From an uncultured delta proteobacterium (GTDB taxonomy: Bacteria; Desulfobacterota; Desulfomonilia; UBA1062), in contig CAWCTR010000010.1 in NCBI GenBank assembly GCA_963798485.1, positions 10,061 to 74,060 of the forward strand: a stretch of DNA of 64,000 bases. Reading direction: 5' to 3'. This document shows positions 1 through 64,000 of this stretch, piece after piece. Position 1 is the first letter of the stretch; the number at the start of each line of letters is the position of its first letter. Under the pieces are notes generated by a model. The model did no database searches and had not been told where the DNA came from. It worked only from the letters and a program-made list of their open reading frames with translations. The translations under genes were made by a program, and so were the position numbers.

Positions 1-1
1 T

Positions 2-232
2 GACTTTCATCCTGGATACCTATCGATGGGGGAGAAATCACAGGAAAGACAGAAGAGCTATCGGAGATGGATTTGTGAGACGGTTCCTGTCTGGGAATGG
101 AAGTTGATCAGAGAGGCAGTGCAGAGAGGGCAATTGACTGGTCCGAAAAAATTCGCAGACGAGGTGGAATCCCGTCTGAAGATCAGGGTGGAATTGCGTG
201 GCAGAGGACGACCCAGAAAGGACAAAAAATAA
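2..232 (+). CDS. RAYT/IS200-like (COG1943-type) transposase-like protein, C-terminal part only (5' end outside window)
   Basis: Frame is open from nt 2 to TAA 230-232. The tail HPGYLSMGEKSQERQKSYRRWI...QLTGPKKFADEVESRLKIRVELRGRGRPRK resembles the conserved non-catalytic C-terminal tail of REP-associated tyrosine transposase-like proteins. The catalytic domain is not visible, so the family call is tentative. Confidence 0.45.
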   Translation, partial: DFHPGYLSMGEKSQERQKSYRRWICETVPVWEWKLIREAVQRGQLTGPKKFADEVESRLKIRVELRGRGRPRKDKK

Positions 233-247
233 ATCTGTCTCCTTTTT
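224..247 (-). repeat. B-module repeat (reverse orientation, 1 mismatch) overlapping the stop codon of the RAYT-like gene
   Basis: aaaaaataaatctgtctcctttt is the reverse complement of AAAAGG(A)GACAGATTTATTTTTT. Compare with copies at 3213, 10677 and 16767. Confidence 0.7.
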
Positions 248-250
248 CTT

Positions 251-288
251 AATTAATTTGAAAAATAGGTATGGTGTCCCCAGATTGG
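251..288 (-). repeat. A-module half element with spacer (reverse orientation)
   Basis: ttaattaatttgaaaaataggtatggtgtccccagatt matches the right arm plus spacer of the doublets at 2133-2188 and 4611-4666. Confidence 0.8.
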
Positions 289-524
289 AAAAGGGGAAAG
301 ACATCTTTCTACAGTATGTATGCAGTTTTTCCGATTTATCAGGTATCATGGGGCGCAGTAATATGACTCGACTCCAGTTCTATGCATTACCTGAAAGCGT
401 CTGCACGCAGTTCGCTTTCAAGTTGACGGTGCTCAACACAGGCTTGAATCTGGCCATGAATGGCCAGATCGTCTGGAATTATACGTAAATGAAAAAGCTG
501 ATGCTTAAAAGAAAGGGGAACCCG

Positions 525-1667
525 ATGGGGGATAAGACCATAAGAAAATGTTCCTCCTGCGGAAAAGTGCTGGAGCCTGATGATGACATCTGCGCGAAGT
601 GTGGAGCCCTCTTTGAGGAAAACGGAGAGAGCAGCGAGGGGGAGGGCTCTATCGGAGCGCAACTCCTGTCGTTGGCCAATGACTTCCTCTGTGTGAGCAA
701 AATAGGCCCGCAGTGGTTTGAACTGACATCCCGGCCAGGAGCACAAGTTCCAGGCCAGAAGGTCACGATAAAATACCAGGCCGTGGCGCAGCTGGTGCCG
801 GAAAAATACCAGGTCTTATTCTGGGAAAAGATGATGGAAACTCTGGTGGGTATAGACGCTGTCTCTTCTCAAGCAAGCTCCATCCAGAAATCTATTGATG
901 TCAACCAGAAGTTCCACGGGCACCTCGTGTTCGGCGGCCCTTACGGGTTTCGCTACGACAGACTGCACCGGGTAGTGAAGGCCATTGCGAACGAGCAGGG
1001 TTGGCAATTCGAACTGTCCATGTCCAAACCTGTCATGGACGTCACCCCCCCCATGGAAACGGTGCTTCCCTCCCATACCTCAAGGAAGAGCAGATGGATT
1101 CCCGCGATTCTGGCGGGGGCAGTCATCCTCGTGGTTGTTGCAGCGCTGGTTGGAATACTGTCAAAGGGGGTGAAGGAAACACCTATTGCTGAAAAACCCA
1201 AGACCGTTGCCGTACCGCATGCAGCGCTGGTGGCTCAAAAAGCAGGCGGCGCAGCACAGAAGCCGTCGGTTCCCGCGACATCAGCGGCAATCGATTATAA
1301 TGCCGAAGGCATGAGAAAAGCCAAGGCCGGGAACATGGAAGAAGCAGCCGGGTTATTTGAAAAGGCCGTACAAGCCCGTCCGGATAATTTCAATGCCTGG
1401 AATAACCTGGGATTGGCCCTGCGCAAGATCGGTAAGAATAAGGAAGCCGTCAAGGCCTACCAACGCGCCATTACCATAAATCCCGACTTCGCCCTGGTGT
1501 ACAAGAATCTCGGCATCGTATTCGAGCAAATGGGCAAGAAGAAAGAGGCTGCCCACGCCTATCTGAAATACGCTGAACTGAATCAATCCGCTGCAGATGC
1601 GCGCACCGCCAGAGAAAAAGCCGCGACGCTGATGGGCGCAGCACAGGGAAAGGAGACAAGACCATGA
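525..1667 (+). CDS. Zinc-ribbon / single-pass membrane / TPR-repeat protein
   Basis: CxxC...CxxC ribbon (CSSCGKVLEPDDDICAKCG), a TM helix (WIPAILAGAVILVVVAALVGIL) and C-terminal TPR repeats (AWNNLGLALRKIGKNKEAVKAYQRAITINPDFALVYKNLG). A GGGG-type RBS precedes ATG 525. The ORF is also open from ATG 489. Confidence 0.8.
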   Translation: MGDKTIRKCSSCGKVLEPDDDICAKCGALFEENGESSEGEGSIGAQLLSLANDFLCVSKIGPQWFELTSRPGAQVPGQKVTIKYQAVAQLVPEKYQVLFWEKMMETLVGIDAVSSQASSIQKSIDVNQKFHGHLVFGGPYGFRYDRLHRVVKAIANEQGWQFELSMSKPVMDVTPPMETVLPSHTSRKSRWIPAILAGAVILVVVAALVGILSKGVKETPIAEKPKTVAVPHAALVAQKAGGAAQKPSVPATSAAIDYNAEGMRKAKAGNMEEAAGLFEKAVQARPDNFNAWNNLGLALRKIGKNKEAVKAYQRAITINPDFALVYKNLGIVFEQMGKKKEAAHAYLKYAELNQSAADARTAREKAATLMGAAQGKETRP

Positions 1668-2128
1668 GACACAATTTTTTCACACGTAACCTGATTTTGC
1701 TGCTTTGTTTCCTCTTGGCCTCTGGTTGTGCCGCAACAGAAACAACCACCAAACCCGCAACGACCGGCCCGGCTCCAACCGCCGCTGGTGGTGCCGGGAC
1801 AGAAATAACCACCAAGCCTGCCCCGACGCCAAAACCAGTGATTCTTTATGTTGTCTCTCATCGGCTTAACCTGCGGAAGTGCCCGTCTGTAAAATGCAAG
1901 GTTGCCGCAGTGCTGAAACTGGGCGATGAAGTCATCAAGCTGGGACAGGAAAAGGACTGGATTAATGTACGAGTAAAGGCCACTAACCGTGAAGGTTGGG
2001 TGGCCTCGACCCTGGTCGGGAAAACGGCCAACAAGAAGAAACACTCTTCCAGGATCAAGGAACAAAAGCCTCCACGGGGAAAAGATAAGCAGGGATCATC
2101 CGAGTTACAAGAAGAGTTCGCCCCTTGA
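1664..2128 (+). CDS. Lipoprotein with bacterial SH3 domain
   Basis: ATGA start/stop overlap with the upstream gene. Lipobox LLASGC. SH3b-like block LNLRKCPSVKCKVAAVLKLGDEVIKLGQEKDWINVRV..REGWV. Confidence 0.8.
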   Translation: MRHNFFTRNLILLLCFLLASGCAATETTTKPATTGPAPTAAGGAGTEITTKPAPTPKPVILYVVSHRLNLRKCPSVKCKVAAVLKLGDEVIKLGQEKDWINVRVKATNREGWVASTLVGKTANKKKHSSRIKEQKPPRGKDKQGSSELQEEFAP

Positions 2129-2132
2129 CCTA

Positions 2133-2188
2133 AATCCGGGGACACCATACTAATTAATTCTGGGAAATAGGTATGGTGTCCCCAGATT
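2133..2188. repeat. A-module palindromic doublet (REPIN-like)
   Basis: AATCCGGGGACACCATAC - 20 nt spacer (taattaattctgggaaatag) - GTATGGTGTCCCCAGATT. The 18-nt arms have 1 mismatch. The element begins 5 nt after the stop at 2128. Confidence 0.9.
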
Positions 2189-2246
2189 AAGATTATTAAA
2201 CCTTCAATGCAAAAACTCCGATTTTAAGGAAATACAGCCTCGAAAT

Positions 2247-3140
2247 ATGAAAGCTTTGAAAAAGGATGGGGTTATGAAAGACGAAAGCAGATCAGTGGGC
2301 CGGTTGCTGGATGTGCTCGCCGAAGCCAAGGATTTGGTAGCCGAGTTTGCGGACGAGGCATACAAGAACAAGGCGGCTGAAGAAGCTCTGCGGGAAAGCG
2401 AAGAGCGGTACCGGATCCATTTTTCCCTGACCAACGATGTCATGTTTTCCTTAGACCGGCAGCTCACGATCCTGAACGTTTCTTCGAACATCGAGCGGGT
2501 TCTCGGGTACAAGCCCGAGGAACTGATTGGTAAGACTATTGCAGAGGCGAACCTGCTGCATGCCGACGATATGCAGGATGCGGTGGATAAAGCCCAGCTC
2601 GTCCTTGCCGGAAAGGTATCCCTGTCATCAATTTTCCAGTTCGTGACCAAAAACGGCGATATCGTGATCGGCGAGGTAAGCAGCATCCCGTTCAGCCGCG
2701 ACGGCCAGGTCGTCGAGGTGATCAATGTGGCCCGGGACATAACCAAGCGGATCAACACGGAAAACTCCCTGCGCGAGAGCTCGGAGCGCTACCTGCACAT
2801 CCTCGATTCCCTGCCCAGCGCAGTATGCATCCTGAAGGCCGAAGATACCAGGTTTACGTTCGCCAACCAGGCTTTCTGCGCCCTGAGCGGCCACGAGATC
2901 CGCGACATCATCGGGAAGACCCCGGTCGAGCTGAAGCTCCCGGTGGGGCTCGACGATTTCTTTTCCAATGGCAAACCCGATGCGGGTTCTTCCCAGGCCG
3001 ATCTCAGGAAGCAGCGGCTGAAGAAGAAGGACGGCACCGTAGCCGATGTGATGGTCTCGTCAGGCCCCATGAAGTACGGGGGGGAAGACTGCCTGATCAT
3101 GGTCATGATAAATGTCACCAATTATAAGCGAAGCTTGTAG
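2247..3140 (+). CDS. Tandem PAS-domain protein (no recognisable output domain)
   Basis: Two PAS-like blocks, each introduced by SEERY/SSERY (ESEERYRIHFSLTNDVMFSLD..., SSERYLHILDSLPSAVCIL...). 297 aa. Confidence 0.8.
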   Translation: MKALKKDGVMKDESRSVGRLLDVLAEAKDLVAEFADEAYKNKAAEEALRESEERYRIHFSLTNDVMFSLDRQLTILNVSSNIERVLGYKPEELIGKTIAEANLLHADDMQDAVDKAQLVLAGKVSLSSIFQFVTKNGDIVIGEVSSIPFSRDGQVVEVINVARDITKRINTENSLRESSERYLHILDSLPSAVCILKAEDTRFTFANQAFCALSGHEIRDIIGKTPVELKLPVGLDDFFSNGKPDAGSSQADLRKQRLKKKDGTVADVMVSSGPMKYGGEDCLIMVMINVTNYKRSL

Positions 3141-3157
3141 TGGATAACCCGCATGGA

Positions 3158-3175
3158 AATCTGGGGACACCATAC
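3158..3175 (+). repeat. A-module solo copy
   Basis: AATCTGGGGACACCATAC, 18 nt after the PAS gene stop. Confidence 0.85.
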
Positions 3176-3188
3176 TTAAAAAGGAAAA

Positions 3189-3251
3189 TGGGAATAAAAA
3201 AGGGAATAAAAAAGGGGACAGATTTATTTTTTTGGGTCGGCCCTGGCCTCT
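3189..3251 (+). repeat. Purine-rich tandem stutter + B-module + conserved tail
   Basis: (GGGAATAAAAAA)x2, then GGGGACAGATTTATTTTT, then tail GGTCGGCCCTGGCCTCTG. The same B+tail is seen at 10677-10715. Confidence 0.85.
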
Positions 3252-3264
3252 GTATTCGAGCTTC

Positions 3265-3288
3265 TAAATAAATGGCAAGAGACCATTT
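3265..3288 (+). repeat. D-module variant
   Basis: aaataaatggcaagagaccatttt compared with consensus AAATGGGGTCAGAGACCATTT. Confidence 0.55.
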
Positions 3289-3346
3289 TCACAACACTAA
3301 CAAATCATCTCCGATCCCATTTAATCCTAAGACCTAGGGCCATGAA

Positions 3347-3532
3347 CTATGTCTTGTCGTCCATTACTGTGTGGATACCCACATAATAGGTGATGGTAGC
3401 GCCGATCACGCAGGCATAGAATCCGATCAACTGATCCATGGTCGGACACTCTCTGTAGACAAACATCAATGTTGAGATGAAAAACGTAGGGACAAGAAAT
3501 CCTATCAGTGGGACATGATACTTGAGTTTCAT
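3347..3532 (-). CDS. Small (61 aa) two-helix membrane protein, function unknown
   Basis: Internal ATG 3532 is preceded by a GGGGG RBS. Hydrophobic sequence MKLKYHVPLIGFLVPTFFISTLMFVY...GFYACVIGATITYYVGI. Confidence 0.45.
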   Translation of the reverse strand: MKLKYHVPLIGFLVPTFFISTLMFVYRECPTMDQLIGFYACVIGATITYYVGIHTVMDDKT

Positions 3533-3629
3533 AGATACCCCCTTCAAATAAATAAATCTATCTCCATTTATTTCTTTTATGATATTCAATTCCCTGAATA
3601 ATAAAATCAAAAAATGGTGGAGGTTTGTC

Positions 3630-4493
3630 ATGCATGAACGCAGGCCATTCCGTTCCTTTGTCAGCTATATAGACAAAAGCCGGGAATACTATGCCGCCCA
3701 AGGGTATGACCAGCCATATACATGGGCCTACCATAGCAGCGCCCCCTTCGCATCTCTGAAGAAACCTCTAGCGCAAACCCGAATCGGCTTGATCACAACG
3801 GCCTCGTTTATCGATCTCCTCGCGGATGACGAAGCCTTTAAGAAAGGAAGGGCCCCATATGCTGCACCTTCAGACCCTCCGCCTGAGCGCCTCTACACCG
3901 AGCATCTCTTTTGGGACAGGGACGCCACCCATACGGACGATGTAGAGAGTTTTTTGCCGCTGAAGCGCCTCGCTGAATTTGCCGGAGAGGGGCGCATCGG
4001 TTCAGCTTCGACGCGCTTTTACGGCGTACCCACCGAATACAGCCAAGGCCGGACGAGAACCAAGGATGCGCCGCAGGTCTTGGGATGGGTGCAGGAAGAC
4101 AGTGTGGATGCCGTGCTCCTGTCGGCGCTTTGACCGGTGTGCCATCAGACCGTGAGTCTGGTTGCCCGTCATCTGGAAGAAAACGGCATACCTACCGTTA
4201 TCATGGGTTCGGCCCGCGACATCGTTGAGGAATGCGGCGTGGCCCGTTTTCTGTTTACGGATTTTCCACTGGGAAACCCCTGCGGCAGACCCTGGGATGC
4301 CGACATGCAACGCGCGATGGCAGGTGCAGCCCTTGATCTCCTCGAACATGCCTGGACGCCGCGTACAACGGTCCAGACGCCTTTTCAGTGGCCGGACGAG
4401 GAGTGGCGGAGAAAATTCATGCTCGTCGATGAAAGCAACCGGGAGACCCTAGCCAAAGCGGGTGAGGAGCGGCGTCGCTTTCAAAAGAAATAG
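3630..4493 (+). CDS. Glycine/sarcosine/betaine/D-proline reductase selenoprotein B (GrdB/PrdB) family protein, with in-frame UGA (Sec) at 4131-4133
   Basis: Track ORFs 3579-4133 and 4137-4493 are in the same frame and separated only by TGA. The joined sequence reads ...VDAVLLSAL-U-PVCHQTVSLVARHLEENGIPTVIMGS, a UxxC motif typical of GrdB-family proteins. N-terminus FVSYIDKSREYYAAQGYDQPYTWA. GGTGGAGG RBS lies 6 nt before ATG 3630. Confidence 0.75.
4141..4165 (+). promoter_or_regulatory. SECIS-like hairpin downstream of UGA 4131-4133
   Basis: gccatcagac cgtga gtctggttgc forms 7 contiguous bp (one G-U), then 2 more after a mismatch, with a 5-nt loop containing G and U. The hairpin starts 8 nt after the UGA. 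Confidence 0.55.
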
Positions 4494-4517
4494 GGGACAA
4501 AAAACAAATCTGTCCCA
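4493..4517. repeat. B-related mini-hairpin at the gene 3' end
   Basis: GGGGACA aaaaacaaatc TGTCCC. It overlaps the last base of the TAG stop (4491-4493). Confidence 0.6.
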
Positions 4518-4574
4518 TTTCCTTTATCCACTCCTTCAGGATTTATTGAAGGTTTTTAATCCTTGGAGGGAAAA

Positions 4575-4593
4575 GGGGACGGTTCTATTTTTT
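4575..4593 (+). repeat. C-module copy
   Basis: GGGGACGGTTCTATTTTTT preceded by a purine run (ggagggaaaa). Confidence 0.85.
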
Positions 4594-4610
4594 TAAAAAT
4601 AGACAGTGAG

Positions 4611-4666
4611 AATCCGGGGACACCATCCTCATTAATTCTGGGAAATAGGTATGGTGTCCCCAGGTT
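4611..4666. repeat. A-module palindromic doublet (REPIN-like), second copy
   Basis: AATCCGGGGACACCATCC - tcattaattctgggaaatag - GTATGGTGTCCCCAGGTT. Near-identical to 2133-2188. Confidence 0.9.
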
Positions 4667-4689
4667 ATTAATATTTCTACCTAAAGAGA

Positions 4690-4965
4690 TTACTTTGCCT
4701 TTTTCTTTGCAGCCTTTGCCGCTGCGGCCTTCTTCTTTACAGCCTTTACCGCCACCTTCGGTTTCGCAGCCTTTGCCGCTGCGGCCTTCGGCTTTGCAGC
4801 CTTTGCCACCGCCTTAGGTTTCGTAGCCTTTGCTGCTGCTGCCTTTGGCTTTGCAGCCTTTACCGCCGCCTTAGGTTTCGCAGCTTTTGCTGCTGCTACC
4901 TTCGGCTTTGCAGCCTTTGGGGGTTTCTTTTTTACTTCCTTCTTAGCAACTGCCGTTTTTGCCAT
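4690..4965 (-). CDS. Histone H1-like Lys/Ala-rich nucleoid-associated protein
   Basis: 91 aa made almost entirely of AAKPKAA(V)KAAKPK repeats. AGGAGGA RBS upstream of ATG 4965. Confidence 0.75.
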   Translation of the reverse strand: MAKTAVAKKEVKKKPPKAAKPKVAAAKAAKPKAAVKAAKPKAAAAKATKPKAVAKAAKPKAAAAKAAKPKVAVKAVKKKAAAAKAAKKKAK

Positions 4966-4983
4966 AAAATCCTCCTCCCTTAG

Positions 4984-6042
4984 TTACTCTTTATCCTCTG
5001 CGTCTTCATTCTCTTCCAGAACAATGTCATCCACATCTAAAACAAATTCAGCATCAAGTTCATCGACAACCTCGTGCAGGTCTTCATTCTCACCCGGGGC
5101 AATATTGAGTGGTTCTGTTTTTGCCACGTAAGCTGAACGTTGTTTCCCCCTGCGCTTGCGAGCCGCTTTGATCACTCCATCAAGCTGATTAGCTCCACAT
5201 GACGGGCAAAGAGGTTGCGGTTTACCTAAATCATAAAATTTGATGCTACAGTTATAGCACTTGTACCGTTTCCCAAGGTCTACAGAAGGAACCATAACCT
5301 TCTGAGTTTGAATCTTTTCAGTCACAATGACATCTTTTTTTTCAGACAGCTGACCCATCTCAGAAGAAATTACCTTTGTCTCGAATGTCTTCTCTTTCGC
5401 TGCCGGAGCAGCTTTTTTCTCGCCATGCTTTTCTGCTTTTCCGGCCGGCTTACTCTTGACGGGTTGTTTCTTCACAACAGCAGGGGGCACTGGGCCCTTG
5501 GACGGCTTAGCTTTGACTACCGGGGCTTCTTTTTTCTTGCTCAGCTGCACTGCTTTCCCTGCCGGCTTGCCCTTGGCAGGTTGTTTCTTCACTGCAGCAG
5601 GAAGCACAGGGCCCTTGGACGGCTTAGCTTTGACTACCGGGGCTTCTTTTTTCTTGCTCAGCTGCACTGCTTTTCCGGCCGGCTTGCCCTTAACGGGTTG
5701 TTTCTTCACTGCAGCAGGAAGCACAGGACCCTTGGACGGCTTCGCTTTGACTTTCGGGGCTTCTTTTTTCTTGCTCAGCTGCGCTGCTTTTCCGGCCGGC
5801 TTACCCTTGACGGGTTGTTTCTTCACTGCAGCAGTATGCACAGGGTTCTTGGATGGCTTCCCTTTGATTATCGGAGCTTCTTTTTTCTTGTGCTGCAGTT
5901 CTGCTTTTCCAAAAACCTTTTTATTTTTAGGTTTCTTCTTCTCGGCTAATGAAACACCGCTTTTATGAGATTCCTTCTTAACTGCCGGCCCAGTCTTCTT
6001 TTTCTCAGGACGATTTTTATTGAGTTTGTTTAGTGATCGCAT
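4984..6042 (-). CDS. Lysine-rich repeat protein with C-terminal FYDLN_acid-type zinc ribbon and acidic tail
   Basis: The C-terminus KRYKCYNCSIKFYDLGKPQPLCPSCG followed by ENEDLHEVVDELDAEFVLDVDDIVLEENEDAEDKE matches my memory of the TIGR02300 (FYDLN_acid) signature. It is preceded by about 4 copies of a 39-aa basic repeat. Confidence 0.75.
   Translation of the reverse strand: MRSLNKLNKNRPEKKKTGPAVKKESHKSGVSLAEKKKPKNKKVFGKAELQHKKKEAPIIKGKPSKNPVHTAAVKKQPVKGKPAGKAAQLSKKKEAPKVKAKPSKGPVLPAAVKKQPVKGKPAGKAVQLSKKKEAPVVKAKPSKGPVLPAAVKKQPAKGKPAGKAVQLSKKKEAPVVKAKPSKGPVPPAVVKKQPVKSKPAGKAEKHGEKKAAPAAKEKTFETKVISSEMGQLSEKKDVIVTEKIQTQKVMVPSVDLGKRYKCYNCSIKFYDLGKPQPLCPSCGANQLDGVIKAARKRRGKQRSAYVAKTEPLNIAPGENEDLHEVVDELDAEFVLDVDDIVLEENEDAEDKE
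5430..5910 (-). repeat. 117-bp (39-codon) in-frame tandem repeat array, about 4 copies
   Basis: gggcccttggacggcttagctttgactac recurs at 5492 and 5609, and a variant at 5726, giving a 117-nt period. Protein unit: KAKPSKGPVLPAAVKKQPVKGKPAGKAVQLSKKKEAPVV. Confidence 0.9.
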
Positions 6043-6147
6043 CCTTTCTATCCTTCCTGCAATATTATATCGATTTAACGATCTAATTTCATTAACATAA
6101 AGTATACCAGGATAAATTTCCGTTCCCCATCAAGGGAAAGGGAAGAA

Positions 6148-6163
6148 GGGGACAGATTTTTTT
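6148..6163 (+). repeat. B-module variant
   Basis: GGGGACAGATTTTTTT after the purine run gggaaagggaagaa. A degenerate A core (ctgggaccaccttactaatt) lies at about 6191-6210. Confidence 0.6.
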
Positions 6164-6288
6164 GGAGGAAAATCCGCAGTAAATCTGTATATCTGGGACC
6201 ACCTTACTAATTTTGCTTTTTCGGTCTCCCTGCTTTATTGGGAGACAGTTTTCTTACGAAATCATTTTCCGGACCGACAACAGAAAAA

Positions 6289-6348
6289 GGGGGCAGTTCT
6301 ATTTTTTAGGTTTAAAACCATGAAAAACAGGGTCAGAGACCGTTTATT
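6289..6348 (+). repeat. C-module variant followed by D-module
   Basis: aaaaagGGGGCAGTTCTATTTTTT at 6289-6307 and GGGTCAGAGACCGTTTATT at 6330-6348. Confidence 0.7.
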
Positions 6349-6452
6349 CCAAAATCCATGATCTTGGCATATAATCATCAGATACTATTGTCATACAAAA
6401 ATTATCTGTATATACCTAACGTAAACATCATTGCATCAGGAAGGGGTTAATC

Positions 6453-7643
6453 ATGAGAGATGTTGTTGTCATCGGAGCCGGGCTTCATCGCTACGGGATG
6501 TTTCCTGAGAAAACCACTGTTGATATGGGCACGGAGGCGATTTCCCTGGCGCTCAACGATGCGGGCATGGCCTGGAAAGACATCGAGGCCGCTTACTGCG
6601 GCACGGTGCAGCCCGGTGCATCCGGGGGGCATGCCATCTGCAATAAAATGGGATTTACGGGCCTAGGCATTACTATTGTGGAAAATGCGTCCGCCAGTGG
6701 ATCATCCGCATTCAGGGAGGCGTACCTGTCCGTCGCCTCCGGAGAGAACGATATCGTGCTTGCCTTCGGCATCGATAAACTCGGCTCGCAGCTCCAGGCG
6801 GTGCCGCCCGTATCCACACAGCCGCAGCCGAAGCCGGAAAATGTGGTACCGCCCGAGTCCAAACAGTCTCAGCCGGAGCCGGGAAATGACGAAAGGGTAG
6901 ATTCGAAGTTCAGAAAGATGCTGCCGGTCCAATACTTTGCCGGTCTCGCCCAACACTACATGAAAGAATACGGCGTCACGCGGGAACAGCTGGGCCAGGT
7001 TTCGGTCAAGAGCCATTTCAACGCCAGCCTGAATCCCTATGCGCACTTTCAGAAGCCATGCACACTGGAGCAGGCCAATAATGCCCGCATGGTTGTAGAT
7101 CCCCTGACGGTGCTGCACTGCTGCCCAATGGATGATGGGGCTGCAGCGGTCATAGTTTGCGCAAAGGAAACAGCAAAAAAATATACTGACAAACTGTGTC
7201 CGACTGTCGCCGCGTCTGTGAACAAAAGTACGCCGGAAGATGGCGATTTCTTTATGACCCTGACCAGGTTGGCCTCCCAGGAAGCCTATAAAAAGGCCGG
7301 CATCGGTCCGGAAGACCTGGATCTCATCGAACTGCACGACGCCTTCACGATCGAAGAGATAATCTATCTGGAAGCCCTTGGCTTATGTGAAATGGGGCAG
7401 GGAGGAAAGCTGGTTGAAGATGGCGTGACGGCCATGAGCGGAAAGCATCCCATCAATACGAGCGGCGGTCTGATTTCCATGGGGCATCCCGTCGGACCCA
7501 CGGGTGTCGGCCAGGTGGCCGAGATCCTCTGGCAGATGCGGGGGGAGTGCGGCAAACGGCAGATCGTAAAGCCTGTCAATTATGCCTTGACCCAAATGGT
7601 CGGCGCGGGCGGTGTCTGTGTCATTCACCTGTTCAAAAAGTAA
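6453..7643 (+). CDS. Thiolase-fold (SCP-x/nonspecific lipid-transfer type) protein apparently lacking both catalytic cysteines
   Basis: Start MRDVVVIGAGLHRYG. Motifs VENASASGSSAF (normally N-A-C-A-S-G), ELHDAFTIEE (normally HDCF) and SMGHPVGPTG. A Pro/Gln-rich insert QAVPPVSTQPQPKPENVVPPESKQSQPEPG is present. AGGAAGGGG RBS. Confidence 0.85.
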   Translation: MRDVVVIGAGLHRYGMFPEKTTVDMGTEAISLALNDAGMAWKDIEAAYCGTVQPGASGGHAICNKMGFTGLGITIVENASASGSSAFREAYLSVASGENDIVLAFGIDKLGSQLQAVPPVSTQPQPKPENVVPPESKQSQPEPGNDERVDSKFRKMLPVQYFAGLAQHYMKEYGVTREQLGQVSVKSHFNASLNPYAHFQKPCTLEQANNARMVVDPLTVLHCCPMDDGAAAVIVCAKETAKKYTDKLCPTVAASVNKSTPEDGDFFMTLTRLASQEAYKKAGIGPEDLDLIELHDAFTIEEIIYLEALGLCEMGQGGKLVEDGVTAMSGKHPINTSGGLISMGHPVGPTGVGQVAEILWQMRGECGKRQIVKPVNYALTQMVGAGGVCVIHLFKK

Positions 7644-7667
7644 AAAGGTGCAGCAGGAATGGGGTGA

Positions 7668-8717
7668 TCATGCTTTCAGGCTGTTCAGCTTTGACAATAC
7701 TGCCTCCGCCTCGACGACAATGCGGTTGATCAGTTCCTCGGTTGTGGGATTGTCCATAATGCCGCCGCAGCACTGGCCGGCAAAGAGGATGCCTCCCTCC
7801 ACATCGCCTTCGTTGATGGCCTTGAGGTGCTTCATGTTCGCCACGGCCTGGCGGGCCAGCACCCAGAAGGGGTGTCCCTCTTCCGCCCTGAGCATTTCCA
7901 GGGTGATGGCAGCGAACCTCGGCCATGACAGGTTCATAAGCTTCTTCAGCAGGAGCGCTCCCTTGAAGGCCTCCACCACAGGGAAACCTTGTTTGGTCAT
8001 GGCCAGGGCCTCCTCAGTCTTCAGCACGCGTCCTTCAAGCCCGTCGAAAACCGTGTCATAGAGGGTATCCTGCTCGGTCGCCTCGATGCACAGGCGCTTG
8101 AAGTTGTCATGAACCATGCTTTCCCTGACCACCATGAAACGGCTTCCCATGGAGATGCCGTCCGCGCCCAGGGACAGAGCCGCAGCAAGGCCCCGGCCGT
8201 CGTAAAATCCTCCGGCTGCGATCAGCGGTACCTTGACCATGCTCGCCACTATGGGGATGAGGACCATTGATGTGGCTGCAGCGCCATGGCCCGCTGCCTC
8301 GTGCCCGGTGACGACCAGGGCGTCGCACCCGGCCTGCACGGCCTTTGCAGCGTGCTTTGCGATGGCGATGGTGCCGATGACCTTGCCTCCGTAGGCGTGA
8401 ACCGCATCGACAAACCATGGCTTGCCCAGGGAGTAGTTGATAATGGGGACTTTCTCGTCGATGGCCGCCTCGAGATTCTCCCTGGCCCCCGGCCCGATGA
8501 GGATCTGGTTTATCCCGAAGGGTTTGTCCGTCATGTCCCTGATCTGGCGGATCAGTTCCCGCGCCTCTTTCGGGGTGCAGCGCGCAATGGCCAGAATGCC
8601 CAGACCGCCGGCATTGCATACCGCCGACACCAGTTTCGGTTCCGTTATCCAATTCATCCCGGCGAGCATAATCGGATGCTTAATCCCAAACATCTCTGTC
8701 ATTCTTGTCTTAAACAT
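7668..8717 (-). CDS. Nitronate monooxygenase / FabK-like FMN-dependent enoyl reductase family protein
   Basis: MFGIKHPIMLAGMNWITEPKLVSAVCNAGGLGILA, ...IAAGGFYDGRGLAAALSLGADGISMGSRF. Confidence 0.9.
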   Translation of the reverse strand: MFKTRMTEMFGIKHPIMLAGMNWITEPKLVSAVCNAGGLGILAIARCTPKEARELIRQIRDMTDKPFGINQILIGPGARENLEAAIDEKVPIINYSLGKPWFVDAVHAYGGKVIGTIAIAKHAAKAVQAGCDALVVTGHEAAGHGAAATSMVLIPIVASMVKVPLIAAGGFYDGRGLAAALSLGADGISMGSRFMVVRESMVHDNFKRLCIEATEQDTLYDTVFDGLEGRVLKTEEALAMTKQGFPVVEAFKGALLLKKLMNLSWPRFAAITLEMLRAEEGHPFWVLARQAVANMKHLKAINEGDVEGGILFAGQCCGGIMDNPTTEELINRIVVEAEAVLSKLNSLKA

Positions 8718-8827
8718 GATCTCGTCCTTTTAAATGCAGTGCGGCGAGCAGGCTTGGTAAGGTGAAGCCCCAGCCGTTTCAACCAGTTCATACGGTGAAA
8801 TAGTACCTCTCCTTGTCTTTGGAGTCA

Positions 8828-8870
8828 GGGTCAGCGGCCATTTTATTACAAATAGAACCGTCCCCTTTTT
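8828..8870. repeat. D-module variant followed by C-module (reverse)
   Basis: GGGTCAGCGGCCATTTTAT at 8828-8846 and AAATAGAACCGTCCCCTTTTT at 8850-8870. Confidence 0.75.
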
Positions 8871-8906
8871 GTGTTATAAGCCGAAAAGCTGAAGCTTTAT
8901 TGTTCG

Positions 8907-10109
8907 TTATTTAAGGAGCATCTTCCACAGATAAGGTGTCAGTTTGTGAACGACCTTCTGTTGCATCCTGTTCTGTTTGAACATGCAATGCAATGAACCG
9001 AACTTTATTGTCATAAGACAGGCATTGCATGAAACACAATCAGCCTTTGAGCTTCCTCTGCCTTCGAGCCAGCGGTTCGGCAGGTCCGGCTCACTGATGA
9101 GAGGCCGGCTGAAGGAGAAGAAACTGACTGGTCCCTTAGCCATCATACCCTCGAGTTCCTCCACATCACGGTTGCCTCCGACGAGGATGACAGGAATAGG
9201 AAGATCGAGCTTCTCTGCATATTTCATAAAGTAGGTTTGTTTATCCTTGCTGCCTATGCGCGTCCGTGCCTCTGGGATCGGCAAGGGGAAAAATCCGAGC
9301 TCTTCTTCTGTTCGTGCAAGACAGTCCCACATGCCACCACTGATCTCTATGGCATCAAACCCCAGGTTGGCAATTTCACCCGCCAGTTCAGGAAAATCAT
9401 GGTTGGTGATGCCTCCTGGTACAAAATCATCGCAGTTCACCTTGATCAGGATGGGATAGTCCCCTACGTGCTCCCTGGCGCCTGAAATGATCTCCCGCAG
9501 AATATTCAGCCGGTTCTGGAGGGTTCCTCCGTATCGGTCTTGACGTTTGTTCGTGTATGGAGAGAGAAATGAGCTCAGAAGCCATCCATGGGCAGCATGG
9601 AGCTGAACGCCGTCAAATCCCGCTTTCTTGACTCGCACAACTCCATCTATGAAACGTTTGACGATGTGTTCAATTTCATCTGTCGAGAGTACCCTGGGGG
9701 TTTTCTTCAATATTGGACACTGCACATCAGAAGGGCCTACACACTCAGCTTCCCTGTTCTCATGGAGGACCTGTCTCCCTGTGTGACTGAGCTGTCCGAT
9801 CACCTTGCATTCGTTTCCGGTATTATGGACAGTTTCCGCAACCTTGGCAATCTCCCCGATGAAGCTGTCATCATGGATGCACATCTGTGTCGGCATTGCC
9901 TTTCCCTGCTGCATTACTGCCATATGCCCGGTAATGATCATGCCGACTCCGCCAAGTGAGAGGTTCTGGTAGAGGTCCTTCATCTTCTGGGTAAACCTGC
10001 CGTTTTTGGTCATGCATGATTCGAATGTGGCAGAGCGTACCAGGCGATTCTTAAGCGTCAATCCGGCAATGCTGCCCTTGGAAAACAGCTGGTAATTTTC
10101 ACGTCCCAT
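8907..10109 (-). CDS. Old Yellow Enzyme family NADH:flavin oxidoreductase with C-terminal Cys cluster
   Basis: LKNRLVRSATFE, GVGMIITGHM, FDGVQLHAAHGWLLSSFLSPYTNKRQDRYGG, and C-terminal CVSCNACL...LHC, as in the enoate/2,4-dienoyl-CoA reductase N-terminal module. Confidence 0.9.
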   Translation of the reverse strand: MGRENYQLFSKGSIAGLTLKNRLVRSATFESCMTKNGRFTQKMKDLYQNLSLGGVGMIITGHMAVMQQGKAMPTQMCIHDDSFIGEIAKVAETVHNTGNECKVIGQLSHTGRQVLHENREAECVGPSDVQCPILKKTPRVLSTDEIEHIVKRFIDGVVRVKKAGFDGVQLHAAHGWLLSSFLSPYTNKRQDRYGGTLQNRLNILREIISGAREHVGDYPILIKVNCDDFVPGGITNHDFPELAGEIANLGFDAIEISGGMWDCLARTEEELGFFPLPIPEARTRIGSKDKQTYFMKYAEKLDLPIPVILVGGNRDVEELEGMMAKGPVSFFSFSRPLISEPDLPNRWLEGRGSSKADCVSCNACLMTIKFGSLHCMFKQNRMQQKVVHKLTPYLWKMLLK

Positions 10110-10202
10110 AGAAACCTCCGCAGCAAGAAAATGCTATTCGAACCTTGATGCCTAGGCATTACACCATATTTTTGAGAATTTTTATACCCAAAGATGATCA
10201 TG

Positions 10203-10220
10203 AATCCGGGGACACCATAC
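10203..10220 (+). repeat. A-module solo copy
   Basis: AATCCGGGGACACCATAC. Confidence 0.85.
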
Positions 10221-10646
10221 TAGTTTTTACACAGACCCTGACCTGAGAGAACCTAGTTGAACGTAGAAGCAAGGCAGCAGGCATCGATTGATATGAAGTC
10301 GCAAAAAAGACAATACTTCCGTATCTGAGGAACTATCATATCCCCCGTGTGGTTATCCCCCTTTGCATTCACGACGTAAAATGCTACATTAGTGAGGTGG
10401 TTTTGTGAAAGGGCAAGCCCGACGATTCGGGTTGATTCAATAATGAACTGATAAAGGGCGTCACTGAAAACCGCACAGGTGAAAAAGACTCATATGTGTG
10501 GATTATGGATTTAGTAGGATTTCCCGGGAATTCATGAAAGGTTCTTTGATCCGAAAATGAAGATTCCATACCGCTTTGACCCCGATACCGAAGCAAAATA
10601 CCTGGAAATGAAATTTCAGGAATCCAGAACGTTTGCCATCATGGTT

Positions 10647-10715
10647 GGACAAAAAGGGACAAAAAGGGGACAAAAAGGGGACAGATTTATTTTTTAAGGC
10701 CGCCCCTGGCCTCTG
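10647..10715 (+). repeat. Tandem stutter + B-module + conserved tail
   Basis: GGACAAAAA GGGACAAAAA GGGGACAAAAA, then GGGGACAGATTTATTTTT, then tail aaGGCCGCCCCTGGCCTCTG. Confidence 0.9.
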
Positions 10716-10769
10716 AAATCAATCCTTATTGATTCGCCTTTCGACTTCATCAATGAATATCAATATTTC

Positions 10770-10798
10770 TTGACAAAGGTTCGACGACGAACTATTAA
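10770..10798 (+). promoter_or_regulatory. Candidate sigma70-type promoter overlapping a MarR operator palindrome (site 1)
   Basis: TTGACA (10770-10775), 17-nt spacer, TATTAA (10793-10798). The spacer is AAGGTTCGacgaCGAACTA (10776-10794). The same 8+7 nt half-sites recur at 11253-11271. Confidence 0.6.
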
Positions 10799-10805
10799 TC
10801 GTAGT

Positions 10806-11237
10806 ATGTTGGACAAGAGAAATGCAGTAATAGCCTTGATAGGAAGCCTGCGCGAAGGCTACAACAAATTCCTTGAAAAAGAGCTCAAGGCAAATGGAAT
10901 AGAAGGCATTGTGGGGTCGCACGGGTCCATTCTGGGTTGCCTGTTCCAGAACGAAGGCCGCATGAAGGTTCTCGATCTGGCAAAGAACATCGGACGGTCC
11001 AAATCCACGGTAACAGAGCTGGTGAACAAGTTGGAAAACTTGGGTTATGTGGAAAAGGCCACCTGCTGTATGGATGGACGCTGCACCTATGTCATGCTGA
11101 CCAAAAAGGGCCTGGCTGTCCAGAAGGATTTCGATAAGATATCAAAAAAGCTCATTACGACTGCATATAAAGGATTTTCCGATGATGAAAAAGAGGCATT
11201 GATCAGCAGTCTGGAAAAGATGCGGAAGAACTTCTGA
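10806..11237 (+). CDS. MarR family transcriptional regulator
   Basis: Winged-helix block MKVLDLAKNIGRSKSTVTELVNKLENLGYVEKATCCMDGRCTYVMLTKKG. The first ATG is at 10806. The track start at 10770 is a TTG inside the putative promoter. Confidence 0.85.
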   Translation: MLDKRNAVIALIGSLREGYNKFLEKELKANGIEGIVGSHGSILGCLFQNEGRMKVLDLAKNIGRSKSTVTELVNKLENLGYVEKATCCMDGRCTYVMLTKKGLAVQKDFDKISKKLITTAYKGFSDDEKEALISSLEKMRKNF

Positions 11238-11252
11238 AAAAATTTTGCAGAT

Positions 11253-11271
11253 AAGGTTCGGCTACGAACTA
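11253..11271 (+). promoter_or_regulatory. MarR operator palindrome (site 2) upstream of the flavoprotein gene
   Basis: AAGGTTCGgctaCGAACTA lies between TTGCAG (11245) and TAATAA (11270), 25 nt upstream of ATG 11296. Confidence 0.55.
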
Positions 11272-11295
11272 ATAAAACCATATAGGAGGCGGAAC

Positions 11296-11868
11296 ATGAA
11301 AGTGGTGGGATTTGTGGGAAGTCCGAGGAAATCGGGGAATACTGCTGCAGTGGTGGAGGAGGTCCTTCGGGGCGCACAGGAAGCGGGTGCAGAAACGAGC
11401 GTATATAATCTTAACCAGCTCAATATAAGGGGATGCCAGTCATGCTACAAATGCCAGACACCGGATGGAAAATGCATACAGAAAGACGACATGGGAAAGC
11501 TGCTTGACGAGATCTACAGCGCCGATGCCATTGTGATCGGCACGCCTCTCTACATGATGCAGGTGACCGGCCAAACCAAGGTATTCCTGGACAGGTTCTT
11601 TTCCTTCCTCTATCCGGTGGATGCCACTTCGGGCAATTTCAGGAACAAGTTGGGCGGAAAAAAGGCAGTGACGGTGTACACGCAGGGCCAGCCTGATACC
11701 AATCTATTCTCGTCTTATCTCAACCAGATGGACGGCACCCTGAGCTTCATCGGCTTCAATGTACAGGGCCGGGTCGTGGCAGGCGGCAACAGAAACATGG
11801 ATGATGCAAAAAAGGACAGTGCAGTTATGGAAAAGGCATACGCCGCGGGGACAGCCCTTGTTTGTTAA
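11296..11868 (+). CDS. Iron-sulfur flavoprotein / flavodoxin-like NAD(P)H-dependent FMN reductase
   Basis: MKVVGFVGSPRKSGNT. Compact Cys motif CQSCYKCQTPDGKC (Cx2Cx2Cx6C) as in the Isf family. AGGAGG RBS at 11284-11289. Confidence 0.85.
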   Translation: MKVVGFVGSPRKSGNTAAVVEEVLRGAQEAGAETSVYNLNQLNIRGCQSCYKCQTPDGKCIQKDDMGKLLDEIYSADAIVIGTPLYMMQVTGQTKVFLDRFFSFLYPVDATSGNFRNKLGGKKAVTVYTQGQPDTNLFSSYLNQMDGTLSFIGFNVQGRVVAGGNRNMDDAKKDSAVMEKAYAAGTALVC

Positions 11869-11902
11869 ATAGGGTCTGTTAAATAGGGTCAGAGACCATT
11901 TT
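11864..11902 (+). repeat. D-module with a local 13-14 nt tandem duplication, overlapping the stop codon
   Basis: GTTAAATAGGGTC TGTTAAATAGGGTC AGAGACCATTTT. TAA stop at 11866-11868. Confidence 0.8.
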
Positions 11903-11986
11903 CTATTAAATTAATTTCATAAGAAGCACCAGGTATTACTGGAGTGCCGGGGCTTCTATTGACTCATCTGAAAATTATATGTGTGC

Positions 11987-12715
11987 TTAAAAATATCGTC
12001 CCTTTACCAAAGCTTGTCCCATGAGAAAATAGCACATCGCATCGATCATTGAAAAGATGCCCACACCGGCCCAGGCCCAGGTGGTGAGGTGAACGTTCAG
12101 CACACGAGTCTTTTCGTGGAGGGTATCGGAAAGGTCATCGGTCCGTTCGCGGGTATACAGGTAGAGAATAAGGACAACAATCATGGGCAGGGCATACCCG
12201 ATGTTGTAGAGCAGGATATTCCCCAGTGCTGAATGCATGCCCAGATGAAGCGACGCATACTTTCCCAGTGCGATGATGTACGGGATGGACAAAGGAAAAG
12301 ACGACACAGAAATAAATGTTCCGAGGGAAAAGGCGAAAATACCTTTCATGGACTTGAATCTCACAACCATAATATTCTGAGCACGGTCGACAGGGGCATG
12401 TCTTTTCCGGTAAAAATACCAGGCCCCGATGAGGGACATAACGATCCCCGACACCAGTTCGATCTGATAGTATTGGGCATTGGGTATGCTCTCGGTGGAA
12501 GGAACATACCTGGCAAGAAAAACACGCAACTGGTCAATCGCCAAATACCCGCCCACACCGCACAAAAAATAAGCCCCGCTCAACCCGGCAAGATAGGCAA
12601 TGCTGTTGCGTAACGGGTTGATGGTAGTCAGCAGCAGGACAAAGATAATGATCTGCTGAGTTGTGGATAGACTGTCGAATAAGGATAATGTCAGGGTAAA
12701 AGGGATTGTACTCAT
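11987..12715 (-). CDS. Polytopic inner-membrane protein, family uncertain (GAP/LysE-like topology)
   Basis: About 6 hydrophobic helices. It starts right after the PIN gene stop (ATG 12715, or TTG 12730). Confidence 0.6.
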   Translation of the reverse strand: MSTIPFTLTLSLFDSLSTTQQIIIFVLLLTTINPLRNSIAYLAGLSGAYFLCGVGGYLAIDQLRVFLARYVPSTESIPNAQYYQIELVSGIVMSLIGAWYFYRKRHAPVDRAQNIMVVRFKSMKGIFAFSLGTFISVSSFPLSIPYIIALGKYASLHLGMHSALGNILLYNIGYALPMIVVLILYLYTRERTDDLSDTLHEKTRVLNVHLTTWAWAGVGIFSMIDAMCYFLMGQALVKGRYF

Positions 12716-12731
12716 CAATTCACAGGTCAAT

Positions 12732-13142
12732 CTACTTCCTAAGAATCATCAGGAATTCCTGCGGAGATATGATTCTTACCGATTTATATTTCTTCAGATC
12801 AAGCAAGTCCTTGTCGCCGGTGACAATGTGGGATGCCTTTGCATTAAACGCAACTGAGATGAACATTTCATCGTCGGGATCACGGCAGACGCCATGTATC
12901 TCTTCCTCGATATCGACCACTTCAAAGAATGGAAGTATTTCCTTTTCAATGATGCTTTTCATCTCCTCATCTTTCAGGCCGAATTTCGGGTAGCTGAGCA
13001 CTTTTCTGAACTCGGAAAAGGTTTCCTTCGAGATGGCAGGTGAAATGGCGCCTTTCTTCCAGAGATCAACGAACTCTGCAAGGTACCCCTTGAGAAGGAT
13101 TGCAGAAACCAGGACGTTGGTGTCCAGGACGACCCGTTTCAT
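12732..13142 (-). CDS. PIN-domain toxin (TIGR00305/PIN_3-like)
   Basis: MKRVVLDTNVLVSAIL ... DPDDEMFISVAFNAKASHIVTGDKDLL. The start overlaps the antitoxin stop (TGATG). Confidence 0.85.
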   Translation of the reverse strand: MKRVVLDTNVLVSAILLKGYLAEFVDLWKKGAISPAISKETFSEFRKVLSYPKFGLKDEEMKSIIEKEILPFFEVVDIEEEIHGVCRDPDDEMFISVAFNAKASHIVTGDKDLLDLKKYKSVRIISPQEFLMILRK

Positions 13143-13381
13143 CACTTCTTCTTTTTCCTTACCCAACTGACTGCATCGCTTACGTCTTCCCCTGTAATAC
13201 CAAGTTTCTCCATCTTGTCCCGGATGCTTTCCAGGGAAGAGGTGATGGGGGTTATCCTGACAGGCATCAGTACAATCTGATTATCCTTCACCTTGGCGTC
13301 GAACAAGTCAACACCCGGGAACTTATCGGCAATTTCTTTGGGGAGAGTCAGCTGGTTTTTTGAGGTTTTCTTGGCAAGCAT
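13142..13381 (-). CDS. AbrB/MazE/SpoVT-type antitoxin
   Basis: KNQLTLPKEIADKFPGVDLFDAKVKDNQIVLMPV swapped-hairpin motif. 79 aa, directly upstream of the PIN gene. Confidence 0.8.
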   Translation of the reverse strand: MLAKKTSKNQLTLPKEIADKFPGVDLFDAKVKDNQIVLMPVRITPITSSLESIRDKMEKLGITGEDVSDAVSWVRKKKK

Positions 13382-13493
13382 ACTATCTTACCTCCTTACA
13401 GTAAGGATACCTTAATTTCCATTTGGCTGCAAGTCGAATATCGCCGGAACTTATCGGGGCGGATTTCTTCATGACGCCCCTTCTCAGATGCTA

Positions 13494-13829
13494 TCAGGTG
13501 AAGATCTGGTGTAACACGAAGCTTACTACTGAAAAGACAATACTGAAAAGGATCGCCCACCAGATATTCATGACGGAAAACCCGGTCACGATGGCGCTTG
13601 TCAGGAGCACGAGTAGTCCGTTCAGGACAAGGATGAAGAGCCCCAGGGTGAGGATGGTGAAAGGAAAGGTCAGTACAATCAATATGGGCCGCAGCACGGC
13701 ATTGATGAGCCCGAGCACCAGGGCCGTCATCAGTGCTGTCCCAAAGCTCTGGACCGAAACCCCGGGCAGCAGATAGGCAGTGATCATGATCGACACCGTC
13801 ATCAGAAGCCACTTGATAAATATTTTCAT
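13494..13829 (-). CDS. DUF360 / phage holin family IV-like membrane protein
   Basis: MKIFIKWLLMTVSIMITAYLLPGVSVQSFGTALMTALVLGLINAVLRPILIVLTFPFTILTLGLF. Confidence 0.8.
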   Translation of the reverse strand: MKIFIKWLLMTVSIMITAYLLPGVSVQSFGTALMTALVLGLINAVLRPILIVLTFPFTILTLGLFILVLNGLLVLLTSAIVTGFSVMNIWWAILFSIVFSVVSFVLHQIFT

Positions 13830-13942
13830 GGAAACCTCCATACCCATGCTAACCTATTACCCACCACGGCAGCATTATTCTCACTCTGCCGATCACTGTA
13901 CCGGCAGTCTGAACGAATGCCGCAAACGATCCCAAACAGGCG

Positions 13943-14230
13943 TTACGGCTTCAGGTTGTGGACCTCAAAGGGCGTTTCCTGGGGTGGCGTGGTGAAGCCT
14001 CCTTTGATGCCCTGTTTCATCCGGGGCATCAGGATGCCGTCGCGGAACTCCTCCCAACTCGCCCTGGATTCATGGACCGCCACGATCGTCCAGCCGCCGG
14101 CCGATGGGCCGGCCGCGTGGAAGATCTGGCCTTTCGGCAGTTTGTCTCTGCCGGGATGCACTGCTGCAATTGACGCCTCATACTGCTCCTTCGTGCCGCC
14201 CGGAAAGTAATGTACGATCCCGTATGCCAT
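13943..14230 (-). CDS. Small conserved hypothetical protein (95 aa)
   Basis: AAGGAG RBS before ATG 14230. MAYGIVHYFPGGTKEQYEASIAAVHP...FHAAGPSAGGWTIVAVHESRASWEEFRD has a soluble alpha/beta-like composition. Confidence 0.6.
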   Translation of the reverse strand: MAYGIVHYFPGGTKEQYEASIAAVHPGRDKLPKGQIFHAAGPSAGGWTIVAVHESRASWEEFRDGILMPRMKQGIKGGFTTPPQETPFEVHNLKP

Positions 14231-14443
14231 TTTCGTTCTCCTTTCAGGCTGATGGGGCCGCCTCCTATGACCCAACAGAAAGCATGGGGACATGCTTGTG
14301 AAATATGATGGCTCCAAGAATGCCCGCTACCCCATTCATCCCGGCGTCTGATGCTTTCCGTTTCATCAATCACTCCTTTGCTTTTGATAACTATATAGGA
14401 ATCCCTTCGGGCGAAGGCAACACCCGGAAGAAATCCATCGGAA

Positions 14444-14524
14444 AAATGGGGTCAGAGACCATTTATCAAAGGAAAAGGGAAGAAAAAGAAGAAAAAGGGG
14501 ACGGTTCTATTTTTCTGCGAGTCC
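14444..14524 (+). repeat. D-module + purine-rich tract + C-module
   Basis: AAATGGGGTCAGAGACCATTTAT (14444-14466), then caaaggaaaagggaagaaaaagaagaaaaa, then GGGGACGGTTCTATTTTT (14507-14524). Confidence 0.9.
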
Positions 14525-14529
14525 CCATT

Positions 14530-15021
14530 TTATTGTTCCTCATCCGTCTTTGAGAGAAACCCTATCTGCCTCTTCTTCTGCGCTGGCGGGGTCATAAGCT
14601 GCCGTATTGCATGGATCAGCATTGAAAGATCCTTGTCGTGAGACATAACCTTGTTCTCAAGTTCGTCAAGCTTGGCTGCAAGCCGTCTATGAGTCGAAAG
14701 AAGTTCCCTCAATTGCACAAACGCACGTACAACAAACACGCTCATCTCTATGGCCCGTGGTGTGTTCAGGATGGTTGCTGCCATGATCGCACCGTGTTCA
14801 GTGAATGCATACGGAAGATAACGGCGGCCTCCACGGCCTGCCTTTGAGGTCGCATTTTGCGACCTCAAAGATTCAAATTCCTCTGATGTGAGCTGGAATA
14901 GAAAGTCTTCAGGGAACCTTGAGATATTCCGTTTGACCTGCTCATTAAAACGTTTGGTTGGCACATCAAAGAGTTCCTCTTTCTTTGTGATAAGCTGGTT
15001 GGGTATGATGGTAGTGGGCAT
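14530..15021 (-). CDS. ORF6N (KilA-N-related) DNA-binding domain protein, N-terminally truncated or diverged
   Basis: VPTKRFNEQVKRNISRFPEDFLFQLTSEEFESLRSQ ... YLPYAFTEHGAIMAATILNTPRAIEMSVFVVRAF. The usual IRGQxVMLDxDLAxLY block before this motif is missing. Confidence 0.7.
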   Translation of the reverse strand: MPTTIIPNQLITKKEELFDVPTKRFNEQVKRNISRFPEDFLFQLTSEEFESLRSQNATSKAGRGGRRYLPYAFTEHGAIMAATILNTPRAIEMSVFVVRAFVQLRELLSTHRRLAAKLDELENKVMSHDKDLSMLIHAIRQLMTPPAQKKRQIGFLSKTDEEQ

Positions 15022-15163
15022 TGATGTCGGCGGGGAACGGAAAGGTTTCCATGCAGTCGCTCTGGGGACGGTCTCTTCATTGCAACGCAGAAGTCAACCG
15101 ATCCATCTACTGTTGTGGACTGGTGTCATCTCCAACCTCTCTTTTCTCATAAATCTTTCGTGA
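15003..15163 (+). pseudogene. Possible gene remnant (53-codon ORF with an RNase-H/ASKHA-like VVGIDVGGE N-terminal strand)
   Basis: MMVVGIDVGGERKGFHAVAL..., then low-complexity sequence and a stop. It overlaps the ORF6N 5' end and contains a C-like core GGGGACGGTCTCTTC at 15064-15078. Confidence 0.25.
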
Positions 15164-15221
15164 GATTTCAGGGAAAATGTGCCATGAAGAGAAAGAGGAT
15201 TAACCACAGGGACAGGTTGCA

Positions 15222-16685
15222 ATGACAATGACCGCTGCTCATCTGGTGCACGATGTCTGGCATATCGCTGCTATCGGACTTGGGTTGCTTCTTTCTGTAT
15301 GTGCGACCGGACACGTAGTTCTCTACAAACGCGATTCGCGCTCCGCCATCGCGTGGGTGGGTTTCGTTTGGCTCGTGCCCCTCATCGGGGCTGTCATGTA
15401 CTTCTTTTTCGGAGTGAATCGCATTCGCCGTAAGGCCTTTCTGCTGAGAAGAGACCTGGAGCGGTACCGGGCAGAAGCCACTCAACTGGAATGTATGCCG
15501 GAAGAGTTGCAGCGACATCTGCCGGATCACGGAGGATATCTCGAGATGCTGGCCCGGGTCGTTGGAGGTGTGGTGGAGCGGCCCTTATTGCCGGGGAACC
15601 GGATCGATCCGTTGGTGAACGGAGATGAAGCCTATCCGGCCATGCTTGAGGCGATCCAAAACGCGAGGCAGACAGTATCTTTTGTGACCTATATCTTTGA
15701 TCGGGACGAAGTCGGGATGGCCTTTGCGCATGCGTTCGGCGAGGCTGTGCGCCGGGGCGTGGCAGTGAGGGTGCTGATTGACGCAACGGGGACTCATTAT
15801 TCCTGGCCCTCCATTCTCCACACGCTGCAGCGGGAGGGGGTGAAGCATGCACGGTTTCTCCCGCCTTTTGCTTTGTTGCATCCGATGTCGGTCAACATGC
15901 GCACACACAGGAAGATCCTGGTGGCGGATGGGCGCGTGGGATTTACCGGCGGCATGAATATTCGAGTGGGGAACTGCCTTCAAGCCCGACCGAAAAACCC
16001 GGTGCAGGACATCCATTTCCGCGTGAAGGGCCCTGTGGTGACCCAGCTCCAGGAAGTATTCATTGATGATTGGCTTTTCACGACCGGTGAATCTTTGCGC
16101 GGTGAAAAATGGTTTCCACAAACCGAAAGCGCGGGGCAGGTGTTGGCGCGGGGCGTTACCGACGGTCCGGATGAGAATTTCGAGAAACTTCGTTGGACGC
16201 TGTTGGGAGCATTGTCGATTGCCCGCCGTTCTGTTCGTATCATGACTCCCTATTTTCTGCCCGACCCTGCAGTGGTTTCCGCTCTGAATCTGGCAGCAAT
16301 GCGGGGTGTTCAGGTCGATATCATTTTGCCTGCACAGATCAACCTGCCCTTCGTCCTGTGGGCCTCACGGGCGATGTGGTGGCAAGTGCTCCAGCATGGA
16401 TGCCGGATATGGCTGACCCCGCCTCCATTCGATCACTCCAAACTCATGCTGGTGGATGGCTGTTGGGTTCTGTTGGGCTCGGCCAACTGGGATGCCCGGA
16501 GCCTGCGCCTCAACTTCGAGTTCAACGTGGAATGTTACGACGTCAAGCTTGCCACGTGGCTTGATCAGTGGGTTGAGACGAAACGGAAGAGCGCCCGTCC
16601 CGTGACGTTAGAGGAGGTCGATGGCCGCTCACTGCCCGCCCGCCTGCGCGACGGTATCGCGCGATTGCTCACGCCGTACTTATAG
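15222..16685 (+). CDS. cls: Cardiolipin synthase (phospholipase D superfamily)
   Basis: Two N-terminal TM helices, YFFFGVNRIRRKA, and two HKD motifs (HRKILVADG and HSKLMLVDG). Confidence 0.9.
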   Translation: MTMTAAHLVHDVWHIAAIGLGLLLSVCATGHVVLYKRDSRSAIAWVGFVWLVPLIGAVMYFFFGVNRIRRKAFLLRRDLERYRAEATQLECMPEELQRHLPDHGGYLEMLARVVGGVVERPLLPGNRIDPLVNGDEAYPAMLEAIQNARQTVSFVTYIFDRDEVGMAFAHAFGEAVRRGVAVRVLIDATGTHYSWPSILHTLQREGVKHARFLPPFALLHPMSVNMRTHRKILVADGRVGFTGGMNIRVGNCLQARPKNPVQDIHFRVKGPVVTQLQEVFIDDWLFTTGESLRGEKWFPQTESAGQVLARGVTDGPDENFEKLRWTLLGALSIARRSVRIMTPYFLPDPAVVSALNLAAMRGVQVDIILPAQINLPFVLWASRAMWWQVLQHGCRIWLTPPPFDHSKLMLVDGCWVLLGSANWDARSLRLNFEFNVECYDVKLATWLDQWVETKRKSARPVTLEEVDGRSLPARLRDGIARLLTPYL

Positions 16686-16724
16686 TCCGGAACTTATGTG
16701 TGGCGCGGGCATATCCATCTGAAT

Positions 16725-16783
16725 AAATGGGGTCAGGCAAGAAAGGCAAGAAAAGGGGCAAGAAAAGGGGACAGATTTATTTT
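16725..16783 (+). repeat. Partial D-module + tandem stutter + B-module
   Basis: AAATGGGGTCAG, then GCAAGAAAG GCAAGAAAAGGG GCAAGAAAA, then GGGGACAGATTTATTTT. Confidence 0.85.
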
Positions 16784-16850
16784 CCGGTCTATTCTCCCGG
16801 GTTTAATTTTTGTGGAGTGCCGGAACCCTTGAGGAGATACAGTATTTATC

Positions 16851-16920
16851 GGGTCAGAGACCATTTACGCCATTTACAGAAATAGGAGTCAGAGGCCATT
16901 TATGCACTGACCCCTATTTC
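16851..16920. repeat. D-module, then an inverted pair of D-type arms
   Basis: GGGTCAGAGACCATTT (16851-16866) with CCATTTAC duplicated. GAAATAGGAGTCAG (16879-16892) and CTGACCCCTATTTC (16907-16920) are inverted repeats. Confidence 0.8.
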
Positions 16921-16957
16921 CATTATCACCCCTTCTTTTCCTTACGCGGTCCTTCCT

Positions 16958-17407
16958 TTAGTGTCTATCGCGTCCCTGTTGTCCATGTCCCTGGAAGTGA
17001 CGGCTGGGGATGCGTTGGTAGTTCCATGAGCGGCCGTGCCAGCTATGGGCTCTGTAATAGCCTCTCCAGCCTGGGTCCACATGATTGTAGAACCTTGGGA
17101 CTCTGTTGTAATAGGCCCAGCCCCGATCGTAATAATGGGAGCGATACCAGCGACCTTCATAGGGACGCCACCACCAGCCGTTCCAGAAAAACAGCTCGAC
17201 GTTGACATCAGGGGCCACGTAAACTCGGTCTGTATCCGGTATATCCACCAGATCCGGAGGTCCCGGAGGTCCCGGAGGTCCTCCTCCGACTCCGATTACT
17301 ATAGGAGGCAGACCGATGTTTATACCCACCCTTACCCCTGCCATTGCAGGGATAGGGGTGATAATCACTAATGCCAGCAATATTGTTAACAGATATAGTT
17401 TTTTCAT
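16958..17407 (-). CDS. Secreted Trp/Tyr/Arg-rich protein with GPP repeats, function unknown
   Basis: GGAGGAG RBS before ATG 17407. Signal peptide MKKLYLLTILLALVIITPIPAMA. GGGPPGPPGPPD, then FFWNGWWWRPYEGRWYRSHYYDRGWAYYNR. Confidence 0.65.
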   Translation of the reverse strand: MKKLYLLTILLALVIITPIPAMAGVRVGINIGLPPIVIGVGGGPPGPPGPPDLVDIPDTDRVYVAPDVNVELFFWNGWWWRPYEGRWYRSHYYDRGWAYYNRVPRFYNHVDPGWRGYYRAHSWHGRSWNYQRIPSRHFQGHGQQGRDRH

Positions 17408-17496
17408 GTGTTTCTCCTCCGTGTAATTTTCGATTGTTTTATAATTTAGATGACGAGTGAAGCACCTTTGTTGTCTACATTGGTAATAATGGTGTA

Positions 17497-17569
17497 AGAG
17501 GCCATTTTGATCTGTCCCCATTTTTTGTGATAGGTTGGTATGACTGGCGGGGAAATGGGGTCCATTTAT
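17497..17569. repeat. Fragments of D- and B-modules
   Basis: agaggccatttt + gatctgtccccatttttt (17497-17526), and AAATGGGGTCCATTTAT (17553-17569). Confidence 0.6.
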
Positions 17570-17589
17570 AATGCAGGAGAATTGAGTCT

Positions 17590-18081
17590 ATGGTCACAAC
17601 AGAAGAGCGCACCGAGCTTTTGGAAATGGTGAGGGAGCTTGCAAACAGCTCTCCTTACTATCGTCATGTACAGATGCAGGTAGTAGGGTTCACTCAGCAG
17701 GGATGTATCATGAACATGATCGTAGAGCACCAGCATACAAACCTCTATGGCAACACTCATGGTGGGGCTGTTGCATCGCTGGCAGACTCCACCTGTGGAA
17801 TATCGCTTGCAGTGGCACTCGAACGTAATGAATATGCCATGACCCAGCACCTTGATGTAAGTTATCTTAAGCCCTCTACCAAAGGCATATTGCGTGCTGA
17901 AGGGAGATTGCTCTCGCGCGGCAGGAATTCAGCAGTACTTGAGGCGGATATCTTCAATGAATCAGGTGAAAAGGTTGCACACGCACATACTGTCCACAGT
18001 ATTCGCAAGAGGCCGGGCGGGTATATTCCAGAGGACTCTAAAGATATTAATGATAGTAAAGACAAGGGAGAAAATGCCTAA
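17590..18081 (+). CDS. PaaI-family hotdog-fold acyl-CoA thioesterase
   Basis: NLYGNTHGGAVASLADSTCGISLAVAL ... GRLLSRGRNSAVLEADIF. Confidence 0.85.
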   Translation: MVTTEERTELLEMVRELANSSPYYRHVQMQVVGFTQQGCIMNMIVEHQHTNLYGNTHGGAVASLADSTCGISLAVALERNEYAMTQHLDVSYLKPSTKGILRAEGRLLSRGRNSAVLEADIFNESGEKVAHAHTVHSIRKRPGGYIPEDSKDINDSKDKGENA

Positions 18082-18098
18082 ATCCGGGGACACCATAC
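18081..18098 (+). repeat. A-module solo copy touching the stop codon
   Basis: cctAAATCCGGGGACACCATAC. The same cctaaatcc lead-in is seen at 2129. Confidence 0.85.
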
Positions 18099-18315
18099 TG
18101 GGTTTATATTGTCGAGTTCACCAAAACCGTTCCCGATTCCCTCTTAATCAACGTGAAAGAAATCCGTACACCTTCCCCTTGGGCATTTCCTTGATCCGCC
18201 TGAAGAACTCCGTCTCCGTGATCTGCATGGGCCAGTCGTGGTTGGTGGAGAGCATTATCAGGAATAACTGCAGACAGTAACTCCGGTGTAATCCGGATGA
18301 AGATAGGGAGATAAC

Positions 18316-18729
18316 ATGTCAATGGTAAAAATGTTCCGATGTCTCTGCCTGGCGGTTTCCATGGTAGGTATTTCCACGGGTGTGCTTTTTGGGCTCACTA
18401 TTGCAAATGTCCCGCGCATCGATAAGGAGGAATTACGGAAGCTGCTGGACAATCCCGATGTGATCGTCCTTGATGTGCGCATCCAGTCTGAGTGGGAACA
18501 AAGCGCATTCAAGATAAAAGGGGCTGTACGTCTGGAGAGTGTCGATGAAGTGGCCGGGGTAACGTATCCGAAGGACAAGACCCTTGTCCTCTACTGTGCC
18601 TGACCGCATGAAGCCACGAGTGCCAGGCTGGCACCCATACTGATATCAAAGGGCTACAATAAGGTCTACGTACTAAAGGGAGGCTGGAATGAGTGGTATG
18701 ATTCCGGCTATCCTGTTGAAAAGAAATGA
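18316..18729 (+). CDS. Membrane-anchored rhodanese-domain protein with in-frame UGA (Sec) at 18601-18603
   Basis: The track ORF stops at TGA 18601, right inside the rhodanese active-site loop (LVLYCA-U-PHEATSAR). Reading through gives the rest of the domain (LAPILISKGYNKVYVLKGGWNEWYDSGYPVEKK*) in the same frame, ending at TGA 18727-18729. Confidence 0.75.
18620..18634 (+). promoter_or_regulatory. SECIS-like hairpin downstream of UGA 18601-18603
   Basis: GTGCCA ggc TGGCAC (6 bp stem, G-containing loop), 16 nt after the UGA. Confidence 0.45.
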
Positions 18730-18783
18730 ATAGTTTTTAAATTGTTCAAAGGAAATCCGTGGTGCCAAGATTCCCCTTAGTAT

Positions 18784-19479
18784 TCATTTTTTAAGAAGTG
18801 CCATGTATTCTTGAGGGGATACGTTTTTTATCCGGACTGTCGGTCCATAAAGAACCTCTTTACGTGGTCCCGGGGGTCTGCAGGGGGGGTCATTGACCTC
18901 ACCGCGGTGGACGAGCTTCAACGAGTGGGTCGGGCACTTGTACACACAGACGCCACATCCGATGCACAAGGTTGTGTCCGGAATAGCGGCTTTCCCTTTC
19001 TTGTTCCCGGCTTGCCCCGAATCTTCAAGGCGCAGGGCCTCCATGGGACATCGTTTTACGCAAAGCCCGCAGGCCTTGCAGGTTTCTGGGTTGGTCCGGA
19101 TCAGATAATTTGATGCATCCATACTCTTCGTGTGTTTCAGGACGTGGAAGCTCTCGAACCACATGCAGCAGCACTTACAGCAGTTGCAGATCGTATCCAC
19201 TCCTTTGACCCAGTTTGAGACCCCATGGACCAACCCTTCGTCAGCCGCCCGGCGCAGGATGGTATGCGCCTCTTCGCGGGAGATCTCCATTCCGAGGCCG
19301 TTGGTTACCATATAATGTACACGAGAGCCGAAATGGAGACAGTTCTCGGTGGAGTACGTGTAGTCAGGCGTTGCAGGGTCCAGGTTCTTGCGATGGCGGC
19401 AGGGACAGACAGCGACGCAGAAATAGTCCTGAGAGTCCATCACATTGGCAACATCTTCATAGGGAAGGACCTTGTGCAT
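18784..19479 (-). CDS. 4Fe-4S dicluster / Cys-rich Fe-S protein (appears to lack the N-terminal region of longer relatives)
   Basis: CPCRHRKN, ICNCCKCCCMWF, CKACGLCVKRCP and CIGCGVCVYKCP motifs. Confidence 0.8.
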   Translation of the reverse strand: MHKVLPYEDVANVMDSQDYFCVAVCPCRHRKNLDPATPDYTYSTENCLHFGSRVHYMVTNGLGMEISREEAHTILRRAADEGLVHGVSNWVKGVDTICNCCKCCCMWFESFHVLKHTKSMDASNYLIRTNPETCKACGLCVKRCPMEALRLEDSGQAGNKKGKAAIPDTTLCIGCGVCVYKCPTHSLKLVHRGEVNDPPCRPPGPRKEVLYGPTVRIKNVSPQEYMALLKK

Positions 19480-19547
19480 GCTGTCTGCATGGATGGTTTC
19501 TTCGAGTTTATCTCAACGGAATATTATCTTATATGGCCTGCGCTTTG

Positions 19548-20318
19548 TCATTGGCCCACAGGACACGACAGGTAACACTTGAAACAATAGTATTCAAAAC
19601 CGATGAACGCCGATTGGTACAGGCTCATATACTTGGGGCTCATCATCATCTTCTTCTGTTCATCAGGACTGCTGTCGATGAATTTCATCCAGAACCTGAT
19701 ATTGCCCCCCAGGCCGTTCGGCTGGGAGTGTTTCATGCATTTGAATTCATCGGTCTTCCCTTCCTCATCCAAGGCCCGGCCCGGACAATTCTCCACGCAG
19801 ACATTGCACTGTATGCAGAGATCCTCGGTCACTTTCGGGTCACCAGGCAGCTCCAGCTCGGTCAGGATCGTTGAAAAGATCACCCGGGAACCCAGCCTCG
19901 GATGGATCACCAGGTTGTGCCTCCCGAAATTTCCTAATCCTGCCGCTACGGCTGCATGCCGCTGGGAGAAGTCGGCTACAAGGCCGAACCTGTTCTCAGG
20001 CTGCATGTTCAAAGGGTATGACAACGGTGTGGACATTGCCTTGGTACCACACTCCTTCTCGATGAACCGTGAGGCCTTATAGTTGCATGACCTGGCGAAT
20101 TCCATTGAGTCGAGCCTGCCGCCCATGGCGATCCGCTGGTTGTCGCTCTCGCAGTTGGACAACTCCCTGTAGGCCATGACGACCAGACTTTTTGCCTTGG
20201 GAAAGATCGAATCGACACTGGGGGACAGGGGGCTGTTATAATCGGATACGGCTCCGAACCCCACATCCTCCACGCCAAGGTCCAGCACGAATTTCTTTAT
20301 TTTTTCCTTCATGTTCAA
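19548..20318 (-). CDS. QueG / reductive-dehalogenase-superfamily-like Fe-S protein
   Basis: HAAVAAGLGNFGRHNLVIHPRLGSRVIFSTILTELEL ... CIQCNVCVENCPGRAL. Confidence 0.75.
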   Translation of the reverse strand: MNMKEKIKKFVLDLGVEDVGFGAVSDYNSPLSPSVDSIFPKAKSLVVMAYRELSNCESDNQRIAMGGRLDSMEFARSCNYKASRFIEKECGTKAMSTPLSYPLNMQPENRFGLVADFSQRHAAVAAGLGNFGRHNLVIHPRLGSRVIFSTILTELELPGDPKVTEDLCIQCNVCVENCPGRALDEEGKTDEFKCMKHSQPNGLGGNIRFWMKFIDSSPDEQKKMMMSPKYMSLYQSAFIGFEYYCFKCYLSCPVGQ

Positions 20319-20349
20319 TCTCCCTTCTTTGTCTTCATTGGCGCAGATA

Positions 20350-20363
20350 ATACCAATCGGTAT
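20350..20363. promoter_or_regulatory. TetR-type operator palindrome upstream of the Fe-S gene pair
   Basis: ATACCAATCGGTAT, 32 nt upstream of ATG 20318. It is one mismatch from the perfect palindrome at 21001-21014. Confidence 0.6.
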
Positions 20364-20381
20364 ATTTCTGCTGAAAAAAAT

Positions 20382-20975
20382 TTACTCCCTGAGCTCATCA
20401 TTGATCTTGCCTACAAGGTAAGATACATTTCTTTCCAGATGAATCCTCGAACCCGTGACCTTCGAGAGCATGATGCCGCCTTCGATGAGGGAAACAAAAT
20501 ATGTTGCAAAGGCATCAGGATTCACGCCCGCCTTGATCTCGCTTCTTTTTATACCCCTCTTGACGATCGTGCTTATGGAGTTCATCCAGCTCTCGAGCGA
20601 CCGGATTACGACGTCCCGCAACGGAAGCTCGCTGTTGTCGGAGTCTATGGCGGCGTTCAGGATCGGGCACCCGCCGCTTTGTGAAACGGTATCAAAAGCT
20701 TCTTTGTAGAATTGGGCGAATGCCACCAATTTGTCACAGTTATTTTTTATGGATTTGAGAGTATTTGCTATTTCGTTTGATATCCTGGAGATATTGTATT
20801 CAAGGGCAGCCAGGGCAATTTCGTCCTTGTTTTTAAAATTACCGTAAAGGGCGCCTTTTGTGAGCCCGATGGCGTCCGTCAACTGCGACATGGAAGTGCC
20901 TGCATACCCATGCATGTTGAAAACAGGTGCAACCTTCTCGATGATATATCTTTTAGTATCGTCTGCTTTTCTCAT
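20382..20975 (-). CDS. TetR/AcrR family transcriptional regulator
   Basis: N-terminal HTH FNMHGYAGTSMSQLTDAIGLTKGALYGNFKNKDEIA. Confidence 0.9.
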   Translation of the reverse strand: MRKADDTKRYIIEKVAPVFNMHGYAGTSMSQLTDAIGLTKGALYGNFKNKDEIALAALEYNISRISNEIANTLKSIKNNCDKLVAFAQFYKEAFDTVSQSGGCPILNAAIDSDNSELPLRDVVIRSLESWMNSISTIVKRGIKRSEIKAGVNPDAFATYFVSLIEGGIMLSKVTGSRIHLERNVSYLVGKINDELRE

Positions 20976-21000
20976 GACAACCGACCAGTGTCCATTAAAT

Positions 21001-21014
21001 ATACCGATCGGTAT
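21001..21014. promoter_or_regulatory. TetR-type operator, perfect 14-bp palindrome upstream of tetR
   Basis: ATACCGATCGGTAT, 26 nt upstream of ATG 20975. Confidence 0.6.
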
Positions 21015-21077
21015 CTTTTGTAAAGAAAATAAATAACAGGGATCACGACATACGCCAACAATCGCACGGTTTTCTTC

Positions 21078-21890
21078 TCAGCTCACGGTCTCTGCACTGT
21101 AGCGGGCAATGAGGCCGGTACGCACAGCGTGACGGTAGGTGCGGGTAAAGAAAAAGCCCGCAAGAAGGATATATAAACCGGCAAGGCTCCCGCCCCAGAG
21201 AAGAACGGCTCCGGATACCGATCCGCCTGAGATGATAGACCGCATGCCTTCAAACACGTACGCAGGAGGGAGCAGATACGATACATACTGCATCCAATGA
21301 GGGAGCGTGGAAAGCGGGTAAAACACCCCCGCAAAGGGCGAGATGAGTGCAGGAATGGGCCACACGAACCACTCTGCCGAAGGCCCGAGCCGGAGCACCC
21401 CGGCACACGCAAAGATGCCCAGCGCAATGCCGAACAGGAAAAGCACAAGAAGGAACGCGAAGAGCGTGATCCCGTAGATGAAGAAGGAGAGGCCGAAAAC
21501 TATCAAAGCCAGGGCGAGCATTACTATGAGCCCTATCGTGCTTGTGGCAATGCTCGACAGCACAAGGCCGGTTATGTATTCGGTGATGGAAAGGGGAGTG
21601 GCAAAGAAGTTGAGGAAGTTGCGCGACCACACATCCTCGAAAAAGGCCATGGTCACGCCCTGCATAACCCGGATAAAGAAGTCCCACAGGAGCACGGCCC
21701 CCAGGAGCCTCGGCACGAAATTGAAGCCGTTTGAGGAGACGGTATTGAGATATTTCGTGATGAATCCCCACAGTATGATGTCGATAGTCACCCAGGCAAA
21801 AAGGGGCATAACGCGCGAGAAGCTCCCGCGTATGAGATAGAACTGGCGGAGCACGATAGCAAAGATGCGGTTGTAGTTCATGGTGCTCAT
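21078..21890 (-). CDS. ABC-2 type transporter permease
   Basis: Six hydrophobic helices. 4-nt overlap with the upstream ATPase gene. Confidence 0.9.
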   Translation of the reverse strand: MSTMNYNRIFAIVLRQFYLIRGSFSRVMPLFAWVTIDIILWGFITKYLNTVSSNGFNFVPRLLGAVLLWDFFIRVMQGVTMAFFEDVWSRNFLNFFATPLSITEYITGLVLSSIATSTIGLIVMLALALIVFGLSFFIYGITLFAFLLVLFLFGIALGIFACAGVLRLGPSAEWFVWPIPALISPFAGVFYPLSTLPHWMQYVSYLLPPAYVFEGMRSIISGGSVSGAVLLWGGSLAGLYILLAGFFFTRTYRHAVRTGLIARYSAETVS

Positions 21891-22639
21891 TGCTCCTCAA
21901 GCGTGAGCGGTTCACGCGCCACGGTTATGAAAAGCTCTTCGAGCGTTTTCTTCCCGTGCTCCCGGGGCAGGGTCTTGGGATTACCTTCAAGCAGGATCTT
22001 TCCTTGAGAAAGAAAAAGCACACGGTCGCATACCTCTTCAACCTCGTACATATTGTGCGAGGTCCATAAAACACCCCCGGTTCCCTGTGCAGTGAACTCC
22101 TTTATTTTCACCCTGATTTCACGTGCCGTTGCAGGGTCGAGCGAGGCCGTCGGTTCGTCGAGGAGAAGGAGGTGAGGACTGTTGAGCAAGGCCTTGGCGA
22201 GGCCTACCCGTGTCTGTTCTCCCGAAGAGAGCACCCCGCACTTCACCTCTCGAAATGCCCCAAGATCGAACTGCATGAGGAGTTCTTCAATGCGTACCCG
22301 AAGATCCCTTACTCCATAGATAAGACCGAAGATACGCAGATTCTGATACACGGACAAGTTACCGGGCAGGGGCGCGTACACGGCCGCGAAGTTCGTGCGT
22401 TCGAGCGCATGGGACCGCCTTGTCCCTATGTCCATTCCTTCGATAAGGATAGTCCCGCAGCTCGGCTCCAAGACACCGAGGATCATGTTGATGGTCGTTG
22501 TCTTCCCGGCGCCGTTGGGGCCCAAGAGGCCTACGATCTCATTTGTGCCTACATCGAACGAGACGCCGTCTACGGCCGGCGTTTCACCGTAGAGCTTGCA
22601 CAGTGACGTTACCGAGAGCACTTTCACTGCAGAAGACAT
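21887..22639 (-). CDS. ABC transporter ATP-binding protein
   Basis: Walker A GPNGAGKTT, signature LSSGEQTRV, Walker B LLLLDEPT. Confidence 0.95.
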   Translation of the reverse strand: MSSAVKVLSVTSLCKLYGETPAVDGVSFDVGTNEIVGLLGPNGAGKTTTINMILGVLEPSCGTILIEGMDIGTRRSHALERTNFAAVYAPLPGNLSVYQNLRIFGLIYGVRDLRVRIEELLMQFDLGAFREVKCGVLSSGEQTRVGLAKALLNSPHLLLLDEPTASLDPATAREIRVKIKEFTAQGTGGVLWTSHNMYEVEEVCDRVLFLSQGKILLEGNPKTLPREHGKKTLEELFITVAREPLTLEEQ

Positions 22640-22694
22640 TTCTTAGAAGTTCCCCCCTTTCGCGTTGAAAAGCCCCCGGGCCTTAGATATTTCT

Positions 22695-23268
22695 TTATTC
22701 CTCAAAATACTCGTTCTTCATCTCCAAGGTCAGGCCGTCGCTGTTCATGAGGCGTCTTACAAGCCCCTCGATCTTGGGAAGCTCATAGCCATAGAAATAA
22801 CGGCACGCATAGATCTTGCCGGTGTAGAAATTCATGTCGCCACCCAGGAGGCTCCCCTTTTCGAGGGCCTTGTTGGCAATCAAGGCCTGCAGGAGCCACT
22901 GCCAGGCGATGGCGATGATGCCGAACAGCTCCGAGTGCGTTCAGGCCTGCCCGGCCCTTCTTCATAGTCATTTTGCGGCCCGGAAGGTCCATACCCTGGA
23001 TGCCGGTAGTCCCCTCGTGGATGGGATGGATCCTCACATCGCGGTAATACTGCTCCAGAGGAAACTCATCGTAATAGCCGTACCCGCCCAGGATCTGGAG
23101 CCCCTGGCTGCAGGAAAGGATACCCATCTTCATGGCTGTATCTATGACCATGTCGAAGACCTCCCGGCTGTGGTCGGCATAACGGGGATAGCCAAGGAGC
23201 GACTCAACATCGAACATCTCGTACAGCAGGAATCTCAGATTTCTCTCAGAGATGAATTTTTCAGCCAT
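22695..23268 (-). pseudogene. Acyl-CoA dehydrogenase remnant (large internal deletion plus frameshift), paralog of 48968-50833
   Basis: The N-terminus MAEKFISERNLRFLLYEMFDVESLLGYPRYADHSREVFDMVIDTAMK is joined directly to the late block GGYGYYDEFPLEQYYRDVRIHPIHEGTTGIQGMDL. It then shifts frame into the C-terminal block FYTGKIYACRYFYGYELPKIEG. Each block parallels the intact 621-aa paralog. Confidence 0.8.
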
Positions 23269-23570
23269 GGTAGATCCCCTTTCATGAAGTGAATGTGCCC
23301 TGAATAGATACGGTGATGCAGCGTGTAGTATACATAATTTCAGGTCTCTCATCCATCCCTAGATGAATCATACCCTAAACAGAGTCAATGCCTTTGTTTC
23401 GCATTTGTCCGTAATCATGCTCTACTTGGTTACTAAGAAAATTAAGGAATATATAATGGTCCAAAATCCGGATATCTTGAGAAGATTCGAAGATGATCTG
23501 GCCCGGAAAGAGGGAAGAATTCCCATCTATTCTTCTAAGAAGAACACAGGAGAAAACGCCATGTCGATAG

Positions 23571-24695
23571 CTAACCCACTATCTCCAGTTCATATTGAGA
23601 GCTCCCGAGGCCAAGCCTTTCAGCCTCGGCAATCTGGAGCCTGCCGTCTTTTTTATGAAGAAGGCTCAAGATATCCCACCCCTCTTTGAGGACAAGGCCT
23701 GAGGCCCTGGAATCGGGGAGAGGGCTTACCTTGCTCAAGATGTCGAGCGTCGCCGTATCGATGGCAACAGGGTCATCGGAGATCAGAATCCCCTGATCCT
23801 GGGCTATGGGCGGGTCTGCAAGGGGCATGCAGTCACATTCAGGCTGCATCTCAAGGAGGAAATTTATGTAGAGCACCCTTGACGGTTCGAATGTCTTCAG
23901 AATCGCGTTCGCCCCTTCTGCAACGGCCTTCATGAAGATCTCATGCGATACAGGGACTTCGATGGCCTCCACCGGGCATACCCGTGCGCATCTCCCGCAG
24001 CGCCAGCACTTGCCTTTGTCAACGGTGTAGACACTGTCCGGGAAGGTGATGGCCCCGATTGGGCATACATTCATGCAATCGAGACATAAGGTGCATTTCG
24101 TCTCATCCCATTGCATGATCTCCCCCATGAGAAAGTGCATCTTTCCCCTTCCCTGATGCCAGTCGCCACCCCGCGGGGCTGCAGATATACCGCCCATGGA
24201 TATGTTCTTGATGGCCCCCCCCAGTACAGCCTGGATGTGTCCTTTTACATGGGTCAGCACAACCATTGTTTTGGCATCGTGAATGGCGGAAGCTATGGCC
24301 ATCTCACCTAAAGTCTCGCCTGCATACACCTTGATGGAATCGTTCCCGAAGATCCCATCTGCCATGATCACGGGCGCGCCGAGTGTCAGGTGCGTGTATC
24401 CGGCCTCTTTGGCAATCTCCAGATATTCATAGCCGGGCACCCTTACCGAATCGGTGACAAAGGGTTTTGCAGGCACCTTTTTTACTGCATCGACCACCTT
24501 CTTGACAAACTGCGGGCGAATAGTTTTGAAGGCACCGTGATTGCCGAGGTGCATTTTCAATGCAACGAGCTCATCTTCAGGTATGTATCTTTTCAGGTCG
24601 AAACGCTCCAAGAAATTTTCGAATTTACCCATCAGCCCTGAGTCATAGGTGAAAGACTTCGACTGTGCAGTTATCTGGTACACCTTCGATTTCAT
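23571..24695 (-). CDS. DUF362 domain protein with 4Fe-4S dicluster insert
   Basis: LKMHLGNHG, FVTDS, THVKGH. CTLCLDCMNVCPIGAI and CWRCGRCARVCPVEAI. Confidence 0.85.
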   Translation of the reverse strand: MKSKVYQITAQSKSFTYDSGLMGKFENFLERFDLKRYIPEDELVALKMHLGNHGAFKTIRPQFVKKVVDAVKKVPAKPFVTDSVRVPGYEYLEIAKEAGYTHLTLGAPVIMADGIFGNDSIKVYAGETLGEMAIASAIHDAKTMVVLTHVKGHIQAVLGGAIKNISMGGISAAPRGGDWHQGRGKMHFLMGEIMQWDETKCTLCLDCMNVCPIGAITFPDSVYTVDKGKCWRCGRCARVCPVEAIEVPVSHEIFMKAVAEGANAILKTFEPSRVLYINFLLEMQPECDCMPLADPPIAQDQGILISDDPVAIDTATLDILSKVSPLPDSRASGLVLKEGWDILSLLHKKDGRLQIAEAERLGLGSSQYELEIVG

Positions 24696-24783
24696 AAATC
24701 CTCCTGTTGATCTACAAAGCCCTCTTGCAGCCGTTGTTAGTCCGCTGGTCTCGTGTCAATTGTCTGATGCCTTCATTATATCC

Positions 24784-25296
24784 TTATTCATACTTTTCAT
24801 AACATACTATTTTATCCAGGTCCTTTCTCGATTTCATGGGAGGCGGCTGGTCAGGATAACCGAGAGGCAGCATAGTCACAACCCGGATCCGGCCGGGAAT
24901 CTTGAGGATATCTTTGACCTCATGTTCATGAAAAGCCCCGAGCCAGCAGGTTCCAAGACCAAGTTCACAGGCCTGGAGAGTCATGTATGCACATGCAATC
25001 GATACATCCACCGTGTATGCACTCTGGCCGCAGGCCATTACACGCTCTGTCTCCGTGGCGCATGCCACGATCACAACAGGTGCCTGGGCCACAAATGTCT
25101 GTCCTAGAGCCGCCCTGGACAGTTTTTCCCTGGTGTCTTTGTCCCGAACAACAACAAACTTCCATTCCTGGCGATTGCTGGCAGACGGGGCAAGCCTGGC
25201 GGCATCCAACACCTTTTTAAGCTTCCCGTCTTCCACTTCAGTATCTTTATAGGCCCTGACGCTTCCTCTGTTACTAATTGCGGTAAAAACATCCAT
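24784..25296 (-). CDS. Nitroreductase family protein
   Basis: [12 protein letters not shown] ... [15 protein letters not shown] ... [11 protein letters not shown]. Confidence 0.9.
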
Positions 25297-25541
25297 ACAA
25301 TTGTTCTCCTTTTATACGGATCGGTTTGAAATAACTGATCGGCCTTTAACTTATTATAAGGCCGGCTTTCATGTTTTCAATTACTTCCCTTTGTATATCT
25401 GATGATAAACCTAATAAATAAAGTATAGAATATTACAGGGATAAAGTGAATCCAGTATTCTGGTCACTTGTCTCCCTGAAAATTACGGGGCCAAGGCCAA
25501 GCCCTCTGACACAAGACCCCGTATCATATCAAATAATCAGA

Positions 25542-26399
25542 CTATACGGAGTAATTGATCGATGTATAGTCGTCTGTACTTCCGGTGATGGTCTGGAAGA
25601 GATTCTGCAGGCTGGATGCCTGGCTCGATGCATAGGCAGACAAGGCCTTTGCAACGAGACTGTTTAAGGATGACGAGTTTGTCGAGTCTGTCGAGCTTGT
25701 CGAACTCGTAGAGCCGATGTCATCCAGATAGGCCTGTAGTTCCGATGCACTCAATACCCCGTCACCATTGGTATCATACTTGGAAAGGATACTATTCGCG
25801 CTGGTTGTGGAGCTGCCCGCCTCGGATGATCCCGAGGGAGGAGGCGGTGGTGGAGGTGCCATCCCCGCGTTTTGCGGGGCCGATATGCCGTTGGCATCAA
25901 GGAACGAACTGAACTCCGTGGCGCTCAGTGTTCCATCGCCATTGGTGTCGTAGGTGGAGATGGCATTGGTGGTGTCAATGGTGTTGCCGGTTGCCTTAGA
26001 CATGTTCGCCGCCCAGGTGTCCAGCTGTGCCTGTGTCATCTGGCTGCTGCCGCCGGTGATGGCATTAAAGAGATCCGTGGATGCAGAACTGTCCGATGAA
26101 TCCTGAGAGGTAGGCGGCGTTATGCCATTGGCATCAAGGAACGACTTAAACTCCGCAGTACTCAGTCCGCCGTCGCTGTCGGTGTCATAGGTGGAGATGG
26201 CATTGGTGGTGTCAAGGGTTGTACCGGTGACCTGTGAGATCTTCTTCCCAAAGGCGTCCAGCTCCGACTGGGAGATCTTGCCGTCGCCATTGGTGTCAAC
26301 CTTGCTGAACAAATCTGCAAGATCCGGCTTATGTTTTGCCTGTTGGGTCTGCAGATAGTTCAAGTAACTGGTGCTTGAACTACTTATTCCGCTAACCAT
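25542..26399 (-). CDS. Ser/Thr-rich protein with four EF-hand-type Ca-binding loops
   Basis: DTNGDGKISQSELD, DTDSDGGLSTAEF, DTNGDGTLSATEF and DTNGDGVLSASEL. An internal duplication of about 80 aa and a PPPPPPP linker are present. There is no obvious signal peptide. Confidence 0.8.
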   Translation of the reverse strand: MVSGISSSSTSYLNYLQTQQAKHKPDLADLFSKVDTNGDGKISQSELDAFGKKISQVTGTTLDTTNAISTYDTDSDGGLSTAEFKSFLDANGITPPTSQDSSDSSASTDLFNAITGGSSQMTQAQLDTWAANMSKATGNTIDTTNAISTYDTNGDGTLSATEFSSFLDANGISAPQNAGMAPPPPPPPSGSSEAGSSTTSANSILSKYDTNGDGVLSASELQAYLDDIGSTSSTSSTDSTNSSSLNSLVAKALSAYASSQASSLQNLFQTITGSTDDYTSINYSV

Positions 26400-26529
26400 A
26401 CTAGTCCTCCTTGTTTTAAGTTTGTACAGATTCGCGAAGTCTGTCCTTGACTAGATAGGCCAGATCCATGCCAGAAAAGGGAAGAAAGCAGTCTGCTGCT
26501 GGTTTTGTCGGATTATTTAAGTTACGGAC

Positions 26530-26730
26530 CTATAGCCCCTGGTCTGTATGAGATCTCCGGTCATCAAGCACCTCATGGGCGCGCTTGAGCAGGATGGATT
26601 TCCAGTTCTTGATCTGGTTGGGGTGGACATGGTGCTCATCGGCAATTTCATCCAATGTCTTTTCACCCCTGATATAATCAGCCACCACCCGGGCCTTGAA
26701 GTCTCCTGAATATCGTTTGCGATTCTTCAT
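26530..26730 (-). mobile_element. IS3-family transposase OrfA remnant (HTH part only, no OrfB)
   Basis: KRYSGDFKARVVADYIRGEKTLDEIADEHHVHPNQIKNWK. It ends after 66 aa, with no DDE ORF downstream. Confidence 0.7.
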
Positions 26731-26870
26731 CGATCCTCTTTCCTTTTCAAGCAGTAACTTATTATCTACGAATAATATTTATTGTGCCTACCTATGCCGC
26801 GACTTGTTCTTAAAGACATTCGGGAAACTTTTTGCCTGTTTCAGGGGAAATAATTACCTCATTCAATGTA

Positions 26871-27308
26871 TCATGCATCGTCATTCACATAGAAGTAATC
26901 GCAATCTTCGAGGTATGGATAACTGCTGGTATCGGTATAGTAATAACTGACCCCGCCAATTGTCACGATGTCCTCATCACTGCCGGAGTCATTAGCGAGT
27001 GCATCTGAGAGATCGGTAAGATCAATGCTGGTATCAAAAGAGCATTTCACGGACTTCTTTGTATCAGAGTCCATCACAGTGACCGAATTGGTCCCTACAC
27101 TGAGAAGTACGCCTTTCAGGAGGATATATGTTCCATTATAATCCTCGTTGCTGTTTCCCAATGCCGTCCACAGTTCGGGCACCGTCAATAATGTGTATTT
27201 TGAGGTCATGTCTTTATAAGTATCATCCGTGCTTGTAGTCTCATCAGTGTTGCATCCTGACATGCATAGGGCAGCAATAAACACATACGGCCATATTTTT
27301 CTTTTCAT
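26871..27308 (-). CDS. Lipoprotein, acidic, function unknown
   Basis: MKRKIWPYVFIAALCMSGC lipobox. Confidence 0.7.
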   Translation of the reverse strand: MKRKIWPYVFIAALCMSGCNTDETTSTDDTYKDMTSKYTLLTVPELWTALGNSNEDYNGTYILLKGVLLSVGTNSVTVMDSDTKKSVKCSFDTSIDLTDLSDALANDSGSDEDIVTIGGVSYYYTDTSSYPYLEDCDYFYVNDDA

Positions 27309-27498
27309 AGAAAGCCCCTCTTTTTGACGGATGATCATGCTGGAAAGAAATATAGCAGGCATTTGTGGAGAAAATGTGGATAAAGGATGTGAAGACTGTG
27401 TGGATTATCAAAATCGTTTGAAATGCTGCCAAGGGTGTATTACTGGTATGCTTGATGATGATAATACTCCCGGAGAAAAACCGTTCAAGAGTTCAGGC

Positions 27499-28956
27499 AT
27501 GAAGGTGAAACTTGCCTATAAGCTCTTTTTTGCATTTTTGATCACCAGCCTGATGAGCATCGTCATGATGGTGGGTATCATGCAGTACTTTGTTGTACGG
27601 AACTTTGAGGATTTCATCAATAAGATGGAAATGCAAAGGCTTGGTGAGATAGCCCAAAGGCTTGGTGCGGCTTACCATGAAAATAAAGGATGGGGGTTTA
27701 TAATAAGGGACCCGGGGGCTTTTAATAATATTCTGCAACAGGATTTTCCGGGAGAAGGCCATGAGCGAATGCCTCCTGCCCCGATCCGGCCGGACATCGG
27801 CCCGGGACCACGGATGCCCGGGAATGATTTCGATCGGGAATTACCCCCTCCGGAACCTCATCCCTTCATGGAGCAGAGGATATCTCTCTATGATGCACAA
27901 AAGCGGCTCGTGGCAGGTGGCGCCTTTCTCACCAAAGACCATATCTTCAAAGAAATTATTGTTGACGGGAAAATTGTAGGCCGGCTCGGACTGGACAGGG
28001 GAAGACGGCCGCCGGACCCCCTTCAAGAAAGGTTTCTCTCCAGGCAGTTAGAGGCCTTTTTTATCACCGGGTGCGCTGTGCTTGTCCTTGTTGCATTGGT
28101 CTCGTTGCTGTTCTCACGGCACCTGCTGCTGCCGGTGAGGCGGCTGAACGAGGGTGCGAATGCCCTGGCTTCCCGGAAGTTCAATACGCGCATCAAGGTG
28201 AGCTCCGGAGATGAGTTGGGCCAGTTGGCCGATGCCTTCAACCGTATGGCCCAGACCCTAGAACGGTACGAAGAACTGCGCAAACAATGGATCTCCGATA
28301 TCTCCCATGAACTGAGAACACCCATTGCCATACTACGGGGCGAGATAGAGGCCATACAGGACGGCGTACATGAAATGACCCGGGAGAATATGGAATCACT
28401 GCATTCGGAGATCATGCTTTTAGGCAAGCTTGTGGGCGACCTTCATGAGTTGTCCATGGCGGACACGGGTGCATTATCGGCCAAACAGGAACCTGTCGAT
28501 GTCATCAAGGTACTTCAGGATACTGTAGGCATGTTCTCCTCAAGATTTACCAAGGAATCACTTATAGTTCATTATGATCGAAAGCCGGGAGAACCTACAA
28601 TCGTTCTGGGTGACAAAGACCGGTTGGCCCAGGTGTTCTCCAATATACTCGAGAATACCCTGCGTTATACCGAAAGCCCCGGGGAGCTCAGGATTCACTG
28701 GGTCAAGACGGACAACGATGTGTGCATTGTATTTAAGGATACACAACCCGGTGTGCCCCACAGCGCCCTTGAGAGGCTGTTCGACAGGCTCTACCGCATA
28801 GATCCGGCAAGGTCCCGTAAGAATGGGGGAAGCGGTCTGGGCCTTGCTATCTGCAAGAACATCGTGGAGGCGTTCGGAGGAGAGATAAGGGCCGATCATT
28901 CCGACATCGGAGGACTTCGTCTGGAAATACTCCTGCCGCTGGTGCGGAACACATAA
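27499..28956 (+). CDS. Sensor histidine kinase (BaeS/CpxA-like: TM-periplasmic-TM-HAMP-HisKA-HATPase)
   Basis: MKVKLAYKLFFAFLITSLM start. H-box ISDISHELRTPIA. G-boxes GGSGLGLAICK. The ORF is also open from 27331. Confidence 0.9.
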   Translation: MKVKLAYKLFFAFLITSLMSIVMMVGIMQYFVVRNFEDFINKMEMQRLGEIAQRLGAAYHENKGWGFIIRDPGAFNNILQQDFPGEGHERMPPAPIRPDIGPGPRMPGNDFDRELPPPEPHPFMEQRISLYDAQKRLVAGGAFLTKDHIFKEIIVDGKIVGRLGLDRGRRPPDPLQERFLSRQLEAFFITGCAVLVLVALVSLLFSRHLLLPVRRLNEGANALASRKFNTRIKVSSGDELGQLADAFNRMAQTLERYEELRKQWISDISHELRTPIAILRGEIEAIQDGVHEMTRENMESLHSEIMLLGKLVGDLHELSMADTGALSAKQEPVDVIKVLQDTVGMFSSRFTKESLIVHYDRKPGEPTIVLGDKDRLAQVFSNILENTLRYTESPGELRIHWVKTDNDVCIVFKDTQPGVPHSALERLFDRLYRIDPARSRKNGGSGLGLAICKNIVEAFGGEIRADHSDIGGLRLEILLPLVRNT

Positions 28957-28973
28957 ACCGCGAGGATACTATC

Positions 28974-29654
28974 ATGATTGAACAGCATGTCCTTATTATC
29001 GAGGATGAAGATAAGATAGCATCTCTCCTTCGGGATTACCTGGAGAGGGCGGGATACAAGACGTCCCGGCTCGATCGAGGTGATGGTGCGATCCTTTTCA
29101 TGAAGAACAACCCGGTCGATCTTATCCTTTTAGACATCATGCTGCCCGGTACGGACGGTATGGAGGTATGTAAGGGAATCAGGAGGTTCTCCTTTGTCCC
29201 CATTCTCATGATAACCGCCCGCGTCGAAGAGATTGACAGGCTCCTCGGGCTTGAGCTTGGCGCGGATGACTACATCTGCAAGCCCTTCAGCCCTCGGGAG
29301 GTAGTGGCCAGGGTAAGGGCGGTTCTTAGGCGTGTTCATCCGGCAATGGAAGATCAGGCAATTAAGGCCGGCAATATCGTGCTCCATGAAGAGACGCGTG
29401 ATGTCTCAATAAATGGGCATGATCTCAGGCTGACGCCCATCGAGTTCGGCTTGCTCAAGATCCTCCTGACTCACCCGGGGCGTGTCTTTTCACGTAGTGA
29501 ACTGGTAAGCCACGTGCAGGGTTATGACTATGAAGGCTATGACCGAACCGTGGACACCCACATCAAGAATCTGCGCAGGAAGATGGCTGCCTTCATGCCG
29601 GAACAAGAGGTCATCTGTTCCATCTATGGGGTAGGATACAAGCTTCTCGTGTGA
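28974..29654 (+). CDS. OmpR-family response regulator
   Basis: VLIIEDEDKI..LILLDIMLPGTDG receiver, and a winged-helix C-terminus LTPIEFGLLKILL..VYGVGYKL. Confidence 0.95.
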   Translation: MIEQHVLIIEDEDKIASLLRDYLERAGYKTSRLDRGDGAILFMKNNPVDLILLDIMLPGTDGMEVCKGIRRFSFVPILMITARVEEIDRLLGLELGADDYICKPFSPREVVARVRAVLRRVHPAMEDQAIKAGNIVLHEETRDVSINGHDLRLTPIEFGLLKILLTHPGRVFSRSELVSHVQGYDYEGYDRTVDTHIKNLRRKMAAFMPEQEVICSIYGVGYKLLV

Positions 29655-30067
29655 TGAACCCGTAAAAGGATATCCTCTTCCTGCTTCTTTGTGATTATGC
29701 CCGCAACAGCGGCCTGTTTGACAAGCTTTTCGGACTGCTTGTCCATTGCCGTAATAAGGGCATCAAGCGGGACCCCGTACGCCTCAAGAATCGCAGGGGG
29801 CCCACTGCTGATGAGCAGTTGCCTGACGTTCTCCTGGGTCAGGCCCGTGAGCTCGGAGAGGACATCAATCTGCTGGTACATGAGCAGAAGTCTCATGCCG
29901 GGGGGCATAGGAGGTTCATGCGGTCCGCAGTGCGGGGGCGGCAGCGCTATGGAAGGTCCTGGTTCCTGTGAAGGGCCGCCCGGTAATTCAGCCCCGAAGG
30001 CGAGACTTAAGAATAAGACACTTACTGTCAGAATGGTTGCCATGATCACGGATGTCCTTTTCATCAT
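29624..30067 (-). CDS. Secreted Pro-rich protein, function unknown
   Basis: Signal peptide MMKRTSVIMATILTVSVLFLSLAFG. The 3' end overlaps the convergent response regulator gene by 31 nt. Confidence 0.6.
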   Translation of the reverse strand: MMKRTSVIMATILTVSVLFLSLAFGAELPGGPSQEPGPSIALPPPHCGPHEPPMPPGMRLLLMYQQIDVLSELTGLTQENVRQLLISSGPPAILEAYGVPLDALITAMDKQSEKLVKQAAVAGIITKKQEEDILLRVHHTRSLYPTP

Positions 30068-30163
30068 GATTCTCCTTCATGAATATTGATTCTTCCTCAT
30101 ATGTGTCATACAAATGTGAAGATCTTGAGGAGAAACCATGTGATTATTGTGGCAAAAACTATT

Positions 30164-31579
30164 ATGAGGAAGGGTTTATTGCCTGCTACCCTTCTTTCGG
30201 GTTTCCTCATTTTCTTCCCGGCGCTTTCTGCACATGCCCTTGAATACGCCATTGTCCCTGTTCACCCGGCCATGATTGCCCCGTTTGTCCTGCTGCTCCT
30301 GGCGATTGCGGTCATGCCCTTTATCAGTGCCGGCTGGTGGGAAAAGAGGTACGCTTATGTCTGCCTGATTCTCAGTTCAATCCCTCTGATTTACTATTTC
30401 ATTATTCTGAGGAACGCCCCGAGGATGATAAGTACGGCCTTCGAATACTTCAGTTTTATCGCCCTGATCGGTTCGCTCTACGTCGTATCCGGAGGAATCC
30501 ATATCAGGATAAAAGGGAGGTCGACGCCCCATGCAAATGTCATCCTCCTTGCCATAGGGGCCCTCATCTCGAATCTCCTGGGCACTACCGGCGCCTCCAT
30601 GGTGCTCATCAGGCCCTATATCCGGGTGAACCGGTATCGTATCTCGGGCTACCACATCGTCTTCTTCATATTTATTGTATCGAACATTGGCGGATTGCTT
30701 ACCCCTATCGGCGATCCGCCGCTCTTTCTCGGCTATCTGAAGGGTGTCCCGTTCTTCTGGGTGATCTCCCGTGTCTGGCTGATCTGGATTATTGCCGTCT
30801 CATTCGTGCTGATTGTTTTTTACCTCATAGACTACTACAACTTTAAGAAGCTCCCGGATGACATGGAACACGAGGTTGAAGAAGAGGGCGAACACGCCTA
30901 TGTCGAAGGCCTGCATAACAGCATTTTCCTCATAATGATTATCGGTGCCGTGTTCCTGAAGGAGCCTGTGCGCGAGATGGTCATGATCTTTGCTGCCGCC
31001 ATGAGCTATTTCGCGACAAAAAAACAGATCCACGAGAAGAACCGGTTCACCTTCATACCCATTCAGGAGGTTGCCATCCTCTTTGCCGCCATCTTTGCCA
31101 CCATGGTACCGGCCCTGGACTGGCTCGAGCTGAATGCGCTCAGCCTCGGAATCTCAGAGCCGGGCCATTATTACTGGTGCTCGGGAATCCTCTCTTCCAT
31201 CCTTGACAACGCCCCGACCTACCTCAATTTTTTAAGTGCCTCCTTTGGCCTGCACGGCCTCAGTGTTGATAACCCCTTCCATATGCAGGCCATGCTCGGT
31301 ATGCTTTCCGCTCCTCAAATCCACCACCTGCGGTTTTTGCAGGCAGCCCACCTTAAGCCCCTGACCATGCAATCATGGAAATATATCCAGGCCATATCGG
31401 CCGGGGCAGTGTTGTTCGGGGCAATGACCTACATCGGAAACGGCCCGAACTTCATGGTCAAATCCATTGCAGAGCATCAGAATGTGAAGATGCCGCACTT
31501 TATGGAGTATATCATTTTCTTTTCAATCCCCGTGCTCGTCCCGCTTTTTGTGGTTATCTGGTTTATTTTTTTCAGATAA
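30164..31579 (+). CDS. ArsB/NhaD-superfamily ion transporter (putative sodium:proton antiporter / citrate-transporter-like)
   Basis: About 12 TM helices. GTTGASMVLIRPYIR, GGLLTPIGDPPLFLGY, DNAPTYLNF. Confidence 0.75.
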   Translation: MRKGLLPATLLSGFLIFFPALSAHALEYAIVPVHPAMIAPFVLLLLAIAVMPFISAGWWEKRYAYVCLILSSIPLIYYFIILRNAPRMISTAFEYFSFIALIGSLYVVSGGIHIRIKGRSTPHANVILLAIGALISNLLGTTGASMVLIRPYIRVNRYRISGYHIVFFIFIVSNIGGLLTPIGDPPLFLGYLKGVPFFWVISRVWLIWIIAVSFVLIVFYLIDYYNFKKLPDDMEHEVEEEGEHAYVEGLHNSIFLIMIIGAVFLKEPVREMVMIFAAAMSYFATKKQIHEKNRFTFIPIQEVAILFAAIFATMVPALDWLELNALSLGISEPGHYYWCSGILSSILDNAPTYLNFLSASFGLHGLSVDNPFHMQAMLGMLSAPQIHHLRFLQAAHLKPLTMQSWKYIQAISAGAVLFGAMTYIGNGPNFMVKSIAEHQNVKMPHFMEYIIFFSIPVLVPLFVVIWFIFFR

Positions 31580-31604
31580 GTCTTGTCGTAACTGTGTTAG
31601 GAGC

Positions 31605-31657
31605 CAGAAGTCAGAATTCAGAAGTCAGGAATATTCTGAATTCTGACTTCTGAATTC
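31605..31657. other. Long near-perfect inverted repeat (hairpin) between two co-oriented genes
   Basis: CAGAAGTCAGAATTCAGAA (31605-31623) is the exact reverse complement of TTCTGAATTCTGACTTCTG (31634-31652). An internal direct repeat allows an alternative register. No T-run follows. Confidence 0.8.
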
Positions 31658-31720
31658 TCAACTCTGTCTCCCTGGCATGGACTTTGTATGTTATTGCTGA
31701 GATATCAGGGGAGGGACAGG

Positions 31721-32464
31721 ATGAAAATTGCCTCAGGGGATGTATTGGGGAGATTAATCCAAGGGCTTTCTGCGGGCCCCGCACATTCCGCCCAAAAAAC
31801 TGCTGCCGGCCCGGAAGGTTTTTCACAGCTTCTGGAAGAAGTAGTGCAAGCGGCCTCAGAAGGCCCGGATACAAAGATCGATAAGGATAAGATCACTGTT
31901 ATGCTTGAGCTCGTTAAGATGCAGATGAACCAGTCGGCCCTGAACTCATTTGGAGGTAATGATGGTGAGGATGACGGGGACAGTTTTCATTTCATGTCCG
32001 GCTTGACTGATATCCAGGGTACCCAACAGCAAGAGTCAAATATCCGACAGCCTGAACCGCCTACCCGATCAATTCAGCCGCCTGCAGATATGGATGGCAT
32101 AATTGACAAGGCATCTGCAACCTATGGGGTCGATAAGGGCCTCATTTCTTCGGTTATCCAGGCGGAGAGCGATTTTGATCCGAATGCCACCTCGCCTAAA
32201 GGCGCTATGGGGCTCATGCAGCTCATGCCTGACACGGCCAGGGGTCTGGGGGTGAGTAATGCCTACGACCCACAACAGAATGTCATGGCAGGCACCCGCT
32301 ACCTGAAAAGTCTGTTGGACAGATATAACGGGGATGTAAAACTGGCCCTGGCCGCCTATAACTGGGGCATGGGGAACCTGGAGCGCAGCACCGGGAACCT
32401 CCCTGAAGAGACACGGAACTATATCGCCCGGATCATGAAGAACTACGGTGTGGCAGAAGGATAG
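31721..32464 (+). CDS. Lytic transglycosylase (SLT domain) protein
   Basis: VIQAESDFDPNATSPKGAMGLMQLMPDTA ... AAYNWG. GGGGAGGGA RBS before ATG 31721. Confidence 0.85.
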   Translation: MKIASGDVLGRLIQGLSAGPAHSAQKTAAGPEGFSQLLEEVVQAASEGPDTKIDKDKITVMLELVKMQMNQSALNSFGGNDGEDDGDSFHFMSGLTDIQGTQQQESNIRQPEPPTRSIQPPADMDGIIDKASATYGVDKGLISSVIQAESDFDPNATSPKGAMGLMQLMPDTARGLGVSNAYDPQQNVMAGTRYLKSLLDRYNGDVKLALAAYNWGMGNLERSTGNLPEETRNYIARIMKNYGVAEG

Positions 32465-32480
32465 AGCTTATCATAACAGG

Positions 32481-33266
32481 TCACTGGCCCACTTTTATCA
32501 GCTCGTCCGTGACTGTATTCGTCACTGTGCCGTTGGAATAAACAATTGTAGAGTTAGAGACTTTCTTCACAAGCCCTGTACCTTTGCCGTACCATGAGGT
32601 TGCTGAGGTATCGCTGGTTTTGGTCTGACTATTCAGGGTAAAGGTGCAGGTAAATGATTCCAGGGTCTTTATGGTCTCGTATATACCGGCAGTAACTGTT
32701 ACATTCTCAACTCCAAGGACCTTGATAGTATATTCAGTGGTCATGCTACCGAGCTTTTCGCCAAATATGCCCTGATCCGGGTCGGAATTGAGGAGATCCT
32801 CTGTACTGGATTGTGAATATTCCTCGCCAACAATCCAATCCGAGGGTACATTGCCGGTTAGGGTGGTGTGAACGGGCTCGTTACTGGTGAATATACTGAA
32901 ATTATCGCTGATAACGGCATTACCGGCAGGGCTTTTATACGTAACGGTATTGGGTGTGCCATTTATCGTAAGTGTCTCAATAGAATATGGTCCTGCAATA
33001 GCACCGGAATATCCATATTGACTGGGGATCGTGGCAATAGGAGTCGGTTCATAGCTATATACTAAGGTGGATGTCTGCGAACTCTGTTGTCCCCCTATTG
33101 TATCCACCTCTGTCTCCGTGAAGGTGTAGGTCTTGTTCATGTCATCGCTGAGATAATCCGGGGAATAGATTGTCTCGGCCCCTCCACCGCTAGTCCCGCC
33201 TCCACCACCGCAGGCAAAGAGGATGATCCCGATCAGGATAGAGAGGAGGAAGGTGCGGTTTTTCAT
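32481..33266 (-). CDS. Lipoprotein, Thr/Ser-rich, function unknown
   Basis: MKNRTFLLSILIGIILFACGGGGG lipobox. Confidence 0.7.
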   Translation of the reverse strand: MKNRTFLLSILIGIILFACGGGGGTSGGGAETIYSPDYLSDDMNKTYTFTETEVDTIGGQQSSQTSTLVYSYEPTPIATIPSQYGYSGAIAGPYSIETLTINGTPNTVTYKSPAGNAVISDNFSIFTSNEPVHTTLTGNVPSDWIVGEEYSQSSTEDLLNSDPDQGIFGEKLGSMTTEYTIKVLGVENVTVTAGIYETIKTLESFTCTFTLNSQTKTSDTSATSWYGKGTGLVKKVSNSTIVYSNGTVTNTVTDELIKVGQ

Positions 33267-33393
33267 AGTTGTTCCCCTTGAGAATGACATAGTCTCTTCA
33301 TCGTCATTAAGGAGGTAAAACATGACAGGGACAAAGCGTCAGGTGTTATTAGTTTAAGTTCTCTAACAAGGATTTGATTCCTCGCAGAATGCC

Positions 33394-34185
33394 TCAGGTG
33401 ACCTTTGCCCTGGCAATAATCCGGTTGAAGATGCCGGGCACAAAACGGTTAAGATATACACCGAGCAGTTCTTTTCCCCCAATGAGTACCTCGTCTTTGC
33501 CTTGTTCTACGGCCTGGATTATCTTCTCGGCGCATACCTCAGGCGTCATTCCGTCGGCCTGGGCGTCATCCATGACCCCGTGACAGGACCCGTCTGCACA
33601 CAGGGCGTTTATTGAGATATTGGTGCGGATAAATCCCGGGCATACGATGAGGACCTTGATGCCCTTTGCAGATAACTCGGCGCGCAAGGAGTCAAAGAAA
33701 CCGTGTAATGCGTGCTTGGATGCGGAATAAGTCGAGCGCAAGGGCGTACCCAATTTGCCCACCAGGCTGCTGATGACAATGATATGGCCGGAACCTCTTT
33801 CGAGCATGGACGGCAGGACTGACTTGGTTAAGGCCACCGTACCGAAGAAGTTGGTCTCCATGATCCTACGGTCAGTATCAAGGCTGGTCTGGAGGGCAAA
33901 TGACCGCTGAGATATGCCGCCGTTGTTGATGAGCATGTCTATGCGGCCGAATTTATCAAGAACGGTTCGGACGGAATCGGAATATATCGAGGAATCGGCA
34001 AGGTCCAAAGGGAGCACGAGGTGATGTTCAGGGGATGAACACCGGTCTTTCACCTCATTCAACCTTTTTGTGTTGCGTGCAGAAACAATGAGATGCGCAC
34101 CCTTGCCGGCAAAGGCATAGGCCATGGCCTCGCCTATCCCTGAAGATGCCCCCGTGATCCAGATGACTTTATCGTTGAAAGACAT
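33394..34185 (-). CDS. Short-chain dehydrogenase/reductase (SDR)
   Basis: TGASSGIGEA, NNGG, YSASKHAL. Confidence 0.95.
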   Translation of the reverse strand: MSFNDKVIWITGASSGIGEAMAYAFAGKGAHLIVSARNTKRLNEVKDRCSSPEHHLVLPLDLADSSIYSDSVRTVLDKFGRIDMLINNGGISQRSFALQTSLDTDRRIMETNFFGTVALTKSVLPSMLERGSGHIIVISSLVGKLGTPLRSTYSASKHALHGFFDSLRAELSAKGIKVLIVCPGFIRTNISINALCADGSCHGVMDDAQADGMTPEVCAEKIIQAVEQGKDEVLIGGKELLGVYLNRFVPGIFNRIIARAKVT

Positions 34186-34211
34186 GGACTGGCCTCCTTT
34201 TATCGAGATCC

Positions 34212-34502
34212 TTACTTGTCTGATTCTTTTTCTCCCTGAGTGCCCTTACCCTCGCTGGCGGTATCACCTTTTGTTTCTTTATCCATTTTAAGCAGGCGCC
34301 TGGCCTCTTCCTTCATGGCCTGGTCGATGTTTTTCTTCATCTCTTCACCCTTTTTAACCGCCTCGCCGCCCATAGCCTTATTAATGGTGTCGGCGATCGT
34401 CTTTTTTGCATCGCTGCCGTCGCAGGCTGCAAAGATAAGGGCACAGATACAGGCAAGGACCACAATCATATAGGGAAAAGTCTTTCCGAACAGGTCTTTC
34501 AT
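34212..34502 (-). CDS. Small Lys/Glu-rich lipoprotein
   Basis: MIVVLACICALIFAAC lipobox-like N-terminus. Confidence 0.55.
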   Translation of the reverse strand: MKDLFGKTFPYMIVVLACICALIFAACDGSDAKKTIADTINKAMGGEAVKKGEEMKKNIDQAMKEEARRLLKMDKETKGDTASEGKGTQGEKESDK

Positions 34503-34543
34503 GCTTACCTCCCTTGTCGCTTGGTTTTCAAAGATTCAATTTT

Positions 34544-34906
34544 TTACCTGGACTGTCCGAATTCATCGAGGACCCTTTTGATCTGCACCGGGTCCACCTC
34601 CCGCATAATGACGCCGATATACTGCTTCTGTCTTCGCCTGGCCCCATGGGTACTCATTTTTTTCATGGATATGACTGCATCTACGAGTTCATGTGGGATG
34701 CCGGCATTCTTTAAATAGGCATTAGGCAGGGTCACGAGCTGTTCTCCAAGCTTCTGCAGCTCCATCATCTCCTTTTTGAGCCTCGTCTTGCTCTTTGGTG
34801 CTTCCAGCTCAGGCGGCATCTGTTCATGAATGGGATCGTATTCGCGTTTCACGGTAATTGCTTCCTCTTTTATCCGGTCAGGATATCCTTCTGCCTCTTC
34901 TTGCAT
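34544..34906 (-). CDS. YjgA/DUF615-like ribosome-associated protein (short form)
   Basis: KSKTRLKKEMMELQKLGEQLVTL ... HGARRRQKQYIGVIMREVDPVQIKRVLD parallels the first half of E. coli YjgA. The start is uncertain, and the ORF overlaps the ygiQ 3' end. Confidence 0.6.
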   Translation of the reverse strand: MQEEAEGYPDRIKEEAITVKREYDPIHEQMPPELEAPKSKTRLKKEMMELQKLGEQLVTLPNAYLKNAGIPHELVDAVISMKKMSTHGARRRQKQYIGVIMREVDPVQIKRVLDEFGQSR

Positions 34907-36552
34907 ACCGGGTCTTTTTCTACAAATATCTTTTCACCGGTGAATGGGTCCAACCCTGTGTAGTACATGAGGGTGGAGTAGGTGGATGGGGTGGGAGTGA
35001 AGATCTGCACCTGTTCAGGGTTCAGCTTAAGGTTCTTATCAACAAAAGATCTGAGCCCTTTCATGTCCATTTCGGTGCAGCCCGGATGCGCTACGAGGAA
35101 GTAATAGGTGAGAAACTGCTTCTTGCCTTTCTGGCCTGAAACCTTCAAGAAACGATTCCTGAAATCAAGCAGCGTGGCCATGCCCGCCTTGCCCATCTTG
35201 CTAAGCACACCCTGAACAGTATGTTCGGGCGCCAGTTTCATCTGTCCGGACACATGATGTTCTGCAAGCTCTCTCAAATAGGCATCCCCATAGTGTTTGT
35301 CTGCGCATACCAGGTCATGACGGATGCCTGAGCTCACAAATGCCTTTTTAATGCCCGGGATAGCCCTGAGTCTTTCTAAGAGATGTTGCTGCCGGTTATG
35401 ATTTATGCCCAGATGGGTGCAAATATCCGGGTACAGGCATCTCCGGCGGCTGCATATACCTCTGTGCTTGTTCACTGTGCATGCAAATCCATACATGTTC
35501 GCTGTCGGCCCCCCCACATCTTGTATGTAACCCTTGAACTTGGGGTGTGATGTAAGCCTTTTGGCCTCGGCAATGATGGATACTTCGCTGCGGGAGATCA
35601 CGCATGTGCCTTCATGCATGGAGATAGCGCAGAAGTTGCATTGACCCAAGCAGCCCCTGTGGGTGGTGATGGAAAACCGTATGGTTTCTATTGCCTTCAC
35701 CTCGCCAAGGGCTTGTTCGTGAGGGTGCACCTCCCGCTCAAAATCGAGCTCATAGACAGAGTCCAGTTCATTCTCTGTCAAAAGAGGCCACGGCTTATTA
35801 TGAACCAGGTATCGGTCGCCATGTCTCTGGCAGACGTTGTTGCCTGTGAGGGGGTCGTTATTCTGGTAGAAGCAGTGGAACATCTCGATGAAGGCGTTCA
35901 CGTCCTTTACAACATCTTCGTATGAGGGCAGTTCGATTGCGTCTTGGGGCTTATCTCTACTGATGAAGCAGATGCCCCTCATATCCTTGTAGCCTTCACC
36001 CGAACTCAAAGCGCGGGCCAGTTCTACGACCGGGTACTCCCCCATGCCGTAGACCAGGATGTCGGCCTTTGCATCGAAGAGGATGGAGCGCCTGATACTG
36101 TCCGACCAGAAATCATAGTGCGCAATGCGTCGCAGGCTTGCCTCGATTCCGCCGAGCACGAGGGGTTTCTTTTTTTTTGAGCATTGCCTGATGAGGTTTG
36201 CATATACGATAACCGCCCTATCCGGCCTTTTTGTGTTCAAACCTCCAGGGGTATAGTCATCGGATTTCCGTCTTTTTTTTAAAGGGGTGTAATTGGCCAC
36301 CATGGAGTCGATGCTGCCACCGGTAATGCCCCAGAACAATGCCGGCTCCCCGAGCCTCATGATGTCAATCGAAGACGTGGTGTCCGGCTGGGATATGATA
36401 CCCACGCGGTACCCAGCCTTGAGCAGTGCCTTGCCTACCACCGCGACCCCGATATGGGGGCTGTCGATGTAGGCGTCTCCGGTGACCAGGATGACATCGA
36501 GTCCGTCCCAGCCAAGGGTCTTCATTTCCTGAATGGTTGTAGGGAGAAACAT
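34870..36552 (-). CDS. ygiQ: YgiQ-family (UPF0313) radical SAM protein
   Basis: MFLPTTIQEMKTLGWDGLDVILVTGDAYIDSPHIGVAVVGK. Radical SAM motif CLGQCNFC. Confidence 0.9.
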   Translation of the reverse strand: MFLPTTIQEMKTLGWDGLDVILVTGDAYIDSPHIGVAVVGKALLKAGYRVGIISQPDTTSSIDIMRLGEPALFWGITGGSIDSMVANYTPLKKRRKSDDYTPGGLNTKRPDRAVIVYANLIRQCSKKKKPLVLGGIEASLRRIAHYDFWSDSIRRSILFDAKADILVYGMGEYPVVELARALSSGEGYKDMRGICFISRDKPQDAIELPSYEDVVKDVNAFIEMFHCFYQNNDPLTGNNVCQRHGDRYLVHNKPWPLLTENELDSVYELDFEREVHPHEQALGEVKAIETIRFSITTHRGCLGQCNFCAISMHEGTCVISRSEVSIIAEAKRLTSHPKFKGYIQDVGGPTANMYGFACTVNKHRGICSRRRCLYPDICTHLGINHNRQQHLLERLRAIPGIKKAFVSSGIRHDLVCADKHYGDAYLRELAEHHVSGQMKLAPEHTVQGVLSKMGKAGMATLLDFRNRFLKVSGQKGKKQFLTYYFLVAHPGCTEMDMKGLRSFVDKNLKLNPEQVQIFTPTPSTYSTLMYYTGLDPFTGEKIFVEKDPVCKKRQKDILTG

Positions 36553-36590
36553 ATGATTGCGCTAAAGGATAGCACAGGGGCCTTAATTTC

Positions 36591-37466
36591 TCAAACCAAG
36601 TGGAAGAGTGCCCAGTCCGAGGTAAGCTCCATCACGACATTTTTATTTCTGTCCATATGCCCCAAATGGCCATTGCCCGGGACGATGCAGATATGTTTTA
36701 CGCACCTCAGCGCGCCAAAGAGCAGGTGTGCTGTCTCAACAGGGTCCACCTTATCATCCTCACCATGGATGACGAGCGTGGGGACTGTTATCAGGTGAAC
36801 CCGTTTTAGGGTATCCACAATGAGTGAGGGGGTGGCACCCGGGACAGGGAAGGCAGACCACATTTCCAAGACCCTTGGGTTTTCCTTCCACCTTCGATTG
36901 ACTTGTGGGTCTGATGCCACCTCTACCTTCGAAAATGGCCCCACCATAGAGAGCCTCAGATCCTCTTTCGTGATAAGGCGTTTGATCCTTCCGAGGACAT
37001 CAAGGATATTCATCCCGAGATGTTCTGCCCGGGACAATGTATTTCTCACGGTAGCATCCAAGGTAATGATACAGTGTATCCTGCTGTCGAGGAGTGCCGC
37101 CTCGAGAACGGCCGTCCCCCCTGAAGAGAGGCCGAAGACGCCGATGGAGTTTCCATTAATCTCCGGCATCTGTTCGAGGAAGTCTATGGCGCACCTGATA
37201 TCCTTTACCCAGTCTTTGATATTGACGTGAAAGCGCTTCCCCCCGCTTGCACCATGACCATGCATGTCTATGGCCAGGGAGGCAATGCCTTTGCCTGCAA
37301 GGTATTCGCAGAGATCGAAGTAGTTTTCCTTGAAGTCCAGTGCCCCATGGCAAATGATGAGCGCCGGTAACGGTATGTCTGCGTCCGGAATAAACATGGT
37401 TCCGGAGATTGTATCAGGGCCTGAAAGGAATGATACATCAGTTCTGCGCATGAGCTTCATCGTCAA
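36591..37466 (-). CDS. Alpha/beta hydrolase
   Basis: HG oxyanion region ALIICHGAL, nucleophile elbow GLSSGG, C-terminal GNGHLGH. Confidence 0.85.
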   Translation of the reverse strand: MTMKLMRRTDVSFLSGPDTISGTMFIPDADIPLPALIICHGALDFKENYFDLCEYLAGKGIASLAIDMHGHGASGGKRFHVNIKDWVKDIRCAIDFLEQMPEINGNSIGVFGLSSGGTAVLEAALLDSRIHCIITLDATVRNTLSRAEHLGMNILDVLGRIKRLITKEDLRLSMVGPFSKVEVASDPQVNRRWKENPRVLEMWSAFPVPGATPSLIVDTLKRVHLITVPTLVIHGEDDKVDPVETAHLLFGALRCVKHICIVPGNGHLGHMDRNKNVVMELTSDWALFHLV

Positions 37467-37527
37467 TCACCGGTATGAGGGCAGGTGAATATATATTAGA
37501 TCCGCCTGCTTCAAAGACACACTCAGA

Positions 37528-38859
37528 CTAGACCGCTGACTGGCTGGAGGTCGCAGCGCTGCTTGTGGAATTGATGTAACTCCTGATACCCTCTGCAATA
37601 GTCTGGCAGGTCCACAGACGTTTTTCATCGTTCATTTCAAGCAAGGTAATCCTGAAGCCTTTTCTATCACAGCAGAATCCGGTAAGAGGCACTACACAGA
37701 TACCCGTAGAGCCCAGGAGATAATAAACGAAGCGCTTGTCGACCTCTACCCCCTTGACCTTGTTCTCAATGTATTCCAAGGCCTTAGAGTTAGAGATGGG
37801 CAACGTCTGCCGGTTGTTCAGTGCTCCATCATCGAAGAGGACCGACATGTAGAAGGCCCCCTGGGGCTTGTTCACCCTTATCCCTTCGACTCGTGAAAAG
37901 ATATCCCATGCCTCTTGTGCCCTTTTCTCGTACATTAACCTCCTGGAAGTGAGATGCCCCTCATAGCGAGGGTCACCCATGACCAGAGGGATGGAATATT
38001 GAGGCAGGCTCGTGGAGCAGACTTCCAGCATCTTGGCATTGATGAGACTTTTGATATATCGCTTGAAATGAAGTTTATCCTGATTAAAAACCTCAATCCA
38101 CCCGCACCGGGCCCCCGGCCAGGGAAATTCCTTGGATATGCCCCGAAGGGCAATACCCGGAACGTCTGCAATAACCTCACTCAAATGGGCTGTCTCGGCG
38201 CCGCCATAGACGAGTTTGTTATAGGTCTCATCGCAGACCATAAACACCTTATAGCGTCTGGCTATCTCCACCATCTTGCGAAGAAGTTCTCTGGGGTAAA
38301 CAGCACCGGTGGGATTGTCCGGGTTAATAATGAGAATGCCTGCGATGGAGTCGTTGTATTTAATCTTATTCTCCAGATCAACAAGGTCCGGCATCCATCG
38401 GTTGTTCGGATCGAGTTCGTAGGTGAGGTGCTCATACCCCGAGTGGGCCGCCTCGGCGGAGGAATGTGTGGAATAAGCGGGAGACGGGCCGATCACCCTC
38501 GCTTCGCGTTTCAGATAGCCGAATATCTTGGCAATGGCGTCGCCGATACCGTCGAAGAAGATGATGTCATCCTTGGTTACCTGGTAGCCGCCACGTTTAT
38601 TCACCATTTCTGCGAGAAACTGGCGTGACGATGCAACACCCTGAGTGGCCACATACCCATAGGTTTTATCCTCAGAGGCCAGCTTGATAATGATATCCTT
38701 GATCCACTGGGGGATTTTCTCACCTTTGGCGATGGGGTCGCCGATGTTCTCCCAAGTGATCTCCACACCAAGCCTCTGGAGGTCTTCGGCTACGGCAACG
38801 ATCTGCCGGATTTCATAGGTGAGCTGTTCCGCTCCTTCATGTACTATATTTCTTCTCAT
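37528..38859 (-). CDS. Class I/II PLP-dependent aminotransferase (alanine-aminotransferase-like)
   Basis: INPDNPTGAVY, CDETYNKLVY, SKEFPWPGARCGW. Confidence 0.9.
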   Translation of the reverse strand: MRRNIVHEGAEQLTYEIRQIVAVAEDLQRLGVEITWENIGDPIAKGEKIPQWIKDIIIKLASEDKTYGYVATQGVASSRQFLAEMVNKRGGYQVTKDDIIFFDGIGDAIAKIFGYLKREARVIGPSPAYSTHSSAEAAHSGYEHLTYELDPNNRWMPDLVDLENKIKYNDSIAGILIINPDNPTGAVYPRELLRKMVEIARRYKVFMVCDETYNKLVYGGAETAHLSEVIADVPGIALRGISKEFPWPGARCGWIEVFNQDKLHFKRYIKSLINAKMLEVCSTSLPQYSIPLVMGDPRYEGHLTSRRLMYEKRAQEAWDIFSRVEGIRVNKPQGAFYMSVLFDDGALNNRQTLPISNSKALEYIENKVKGVEVDKRFVYYLLGSTGICVVPLTGFCCDRKGFRITLLEMNDEKRLWTCQTIAEGIRSYINSTSSAATSSQSAV

Positions 38860-39020
38860 GGTCGTTGTCTCCCCTTAGCCTGAATTTTCAGGCCGATAAG
38901 CCTATTCAGGGGGTATCTTTCTTTCGATACATAAACAAAAGACCCGGCAAATGCAATGTGTTTCTTTAAACATAATCCTCCATGTTGGTCTTCCATATGA
39001 CAGAGTATAAACAAGATTTC

Positions 39021-40469
39021 TCATGAGCGGGTAATAGATGGCAAGAGAGGCACTAAATCCTTATCAACAGAATTATTATCTTGCGAAGGAGTTGCCTTAT
39101 CCCAGAGTTCCATCTTGATAAATACATCCACACAGTCTGGACAGAGTTGGCTGCCGCTTACCTGCTGGATGATGGCCAGGGCTTGGTCCTTTGGCATACC
39201 TGCCCTGTATGGACGGTCGCTTGTAAGCGCATGGTATGTATCTCCAACAGCGGTGATTCTTGCCCAAAGAGGTATCGATGAACCCTGGAGTCCCTCCGGA
39301 TAGCCTTTCCCATCAAAACGTTCATGGTGATAGAGAACTATCGGGATGATCGGTGCAAGAGAAGGGACAGGCCTTAGAATCTCCGCACCGATGACAGGGT
39401 GTTTTTTGATAATGGCGAACTCTTCATCCGTGAGCTTGCCGGGCTTGAGCAACACGCTGTCGATAACACCGATCTTGCCAAGGTCGTGCAGTTTGCCCCC
39501 AAGCCGGATAAGCTCGATCTCCTTTTCACAGATGCCCATCTGAAATGCAATCTTGGTGGCGATATCGGATACTGCCTCAGAATGGCCCCTGGTGTAGGAA
39601 TCTCTGGCCTCCAGTGCGTTGCATAGGCTCGTAATACTTGCCAGGATAAGCCTCTGCTCGATTTCGAGACGCTCCTTCTCCTTCTGGAGGAGCAGGAGCT
39701 GGTCAGAGAGAAGTTTTTCAATCGTTATTACAAGCTGTTCAACATTAAATGGTTTCACGAGATAAGAATCAGCCCCGAGCTGGAGCATACGCCTCATAAT
39801 AGGTCGCTGGTTGTTTGCGCTCATAACCACAAAGGGTATGGTGGCGAGTACAGGGTCGGCGTGAACGGCCTGACAGAAGGCCTCGCCATTCATCTCAGGC
39901 ATGACGATGTCGCTGAGAATAAGATCGGGTTTTTTGTGCCGAAGGAGGTCTAAGGCTACTTTACCGTTTTCTGCCTGGATGATGGTAAACCCCACATCTT
40001 TGAGGCTCTTGCTGACCAGGGAACGAACCGTAAGAGAATCATCCACGACCAGTATCAAACGTCCCCTCTGGAAGGTTGCCTTGAGGAGCACGTTCCCAAT
40101 TGCATCGAGCAGGGCCTCTTTTGTCTGCGATTTTGGAATACAGGCGGTTGCCCCTGCATGATATCCTCTCTGGATGCCGTCTTCGGTATTGAGTGAGTCG
40201 AGAATGATAACGGGTATCTGTTGGGTCTTCTGGTTTGTCTTTATCTTTCTACACAGCTCGATACCGCCGATCTTGGGAAGGTCGTCCTCGGCAATCACAA
40301 GGTCGATATCCCCCGATGATATATAGCCAAATGCTTGTTCGCCATCATCGGCTAGCGTTATGAGCGCACCTGACTTACCGAGTTCTCCTGAAAGGAACCT
40401 CCGGACTACTGCACTTGAATCTGCAACGAGGATATGGATACCCTTCGGTAGGTCAAGGTTGTTCGTCAT
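39021..40469 (-). CDS. Response regulator with two receiver domains and an HD-GYP phosphodiesterase domain
   Basis: ILVADSS..DLVIAEDDLP and ILVVDDS..DLILSDIVMPEMNG receivers. HSEAVS...HDLGKI...HHERFDGKGYP. Confidence 0.9.
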   Translation of the reverse strand: MTNNLDLPKGIHILVADSSAVVRRFLSGELGKSGALITLADDGEQAFGYISSGDIDLVIAEDDLPKIGGIELCRKIKTNQKTQQIPVIILDSLNTEDGIQRGYHAGATACIPKSQTKEALLDAIGNVLLKATFQRGRLILVVDDSLTVRSLVSKSLKDVGFTIIQAENGKVALDLLRHKKPDLILSDIVMPEMNGEAFCQAVHADPVLATIPFVVMSANNQRPIMRRMLQLGADSYLVKPFNVEQLVITIEKLLSDQLLLLQKEKERLEIEQRLILASITSLCNALEARDSYTRGHSEAVSDIATKIAFQMGICEKEIELIRLGGKLHDLGKIGVIDSVLLKPGKLTDEEFAIIKKHPVIGAEILRPVPSLAPIIPIVLYHHERFDGKGYPEGLQGSSIPLWARITAVGDTYHALTSDRPYRAGMPKDQALAIIQQVSGSQLCPDCVDVFIKMELWDKATPSQDNNSVDKDLVPLLPSITRS

Positions 40470-40692
40470 ATCCTCATCTCAAAAACCTGATAAGACACTT
40501 GTTATCACTATACTTTTCATGTCAAACCTTATAGAGGCACAATTTATCCACACCTCTTTTCCCCTATCGGAAAAAAAATGCGGTTTCATGAGATAAAGTC
40601 ATTTAATGAAAAAGACTTATAAAGAGAAAGACCGCCTCTTCTTACATCCATAGAGGTCCGGCAGGCAAGTGCCCGTTGTAAGGAGTCAATGT

Positions 40693-41757
40693 TTATACAT
40701 CCCGGGGTATTGTCTGGCCTATCCTTGTCTTGAGGACGGCATGGAGAAGTGTCGCCAGAGGAATGGCAAAGACCAGGCCCCAGAAGCCCCAAAGTCCACC
40801 AAAGATAAGGATTGAGATGATGATCGCTACAGGGTGGATCTTAACGACTTTTGAGAGGAGAAGTGGTGCGATAATATTCCCGTCAAGTGCATGCAGGAAG
40901 GCATAAGCTATGATGAGATAGATCATATTTGCCCCGAGGCCCCACTGGAAAAATCCTATCATGATCGTTGGAATAAACAGGACTGCGGCGCCTATATAGG
41001 GGACCAGAACGGCCAACCCAATGAACAGTGACATGATCACTGAATATTTCAATCCGAGAAGTGCAAAGGCTGCATAATTAATACTCCATACAAAGAGTAT
41101 CTCGAGTATTTTACCCCTGAGGTAGTTGAAAAACTGCTTGTAGACCTCTTCCCACACCTTTATTGCCAATCCGCGTTCCTCTGGGAGATGTATCCGTATC
41201 CAATCTAGGATGAGTTCTTTATCCTTGAGGAAGAAGAATACGAGGAAGGGTACTAGGATCAAATAGATAATGATTCCGATTATCCCCCGGACAGAATAAA
41301 CGGATATCTGAATGATGCTCTTTCCAAGATTGTCGAACCCGGTATCCGGCAGCGCAATGACCTGGTTGATCCTCTCTTCGGAGATGACACCAGGGAATTT
41401 TTGTGGAAGGAAGAGCAACTCGCTTTTTATCCTCAATAGTATGGATGGCAGATCGTGTGCAAGCTGGCCTATCTGGTGGGAGATCAGGGGGAGCAGGATA
41501 ACCAGCAGGTCCAGGAACAGGGCCAGAAAGAGCAAAAATACAAGATAGACACCTGCTTGGCGACGCACATGATAGCGTTTTAGCCATTCAATTATGTTGT
41601 CCAACAGTAGCGCTATGATGATGGACACAAACACCGGCATGAGCATCTTGCCGAATATAAAGATAAGGAAGAATCCGACCAGGATAAAAATAATGAGGAT
41701 CATGAACTGCGGGTCAGAAAAATACTGATTATGCCATCTGCGTAGGACTTGCTTCAT
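40693..41757 (-). CDS. AI-2E family transporter (PerM/UPF0118)
   Basis: 8 TM helices. LVPYIGA..., HPVAIIISILIFGGLWGFWGLVFAIP. Confidence 0.9.
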   Translation of the reverse strand: MKQVLRRWHNQYFSDPQFMILIIFILVGFFLIFIFGKMLMPVFVSIIIALLLDNIIEWLKRYHVRRQAGVYLVFLLFLALFLDLLVILLPLISHQIGQLAHDLPSILLRIKSELLFLPQKFPGVISEERINQVIALPDTGFDNLGKSIIQISVYSVRGIIGIIIYLILVPFLVFFFLKDKELILDWIRIHLPEERGLAIKVWEEVYKQFFNYLRGKILEILFVWSINYAAFALLGLKYSVIMSLFIGLAVLVPYIGAAVLFIPTIMIGFFQWGLGANMIYLIIAYAFLHALDGNIIAPLLLSKVVKIHPVAIIISILIFGGLWGFWGLVFAIPLATLLHAVLKTRIGQTIPRDV

Positions 41758-41835
41758 TTTGCCTCAACGCTAAAAATCTCTAAGGTGATGAAAACATAAT
41801 GTAGAGTATTCAAAATTGGGAAGGGAGAATAGTAT

Positions 41836-41876
41836 GCAGAGGGCTCGGGGGCAAAGCAGCCCCTCGAGCCCTCTGC
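41836..41876 (-). terminator. GC-rich hairpin downstream of the chalcone-isomerase-like gene
   Basis: GCAGAGGGCTCGGGGGC aaagca GCCCCTCGAGCCCTCTGC (17-18 bp stem with one bulge), 16 nt past the stop at 41892. Confidence 0.6.
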
Positions 41877-41891
41877 AGGCAGTTTCAAAAC

Positions 41892-42455
41892 CTACTTGCC
41901 GAGCATAGCCTCTTTCAACGATTCCTGGGCAGGTTTGTTGCAGAGCCAGATGCCGAACAGGGCCTTTTTAAAATCAAGTCCCTGGATCGTAGAAACCATC
42001 TGCCCATTCTTATACATCTCTACACCCTTGCCGGGCACATAGACAAAATCATAGACAATGCCAGAGGCAATCTCTTTGAAGACAGCGGTAAAGGCATCAA
42101 TCTTGGCCTTGATCGGGGCGACATTCCCGCCGGTGGAGTTCTCGAAACCTTCATTGATAGCATTTTTCATCTTGTCGGCGGTTACCAGTCCGGATGTAAC
42201 CTGCAGCTTGATGGCCATAGGCTCGTCAGCATCGATGATCTTCTGGGCATCATTATCCTTCTGCTTGAGATACAGGGCTGCCACATACACCTTCATCATA
42301 AACTTGGTGCGTTTGGCGCCGCCATTGAAAACAAGATCCTGTCCTCCGGCCTTGATGGTGTCAGGCATCTTGATACCGGCCACATCTATGGCAAAAGCCG
42401 ATGTGGATAAAAAGAGCATTGCGAACAGTATGACAAAAGCTTTCCTTAGAATCAT
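41892..42455 (-). CDS. Chalcone isomerase-like family secreted protein
   Basis: Signal peptide, then GIKMPDTIKAGGQDLVFNGGAKRTKFMMKVYVAALYL. Confidence 0.8.
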   Translation of the reverse strand: MILRKAFVILFAMLFLSTSAFAIDVAGIKMPDTIKAGGQDLVFNGGAKRTKFMMKVYVAALYLKQKDNDAQKIIDADEPMAIKLQVTSGLVTADKMKNAINEGFENSTGGNVAPIKAKIDAFTAVFKEIASGIVYDFVYVPGKGVEMYKNGQMVSTIQGLDFKKALFGIWLCNKPAQESLKEAMLGK

Positions 42456-42663
42456 ATTACCCTCCTCGTTATATTGGGATTACCGCTTACGGGATAAGCG
42501 TCAACATAGCACATATGCAACGGGCTTGAGTATAGTAAACTCAATACCCATACTGCATGTATTCTTAATACCTCGATACTGCAATTATTATCAAGAAGGA
42601 AACACATGCACCTTGTTGAACGGCCCTGGTAGTTATTTCCATTCGGTTAAACCCGGGCATAGG

Positions 42664-43575
42664 TTAAAAACAAGGCAATTTTAAGGGAGGTCCGATCTGG
42701 GAAGAGTCCTTTACTCCAAGCGCCTTGTATATCCCCAGGGTCGCATAGGCGTTGTTGAGTGTGTAGAAATGAACACCCCTGACCTTATTCTCGATGAGGT
42801 CTCGGACTTGATTGGTTGCCCATTCAATACCGATCTTCTCTATAACTTCTGTGGATTCGGCCTGGTTGACAGCCCTCATAAGCCTTGCAGGAAAACGCGC
42901 CCCTGCTGCCAGCTCGGCCATCCGGATCATGCCGTTTTTCGTGATTATGGGCATGATGCCGGCAATGATCGGGATGTTAATACCTGCGAGGTCACATCGT
43001 TCACAAAAATCATAAAAATCCCTGTTATCGAAAAAAAGTTGCGTTATGATGTAGTCAGCACCGGAATCCACCTTGGCCTTTAGGTAATCGATCTCCTTGA
43101 GCCTGTTGGGTGTCTCGGGATGGCCCTCAGGGAAGCCTGCAACCCCGATGCTTATAAAGGGAAAGTGTTTCTTGATGAATGTGACGAGGTCAGAGGCATG
43201 AGCGAAACCATTAGGCGGTGCAGACCAGGTGCAGAAGCCTACAGGAGGATCCCCTCTGAGTGCAAGGATGTTTTCTATGCCGTTGTCTGTATAACGGGTT
43301 AATATTTTTAAGATATCTTCCTGGGTGGATTCCACACAGGTAAGGTGGGAAACAACGGTGAGGTCAGTTTCTCTCTTTATGCGCATGACCAGTTGGTGCG
43401 TGTTCTCGCGGGTTGATCCGCCGGCGCCGTACGTGACGCTTACCCATGAAGGTTTAAGAGGCGTAAGGTCGGATATAGTATGAAAAAGGTGCTCCCATGC
43501 GGCATCGTTCCTGGGTGGAAAGAATTCAAAACTGAATGTGGGCCCCGTATTATTAAGGATACTTTTTACGAGCAT
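42664..43575 (-). CDS. metF: Methylenetetrahydrofolate reductase
   Basis: FSFEFFPPRN, VSVTYGAGGSTR, LTCV, LRGDPP. Confidence 0.9.
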   Translation of the reverse strand: MLVKSILNNTGPTFSFEFFPPRNDAAWEHLFHTISDLTPLKPSWVSVTYGAGGSTRENTHQLVMRIKRETDLTVVSHLTCVESTQEDILKILTRYTDNGIENILALRGDPPVGFCTWSAPPNGFAHASDLVTFIKKHFPFISIGVAGFPEGHPETPNRLKEIDYLKAKVDSGADYIITQLFFDNRDFYDFCERCDLAGINIPIIAGIMPIITKNGMIRMAELAAGARFPARLMRAVNQAESTEVIEKIGIEWATNQVRDLIENKVRGVHFYTLNNAYATLGIYKALGVKDSSQIGPPLKLPCF

Positions 43576-43623
43576 AATTCACCTTTTGTATTCTCTTCCA
43601 AGTCAACAAAACCCCTGGTGGCC

Positions 43624-44631
43624 TTAGTATCCGTGAGGATTGTTTGACTGCCATCTCCATGTATCTATACACATTTCTTCAATCCCTCGCTTGGCAGCCC
43701 AGCCGAGCTCCCTGTTCGCCTTGGAGGGATCTGCAAAACAGGCCGCAATGTCTCCATCTCTCCTCCCCACGATTTGAAAGCGTATCTTTCTGCTGCAGGC
43801 CTTCTCAAAGGCACTCACTACCTCTAGAACACTATACCCGCGACCCGTACCGAGATTGTATGTCATAACACCACTGCCTGCCAAGAGTCGGTCAAGGGCA
43901 TAAAGATGGCCTTGTGCCAGGTCAACAACATGGATGTAGTCCCTAAGACCCGTACCATCAGGGGTAGGGTAATCATTCCCAAAGACCTTCAACTCTTGTA
44001 GTCTTCCCACCGCCACCTGGGAGATATAAGGGACTAGGTTGTTCGGTATGCCATCCGGATCTTCGCCGATGCGTCCGCTTTTATGCGCACCTATTGGGTT
44101 GAAGTATCTTAGCAGGGCTATGTTCCATGATGGGTCGGACACGAACAGATCCTTGAGGATTTCTTCGATCATTAACTTGGTGCGGCCATAGGGATTGGTT
44201 GGTCCAACCGGAAAGTCTTCCCGGATGGGAACAGCAGCCGGGTCGCCATAGACCGTAGCAGAAGAACTGAACACGATATTCTTCACAGAGTGTTCGGCCA
44301 TTACTTCACACAGGATGAGGGTGCCGGTAATGTTGTTGTGGTAGTACTTCAAGGGTACCCGGACTGATTCACCCACGGCCTTAAGCCCTGCAAAATGAAT
44401 CACCGCATCGATGTGATGCCGTGTGAATATGTCTATAAGGGCGTGTCTGTCAAGGAGATCAACAGGGTTAAATATCAGAGGTTTCCCCGTGATTTCTTGC
44501 ACCCGTTTGAGGGATTCTTCCTTGGAGTTCATGAGGTTGTCAACGACAACGACTTCATGGCCTGTCTCCAAGAGTTCGAGGCAGGTATGACTCCCGATAT
44601 ATCCGGCTCCGCCTGTTACAAGTATCTTCAA
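43624..44631 (-). CDS. galE: UDP-glucose 4-epimerase
   Basis: [37 protein letters not shown]. Confidence 0.95.
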
Positions 44632-44658
44632 TGGGTTCTCCCAAGTGGAAAAGGAATC

Positions 44659-46782
44659 TTAATGGGCCACTGTTTGGGCTTGTTTTGAAGTATTCGACTT
44701 GTTCTTAATCACGAGATAATCCACCAGAATATTCCCGCTTTCAACAAGCTCGGCATCATCCTTTGCGGGTTTGGTCCGCTGAGATTCATCCTTGTCTTCA
44801 TTCAATTGATCAAGATTTGTTATGGGTTTGAGCCCCTTGGCCTTTCTGAGCTTATTCTCAAGCGCAATCCTTTGTACTTCATTTGTTTTCTTTTCCTGGA
44901 GTCTTGTAGAAAGCCTCAGGGAGATCTTTTTTTTATCCCGCGCAGCTTTCAGGTACTTCATCATACCGAGGGTATAGGTGTAGTCGGGGTCATGTTGCAT
45001 GCGTGTGGTATGCATGGAACGAAGCTGAGCCTTATAAGGCGAGATATCCCCAAAAACGTAGTGAGGTACGGCGCTGATGGCATCCCATGGCATGGCATCC
45101 TTGAGCGAGCTTTCGCCGATTGTGTCCTTATCGTAAAGACTCGGATAATAGAGATCCGGGACTATACCACGGTGTTGGGTGCTTTCCCCGGAGATCCGAT
45201 AGAATTTGGCTGTGGTCACTTTGAGCTGCCCGCGAGAGAGATTGAGCAGTGTCTGAACCGTTCCTTTGCCAAAGGTGCTGTCTCCTGCGATGATCCCGCG
45301 ACCATAATCCTGGATTGCGCCTGCAAATATCTCGGATGCGGATGCGCTCAACCGGCTGATAATAACTGCCAGGGGGCCTGAATAATAAGCTTTGGGGTCA
45401 CGGTCATAGAGGGTCTCTGTCGCGCCATCAGCTGAGCGTATAAGAACAGTAGGACCGCGCTTAATAAACAAACCCGTTAACGTGTTGGCCTCCTGCAGTG
45501 ATCCTCCGCCGTTATCTCTCAGGTCGATGACAACACCATTCACATGTAGCGCTTCGAGCTCGCCTAATATACGTTTTACATCCCTTGTTGTGCTTTTGTA
45601 GTCCTCGCTGTCGGATTGCATTGCCCTGATATCGAGGTAAAAGGTGGGTATATGGATAATGCCTACCTTATAGGTTTTGCCGCCTCTGGTTATATCGATT
45701 ACATCCTTGCTGGCAGCCTGGTCTTCAAGCCGGACCATGCCCCGCATGAGCTTTACGATCTTGGTCTGATGGTCATCACTTGCATCGGCTGGAATGATTT
45801 TGAGGCGAACCAAGGTATTTTTAGGGCCACGGATGAGATCAACGACATCATCAAGGCGCCAACCGACTACATCTGTAATCTCTCCCTCCGGCCCCTGGCC
45901 CACCCCGGTGATTTTATCATTAGGCTTGATCTGTTTGGATTTGTCGGCAGGCCCGGCAGTAATAAGCCGCACAACCTTGGTGTGCTCGTTCTCCGTGGTG
46001 AGCATGGCGCCGATACCTTCGAGGGAAAGGCTCATATTAATATTGAAGTTCTCGGATGATCTCGGGGAGAAATACGAGGTATGAGGGTCATAGCTTGTTG
46101 CCAATGAATTCATGAATACTTGGAATACGTCCTCGCTCGTGTTTTGGCGGAGACGCTTGAGTTGGCTCCAGTAGCGTTTCGATAGGGTGGTGGTGATCTC
46201 GGGCATGGACTTGCCTTCAAGCTTCATATTGATAACGTCGTTCTTGAGAGCCTTGGTCCACAGTTCTTCGAGCTCGGAGCGGGAAGCAGGCCATGCTGCA
46301 TTATCCCGGTCTGTTTCTAAATAGTCTGTCTTTTCTAAGTTTATATCTTTGAGGCCGCCTTCTATCCGGCTGATGATGAAGACGAGTCTTTGTGCAATCC
46401 TTTCATCATATCTGTTGAAGATTGTGAAGGCAGGGGTTAAATCTCCCTTCAGGAGACCGTCATCCAGCCGGTAGCGGAATGGTTCGAATTCTTTGATATC
46501 AGATGCAAGGAAATACATATGTGAAGGATCAATATCCGACAGATATCGGTCAAAGACCTTGCTGGAGAGCGCATCGTCTATAGCGACCTTCTTGTAGTGG
46601 TTCTTTTTGAGATCCCTGAGGATCTCGGTGGTAACACGCTGGTACTCTTTTAAGGGTGTAATCTCTTTTATATAGTCCGATGGTTTAAGGGAATCGGATG
46701 CCAGCGGTTCGCTGCCGACTGCAGATATAGCAATAAGCCACGTGATTATAAGTAAATATATGTATTTTGATTTTGTGCTCAT
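44659..46782 (-). CDS. prc: Tail-specific (C-terminal processing) protease, S41 family
   Basis: 707 aa. Contains a signal peptide, a PDZ region, DLRDNGGGSL and SASASEIFAGA. Confidence 0.9.
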   Translation of the reverse strand: MSTKSKYIYLLIITWLIAISAVGSEPLASDSLKPSDYIKEITPLKEYQRVTTEILRDLKKNHYKKVAIDDALSSKVFDRYLSDIDPSHMYFLASDIKEFEPFRYRLDDGLLKGDLTPAFTIFNRYDERIAQRLVFIISRIEGGLKDINLEKTDYLETDRDNAAWPASRSELEELWTKALKNDVINMKLEGKSMPEITTTLSKRYWSQLKRLRQNTSEDVFQVFMNSLATSYDPHTSYFSPRSSENFNINMSLSLEGIGAMLTTENEHTKVVRLITAGPADKSKQIKPNDKITGVGQGPEGEITDVVGWRLDDVVDLIRGPKNTLVRLKIIPADASDDHQTKIVKLMRGMVRLEDQAASKDVIDITRGGKTYKVGIIHIPTFYLDIRAMQSDSEDYKSTTRDVKRILGELEALHVNGVVIDLRDNGGGSLQEANTLTGLFIKRGPTVLIRSADGATETLYDRDPKAYYSGPLAVIISRLSASASEIFAGAIQDYGRGIIAGDSTFGKGTVQTLLNLSRGQLKVTTAKFYRISGESTQHRGIVPDLYYPSLYDKDTIGESSLKDAMPWDAISAVPHYVFGDISPYKAQLRSMHTTRMQHDPDYTYTLGMMKYLKAARDKKKISLRLSTRLQEKKTNEVQRIALENKLRKAKGLKPITNLDQLNEDKDESQRTKPAKDDAELVESGNILVDYLVIKNKSNTSKQAQTVAH

Positions 46783-46884
46783 GTGAGTTCAGCCAGTGAG
46801 TGCATAGTGTGTGCGCTTATATAGCAACTCTATCGGCAAAACACAATGCCAGGTTAGATACAGGCACTGGGAAGATGAGATTTT

Positions 46885-46911
46885 TCATATAAATCATATA
46901 AATCATATAAA
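46885..46911. repeat. Three perfect 9-bp direct repeats (TCATATAAA)x3
   Basis: tcatataaa tcatataaa tcatataaa lies between the par-like operon 3' end (46971) and the prc start (46782). Confidence 0.85.
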
Positions 46912-46970
46912 TAAGGTTGCCTTGATGCCGGAGATGCCCTGGAGCAGCCAAAAAAGAGAAGCAGCAGCTG

Positions 46971-47435
46971 TTACTCCTTTGCAAATCTTCTGATGAGATT
47001 ATCTGTTATGTCCTTAAGTATAGGGACCTTCCGGAAGAAGGATGGGATTTTGAGTTTTACCTCAATTACAGGCATGTTCTCCTCACCAGTCCCGTCATGG
47101 GCCCCAATTCCTTTTTCGGGCGTAGAGCTGAAAGAAACCTTCACCTGGAGCCTCTTTGTGCCGGCCGATACCTGGTTATTCACCGGGGAGATCAAGGATA
47201 TAGTGGAGGGTTTCTGCTCATCGTTGCCGCTAATTCCCTGGATGTGCTCTATATGTTCAACGATCTCGAAGGCCTTGATCATTTGTTTGTTCCTGGCTGA
47301 GTCCGCAGGGGTCTTATCTGTATTTTCGTTTGATCTGAGGTCCTGGCTTGATGAGAGAATCTCGTCGGGTTTTTCTTTAACCGTGGCCTGATTTTCATTC
47401 AACCTTTTTCTTTTTCTTGGCAGTGACATAGTCAT
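46971..47435 (-). CDS. Hypothetical protein, basic N-terminus then low complexity; candidate ParA partner
   Basis: MTMSLPRKRKRLNENQ... It overlaps the ParA-like gene 3' end by 41 nt. I recognise no domain. Confidence 0.5.
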   Translation of the reverse strand: MTMSLPRKRKRLNENQATVKEKPDEILSSSQDLRSNENTDKTPADSARNKQMIKAFEIVEHIEHIQGISGNDEQKPSTISLISPVNNQVSAGTKRLQVKVSFSSTPEKGIGAHDGTGEENMPVIEVKLKIPSFFRKVPILKDITDNLIRRFAKE

Positions 47436-48144
47436 TCTCCATCAAGGTGGTAATGGTTTTTGCGATCTCTTCCATATCATGAACTGCAATGAGGGTTTGT
47501 TTGTGATGCCTTTTATTTGTGCTGACTGACAGGGAATATTCACCCAACGTGATACCTTCACGATTGAAATTCTCATAAACGGTTCTAGCCGGATAGGTTA
47601 TGTTCAGACATCCCACGTTTGGAGGAAGGATTGCAGTGAAATAATCCGCTATTGTCTTCGTATTGGCCTTGGGGTGGGTAAAGGATGGGAGCACAAAAAA
47701 ATTCCCCTTCCTTTTCGGATCGATCTTGATGACCTCCTTGATGATTGGGTAGAGATTATCTGCAAAGGCCGCCTCATCGTTGGTGGAGGTCCTCATGGGT
47801 ATGACAACCAGGTCAGATACGGCACAGGCAAAACGGGTATGAAGCTTGCCTGTGCTCTCCCCGGGTATGTCCATGACAATGAGATCGTTGTGGGCTGAAA
47901 TGGATTTGATCCCATCTGCAAAGACCTCTTTCTGGGTGCTGGATATATGATGGAATGACACGCCCGGCGATTTTCTCCCGAGTTCTGTGCGCTCATCCCA
48001 CCATGCCCGAAGAGTTCCCTGGGGATCCAATTCTACCAGCGCAATGGAACGAAACATTCCATTAATATATTTTGAGAATGCAATATTCAACGCCAGCGTG
48101 CTTTTCCCGGTTCCGCCCTTGGTCTGGACAAAGCTGATGATCAT
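47395..48144 (-). CDS. ParA/MinD-family P-loop ATPase (small ParA-like, no N-terminal HTH)
   Basis: Deviant Walker A VQTKGGTGKST. LVELDPQG. Walker B LIVMDIPG. Confidence 0.85.
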   Translation of the reverse strand: MIISFVQTKGGTGKSTLALNIAFSKYINGMFRSIALVELDPQGTLRAWWDERTELGRKSPGVSFHHISSTQKEVFADGIKSISAHNDLIVMDIPGESTGKLHTRFACAVSDLVVIPMRTSTNDEAAFADNLYPIIKEVIKIDPKRKGNFFVLPSFTHPKANTKTIADYFTAILPPNVGCLNITYPARTVYENFNREGITLGEYSLSVSTNKRHHKQTLIAVHDMEEIAKTITTLMENDYVTAKKKKKVE

Positions 48145-48267
48145 GATCTCCCCTGCATGATTATCTTACCGCACTATACCCACCTCAACTTTTACGAGAT
48201 AGCCCCATGGGTGTCAAGGAACAATACGCATTGAATAAAAGGATGGTATAGGCCTTTGTCATGTGGT

Positions 48268-48594
48268 TCATCTGCATACGGTTTCAATCCAGTTTAAGTA
48301 TTTTTCCAGCCCCCCGGTTGCGGGGACCATTAAAATTTCAGGCACTTCATAAGGGTGGTTTCTTGAGATGAAATCCTCGATACTGTTATAGAGGGAACTC
48401 TTTGTTTTGATAAGGAGGAGCCGTTCCTCTTCTTTGCAGATCTCCCCCTTCCATTCGTAAAAACTCCTAATGGGCATTATCTGTACACATGCAGCGAGCC
48501 TGCTTTCAATAAGGGATCGGGAGAGCATCTCTGCATGACCATCGTTTGGACATGAGCAGAAAACAATACAATATCGTTCTTTATCAGGCATCAT
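48268..48594 (-). CDS. cutA: CutA divalent-cation tolerance protein
   Basis: AGGAGG RBS before ATGATG 48594. RLAACVQIMPIRSFYEWKGEI...HPYEVPEIL. Confidence 0.85.
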   Translation of the reverse strand: MMPDKERYCIVFCSCPNDGHAEMLSRSLIESRLAACVQIMPIRSFYEWKGEICKEEERLLLIKTKSSLYNSIEDFISRNHPYEVPEILMVPATGGLEKYLNWIETVCR

Positions 48595-48967
48595 CGGCTT
48601 GTCCTCCTGAAAGTAATTATTCTGGAACAACCCTTGTATGTCAAGCAGGTGTACACGGGACTCGGGCGCCCCAGGATCGGATGGGATATCGATCATTGAG
48701 TTGAAGTGTTGCCATGACACTGGAAATCACGGCCCGCGCCCTCTTGAGCGTTATTCAATTTCAAGGCGTTCAGTAAAATCAACTAATCAAATTTTCTACG
48801 TATTAAAAAGAACTCTTGATTCATTTGTCAGATAATTGAATACTAGAATACTACGCACTGTATTACAAACCTATAATAAGAAGTATTAGATTTGTATGAT
48901 GAGACGACAAGATAAGAAAATCACACCACTATGCGGTGTATAATAAACCAACAGGAGGGGGATTAAG

Positions 48968-50833
48968 ATGGCGAGCTTGATTTTGGATGAAAGGGATCAG
49001 CAGTTTGTTCTCTATGAGATGCTTGGGGTGGAGGAGGTATGTGAACAACCGAAGTACGCGGATTTCTCCAAAGAGACCTTTAACATGATCCTCACCGAGG
49101 CTAGGAAGATCGCAGAGGAAGAGATCCTTCCCATACTCTCGGAGGGTGATAAGGAAGGGTGCAAGCTCATTGACGGTAATGTGCGCGTGCCTAAATGCTT
49201 TCACCGGGCATATAAGCTCTTTTGTGAAGGCGGATGGATCGGGATGTCCTTCTCCCCTGAGGAAGGAGGGCAGGGGATACCGGAGAGCGTGAAATATGCA
49301 GCTATTGAGTGGTTCTACCATAATTTCGCCTTTATTGCATATCCCTTTGCCACCGAAGGAGCGGCCCACCTTATCCTGACCTACGGGACCGAGGCACAGA
49401 AAAAGAAGTACATGGAGAAGATGATCCAGGGTGTCTGGGGCGGGACTATGGCGCTGACCGAACCGGGTGCAGGCACCGATGTGGGGAACCTGAGCACCAA
49501 GGCGGTCCGACAGAGTGATGGGACGTTCAAGCTCCAAGGCACCAAGATATTCATCACCGGTGGAGACCAGGACTTGGTGGAGAACGTTATCCATCCGGTT
49601 CTTGCCAGGATCGAGGGTGACCCGGCCGGCACCAAGGGGATTTCAATATTCATAGTTCCCAAGTATCTCGTCAACGAGGATGGCACTCTGGGAAGGCGCA
49701 ATGATTATGAGATAGCCAAGATCGAAGAGAAGATGGGCATCCATGGCAGCGCGACATGCTTGATCAATTTCGGTGATAGCAACAATTGTTATGCCGAACT
49801 GCTGGGTCAGGAGCGCGAGGGCATGAAGATCATGTTCCAGATGATGAACGAGGCCAGGCTTGCTGTTGGCATGCAGGGCCTCTGCAGTGCATCCATCGCC
49901 TATCTGCACGCGCTGCAGTATACCAAGCAGAGGCTTCAGGGATCATCCCTCATGGAAATGAAGAACCCGTTGGCGCCGCGTGTCCCCATTATACAGCACC
50001 CGGATGTGAGAAGGATGCTCCTGTGGATGAAGTCCAACGTGGACAGCCTGAGGGCCATAACTTACTTTACGGCATACTGTTTCGACATGCATAAGATTGC
50101 AGCGGATGATGCGGAAAAGGACAAATGGCTCGGGTATGCAGAGATCCTTACCCCTATCGTAAAGGCCTACAGTTCAGACATCGGGTTCAGGGTTACAGAG
50201 ACTGCCATGCAGTGCTATGGCGGATATGGCTTCTGCAGCGAATACCCGGTGGAGCAGTTCATGCGGGACGAAAAGATTGCATCCATCTATGAGGGGGCGA
50301 ACGGTATCCAGGCCCTGGACCTCATCGGCAGAAAGCTGGGCATGAAGAAGGGCGCCTATTTCATGAATATACTGGGCCTCATGGGTTCTACCGTGACGAA
50401 ATATAAAGACGTGAGCGGCTTGAAGGATCTTGCCGACGGTGTTCAGGCCGGGGTGAATGCCCTTGCCGATATGGGTCTTTACTTGGCGAATTGTGGCAAG
50501 GCAGGTAAGTTCTTCGTGCCCATCAGCAGCGCTTACCCCTTCCTTATGATGATGGGCAAGGTGGTATCCGGCTGGTTCCTCTTCTGGCAAGCGGGTGTTG
50601 CCAAGCAAAAGCTTGATGGGCTTGCCAGGCAGAACGGTATTGATCCTGCCGATAAGGTGGGTCTGGCCGGGTTGGCAAAAACCAGCAAGGATGCCGCATT
50701 CTACATGGGTAAGGTTGCCGGCGCCCAGTATTTCATCAGAAATGTGCTCCCAGAGGTGGAGGCCGCAGTGAAGGCCATCAAGAACGAAGACATGTCCATC
50801 ATCGAGATACCGGAAGAGAGTTTTGCCTCGTAA
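48968..50833 (+). CDS. Large (621 aa) acyl-CoA dehydrogenase with C-terminal extension domain
   Basis: GGTMALTEPGAGTDVG, GGYGFCSEYPVEQFMRDEKIASIYEGANGIQALDL, C-terminal AFYMGKVAGAQYF. AGGAGGGGG RBS. Confidence 0.9.
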   Translation: MASLILDERDQQFVLYEMLGVEEVCEQPKYADFSKETFNMILTEARKIAEEEILPILSEGDKEGCKLIDGNVRVPKCFHRAYKLFCEGGWIGMSFSPEEGGQGIPESVKYAAIEWFYHNFAFIAYPFATEGAAHLILTYGTEAQKKKYMEKMIQGVWGGTMALTEPGAGTDVGNLSTKAVRQSDGTFKLQGTKIFITGGDQDLVENVIHPVLARIEGDPAGTKGISIFIVPKYLVNEDGTLGRRNDYEIAKIEEKMGIHGSATCLINFGDSNNCYAELLGQEREGMKIMFQMMNEARLAVGMQGLCSASIAYLHALQYTKQRLQGSSLMEMKNPLAPRVPIIQHPDVRRMLLWMKSNVDSLRAITYFTAYCFDMHKIAADDAEKDKWLGYAEILTPIVKAYSSDIGFRVTETAMQCYGGYGFCSEYPVEQFMRDEKIASIYEGANGIQALDLIGRKLGMKKGAYFMNILGLMGSTVTKYKDVSGLKDLADGVQAGVNALADMGLYLANCGKAGKFFVPISSAYPFLMMMGKVVSGWFLFWQAGVAKQKLDGLARQNGIDPADKVGLAGLAKTSKDAAFYMGKVAGAQYFIRNVLPEVEAAVKAIKNEDMSIIEIPEESFAS

Positions 50834-50852
50834 CCATGTGGAGGGGGTACAT

Positions 50853-52967
50853 ATGGAAAAGCTTTTTTATCCTGAATCAATAGCGATCTTCGGGCTTTCT
50901 TCAAAATCCAGCAATATTCCCCGGATGACCCTGGAAAACATGCTCCGCTGGGGATACCGGGGTAGGATCTTCGGGATCAATCCCAAAGGCGAGGACATTC
51001 ATGTCGACGGCATAAAGATATACCGCAGTCTTACGGACCTTCCGGAAGTGCCGGACATGGCATACTGCCTTATCCCTGCCAGGTTTGTACCCGAAGTGGT
51101 CGAGCAATGCGGAAGGTTCGGCATCAAACGGATGGCGATCTCGAGCGGAGGCTTTTCCGAGTTCAGCGAAGAGGGGAGGAAGCTTTCAGAAGAGACACTC
51201 GGGGCGGCCCGGAAATGGGGGATCAGGTTCGTCGGGCCCAATGGGGTAACGGTTGCCAACACAGCCAATGGCCTGTGTCTGCCTTTCGTCCCCCTCCACA
51301 AGGCGCCTGAGGGCGGCATGTCGGTGATAGCCCAGAGCGGAGGGGTTGCCCTCATGATGTTCAATTTTCTTGTAGACGAGAATATCGGGATGGCCAAGTT
51401 TGCGAGCATCGGGAACAAGCTCGATCTTGACGAAGTAGACTTCCTCGAATATTTCATTTCCGACCCGGATACGAAGATCATCTGTCTGTATCTGGAGAGC
51501 ATCGAAAGGGGGCAGAGGTTCATCGAGGTTGCCATGCAGAGCCCCAAGCCCATTGTTGTCCTGAAATCAAATACGACGAGCGCCGGAAGAAAGGCCGCCA
51601 TGAGCCATACCGCTGCGCTCAGCAATGATGATGCAATCATCGATACGGCCTTTGAGCGCGCTGGTGTTATCCGAATCCACGACTACCATGATTTCTTTGC
51701 TATAGTGAAGGCATTCGAGCTCCCTCCCATGAAGGGAAGGAGGGTCATGGTGATGAGCCCTGCCGGAGGGTTTTCCGTCATAACTACAGACCTTTGTGAG
51801 AAGGCGGGTTTTACCTTTGCAGACCCTGGCCGCGATTTCTATGACAGCTTGCAGAAGTTTTCCAATGCAGGCGTCATAAAGTTCTCAAACCCGCTGGATA
51901 TGGGGGATATCTATGATCCGCAGCTTTCAGCCCATGTGATCTATTCCGTAATGCACAGCGATCAGGTTGATGGCGTGCTCTTTGTCGGTCAACGCCCACA
52001 GATGCCGGCCGGGGAAAATGTCTTTTACCGTATGTTCCTCACCGATATGTCGAAGGAGGCCTGGGGCACGATCCTCTCCTCGGGAAAGCCTCTCGGGATA
52101 TGCCTTTTTGGACCATCCAGGATGATCCTGCAGACAAAGCGGACAGTGAACTTCCCGGTTTTCAACAGCGCTGAGGAGATGGTCCGGGTCATGGCCATGC
52201 AGATGAATTTTTATGAGCACAGGTCGCGGCCTGCTTTTAAAACTGAGATGCCGACAGCGGTCCGGTTGCGTAAAGCCGACTCGTGGATTCAGGACAAGTC
52301 CGGTGACATAGGAGAAGAGACTATAGAGCTTTTGGAGACATTCGGGGTGTCTGTAGCAAAAAGCATGGTGATTCAGGATGCCAATCAGGCTGCAAAGTAT
52401 GCTCAGAAGATAGGATTTCCTGTTGTGATGAAAGTTGTCTCTCCGGATGCACTCCACAAGTCCGAAGCAGGGGGTGTTGTGCTTAATGTCAGTGATGTGG
52501 GCCAGGTAAGGCAGTCATATAAGGGGCTCCGGGATAATCTCTATGCTTACAAGAGGGATGCACGGTTCAAAGGAGTAAGGATCGGACCAATGGCGCCTGA
52601 TGGATGCGATATGTTCATCGGTGCGAAATATGATGCATCGTTCGGGCCGGTTGTGTTCTTCGGAATGGGTGGTGTGTATATTGAGATCTTAAAAGATGTT
52701 GCATCTGCATTGTGCCCGACAACGCCACAGGAGGTGATGGAAAAACTGGAAAGATTGAAATCCTTCGCTTTGCTCAAGGGATACCGGGGACAAGATCCTT
52801 ATGACATCGATGCGTTTGTTGATTGTGTGGTGAGGGTATCCCATCTTATGAGCAGATTCACCCGGATAGAAGAGCTTGATGTCAATCCGGTCAGGGTGTT
52901 CTCCGGAGGCAAAGGTCTCCTTGCGCTGGATGCACGAATGAGAATCAGAAAATCATCATCCGCTTGA
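50853..52967 (+). CDS. ADP-forming acetyl/acyl-CoA synthetase (fused alpha-beta, NDP-forming ACD family)
   Basis: FYPESIAIFGLSSK CoA-binding start, catalytic His region AAMSHTAALS, and a C-terminal ATP-grasp GFPVVMKVVSPDALHKSEAGGV. Confidence 0.9.
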   Translation: MEKLFYPESIAIFGLSSKSSNIPRMTLENMLRWGYRGRIFGINPKGEDIHVDGIKIYRSLTDLPEVPDMAYCLIPARFVPEVVEQCGRFGIKRMAISSGGFSEFSEEGRKLSEETLGAARKWGIRFVGPNGVTVANTANGLCLPFVPLHKAPEGGMSVIAQSGGVALMMFNFLVDENIGMAKFASIGNKLDLDEVDFLEYFISDPDTKIICLYLESIERGQRFIEVAMQSPKPIVVLKSNTTSAGRKAAMSHTAALSNDDAIIDTAFERAGVIRIHDYHDFFAIVKAFELPPMKGRRVMVMSPAGGFSVITTDLCEKAGFTFADPGRDFYDSLQKFSNAGVIKFSNPLDMGDIYDPQLSAHVIYSVMHSDQVDGVLFVGQRPQMPAGENVFYRMFLTDMSKEAWGTILSSGKPLGICLFGPSRMILQTKRTVNFPVFNSAEEMVRVMAMQMNFYEHRSRPAFKTEMPTAVRLRKADSWIQDKSGDIGEETIELLETFGVSVAKSMVIQDANQAAKYAQKIGFPVVMKVVSPDALHKSEAGGVVLNVSDVGQVRQSYKGLRDNLYAYKRDARFKGVRIGPMAPDGCDMFIGAKYDASFGPVVFFGMGGVYIEILKDVASALCPTTPQEVMEKLERLKSFALLKGYRGQDPYDIDAFVDCVVRVSHLMSRFTRIEELDVNPVRVFSGGKGLLALDARMRIRKSSSA

Positions 52968-54608
52968 TCAACCCCCGTATTTCCGGGCGTACTGTTCCAC
53001 CATCCTATACTTCTGCACCTTGCCGCTCGCGGTCATGGGCACTGATTCCACGAATTCCCAATATCTTGGTATCTTATGACGGGCTATCTTTCCCTGACAG
53101 AAGGAGATAAATTCATTGTCCGTGGCCTTCTCTCCCGGTTTTAACATAATGGCGGCAAGGACCTGCTCACCATATTTTTTATCAGGGATGCCGACTACAT
53201 AGACATCCATCACCTTTGTGTTTTTACGGAGATACTCCTCGATCTCTCTGGGATATATGTTTTCACCGCCACGGATGATCATCTCCTTGATCCTGCCGGT
53301 GACCTTAAAATAACCATGTTCATCAAGGGTGCCCAGGTCGCCGGTATGGAGCCATCCATCTTTGTCAATTGCATAGGCAGTTTCATCTTGCATCTTATAA
53401 TAACCCTTCATTACGCATGAGCTCCTGGTGACGATTTCACCTTGAACATTGGGGGGAAGATCCTCTCCTGTCGCCGGGTCTATGATTTTGCCCTCTATGT
53501 CAGGCAGCAGCCTCCCAACGGTTGCAACCCTCAAGTCGATAGGATCACCCCTCCTTGTCATGGTCATCACCGGAGAGGATTCGGTCTGACCGAAAGCGAT
53601 CACGACTTCAGGACAATGCATTATCTCTATTACCTGATTCATCGTCTCAATCGGGCAGGGTGCCCCGGCCATGATGCCTGTCCTGAGGGACTTCATTGAA
53701 TACTTGCTGAAATCCGCATGACCAAGGATAGTGATGAACATGGTGGGGACCCCGTTAATCGCAGTGCACTTCTCCTGCTCGATGTATCTCAATGCCTTTG
53801 CAGGATCAAAATACTCCACAAGCACCATGGTTGAACCGTGCACCATACAGTTAAGCGAGCTCATGACGCAGCCGAAGCAGTGGAAGAGGGGGACCTGTAT
53901 AAGCAACCGGTCTTTCTCGGTCATACCCATGACATCGCCGACCATCCGTGCATTATTGATGATATTGTAGTGGGTGAGCATGACACCTTTGGGGAAGCCG
54001 GTGGTACCGGATGTATACTGCATGTTCACAACATCATTGAAGTGAACCATGTTCTCGCGCCTTGCAAGCTCATCATCAGATATATCCTTGCCCATGGCAA
54101 ATATCCGATCAAATGAAAACATCCCGGGGATCTCTTTCCTATTACCGATGTAAATCACATTCTTGAGATAGGGCAATTTCGGTACGCCCAGTTTCCCCGC
54201 CTTGGCAGTATCCAACTCAGGGATAACCTCATGGGCGGTTCTGTAAAAGTTGGTGTCCCTGTATTCCTCCATAAGCACCAAGGTTGTGGAATCGGATTGG
54301 TTGAGGATATATTCGAGTTCATTGGATTTATAATTGGTGTTCACGGTCACAAGTACGGCACCTATCATCCCGAGCCCGAACTGCATGTATACCCATTCAG
54401 GTATATTTGTCGTCCACACTGAGACGTGATCACCCTTCTGTATACCCAGCGCCATGAACCCCTTTGCGACCCCTATAGTTTTTTCGAGCAATTCCTGATA
54501 GCTCAGCCTGAGGTTGATATCCGGATATACGAGGGCGTCGTTGTTCGGAAATTTCGATGCGGTCTCTCTGATGAGTTTACCCATGGTGATCTCTCGGAAG
54601 GCTGTCAT
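52968..54608 (-). CDS. AMP-forming acyl-CoA ligase (FadD-like)
   Basis: MQYTSGTTGFPKGVMLTH, GWLHTGDLG, IIRGGENIYPREIE. AGGAGA RBS lies 9 nt before ATG 54608. An alternative ATG is at 54617. Confidence 0.9.
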   Translation of the reverse strand: MTAFREITMGKLIRETASKFPNNDALVYPDINLRLSYQELLEKTIGVAKGFMALGIQKGDHVSVWTTNIPEWVYMQFGLGMIGAVLVTVNTNYKSNELEYILNQSDSTTLVLMEEYRDTNFYRTAHEVIPELDTAKAGKLGVPKLPYLKNVIYIGNRKEIPGMFSFDRIFAMGKDISDDELARRENMVHFNDVVNMQYTSGTTGFPKGVMLTHYNIINNARMVGDVMGMTEKDRLLIQVPLFHCFGCVMSSLNCMVHGSTMVLVEYFDPAKALRYIEQEKCTAINGVPTMFITILGHADFSKYSMKSLRTGIMAGAPCPIETMNQVIEIMHCPEVVIAFGQTESSPVMTMTRRGDPIDLRVATVGRLLPDIEGKIIDPATGEDLPPNVQGEIVTRSSCVMKGYYKMQDETAYAIDKDGWLHTGDLGTLDEHGYFKVTGRIKEMIIRGGENIYPREIEEYLRKNTKVMDVYVVGIPDKKYGEQVLAAIMLKPGEKATDNEFISFCQGKIARHKIPRYWEFVESVPMTASGKVQKYRMVEQYARKYGG

Positions 54609-54755
54609 GGCTGTCATTCTCCTTTGGTAGATGGTCTCATTTTTTACTATGTACACCTAGGTAATACGAATAATTACAAAGAGATAAAATTGACTTAATT
54701 ATCAAACTAACACGAGTATAAATAATCCTGATCCGTATGTCAATAAGAATTTGTC

Positions 54756-55523
54756 TTAGAACATGATAGCGGTGAGAACGTAATCTGCAATCAGGATGCT
54801 TACCGAAGAGAGTACTACTGATTGTGTAGCAGCCTGCCCGACGCCTTCCGCGCCCCCGCTTGTGCTGTATCCCTTGTAGCATCCGACTATTGCCAAGATT
54901 GCCCCGAAGAAGGCGCCCTTGATCAATCCGGAAAACAGATCCGTGTACCCGACATACTCGATAATGCGGGACATGAATACCCCTTTATCGATACCAAGTA
55001 TTGCTGTTCCAACAAGGTAGGATCCGATCATCCCGATACTATCGAAGATAAGGGTGAGCATGGGCATCGTAATGATAGTAGCGACAATCCTCGGAATGAT
55101 AAGGTATTGAAAAGGGTTAACACCCATAACAACCAGCGCATCGATCTGTTGTGTCACACGCATGATCCCGATCTCGGCAGTCATTGCGGAGCCGGCTCGG
55201 GCTGTCACCATTAAAGCTGCAAGAACCGGTCCGAGTTCTCTTAGTAGGCCCAGGGCAGTTGTAGATCCGACAAGAGACTCTGCCCCGAAGAGGCTGAACC
55301 CATGATAAGTCTGCAACGCGCTCACCATGCCGGAGAATATGCCTGTGAGCATTACAACGGGTGTTGAACGAATGCCGATAAACTCCATTTGTTTAAAGAG
55401 CTGCTTAATAAACACTGGGGGTTTTACAATATGGGTTATTACCTGGAAGAAGAAGATGAAAAAGGCGCCCAACTCCTCCACAAAGGAGATTGTTATCTTG
55501 CCGATGTACTCTAAGATATTCAT
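54756..55523 (-). CDS. mlaE: MlaE-type ABC transporter permease (no cognate ATPase or MCE gene nearby)
   Basis: LRELGPVLAALMVTARAGSAMTAEIGIMRVTQQIDAL. 4-nt overlap with glpK. Confidence 0.85.
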   Translation of the reverse strand: MNILEYIGKITISFVEELGAFFIFFFQVITHIVKPPVFIKQLFKQMEFIGIRSTPVVMLTGIFSGMVSALQTYHGFSLFGAESLVGSTTALGLLRELGPVLAALMVTARAGSAMTAEIGIMRVTQQIDALVVMGVNPFQYLIIPRIVATIITMPMLTLIFDSIGMIGSYLVGTAILGIDKGVFMSRIIEYVGYTDLFSGLIKGAFFGAILAIVGCYKGYSTSGGAEGVGQAATQSVVLSSVSILIADYVLTAIMF

Positions 55524-57016
55524 GTATTCCTGTGGTTGGATATCACCCTAGCCACAATCTCCTTCCAGCCCGAATACATTTTTTCCCTGGTGTCTCCATC
55601 GATCTTTGGTAAAAAGATATGATCAGAACCTCTTAAAGACCTGATTTCATCTCCCGGGTTCCAGAAGCCCGTTGCTATGCCTGCAAGATAGGCCGCCCCC
55701 ATACCGGTTGACTCTATATGATTGGATCTGTCTACCGGACAACCCAGGATATCGGACTGGAACTGCATCAAAAAATCGTTTCTGCATGCACCCCCGTCGA
55801 CTTTCATGTCTGAGAATGATGTACTCGTGCACTGTTCGAACGCGCTGATGAGATCCTTTACCTGATAGGCTATGCCCTCAAGGGCTGCACGTACAATATG
55901 CGCCTTTGTGGTGCTTCGGGTAATCCCCATGATGGCGCCCCGTGCATACATATCCCAGTAGGGTGCACCTAATCCTGCAAAGGCAGGAACCATGTATACC
56001 CCGTGAGAATCGCTCACGCTCTCGGCAATCTCCTGGCATTGTGCAGCATCGGCAATCAGTCCAAGCCCGTCGCGCAACCACTGTATCGCAGCCCCTGCAA
56101 TGAACACAGATCCTTCGAGTGCATAACAGGGTTTTCCTGTATCATCGCACGCCAGTGTGAGGATAAGACCGTTTTTCGGCTCAATCTTTTGAGTTCCGAC
56201 ATTCAGCAGGAGAAAACAGCCTGTTCCGTAGGTGTTCTTTGCCTGTCCCGCATTAAAGCACCCCTGGCCGAACAGTGCCGCCTGCTGATCGCCTGCAATG
56301 CCCGCAATGGGTATGGCAACCCCCGTGACATCAGGATCGGACTTGCCGATGATTTCTGCAGATGACACAACGCGGGGAAGCATGGCGCGGGGAATATCGA
56401 GAATTTCTAAGAGTTGATCATCCCAGGATCTTTCATGGATATTAAACATCAAGGTCCTGGATGCATTGGTGTAGTCCGTTACATGGAGCCTACCCTTGGT
56501 GAGCTTGGCTATAAGCCAGGTATCAATAGTACCAAAGGCGATCTCCCCGGACTTCGCACGGGACCTTAAGCCCGGGATCGTATCAAGAAGCCATTTGACC
56601 TTGGTGCCTGAAAAATATGCATCGAGAACGAGGCCTGTCTTTTCTTGGAAAAGGCCTTCATTCCCTTCATGTTTTAATGCATCACAGATCTGTGCTGATC
56701 TCCTGCATTGCCAGACAATGGCGTTATGCACGGGCTTTAATGTGTCTCTGTCCCATAAAACGGTTGTCTCCCTCTGGTTTGTGATCCCAATGGATATAAT
56801 CTCTTTGGGCTGGACATAGGCAGCATCAAGGGCCTTTCTCATGACACCCAAGGTTGTCTCCCAAATCACCTCAGGGTCATGCTCAACCCAACCTGGCCGG
56901 GGAAAGATCTGGGGAAATTCAGAGTAAGCCAATCCCACCACCTGACCCTTGTGGTTAAGGATCATAACCCTGCTTCCTGTTGTCCCCTGATCAATTGCCA
57001 GTACATAGCCGTTCAT
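55520..57016 (-). CDS. glpK: Glycerol kinase
   Basis: YVLAIDQGTTGSR, NQRETTVLWD, TYGTGCFLL, VDGGACRNDFLMQFQSDILG. Confidence 0.95.
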   Translation of the reverse strand: MNGYVLAIDQGTTGSRVMILNHKGQVVGLAYSEFPQIFPRPGWVEHDPEVIWETTLGVMRKALDAAYVQPKEIISIGITNQRETTVLWDRDTLKPVHNAIVWQCRRSAQICDALKHEGNEGLFQEKTGLVLDAYFSGTKVKWLLDTIPGLRSRAKSGEIAFGTIDTWLIAKLTKGRLHVTDYTNASRTLMFNIHERSWDDQLLEILDIPRAMLPRVVSSAEIIGKSDPDVTGVAIPIAGIAGDQQAALFGQGCFNAGQAKNTYGTGCFLLLNVGTQKIEPKNGLILTLACDDTGKPCYALEGSVFIAGAAIQWLRDGLGLIADAAQCQEIAESVSDSHGVYMVPAFAGLGAPYWDMYARGAIMGITRSTTKAHIVRAALEGIAYQVKDLISAFEQCTSTSFSDMKVDGGACRNDFLMQFQSDILGCPVDRSNHIESTGMGAAYLAGIATGFWNPGDEIRSLRGSDHIFLPKIDGDTREKMYSGWKEIVARVISNHRNT

Positions 57017-57036
57017 GAATCGAGCCCCCTTCTAAC

Positions 57037-57609
57037 TCATTCGCCTTGCAATTGTACTCCGAATTTTTTCAAGTCTTTGTAGAGATGAGAAAGCGGCAAG
57101 CCAATGACATTGGTGTAGCACCCATGGATTTTTTCTATGAACAATGATCCAATGCCTTGTACTGCATACGCCCCTGCCTTGTCCATGGGTTCACCGGTTG
57201 AGACATACCAGGAGATCTCTTTTACAGTCATGGCCCTGAAACGGACCTTTGTTTTTACCACCTTTGATAGAGAACGATTCCCTGATGCTATAGTATACCC
57301 AGTGAGAACATCATGCATTTTATCTTGAAGGAGCATGAGAAAATCATAAGCTTCACTTGGGCCCCGAGGTTTGCCAAGGATCGTTCCATCAATCACGACA
57401 ATTGTGTCTGCCCCGATGACCAGTGCATCAGGATATTTCTGCGACACTAGAATCGCCTTTTCCTTGCTGACCCGCAAGCAAAATGATCGCGGTGTTTCAT
57501 CCGGTAGCTGAACTTCAGGTATGTTGGGGGCTACTACTTGGAAGGGTATTCCAAGCAGCGAGAGCAGTTCTTTTCGCCTCGGAGAGCCCGATGAGAGTAA
57601 CATCTGCAT
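57037..57609 (-). CDS. maf: Maf-family nucleoside triphosphate pyrophosphatase
   Basis: LLSSGSPRRKELL, IGADTIVVIDG, DKAGAYAVQG. Confidence 0.9.
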   Translation of the reverse strand: MQMLLSSGSPRRKELLSLLGIPFQVVAPNIPEVQLPDETPRSFCLRVSKEKAILVSQKYPDALVIGADTIVVIDGTILGKPRGPSEAYDFLMLLQDKMHDVLTGYTIASGNRSLSKVVKTKVRFRAMTVKEISWYVSTGEPMDKAGAYAVQGIGSLFIEKIHGCYTNVIGLPLSHLYKDLKKFGVQLQGE

Positions 57610-57682
57610 AGCCCCACAGACTAAGAGAAATTATTGCGTCTGTCAACTTATCTGGGGTGAGGGGCATCGAAGGTGAGGTGTG

Positions 57683-58051
57683 TTAGGTGCGTTCATTCAT
57701 GTAACGGGGCGAAGTGGAATTTTTCTGTTTATAGCCCTTGAGTGAGACTTGGCTTTTTCTTAAAGTGCCGATCTCTTGTGCGAGCTCTTCAGTCTGGGTC
57801 TTTAGGGACTCGATGAGCTTTTCCTGCTCCTTGTGAAGCCCCCCGATCATGATAGAGATATTCTTGTCTTTTACAAGGGAGTTTGATGCTGCAAACACAT
57901 GGCTGAGCCGTTGCTGAATTGTTAAGGTCATTTGAAAAAGCCTTTCCAACTCATGGATGTTTCCCTGGGATAGGGCTTCACTTCCTTTGTTCAGGATAAC
58001 CCGCCACGACTTGAGGAGTTTCAGTGCTGTTTCAGGATTATGGTCTGCCAT
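57683..58051 (-). CDS. Coiled-coil hypothetical protein downstream of fliS (FliT/FlgN-like position)
   Basis: 122 aa, helical and Gln/Leu/Lys-rich. Overlaps the fliS 3' end by 31 nt. I recognise no diagnostic motif. Confidence 0.5.
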   Translation of the reverse strand: MADHNPETALKLLKSWRVILNKGSEALSQGNIHELERLFQMTLTIQQRLSHVFAASNSLVKDKNISIMIGGLHKEQEKLIESLKTQTEELAQEIGTLRKSQVSLKGYKQKNSTSPRYMNERT

Positions 58052-58401
58052 GATTCCCTGAGCTCCTGTAGATAACCGATTACCTCATTGAGAGGGTCGA
58101 TAGTATTATGGTACTGGGCGTCTATGAGCCGTCTGATCATGTAGTTGTAAAGTGAATCGAGATTATATGCGATTTCACCTGCCTCAAAGTTCAGGCCGTT
58201 AATCAACTCCCACAAGACGTTTTGACTCTTGGTGAGCAATTCGCTCATGGCATCAACATTCTCCTCCTTGTGAGCCTTAATAGCCTGTCTAATGAAGTTT
58301 ATGGCGCCGTCATAGCACAAGAGGATAAGATTTCCCTGGTCAGATGTCTGGATCTGGGTCTTCTTGTATGCTTGGTAACCGATTGTATTTATATTCATCA
58401 A
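58021..58401 (-). CDS. fliS: Flagellar export chaperone FliS
   Basis: YKKTQIQTSDQGNLILLCYDGAINFIRQAIKA...GEIAYNLDSLYNYMIRRLIDA...LRESW is a typical FliS pattern. Confidence 0.85.
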   Translation of the reverse strand: MMNINTIGYQAYKKTQIQTSDQGNLILLCYDGAINFIRQAIKAHKEENVDAMSELLTKSQNVLWELINGLNFEAGEIAYNLDSLYNYMIRRLIDAQYHNTIDPLNEVIGYLQELRESWQTIILKQH

Positions 58402-58484
58402 AGAGCCCCCCCCAACTCCTTTTCTACTAATACTATCGGTGTCGTCAGATATTTCTTTAGAGTATTCTTAAAGATCTTCATGGA

Positions 58485-59663
58485 TTACTTCAGTGAAGAA
58501 AGGGCTTCCTTGATTCTTGCAAGACCCTTGGTAATGTTTTCTTCCGAGGTGGCAAATGATAATCTTACATGGTTCGGCGCGCCGAACTCTCCACCAGGGA
58601 CAAGAGCCACCAAGGCCTTCTCGATAAGGTATTCCGAGAAGGCGGTTGCATTGCCGAACCGTTCCATGTAACCGTTAATAGAGGGAAATGCATAGAAGGT
58701 CCCGTCCGGGGGTATGATATCGATCCCCGGGATCTCTCTGAGCTTGGCAACGATAAGATCCCGTCGTTTTTCAAAGATCTTTCTTCTCTCCTCCACAACC
58801 AACTGGGTTTGATCACTTGTGAGAGAGGTAATGGCGCCATCCTGGGCGAAGCTGGTAGGGTTGGATGTGCTCTGACTTTGTAGCCTCTCCATGGCCTTGA
58901 TAACCTTGCTGTCTCCTATGCAGTAACCGATACGCCACCCGGTCATGGCATAGGTTTTTGAAGACCCATCTACGATGAAGGTTCTTTGGGCGACCTCGGG
59001 GGAGATCATGGCGGTACTGGAAAACTTAAGCCCATCAAAGATGATCTTGCGGTAGATATCGTCTGATATGATCACAATATCATGCTTCACACATAACTCG
59101 GCAATCCTCTCAAGCTCCAACTTATCGATGATACCTCCTGTGGGATTAGAGGGAGAATTGATTATGATGCCTTTTGTGCGCGTGGTGATTGCCTCGGCTA
59201 CCATTTCTGCATGGAGCTTCATGCCGGTAGGCCTGGTGTCGATGGTTATTGGGGTGGCGCCTGTCATCTCCACCATGGGCGGGTATGATACCCAGTATGG
59301 ACCAGGGCAGATTACCTCATCCCCTTTTTCGAACAGGGTGAGGAATAGGTTATAGAGGCTGTGTTTGGCCCCACAAGAGACAATCACATTTTCAGGGGAA
59401 ACGCTCAAGGCGTAATCCTTTTTGATATTCGCACAGACAGCCTCCTTGAGCTTGGGGGTGCCGCCGACCGGTGTGTATTTCGTGCTTCCCCTTTTGAGTG
59501 CTTCAATGGCAGAGGTTTTGATATTCTCAGGGGTATCGAAATCGGGTTCTCCTGCAGTGAATCCGATAACATCCTTTCCCTTTGCCTTGAGCTCATTGAC
59601 CTTGGCGGTCAAGGCGAGGGTCGGTGAACCTGGGATCTTGGAAACGAGTTTAGATATCTTCAT
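58485..59663 (-). CDS. Aspartate/aromatic aminotransferase (class I PLP enzyme)
   Basis: GEPDFDTPENIK, YTPVGGTP, NSPSNPTG, SSKTYAMTGWRIGY. Confidence 0.9.
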   Translation of the reverse strand: MKISKLVSKIPGSPTLALTAKVNELKAKGKDVIGFTAGEPDFDTPENIKTSAIEALKRGSTKYTPVGGTPKLKEAVCANIKKDYALSVSPENVIVSCGAKHSLYNLFLTLFEKGDEVICPGPYWVSYPPMVEMTGATPITIDTRPTGMKLHAEMVAEAITTRTKGIIINSPSNPTGGIIDKLELERIAELCVKHDIVIISDDIYRKIIFDGLKFSSTAMISPEVAQRTFIVDGSSKTYAMTGWRIGYCIGDSKVIKAMERLQSQSTSNPTSFAQDGAITSLTSDQTQLVVEERRKIFEKRRDLIVAKLREIPGIDIIPPDGTFYAFPSINGYMERFGNATAFSEYLIEKALVALVPGGEFGAPNHVRLSFATSEENITKGLARIKEALSSLK

Positions 59664-59675
59664 AGCAAATCCTCC

Positions 59676-60185
59676 CTAGTCGTGGTGCTTGGTATTCATA
59701 TGGGGGAACTTCTCAAGGAGTTTATCCAATGCAGGCTGCGGTATCAGGCCTTCGACCCATCCGCCTGCTGCGGCTGTTGCCTTGACGATGGTTGAACTGA
59801 CAAAGAGATGGTTGTAATCCGTCATAAGGAAAAACGTCTCTGCCTCATCACAGAGCCTCCTGTTCATGAGGGCAAGTTGCATCTCCAGCTCAAAGTCGGA
59901 GATGACCCTGAGGCCCCGCAGGATGGCGCAGGCGCCGACCTTCTTGATGTAGTCAACGAGCAGACCCTCGAATGAATCAACTTCTATCCTTGGGTTCCCC
60001 TCTACGGATTTCTTGATCATGTCGATCTTTTCCTCCGTGGTGAACAGATCCTGCTTCAGGGGGTTATGACCCACTGCAATTATCACCTTGTCGAAGACAC
60101 AAAGGCCTCGGCGGACGATATCAAGGTGTCCATTGGTGATGGGGTCAAAGGAGCCGGGGCAGACGGCGATCTTTTCCCTTTTCAT
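59676..60185 (-). CDS. coaD: Phosphopantetheine adenylyltransferase
   Basis: IAVCPGSFDPITNGHLDIV ... RGLRVISDFELE. Confidence 0.95.
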   Translation of the reverse strand: MKREKIAVCPGSFDPITNGHLDIVRRGLCVFDKVIIAVGHNPLKQDLFTTEEKIDMIKKSVEGNPRIEVDSFEGLLVDYIKKVGACAILRGLRVISDFELEMQLALMNRRLCDEAETFFLMTDYNHLFVSSTIVKATAAAGGWVEGLIPQPALDKLLEKFPHMNTKHHD

Positions 60186-60712
60186 TCCTCACTCCTCACA
60201 AAATATGAAACGGCGGTGTCCCCATACCTTTTCGTTTTCCATGCAGACAATGGGATCTCCTCTTTCGTTGAGTGTTCCACCACCAATATCCCTCCAGGGT
60301 TCAGGAGGTTATATACATGAGGCGCCAATTGCGAGGCAAGACCTTTATGGTAGGGAGGGTCCATGAATATGAGGTCAAAGGAGGTGCTGCATGTATTGAT
60401 ATAGGTGCGGGCATCGATCTTGATGATGATCGCAAGCTGATTCGCATCTATGACATGGATATTCCGCTCAATGACAGTGATGCACTCCCTGGCATTCTCG
60501 ACAAAGGTGACCCGGGCCGCACCCCTGCTTATGGCCTCAATCCCCAGGCCGCCGCTGCCTGCAAAGAGGTCTAAGACTACGGAATCTTGAAGATGATGGA
60601 TCAGTGTAGAGAAGATCGCTTCCTTCACGCGATCGGTTGTCGGCCGCACCTTTGAAGCAGGGCATTCAAGACGAATAGAACGGTATCTTCCGCCGCATAT
60701 CCTGGTAGACAT
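60182..60712 (-). CDS. rsmD: 16S rRNA (guanine966-N2)-methyltransferase RsmD
   Basis: RPTTDRVKEAIFS, LDLFAGSGGLGIEAISRGA, FMDPPY. Internal ATG 60712 is preferred over the track start 60808. Confidence 0.85.
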   Translation of the reverse strand: MSTRICGGRYRSIRLECPASKVRPTTDRVKEAIFSTLIHHLQDSVVLDLFAGSGGLGIEAISRGAARVTFVENARECITVIERNIHVIDANQLAIIIKIDARTYINTCSTSFDLIFMDPPYHKGLASQLAPHVYNLLNPGGILVVEHSTKEEIPLSAWKTKRYGDTAVSYFVRSEE

Positions 60713-61021
60713 GGACGGTAGGATAAGGGAGAACGCCCGGGAGGTCAATACGACTGTCGAACGAATATGAGAGAGCATGGAGGGGTGGTATGTTGAAATA
60801 ACATACAAAGATGAGACCAGAAATGGAATTCAATTTCCGCTGAAGAAGAAAATGTTTATACCAAGGTGCCTCTTGCAAAGCATTTCAATTTTCTAATTTA
60901 TTGAAATCATGCGCAACAGATATTTGCATAAGTTTTGCATGCAATAATATCTTAATAATTAATTCTTTGTTATGATTTTCCTCCTTTATAACTCTACATA
61001 GTTTAGAGGAGGTTTCTTGTG

Positions 61022-64000
61022 ATGAACAACACTTGCAAAAGGTTTTATAGTGGGTCTTTGTATGGCTTAATATCCGTATCTCTTCTATGCAGAGTACTTC
61101 TATTCCTGATTCTGCTCAACATTGCATCCATCCCTCTCATTAATAATGTCGCAGCCTGCCCGCCGGACCTCAAAGGGGATGTGGTTTTCGACAAGGACCG
61201 GCCCCTGGGGAGCGAGATCACGCTGAACAGCACGCTGTTCAATGTCTCGGGCAACCCCCTCTTCTATCAATGGTGCGGCCCTTTCTCCACGGTGATGGAC
61301 CCCGGACCGATTGTCTTCCTACCCGAAGGCACCCATGCCATAACACTGTTCGCCTATGAGGGCATTCAGCGCTCCGGCCCGTTTACGCTCTATTTTGCAG
61401 TTGACCCTGAGTATTACATCCTGCCCATCGCCCTGAAAGGTAAAGTGTTTGTCGGCTGGCTGCCTGTAAAAGATGCACAGCAGTATCAGCTATACCGGGC
61501 GATTGAGACAACCCCCTCCAGTTTTGTAAAGATAGCTGATCTCCCATCAAGCTCTATCACCTACACTGACCCCAATCTCAGGGATGCAACATACTTGTAT
61601 GTCCTGGGCGCACTGGTGAACGGTAAGTGGACTTTTTCCCACATAGCTAGCGCGCACCCGTTTACCAGCCTCCCCAAGCTGAACTATCCACCGGTCATAT
61701 ACTCGCAGCCCGTCATCCCGGCTACGGTGGACGTGCCGTATACCTACAATGTCCTGGCGATCGACCCGCTGCCCGATATCCTCACCTACAGCCTCCTCAG
61801 CTCACCCCCGGGAATGACCATAAACAACCTGACCGGTCTCATCCAATGGATGCCGCCCGCCATGGGCGATTACGAGGTTATTGTCAAGGTCAAGGACTTG
61901 AAGAACACCTACATGATCCAGACCTTCATTGTGGAAGCTGATGAATTGAAGGCCCCCAACAGACCTCCCGTCGCCCATGCAGGCGGGCCGTATACCGCGG
62001 ATGTCGGCAAGGCAATGGTCTTCGACGGCTCTGCAACATACGACCCGGACGGTGATACCCTGCAGTATGCATGGAACTTTGGTGACGGCAATAATGGAAC
62101 CGGTGTATCTCTCAGCCATACCTATAACACCGTAGGTGCGCATCAGGTCACACTCGTGGTCACGGACGGCAAAGGCGGGGTTTCAACCGATGCCACAACT
62201 GTAACAGTAACCTGTCAACAGCCCATGGTGGAGTTCTCAGCCGACCCGAATTCCCTACGCCCAGGCGACCCGTGCACCCTCGTATGGTCTTCGGTAAACG
62301 CACAGAATGTAAGCATCGATGACGGCATCGGGCCTGTCAATGCATCGGGAACCATGACAATACACCCCCAGAGCACAACGACCTACACCATCATGGCCGC
62401 AAGCCCTTGTGATAGCGCCACAAAGTCCGTTACGGTGATCGTGAACCAGCCGCCCGTTGTAACCATAGACGCCTCCCCGAAATCCATTATCCTAGGCCAT
62501 TTTGCAACACTCACCTGGACCTCCGCCAACGCGGCTGCCATCACCATCGACCAAGGCATTGGCTCGGTTATGCCGAATGGCTCCTTGTCGGTATCTCCGG
62601 CAACAGCCACCAACTATACCATTACCGCCCAGGGCCCCGGCGGGACCGCCACTGCCAGCGTCGAAGTAAAGGTAAGCCCTCCACCGGCTCCCACAGTAAG
62701 TTTAACTGCAAACCCCACATCCATAATCCAAGGCGCATTTTCCACCCTCACTTGGACCTCCGCCAATGCCGACACCCTGAGCATCAGTAGCGGCATCGGC
62801 CCGGTCAACCCGAACGGCTCCACTATTGTAACTCCCACTCAGACCACCACCTACACCATCACTGCCCTTGGCCCTGGCGGGACTGCTACTTCGAGCGCTG
62901 CAGTCACGGTAACGCCTGCAAACGGCCCTCCCAGAATCGACAGTTTTACTGCCGCCTGCGGCGATAACCCTATCCTTAGAGGTTCATCCACTACACTAAG
63001 CTGGCGTTGCTCCAATGTGGATAATGTCACAACAGTCTACATCGAACCTGTAGGCTCGATTAATATCAGCGCATCTCCTCTTACAGTCTCCCCCCAGGTG
63101 ACCACCGCCTATAACCTCACGGTTTCGAACCAGTGGGGTTTTGCGAGCGCGCAGGTCATCGTGAAGGTAACGGTTCCCCGTACGCCGCTGCCCGACGGGT
63201 CCTTCGGGAAACAGTATGAAGGGTTCATCCCCATTGATTCTACAGTGCAGCAATATAATACCAACCGGTTTTCTGTGATCACCGGCATCATGCAGGACAA
63301 TACCAACGCCCCGCTGCCCGGGGTATCGGTCACGATCCTCGGACACCCCGAGTACGGCACGGCACAGACAGACAGCCAGGGGAGATTCGCACTGCCTGTT
63401 GAAGGCGGCAGCCTCATGACCGTGGTATACAGCAGGAATGGCTTTCTCATAGTGCACCGGAATCTCAATGTACCGTGGAATGAAATAGCTGTTGCCGAGA
63501 CCAGCGTGATGATCCCACGGGATACGGCGGCGACTACCATCACCCTTGACGGGAACCCTCAAGCATCCTTTGTTCACCAGAGCGGTATCTCATCGGATAA
63601 GGACGGCACAAGGTCATGCACCCTGGTATTCAAGGGAGACGCCATTGCAACAGCCGTAGATGCCGCAGGTAACACCACCAAGACCCTGCCAAGCACGATG
63701 TCGGTCAGGGTAACCGAGTTCACCGTGGGTCCTAATGGGAACCCAGCCATGCCCGCTGAGCTTCCGCCCCAATCGGCATACACCTTCTGCGCCGAGTTCC
63801 AGGTAGACGGCGTCGAGAGGGTCAGGTTCAGCAAGCCCGTGGTTGCATGGGAGGATAACTTCCTCGGGTTACCTGTCGGCACCATAATCCCGGTAGGTTA
63901 CTATGACCGGGATAAGGGTGTATGGGTACCCCATGCCAATGGTGTGGTTGTCAGACTACTCGATACGAATGGCGACGGCATTGTGGATGCCATCGATGCC
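61022..64000 (+). CDS. Giant cell-surface protein, 5' part only: signal anchor, putative-Ig/cadherin-like, PKD, four Ig-like repeats, carboxypeptidase-regulatory-like domain, teneurin/RHS-type N-terminal region
   Basis: This ORF is not in the track because it has no stop within the window. The frame is open from TAG 61004-61006 to nt 64000. AGGAGG at 61006-61011, with GTG 61019 and ATG 61022. PKD block PVAHAGGPYTADVGKAMVFDGSATYDPDGDTLQYAWNFGDG...HQVTLVVTDGKGG. Later LPGVSVTILGHPEYGTAQTDSQGRFALPV and MPAELPPQSAYTFCAEFQVDG...GYYDRDKGVWVP...DTNGDGIVDAIDA. Confidence 0.85.
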   Translation, partial: MNNTCKRFYSGSLYGLISVSLLCRVLLFLILLNIASIPLINNVAACPPDLKGDVVFDKDRPLGSEITLNSTLFNVSGNPLFYQWCGPFSTVMDPGPIVFLPEGTHAITLFAYEGIQRSGPFTLYFAVDPEYYILPIALKGKVFVGWLPVKDAQQYQLYRAIETTPSSFVKIADLPSSSITYTDPNLRDATYLYVLGALVNGKWTFSHIASAHPFTSLPKLNYPPVIYSQPVIPATVDVPYTYNVLAIDPLPDILTYSLLSSPPGMTINNLTGLIQWMPPAMGDYEVIVKVKDLKNTYMIQTFIVEADELKAPNRPPVAHAGGPYTADVGKAMVFDGSATYDPDGDTLQYAWNFGDGNNGTGVSLSHTYNTVGAHQVTLVVTDGKGGVSTDATTVTVTCQQPMVEFSADPNSLRPGDPCTLVWSSVNAQNVSIDDGIGPVNASGTMTIHPQSTTTYTIMAASPCDSATKSVTVIVNQPPVVTIDASPKSIILGHFATLTWTSANAAAITIDQGIGSVMPNGSLSVSPATATNYTITAQGPGGTATASVEVKVSPPPAPTVSLTANPTSIIQGAFSTLTWTSANADTLSISSGIGPVNPNGSTIVTPTQTTTYTITALGPGGTATSSAAVTVTPANGPPRIDSFTAACGDNPILRGSSTTLSWRCSNVDNVTTVYIEPVGSINISASPLTVSPQVTTAYNLTVSNQWGFASAQVIVKVTVPRTPLPDGSFGKQYEGFIPIDSTVQQYNTNRFSVITGIMQDNTNAPLPGVSVTILGHPEYGTAQTDSQGRFALPVEGGSLMTVVYSRNGFLIVHRNLNVPWNEIAVAETSVMIPRDTAATTITLDGNPQASFVHQSGISSDKDGTRSCTLVFKGDAIATAVDAAGNTTKTLPSTMSVRVTEFTVGPNGNPAMPAELPPQSAYTFCAEFQVDGVERVRFSKPVVAWEDNFLGLPVGTIIPVGYYDRDKGVWVPHANGVVVRLLDTNGDGIVDAIDA
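62216..63170 (+). repeat. Four tandem 78-86-codon Ig-like repeats inside the giant gene
   Basis: Recurring pattern ..P.SI..G....L.W.S.NA....I..GIG.V..NGS..V.P...T.Y.ITA.GPGGTAT..V.V.V, with units starting at about 62216, 62446, 62680 and 62920. Confidence 0.8.

Follow-up and report, generated by a model that had tools for sequence, protein, structure and literature searches.

TIRtrons, units in which a RAYT-like tyrosine transposase gene is flanked by terminal inverted repeats (TIRs), are known but little studied. Their enzymes, the TIRYTs (TIR-associated tyrosine transposases; Di Nocera et al., 2013, BMC Genomics 14:522), are equated with TnpA_REP subclass 2.1 (Quentin et al., 2018) and RAYT group 1 (Bertels et al., 2017), and PMC3733652 and PMC6006769 describe the class together with a TIR consensus, GGGGWSAS. 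A complete TIRtron is compact (about 0.8 kb) and runs from one TIR through a promoter and a RAYT-like Y1/HUH gene of about 225-235 codons to a second TIR lying over the stop codon. The window analysed here, 64 kb of DNA from an uncultured delta proteobacterium, carries four short repeat modules (A, B, C and D), and these repeats are an unusually dense new example of this known class. We think it very likely that the scattered A, B and C copies, and probably the D copies as well, are TIRtron TIRs. The novelty that the preliminary description had seen in them is lost, because the modules are the ends of an element class already described; no match to the exact sequences of the four modules turned up in the searchable literature.

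The likeness to TIRtrons lies in a RAYT-like Y1/HUH gene with a C-terminal extension, in non-palindromic inverted repeats around the gene, one of which overlaps its 3' end, in the TIR motif GGGGWSAS, matched by A (GGGGACAC), B (GGGGACAG) and D (GGGGTCAG), with C deviating at one position, and in TIR copies dispersed as singles, dimers and groups. The locus differs in that its density is far above the roughly 12 occurrences per replicon of group 1 flanking 16-mers (PMC5581495), that four families stand side by side in mosaics, and that the repeats show an outer-end "stutter" and are confined to a rearranged segment, neither of which is mentioned in PMC3733652 or PMC6006769, the papers that describe TIRYTs.

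REP/REPIN-RAYT systems (Nunvar 2010; Bertels & Rainey 2011; Ton-Hoang 2012) also combine intergenic repeats flanking a single-domain Y1/HUH gene, repeats presumably mobilised by the enzyme, long hairpins formed by inverted doublets and the same closest structure (4ER8). They differ from the present system in that the single unit here is no palindrome and has no GTAG or CGTC tag, and the protein stays just below the REP_Tyr_transpos cutoff and carries an additional domain (see below). As in E. coli BIMEs, repeat types are combined in fixed neighbourhoods within a gap, D with B or C for example; unlike BIMEs, the units are of the TIR type. IS200/IS605 elements share the Y1/HUH transposase fold, and single-stranded DNA chemistry is expected for both, but they have subterminal hairpins and no inverted repeats, a TnpA of about 130-155 aa without the C-terminal domain, and reach high copy number as whole elements.

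The repeats were counted against shuffled sequence. Module A (GGGGACACCATAC, at most 1 mismatch) has 8 matches in the window, at 269-281 (-), 2138, 2171 (-), 3163, 4616, 4649 (-), 10208 and 18086, vs 0.13 in shuffles; modules B and C together (AAGGGGACRGWTYTATTT, at most 2 mismatches) have 10, from 227 to 16782, vs 0.01; and module D (GGGTCAGAGRCCRTTT, at most 2 mismatches) has 7, from 6330 to 17507, vs 0.14. The cluster of GGGGAC-core repeats is thus real, with counts far above shuffles and all copies before nt 18,100, and a scan of the rest of the 64-kb window found no A, B, C or D copy beyond nt 18,098. Intergenic DNA, taken from a crude ORF map, amounts to 2,848 nt in the first 18.1 kb and 3,969 nt in the remaining 45.9 kb; copies occupy 13 of 14 left-hand gaps vs none of the 24 right-hand gaps of at least 40 nt (Fisher P = 2.6e-9), so that the absence after 18.1 kb claimed earlier stands. 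Nearly all coordinates given in the preliminary description were right as well, except that a C copy placed at 14507-14524 lies at 14497-14514 and that the D copy at 3265-3288 is degenerate; the GC-rich tails of two B copies were recovered (3233-3251 and 10697-10714), as were the three stop codons said to lie within modules (230-232, 4491-4493 and 11866-11868). Single copies in the window lie on the + strand in 17 of 21 cases; A orientation showed no link to GC skew across 81 other loci that would match this bias, a point against the TIRtron reading. Modules are packed 20-50 nt apart in mosaics, and D sits mostly in the same gap as B or C, which the preliminary description had not mentioned.

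Also missing from it were 3'-truncated partial copies stacked 5' of B, C and D copies, which we call stutter (positions in the table). At A sites in other genomes, additional partial copies lie within 40 nt upstream in 44 of 109 cases vs 7 of 109 control windows (P = 2e-9).

Table. Repeat copies and the associated gene tail in the window (nt positions; "." for features without a single strand).
Feature	Position	Strand	Remark
3' end of B-lineage TIRYT gene, 76 codons	2..232	+	catalytic domain outside window
Reversed B copy, GGAGAC variant; 3' TIR of the TIRYT gene	224..247	-	holds the gene's stop codon
Reversed A copy with inner flank AAAAATAG	261..286	-	in relative L149, an A-type TIRtron has its 5' TIR at the corresponding position
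A inverted doublet (A and reversed A with 20-nt spacer between)	2133..2188	.	gene-less mini-TIRtron, REPIN-like
Single A copy, 17 nt past PAS gene stop codon	3158..3175	+	no hairpin
B copy with 5' stutter (GGGAATAAAAAA x2) and GC-rich tail GGGTCGGCCCTGGCCTCTG	3190..3257	+	stutter 3190-3213
Degenerate D copy, GGCAAGAGACC	3265..3288	+	direct reading
Degenerate reversed B copy (GGAGATAGATTTATTTAT)	3548..3565	-	
B-like hairpin (GGGGACA…TGTCCC) over selenoprotein gene stop codon	4493..4520	.	
C copy	4571..4593	+	
A inverted doublet	4611..4666	.	
Degenerate B copy	6146..6165	+	also in L149
Degenerate A copy with partial 5' copy	6183..6213	+	missing in L149
C-like and D copy, composite	6285..6348	+	missing in L149; counterpart arranged otherwise in L147 and L148
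D copy (+), then directly reversed C copy	8824..8870	.	
Single A copy	10203..10220	+	
B copy with 5' stutter (GGGACAAAAA units) and GC-rich tail	10653..10714	+	stutter 10653-10676
D copy after partial 5' copy (AAATAGGGTC)	11868..11902	+	overlaps stop codon; stutter 11868-11880
D copy, purine-rich stutter, then C copy	14444..14514	+	stutter 14473-14496
C-like core only (GGGGACGGTCTCTTC)	15064..15078	+	weak member
Cluster: partial D, B with stutter, D, D inverted pair	16725..16920	+	B with stutter 16743-16784 (stutter 16743-16766); D 16848-16867; D pair 16879-16920
D-like copy, reversed B-like (17509-17526), short D (17553-17569)	17489..17569	.	
Single A copy, from final base of thioesterase stop codon	18081..18098	+	last copy in window; synteny with L149 stops here

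The gene entering the window from the left had been called RAYT-like, and we agree: its 76 visible residues align to the C-terminal extension of proteins of about 230 aa with an HUH motif (NHVH) and a tyrosine motif (YIELNP). The full-length homologues match PF01797 (Y1_Tnp) and, across the entire model, NCBIfam REP_Tyr_transpos (73.6 bits vs a cutoff of 80). The nearest solved structure is E. coli TnpA_REP (4ER8), and the protein has an extra C-terminal domain of about 100 aa with the end RGRGRPRK. The covering of its stop codon by a B copy, reported earlier, recurs in relatives of this gene lineage. A complete B TIRtron (gene copy at 2439-3134) is present in L148, with 84% nucleotide identity to window nt 1-250. 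Of its own gene the window has no more than the non-catalytic tail, and the B copy there is mutated (GGAGAC); both points weigh against the TIRtron reading.

Modules and gene lineages pair consistently, and the TIR core is nearly invariant though the proteins are only 41-84% identical. An 18-mer scan for module A in one genome per species gave at least 120 loci vs about 35 expected by chance, those among the matches listed being concentrated in Planctomycetota, Desulfobacterota and Magnetococcales. At 22 of the 120 matches listed, the motif has a TIRYT gene or its remnant as neighbour; among these matches A precedes the ATG by 38-47 nt in 9 loci and, reversed, stands -1 to +6 nt from the stop codon in 10, and it is found at both gene ends in L082, L116, L047 and L077. 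A pairs with the TIRYT lineage MAR[IL]AR…TQRGNR (N-terminus MARLAR…), which occurs in many phyla. Relatives of the window gene, found through protein similarity alone, have AAAGGGGACAGATTTATTTT some 45-80 nt before the ATG, and their stop codon falls within or just ahead of AAATAAATCTGTCCCCTTTTT; in L146 the sequence flanking the gene is a C-like variant. The lineage MPRxGRVVLP…VQRGHN, to which the window tail belongs, is the partner of B and of C, a variant of B. The view that A, B and C form one family is upheld, since the lineages they flank all belong to one transposase family. For D, which is similar to the GGGGTCA-type ends of a third lineage, no partner gene was found in the loci compared.

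In related genomes the rearrangements of the repeat-rich segment fall at the repeats, while the 46 kb without repeats are collinear and equally free of them. The gene copies in relatives are damaged: that of L148 has an in-frame TGA, L149 shows frameshifts, and L121-125 have a gene truncated at the 5' end. The repeats may therefore be relics rather than active elements. In a rival reading they are relics only: single repeats would be all that is left of numerous dead TIRtrons after deletion of their genes, and would never have been mobilised as short units. Decay of this kind is visible in the pseudogenes of L148 and L149 and in L121-125, where an A-like copy lies at the break of the truncated gene, and a B TIRtron end abuts an A TIR in the window. 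We nevertheless regard this reading as unlikely, as hmmsearch over the ORFs of the whole window found no transposase remnant among the copies, of which there are at least 25 in 18 kb, mosaics so tightly packed are unexpected from whole-element decay, and both A doublets have a common 20-nt spacer; being 91% identical, spacer included, the doublets were therefore copied as a unit.

The repeats had also been taken for hairpin-prone REP/REPIN-like sequences, and here our results differ. Fold z-scores are near 0 for single A and B units, which have no GTAG tag, and only inverted doublets fold, as 18-bp hairpins: the doublet at 2133-2188 reaches -15.8 kcal/mol as single-stranded DNA (z -5.1), that at 4611-4666 a z of -4.2 and the D inverted pair a z of -5.2. 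The units are therefore of the TIR type and not canonical REPs. These hairpins, several copies at or on stop codons (2128, 3140, 4493, 11868 and 18081) and the known roles of E. coli REP/BIME elements (PMC3733652) could favour repeats that serve mainly as terminators, mRNA stabilisers or binding sites for a nucleoid protein or a domesticated TIRYT, with selection maintaining their spread, which is compatible with a transposase origin. We consider this improbable, and more so than decay: single A and B copies form no hairpin, terminator-like sites show no enrichment (26 vs 20.8 ± 4 in shuffles) and overlap a module in just two cases (4494-4516 and 4616-4630), Rfam gave no match at E ≤ 1, and orthologous gaps in L147-L149 differ in the modules they hold, which also supports the TIRtron reading. 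Nor is forward A tied to 3' ends, as had been proposed, since modules also occupy divergent promoter gaps (6043-6452, 10110-10769, 15022-15221 and 17522-17589). An origin as termini of a MITE or a conventional DDE-type insertion sequence is scarcely credible: the short inverted doublets look like MITEs, but no target-site duplication lies beside them (CCTA and AAGA; TGAG and ATTA), and every gene between two inverted copies is a Y1_Tnp gene.

If the modules are dispersed TIRs, each would be the end sequence of a separate TIRYT lineage, and the cognate TIRYT may nick and rejoin DNA in trans at the outer repeat boundary, both of single TIRs and of TIR-spacer-TIR doublets that lack a gene. The stutter could be the scars of this reaction, left for example when a polymerase runs off a boundary-nicked template and realigns. 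Copies would thus pile up in a rearrangement-prone segment of the chromosome and coincide with its block boundaries, and the neighbouring conserved segment would stay without them.

Short repeats with a GGGGAC core fill the intergenic DNA of the first 18.1 kb of the window and of that part only, a claim of the preliminary description that both pattern counts against shuffled sequence and a count of occupied gaps confirm. Module A (GGGGACACCATAC, allowing at most one mismatch) has eight matches, all within nt 269-18,098, where dinucleotide-preserving shuffles lead one to expect 0.13; the joint pattern for modules B and C (AAGGGGACRGWTYTATTT, at most two mismatches) has ten, within nt 227-16,782, against a shuffle expectation of 0.01; and the pattern for module D (GGGTCAGAGRCCRTTT, at most two mismatches) has seven, within nt 6,330-17,507, against 0.14. 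To the right of nt 18,098 of the window, no convincing copy was found even with looser patterns. A shortage of intergenic DNA does not explain this clustering, since on a crude ORF map 3,969 nt of the right-hand 45.9 kb are intergenic, spread over 24 gaps of 40 nt or longer, compared with 2,848 nt in the first 18.1 kb; copies occupy 13 of the 14 left-hand gaps and none of the 24 right-hand ones (P = 2.6e-9). The gaps that hold copies are convergent, co-directional and divergent alike, and the copies are scattered singly, as dimers and in groups. Families A-D, both 56-nt inverted doublets of A (A, a 20-nt spacer and a reversed A) and the GC-rich tail of two B copies were also found by an independent repeat finder. 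Errors in the coordinates first listed for the copies were minor: the C copy placed at 14507-14524 has its true position at 14497-14514, and what was listed as D at 3265-3288 is a degenerate copy.

In tying these repeats to a RAYT-like gene, the preliminary description was right in kind, but they are not REPs, nor are they new in kind: as judged from sequence comparison, they are the terminal inverted repeats (TIRs) of TIRYT elements, which have been known since 2013. Di Nocera et al. (2013; PMC3733652) describe such elements (TIRtrons) as RAYT-like genes (TIRYTs) between TIRs that share GGGGWSAS, some TIRs forming moderately abundant families of singles, dimers and groups; in Quentin et al. 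(2018; PMC6006769), TIRYT is subclass 2.1 of TnpA_REP, which equals RAYT group 1 of Bertels et al. (2017). The consensus sequences of A (GGGGACAC), B (GGGGACAG) and D (GGGGTCAG) fit GGGGWSAS, that of C (GGGGACGG) is one base off, at position 7, and the window's own 3' TIR (GGAGACAG) carries one change. A full-text search of the searchable literature gave no match for the A-D motif strings, and only three records there, two papers and a preprint of one of them, use the name TIRYT.

The window starts about 155 codons into the TIRYT gene, of which nt 2-232 encode 76 residues ending ...LIREAVQRGQLTG...RGRGRPRKDKK and a stop codon. A word-indexed search with this tail returned six fragments only as homologues, one of which (P0002) has at its start a match to the end of the NCBIfam REP-associated tyrosine transposase model; an exhaustive profile search returned 2,154 relatives. 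Full-length relatives are proteins of ~230 aa whose residues ~130-230 match the profile (nt 2-229 align to the C-terminal extension); most of those scanned carry PF01797 (Y1_Tnp) at the N-terminus, and their motifs include PHHV, NHVHLL (the HUH motif) and YIELNPVRA...DYxWSS (catalytic tyrosine and serine motif). The copy on L148, a contig related to the window, is 84% identical to the window's gene tail, contains NHVH and RYIELNP, and its match to REP_Tyr_transpos spans positions 2-146 of the model's 146. Over the catalytic core only, the best PDB match of the family profile is E. coli TnpA_REP (4ER8), ahead of IS200/IS608 transposases; the C-terminal domain has no Pfam match and no PDB sequence match, and an AlphaFold model of it from a 6-sequence alignment (pLDDT 54) was too poor to use. 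Of the marks of TnpA_REP subclass 2.1 (the class 2 tyrosine motif Y---NP, the serine motif that follows and an HTH-like domain at the C-terminus), the first two are seen as YIELNP and DYxWSS in the relatives and the L148 copy, and the window's gene is a candidate member of that subclass. By the alignment of its tail with these relatives, the window's left-hand gene belongs to the RAYT-like Y1/HUH family.

A search of one genome per species with AATCYGGGGACACCATAC gave at least 120 loci for module A, against roughly 35 by chance; among the matches listed, these lie mostly in Planctomycetota, Desulfobacterota (including Smithella and Desulfonema) and Magnetococcales, with a few scattered in other phyla, and in 22 of them a TIRYT-family ORF or remnant adjoins A. 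In A-type elements, A lies 38-47 nt upstream of the ATG of a gene with the N-terminus MAR[IL]AR...PHH[IV]TQRGNR, often with a TTGACA...TATAAT-like promoter in between, and the reversed A starts at the last base of the stop codon or at most 6 nt beyond; both TIRs are seen at loci L082, L116, L047 and L077. For B and C, the test set consisted of metagenome relatives of the window's gene fetched by protein similarity only, so the repeats had no part in selection. In this B lineage (N-terminus MPRxGRVVLP.YPHH[IV]VQRGHN), AAAGGGGACAGATTTATTTT lies ~45-80 nt upstream of the ATG, and the stop codon falls within or directly before AAATAAATCTGTCCCCTTTTT; the window's gene shows the same arrangement, with the stop codon inside its 3' repeat at nt 224-247, while its 5' repeat falls outside the window. 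Both TIRs are seen on L148 and at the metagenome loci L136, L134, L128, L127 and L146, with a C-like variant in L146 (GGGGACAGATCTATTT and AAAATAGATCCGTCCCC) and a GGTGAC variant in L127 and L128. Genes of a third lineage, starting M[AS]RPLRIEY..., have GGGGTCAAAYCT... upstream, to which D is similar; no D-flanked Y1 gene was found among the loci examined, and a scan of viral contigs gave one likely chance match. Protein identity is 41-81% within the A lineage across phyla, 51-84% within the B lineage and about 33% between the two, and the TIR core is nearly invariant within each lineage; in the A set this conservation is biased because the set was chosen by an exact 18-mer, a bias that the B set does not have. 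Such near-invariance is consistent with specific recognition by the enzyme.

With the REP/REPIN-RAYT system the window's repeats share inverted doublets (REPINs), but they differ from it in that the single units are not imperfect palindromes (folding z near 0 for A, at -0.7 and +0.9, and for B, at +0.4 and +0.2; a weak hairpin for D, at -1.9 and -1.0), the GTAG/CGTC tetranucleotide at the hairpin foot is missing from the A, B, C and D consensus, and the L148 protein, with TGA read as W, scores 73.6 bits, under the NCBIfam REP_Tyr_transpos equivalog cutoff of 80. Strong folds (z of -4.2 to -5.2) are those of the A doublets at 2133-2188 and 4611-4666 and of the D inverted pair at 16879-16920. 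Of the inner flank that A-type TIRtrons have on each side, the A doublets retain ~9-10 nt (...ACCATAC-TAATTAATT... and ...GAAATAG-GTATGG...) and therefore resemble internal-deletion "mini-TIRtrons"; being 91% identical, spacer included, the two appear to have been copied as a unit. An IS200/IS605 identity was rejected, as the ends here are inverted repeats without hairpins and the protein has ~225-235 aa, compared with subterminal hairpins, no inverted repeats and a short TnpA in that group; so was a DDE-type MITE, as the doublets have no target-site duplication and the parent genes are Y1_Tnp. Rfam gave no match at gathering score in the whole window and none at E <= 1 in nt 1-18400. A terminator role was set aside, since terminator-like sites are not enriched.

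The single copies favor the + strand (17 of 21, including all seven of D; P = 0.007), and D is nearly all + on the related contigs L147 and L148 too. Because A orientation bears no relation to GC skew at 81 other loci, we do not claim lagging-strand or replication-strand targeting.

In the window, B, C and D copies have ahead of them 3'-truncated versions of their 5' ends, a stutter exemplified at 10653-10694 (GGGACAAAAA-GGGGACAAAAA-GGGGACAGATTTATTTT). It also occurs at A copies in other phyla (AATCTG-AAATCTGGG-AAATCTGGGGACACC...) and at the outer ends of TIRtrons themselves (loci L082, L003, L145, L129, L141 and L149), and an extra ATCYG lies at most 40 nt upstream of 44 of 109 A sites, compared with seven in control windows (P = 2e-9). 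The two papers that mention TIRYTs (PMC3733652, PMC6006769) say nothing of truncated or partial copies. We infer that the stutter may be a scar left where the outer boundary was nicked and rejoined repeatedly, and that TIRYT may mobilize the repeats; the nick at that boundary is predicted to fall 5' of AATCYG for A and 5' of AAAAAGGGGAC for B.

Homologues of the thiolase gene at 6453-7643, 89-94% identical, are found in uncultured Deltaproteobacteria/Thermodesulfobacteriota on contigs L147-L149, which carry the same module families at high density in rearranged regions. L148 carries a B TIRtron that is complete and has TGA in frame at the window's TGG, L149 has a frameshifted A TIRtron at the place of the window's reversed A copy (269-281), and the module set in the gap upstream of the thiolase gene differs from genome to genome. 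In L147 and L148 the interval from the thiolase to the NMO gene holds a PIN toxin-antitoxin cassette, with a D copy on each side of it, both in the same orientation; in the window the cassette lies elsewhere, and the empty site keeps ATGGGGTG, the 5' end of D. Most ends of synteny blocks lie within ~10 nt of a module, which is suggestive only, because alignments end in intergenic DNA anyway. The stretch at 24.9-46 kb is collinear with L151 (99.6%), L152 and L154 (about 80-93% across segments), relatives in which no convincing copy was found, with one marginal match to the B/C pattern, inside a called gene of L154. Contigs L147-L151 come from the samples ERZ25039473, ERZ25039512 and ERZ25039527. 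Set against each other, the rearranged L147-L149 and the collinear, repeat-free 24.9-46 kb indicate that the repeats mark a rearrangement-prone segment beside a stable one.

Further observations were made on relatives. L147 has a tandem duplication of ~2.76 kb and five genes (4738-7408 and 7498-10225), with B and D copies near both junctions. Positions 1-9575 of L148, next to the complete B TIRtron, hold a DDE_3 transposase, DUF3800, CAP12-PCTIR_TIR, a group II intron reverse transcriptase and DUF4238, a mobile/defense-like cluster that fits the idea of the segment as a variable island. Among database sequences, those nearest to the window's TIRYT tail (82% aa identity; L121-L125, at about 4300-4560 in L121) are 5'-truncated remnants, broken off precisely at an A-like reversed copy, AGTATTGTGTCCCCGGAATT; this suggests insertion of one TIR family into, or its recombination with, another family's gene. 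The 48.7-kb contig L151, from a 99.6%-identical strain, would, if collinear, stop at about window nt 19,100, a short way to the right of the last repeat; on these coordinates, that is where a contig would be expected to stop if short-read or metagenome assemblies break at the repeat-rich segment.

Positions of the PIN cassette and of other features of the window (window nt unless a related contig is named)
Feature	Position (strand)	Observation
PIN-domain toxin and small upstream partner	12732-13381 (-); L147 1418-2070; L148 11262-11911	chromosomal positions differ between close relatives
Mechanical ORFs	38-349 (-); 14305-14553 (+)	overlap repeat modules; probably spurious
Stop codons that such repeats can supply to real genes	232; 4493; 11868; 18081	such repeats can also create false small genes
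Two ORFs linked by in-frame TGA	3630-4493 (+); TGA 4134-4136	one ~287-aa protein; with TGA as Cys or Sec, a distant PrdB/GrdB selenoprotein B member (TIGR04483, E = 1e-25, far under cutoff); no Pfam match in either half
Stem-loop CCAGACcgtgaGTCTGG	about 4146-4162	~10 nt downstream of the TGA; placed as expected for a putative bacterial selenocysteine insertion element
Tandem coding repeats in two adjacent genes	4690-6042 (-)	
Repeats in gene with FYDLN_acid domain	within 5380-5964	117-nt period, 4 copies; L149 version shorter (188 aa)
Lys/Ala-rich 91-aa ORF	4690-4965	57-nt period, 3 copies
Internal direct repeat	25876-26295	183 nt, 74% identity, in minus-strand gene 25542-26399; L151 counterpart has weak EF-hand matches
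Isolated inverted repeat GGAGCCAGAAGTCAGAATTCAGAAGTCAG / ...	31600-31671	29-nt arms, 86% complementary; between citrate-transporter-like gene and next gene; no kinship with modules A-D

New here are the individual families and the enzyme lineages with which they pair, the dense, mosaic arrangement of the repeats, the stutter at their outer ends and the contrast between a plastic and a stable segment. In one wider reading, the TIR families would form a lineage-specific address system, with nicking at the outer boundary, stutter as its footprint and shuffling of cassettes; as a whole we consider this reading improbable. The address would be made up of a conserved GGGGWC core, a variable spacer of 4-7 nt and an AT-rich YTATTT part, and would be read by the Y1 core plus the C-terminal RGRGRPRK domain. 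The enzymes would nick exactly at the repeat's outer boundary, the stutter would arise there as the polymerase runs off the end and realigns, and the same reaction would move gene cassettes between repeats, giving a rearrangement-prone, repeat-rich segment beside a stable, repeat-free core.

TIRYTs (RAYT group 1, TnpA_REP subclass 2.1) are among the largest RAYT-like groups. Specific substrates and predictions for biochemistry are to be had from this locus and its relatives: enzyme lineages cleanly paired with end sequences of 18-24 nt, the pairings holding across phyla even where the proteins are down to about 50-60% identity; doublets lacking a gene that resemble the mobilized unit; a candidate cleavage boundary, marked by the stutter; and the natural contrast of a repeat-rich segment that is rearranged with a repeat-free one that is stable. 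For annotation, much of the intergenic DNA here is accounted for by the repeats; so are stop codons that have been altered and several small ORFs that are spurious. If the wider reading were true, TIRYTs would be active genome-structuring enzymes and not decaying selfish elements.
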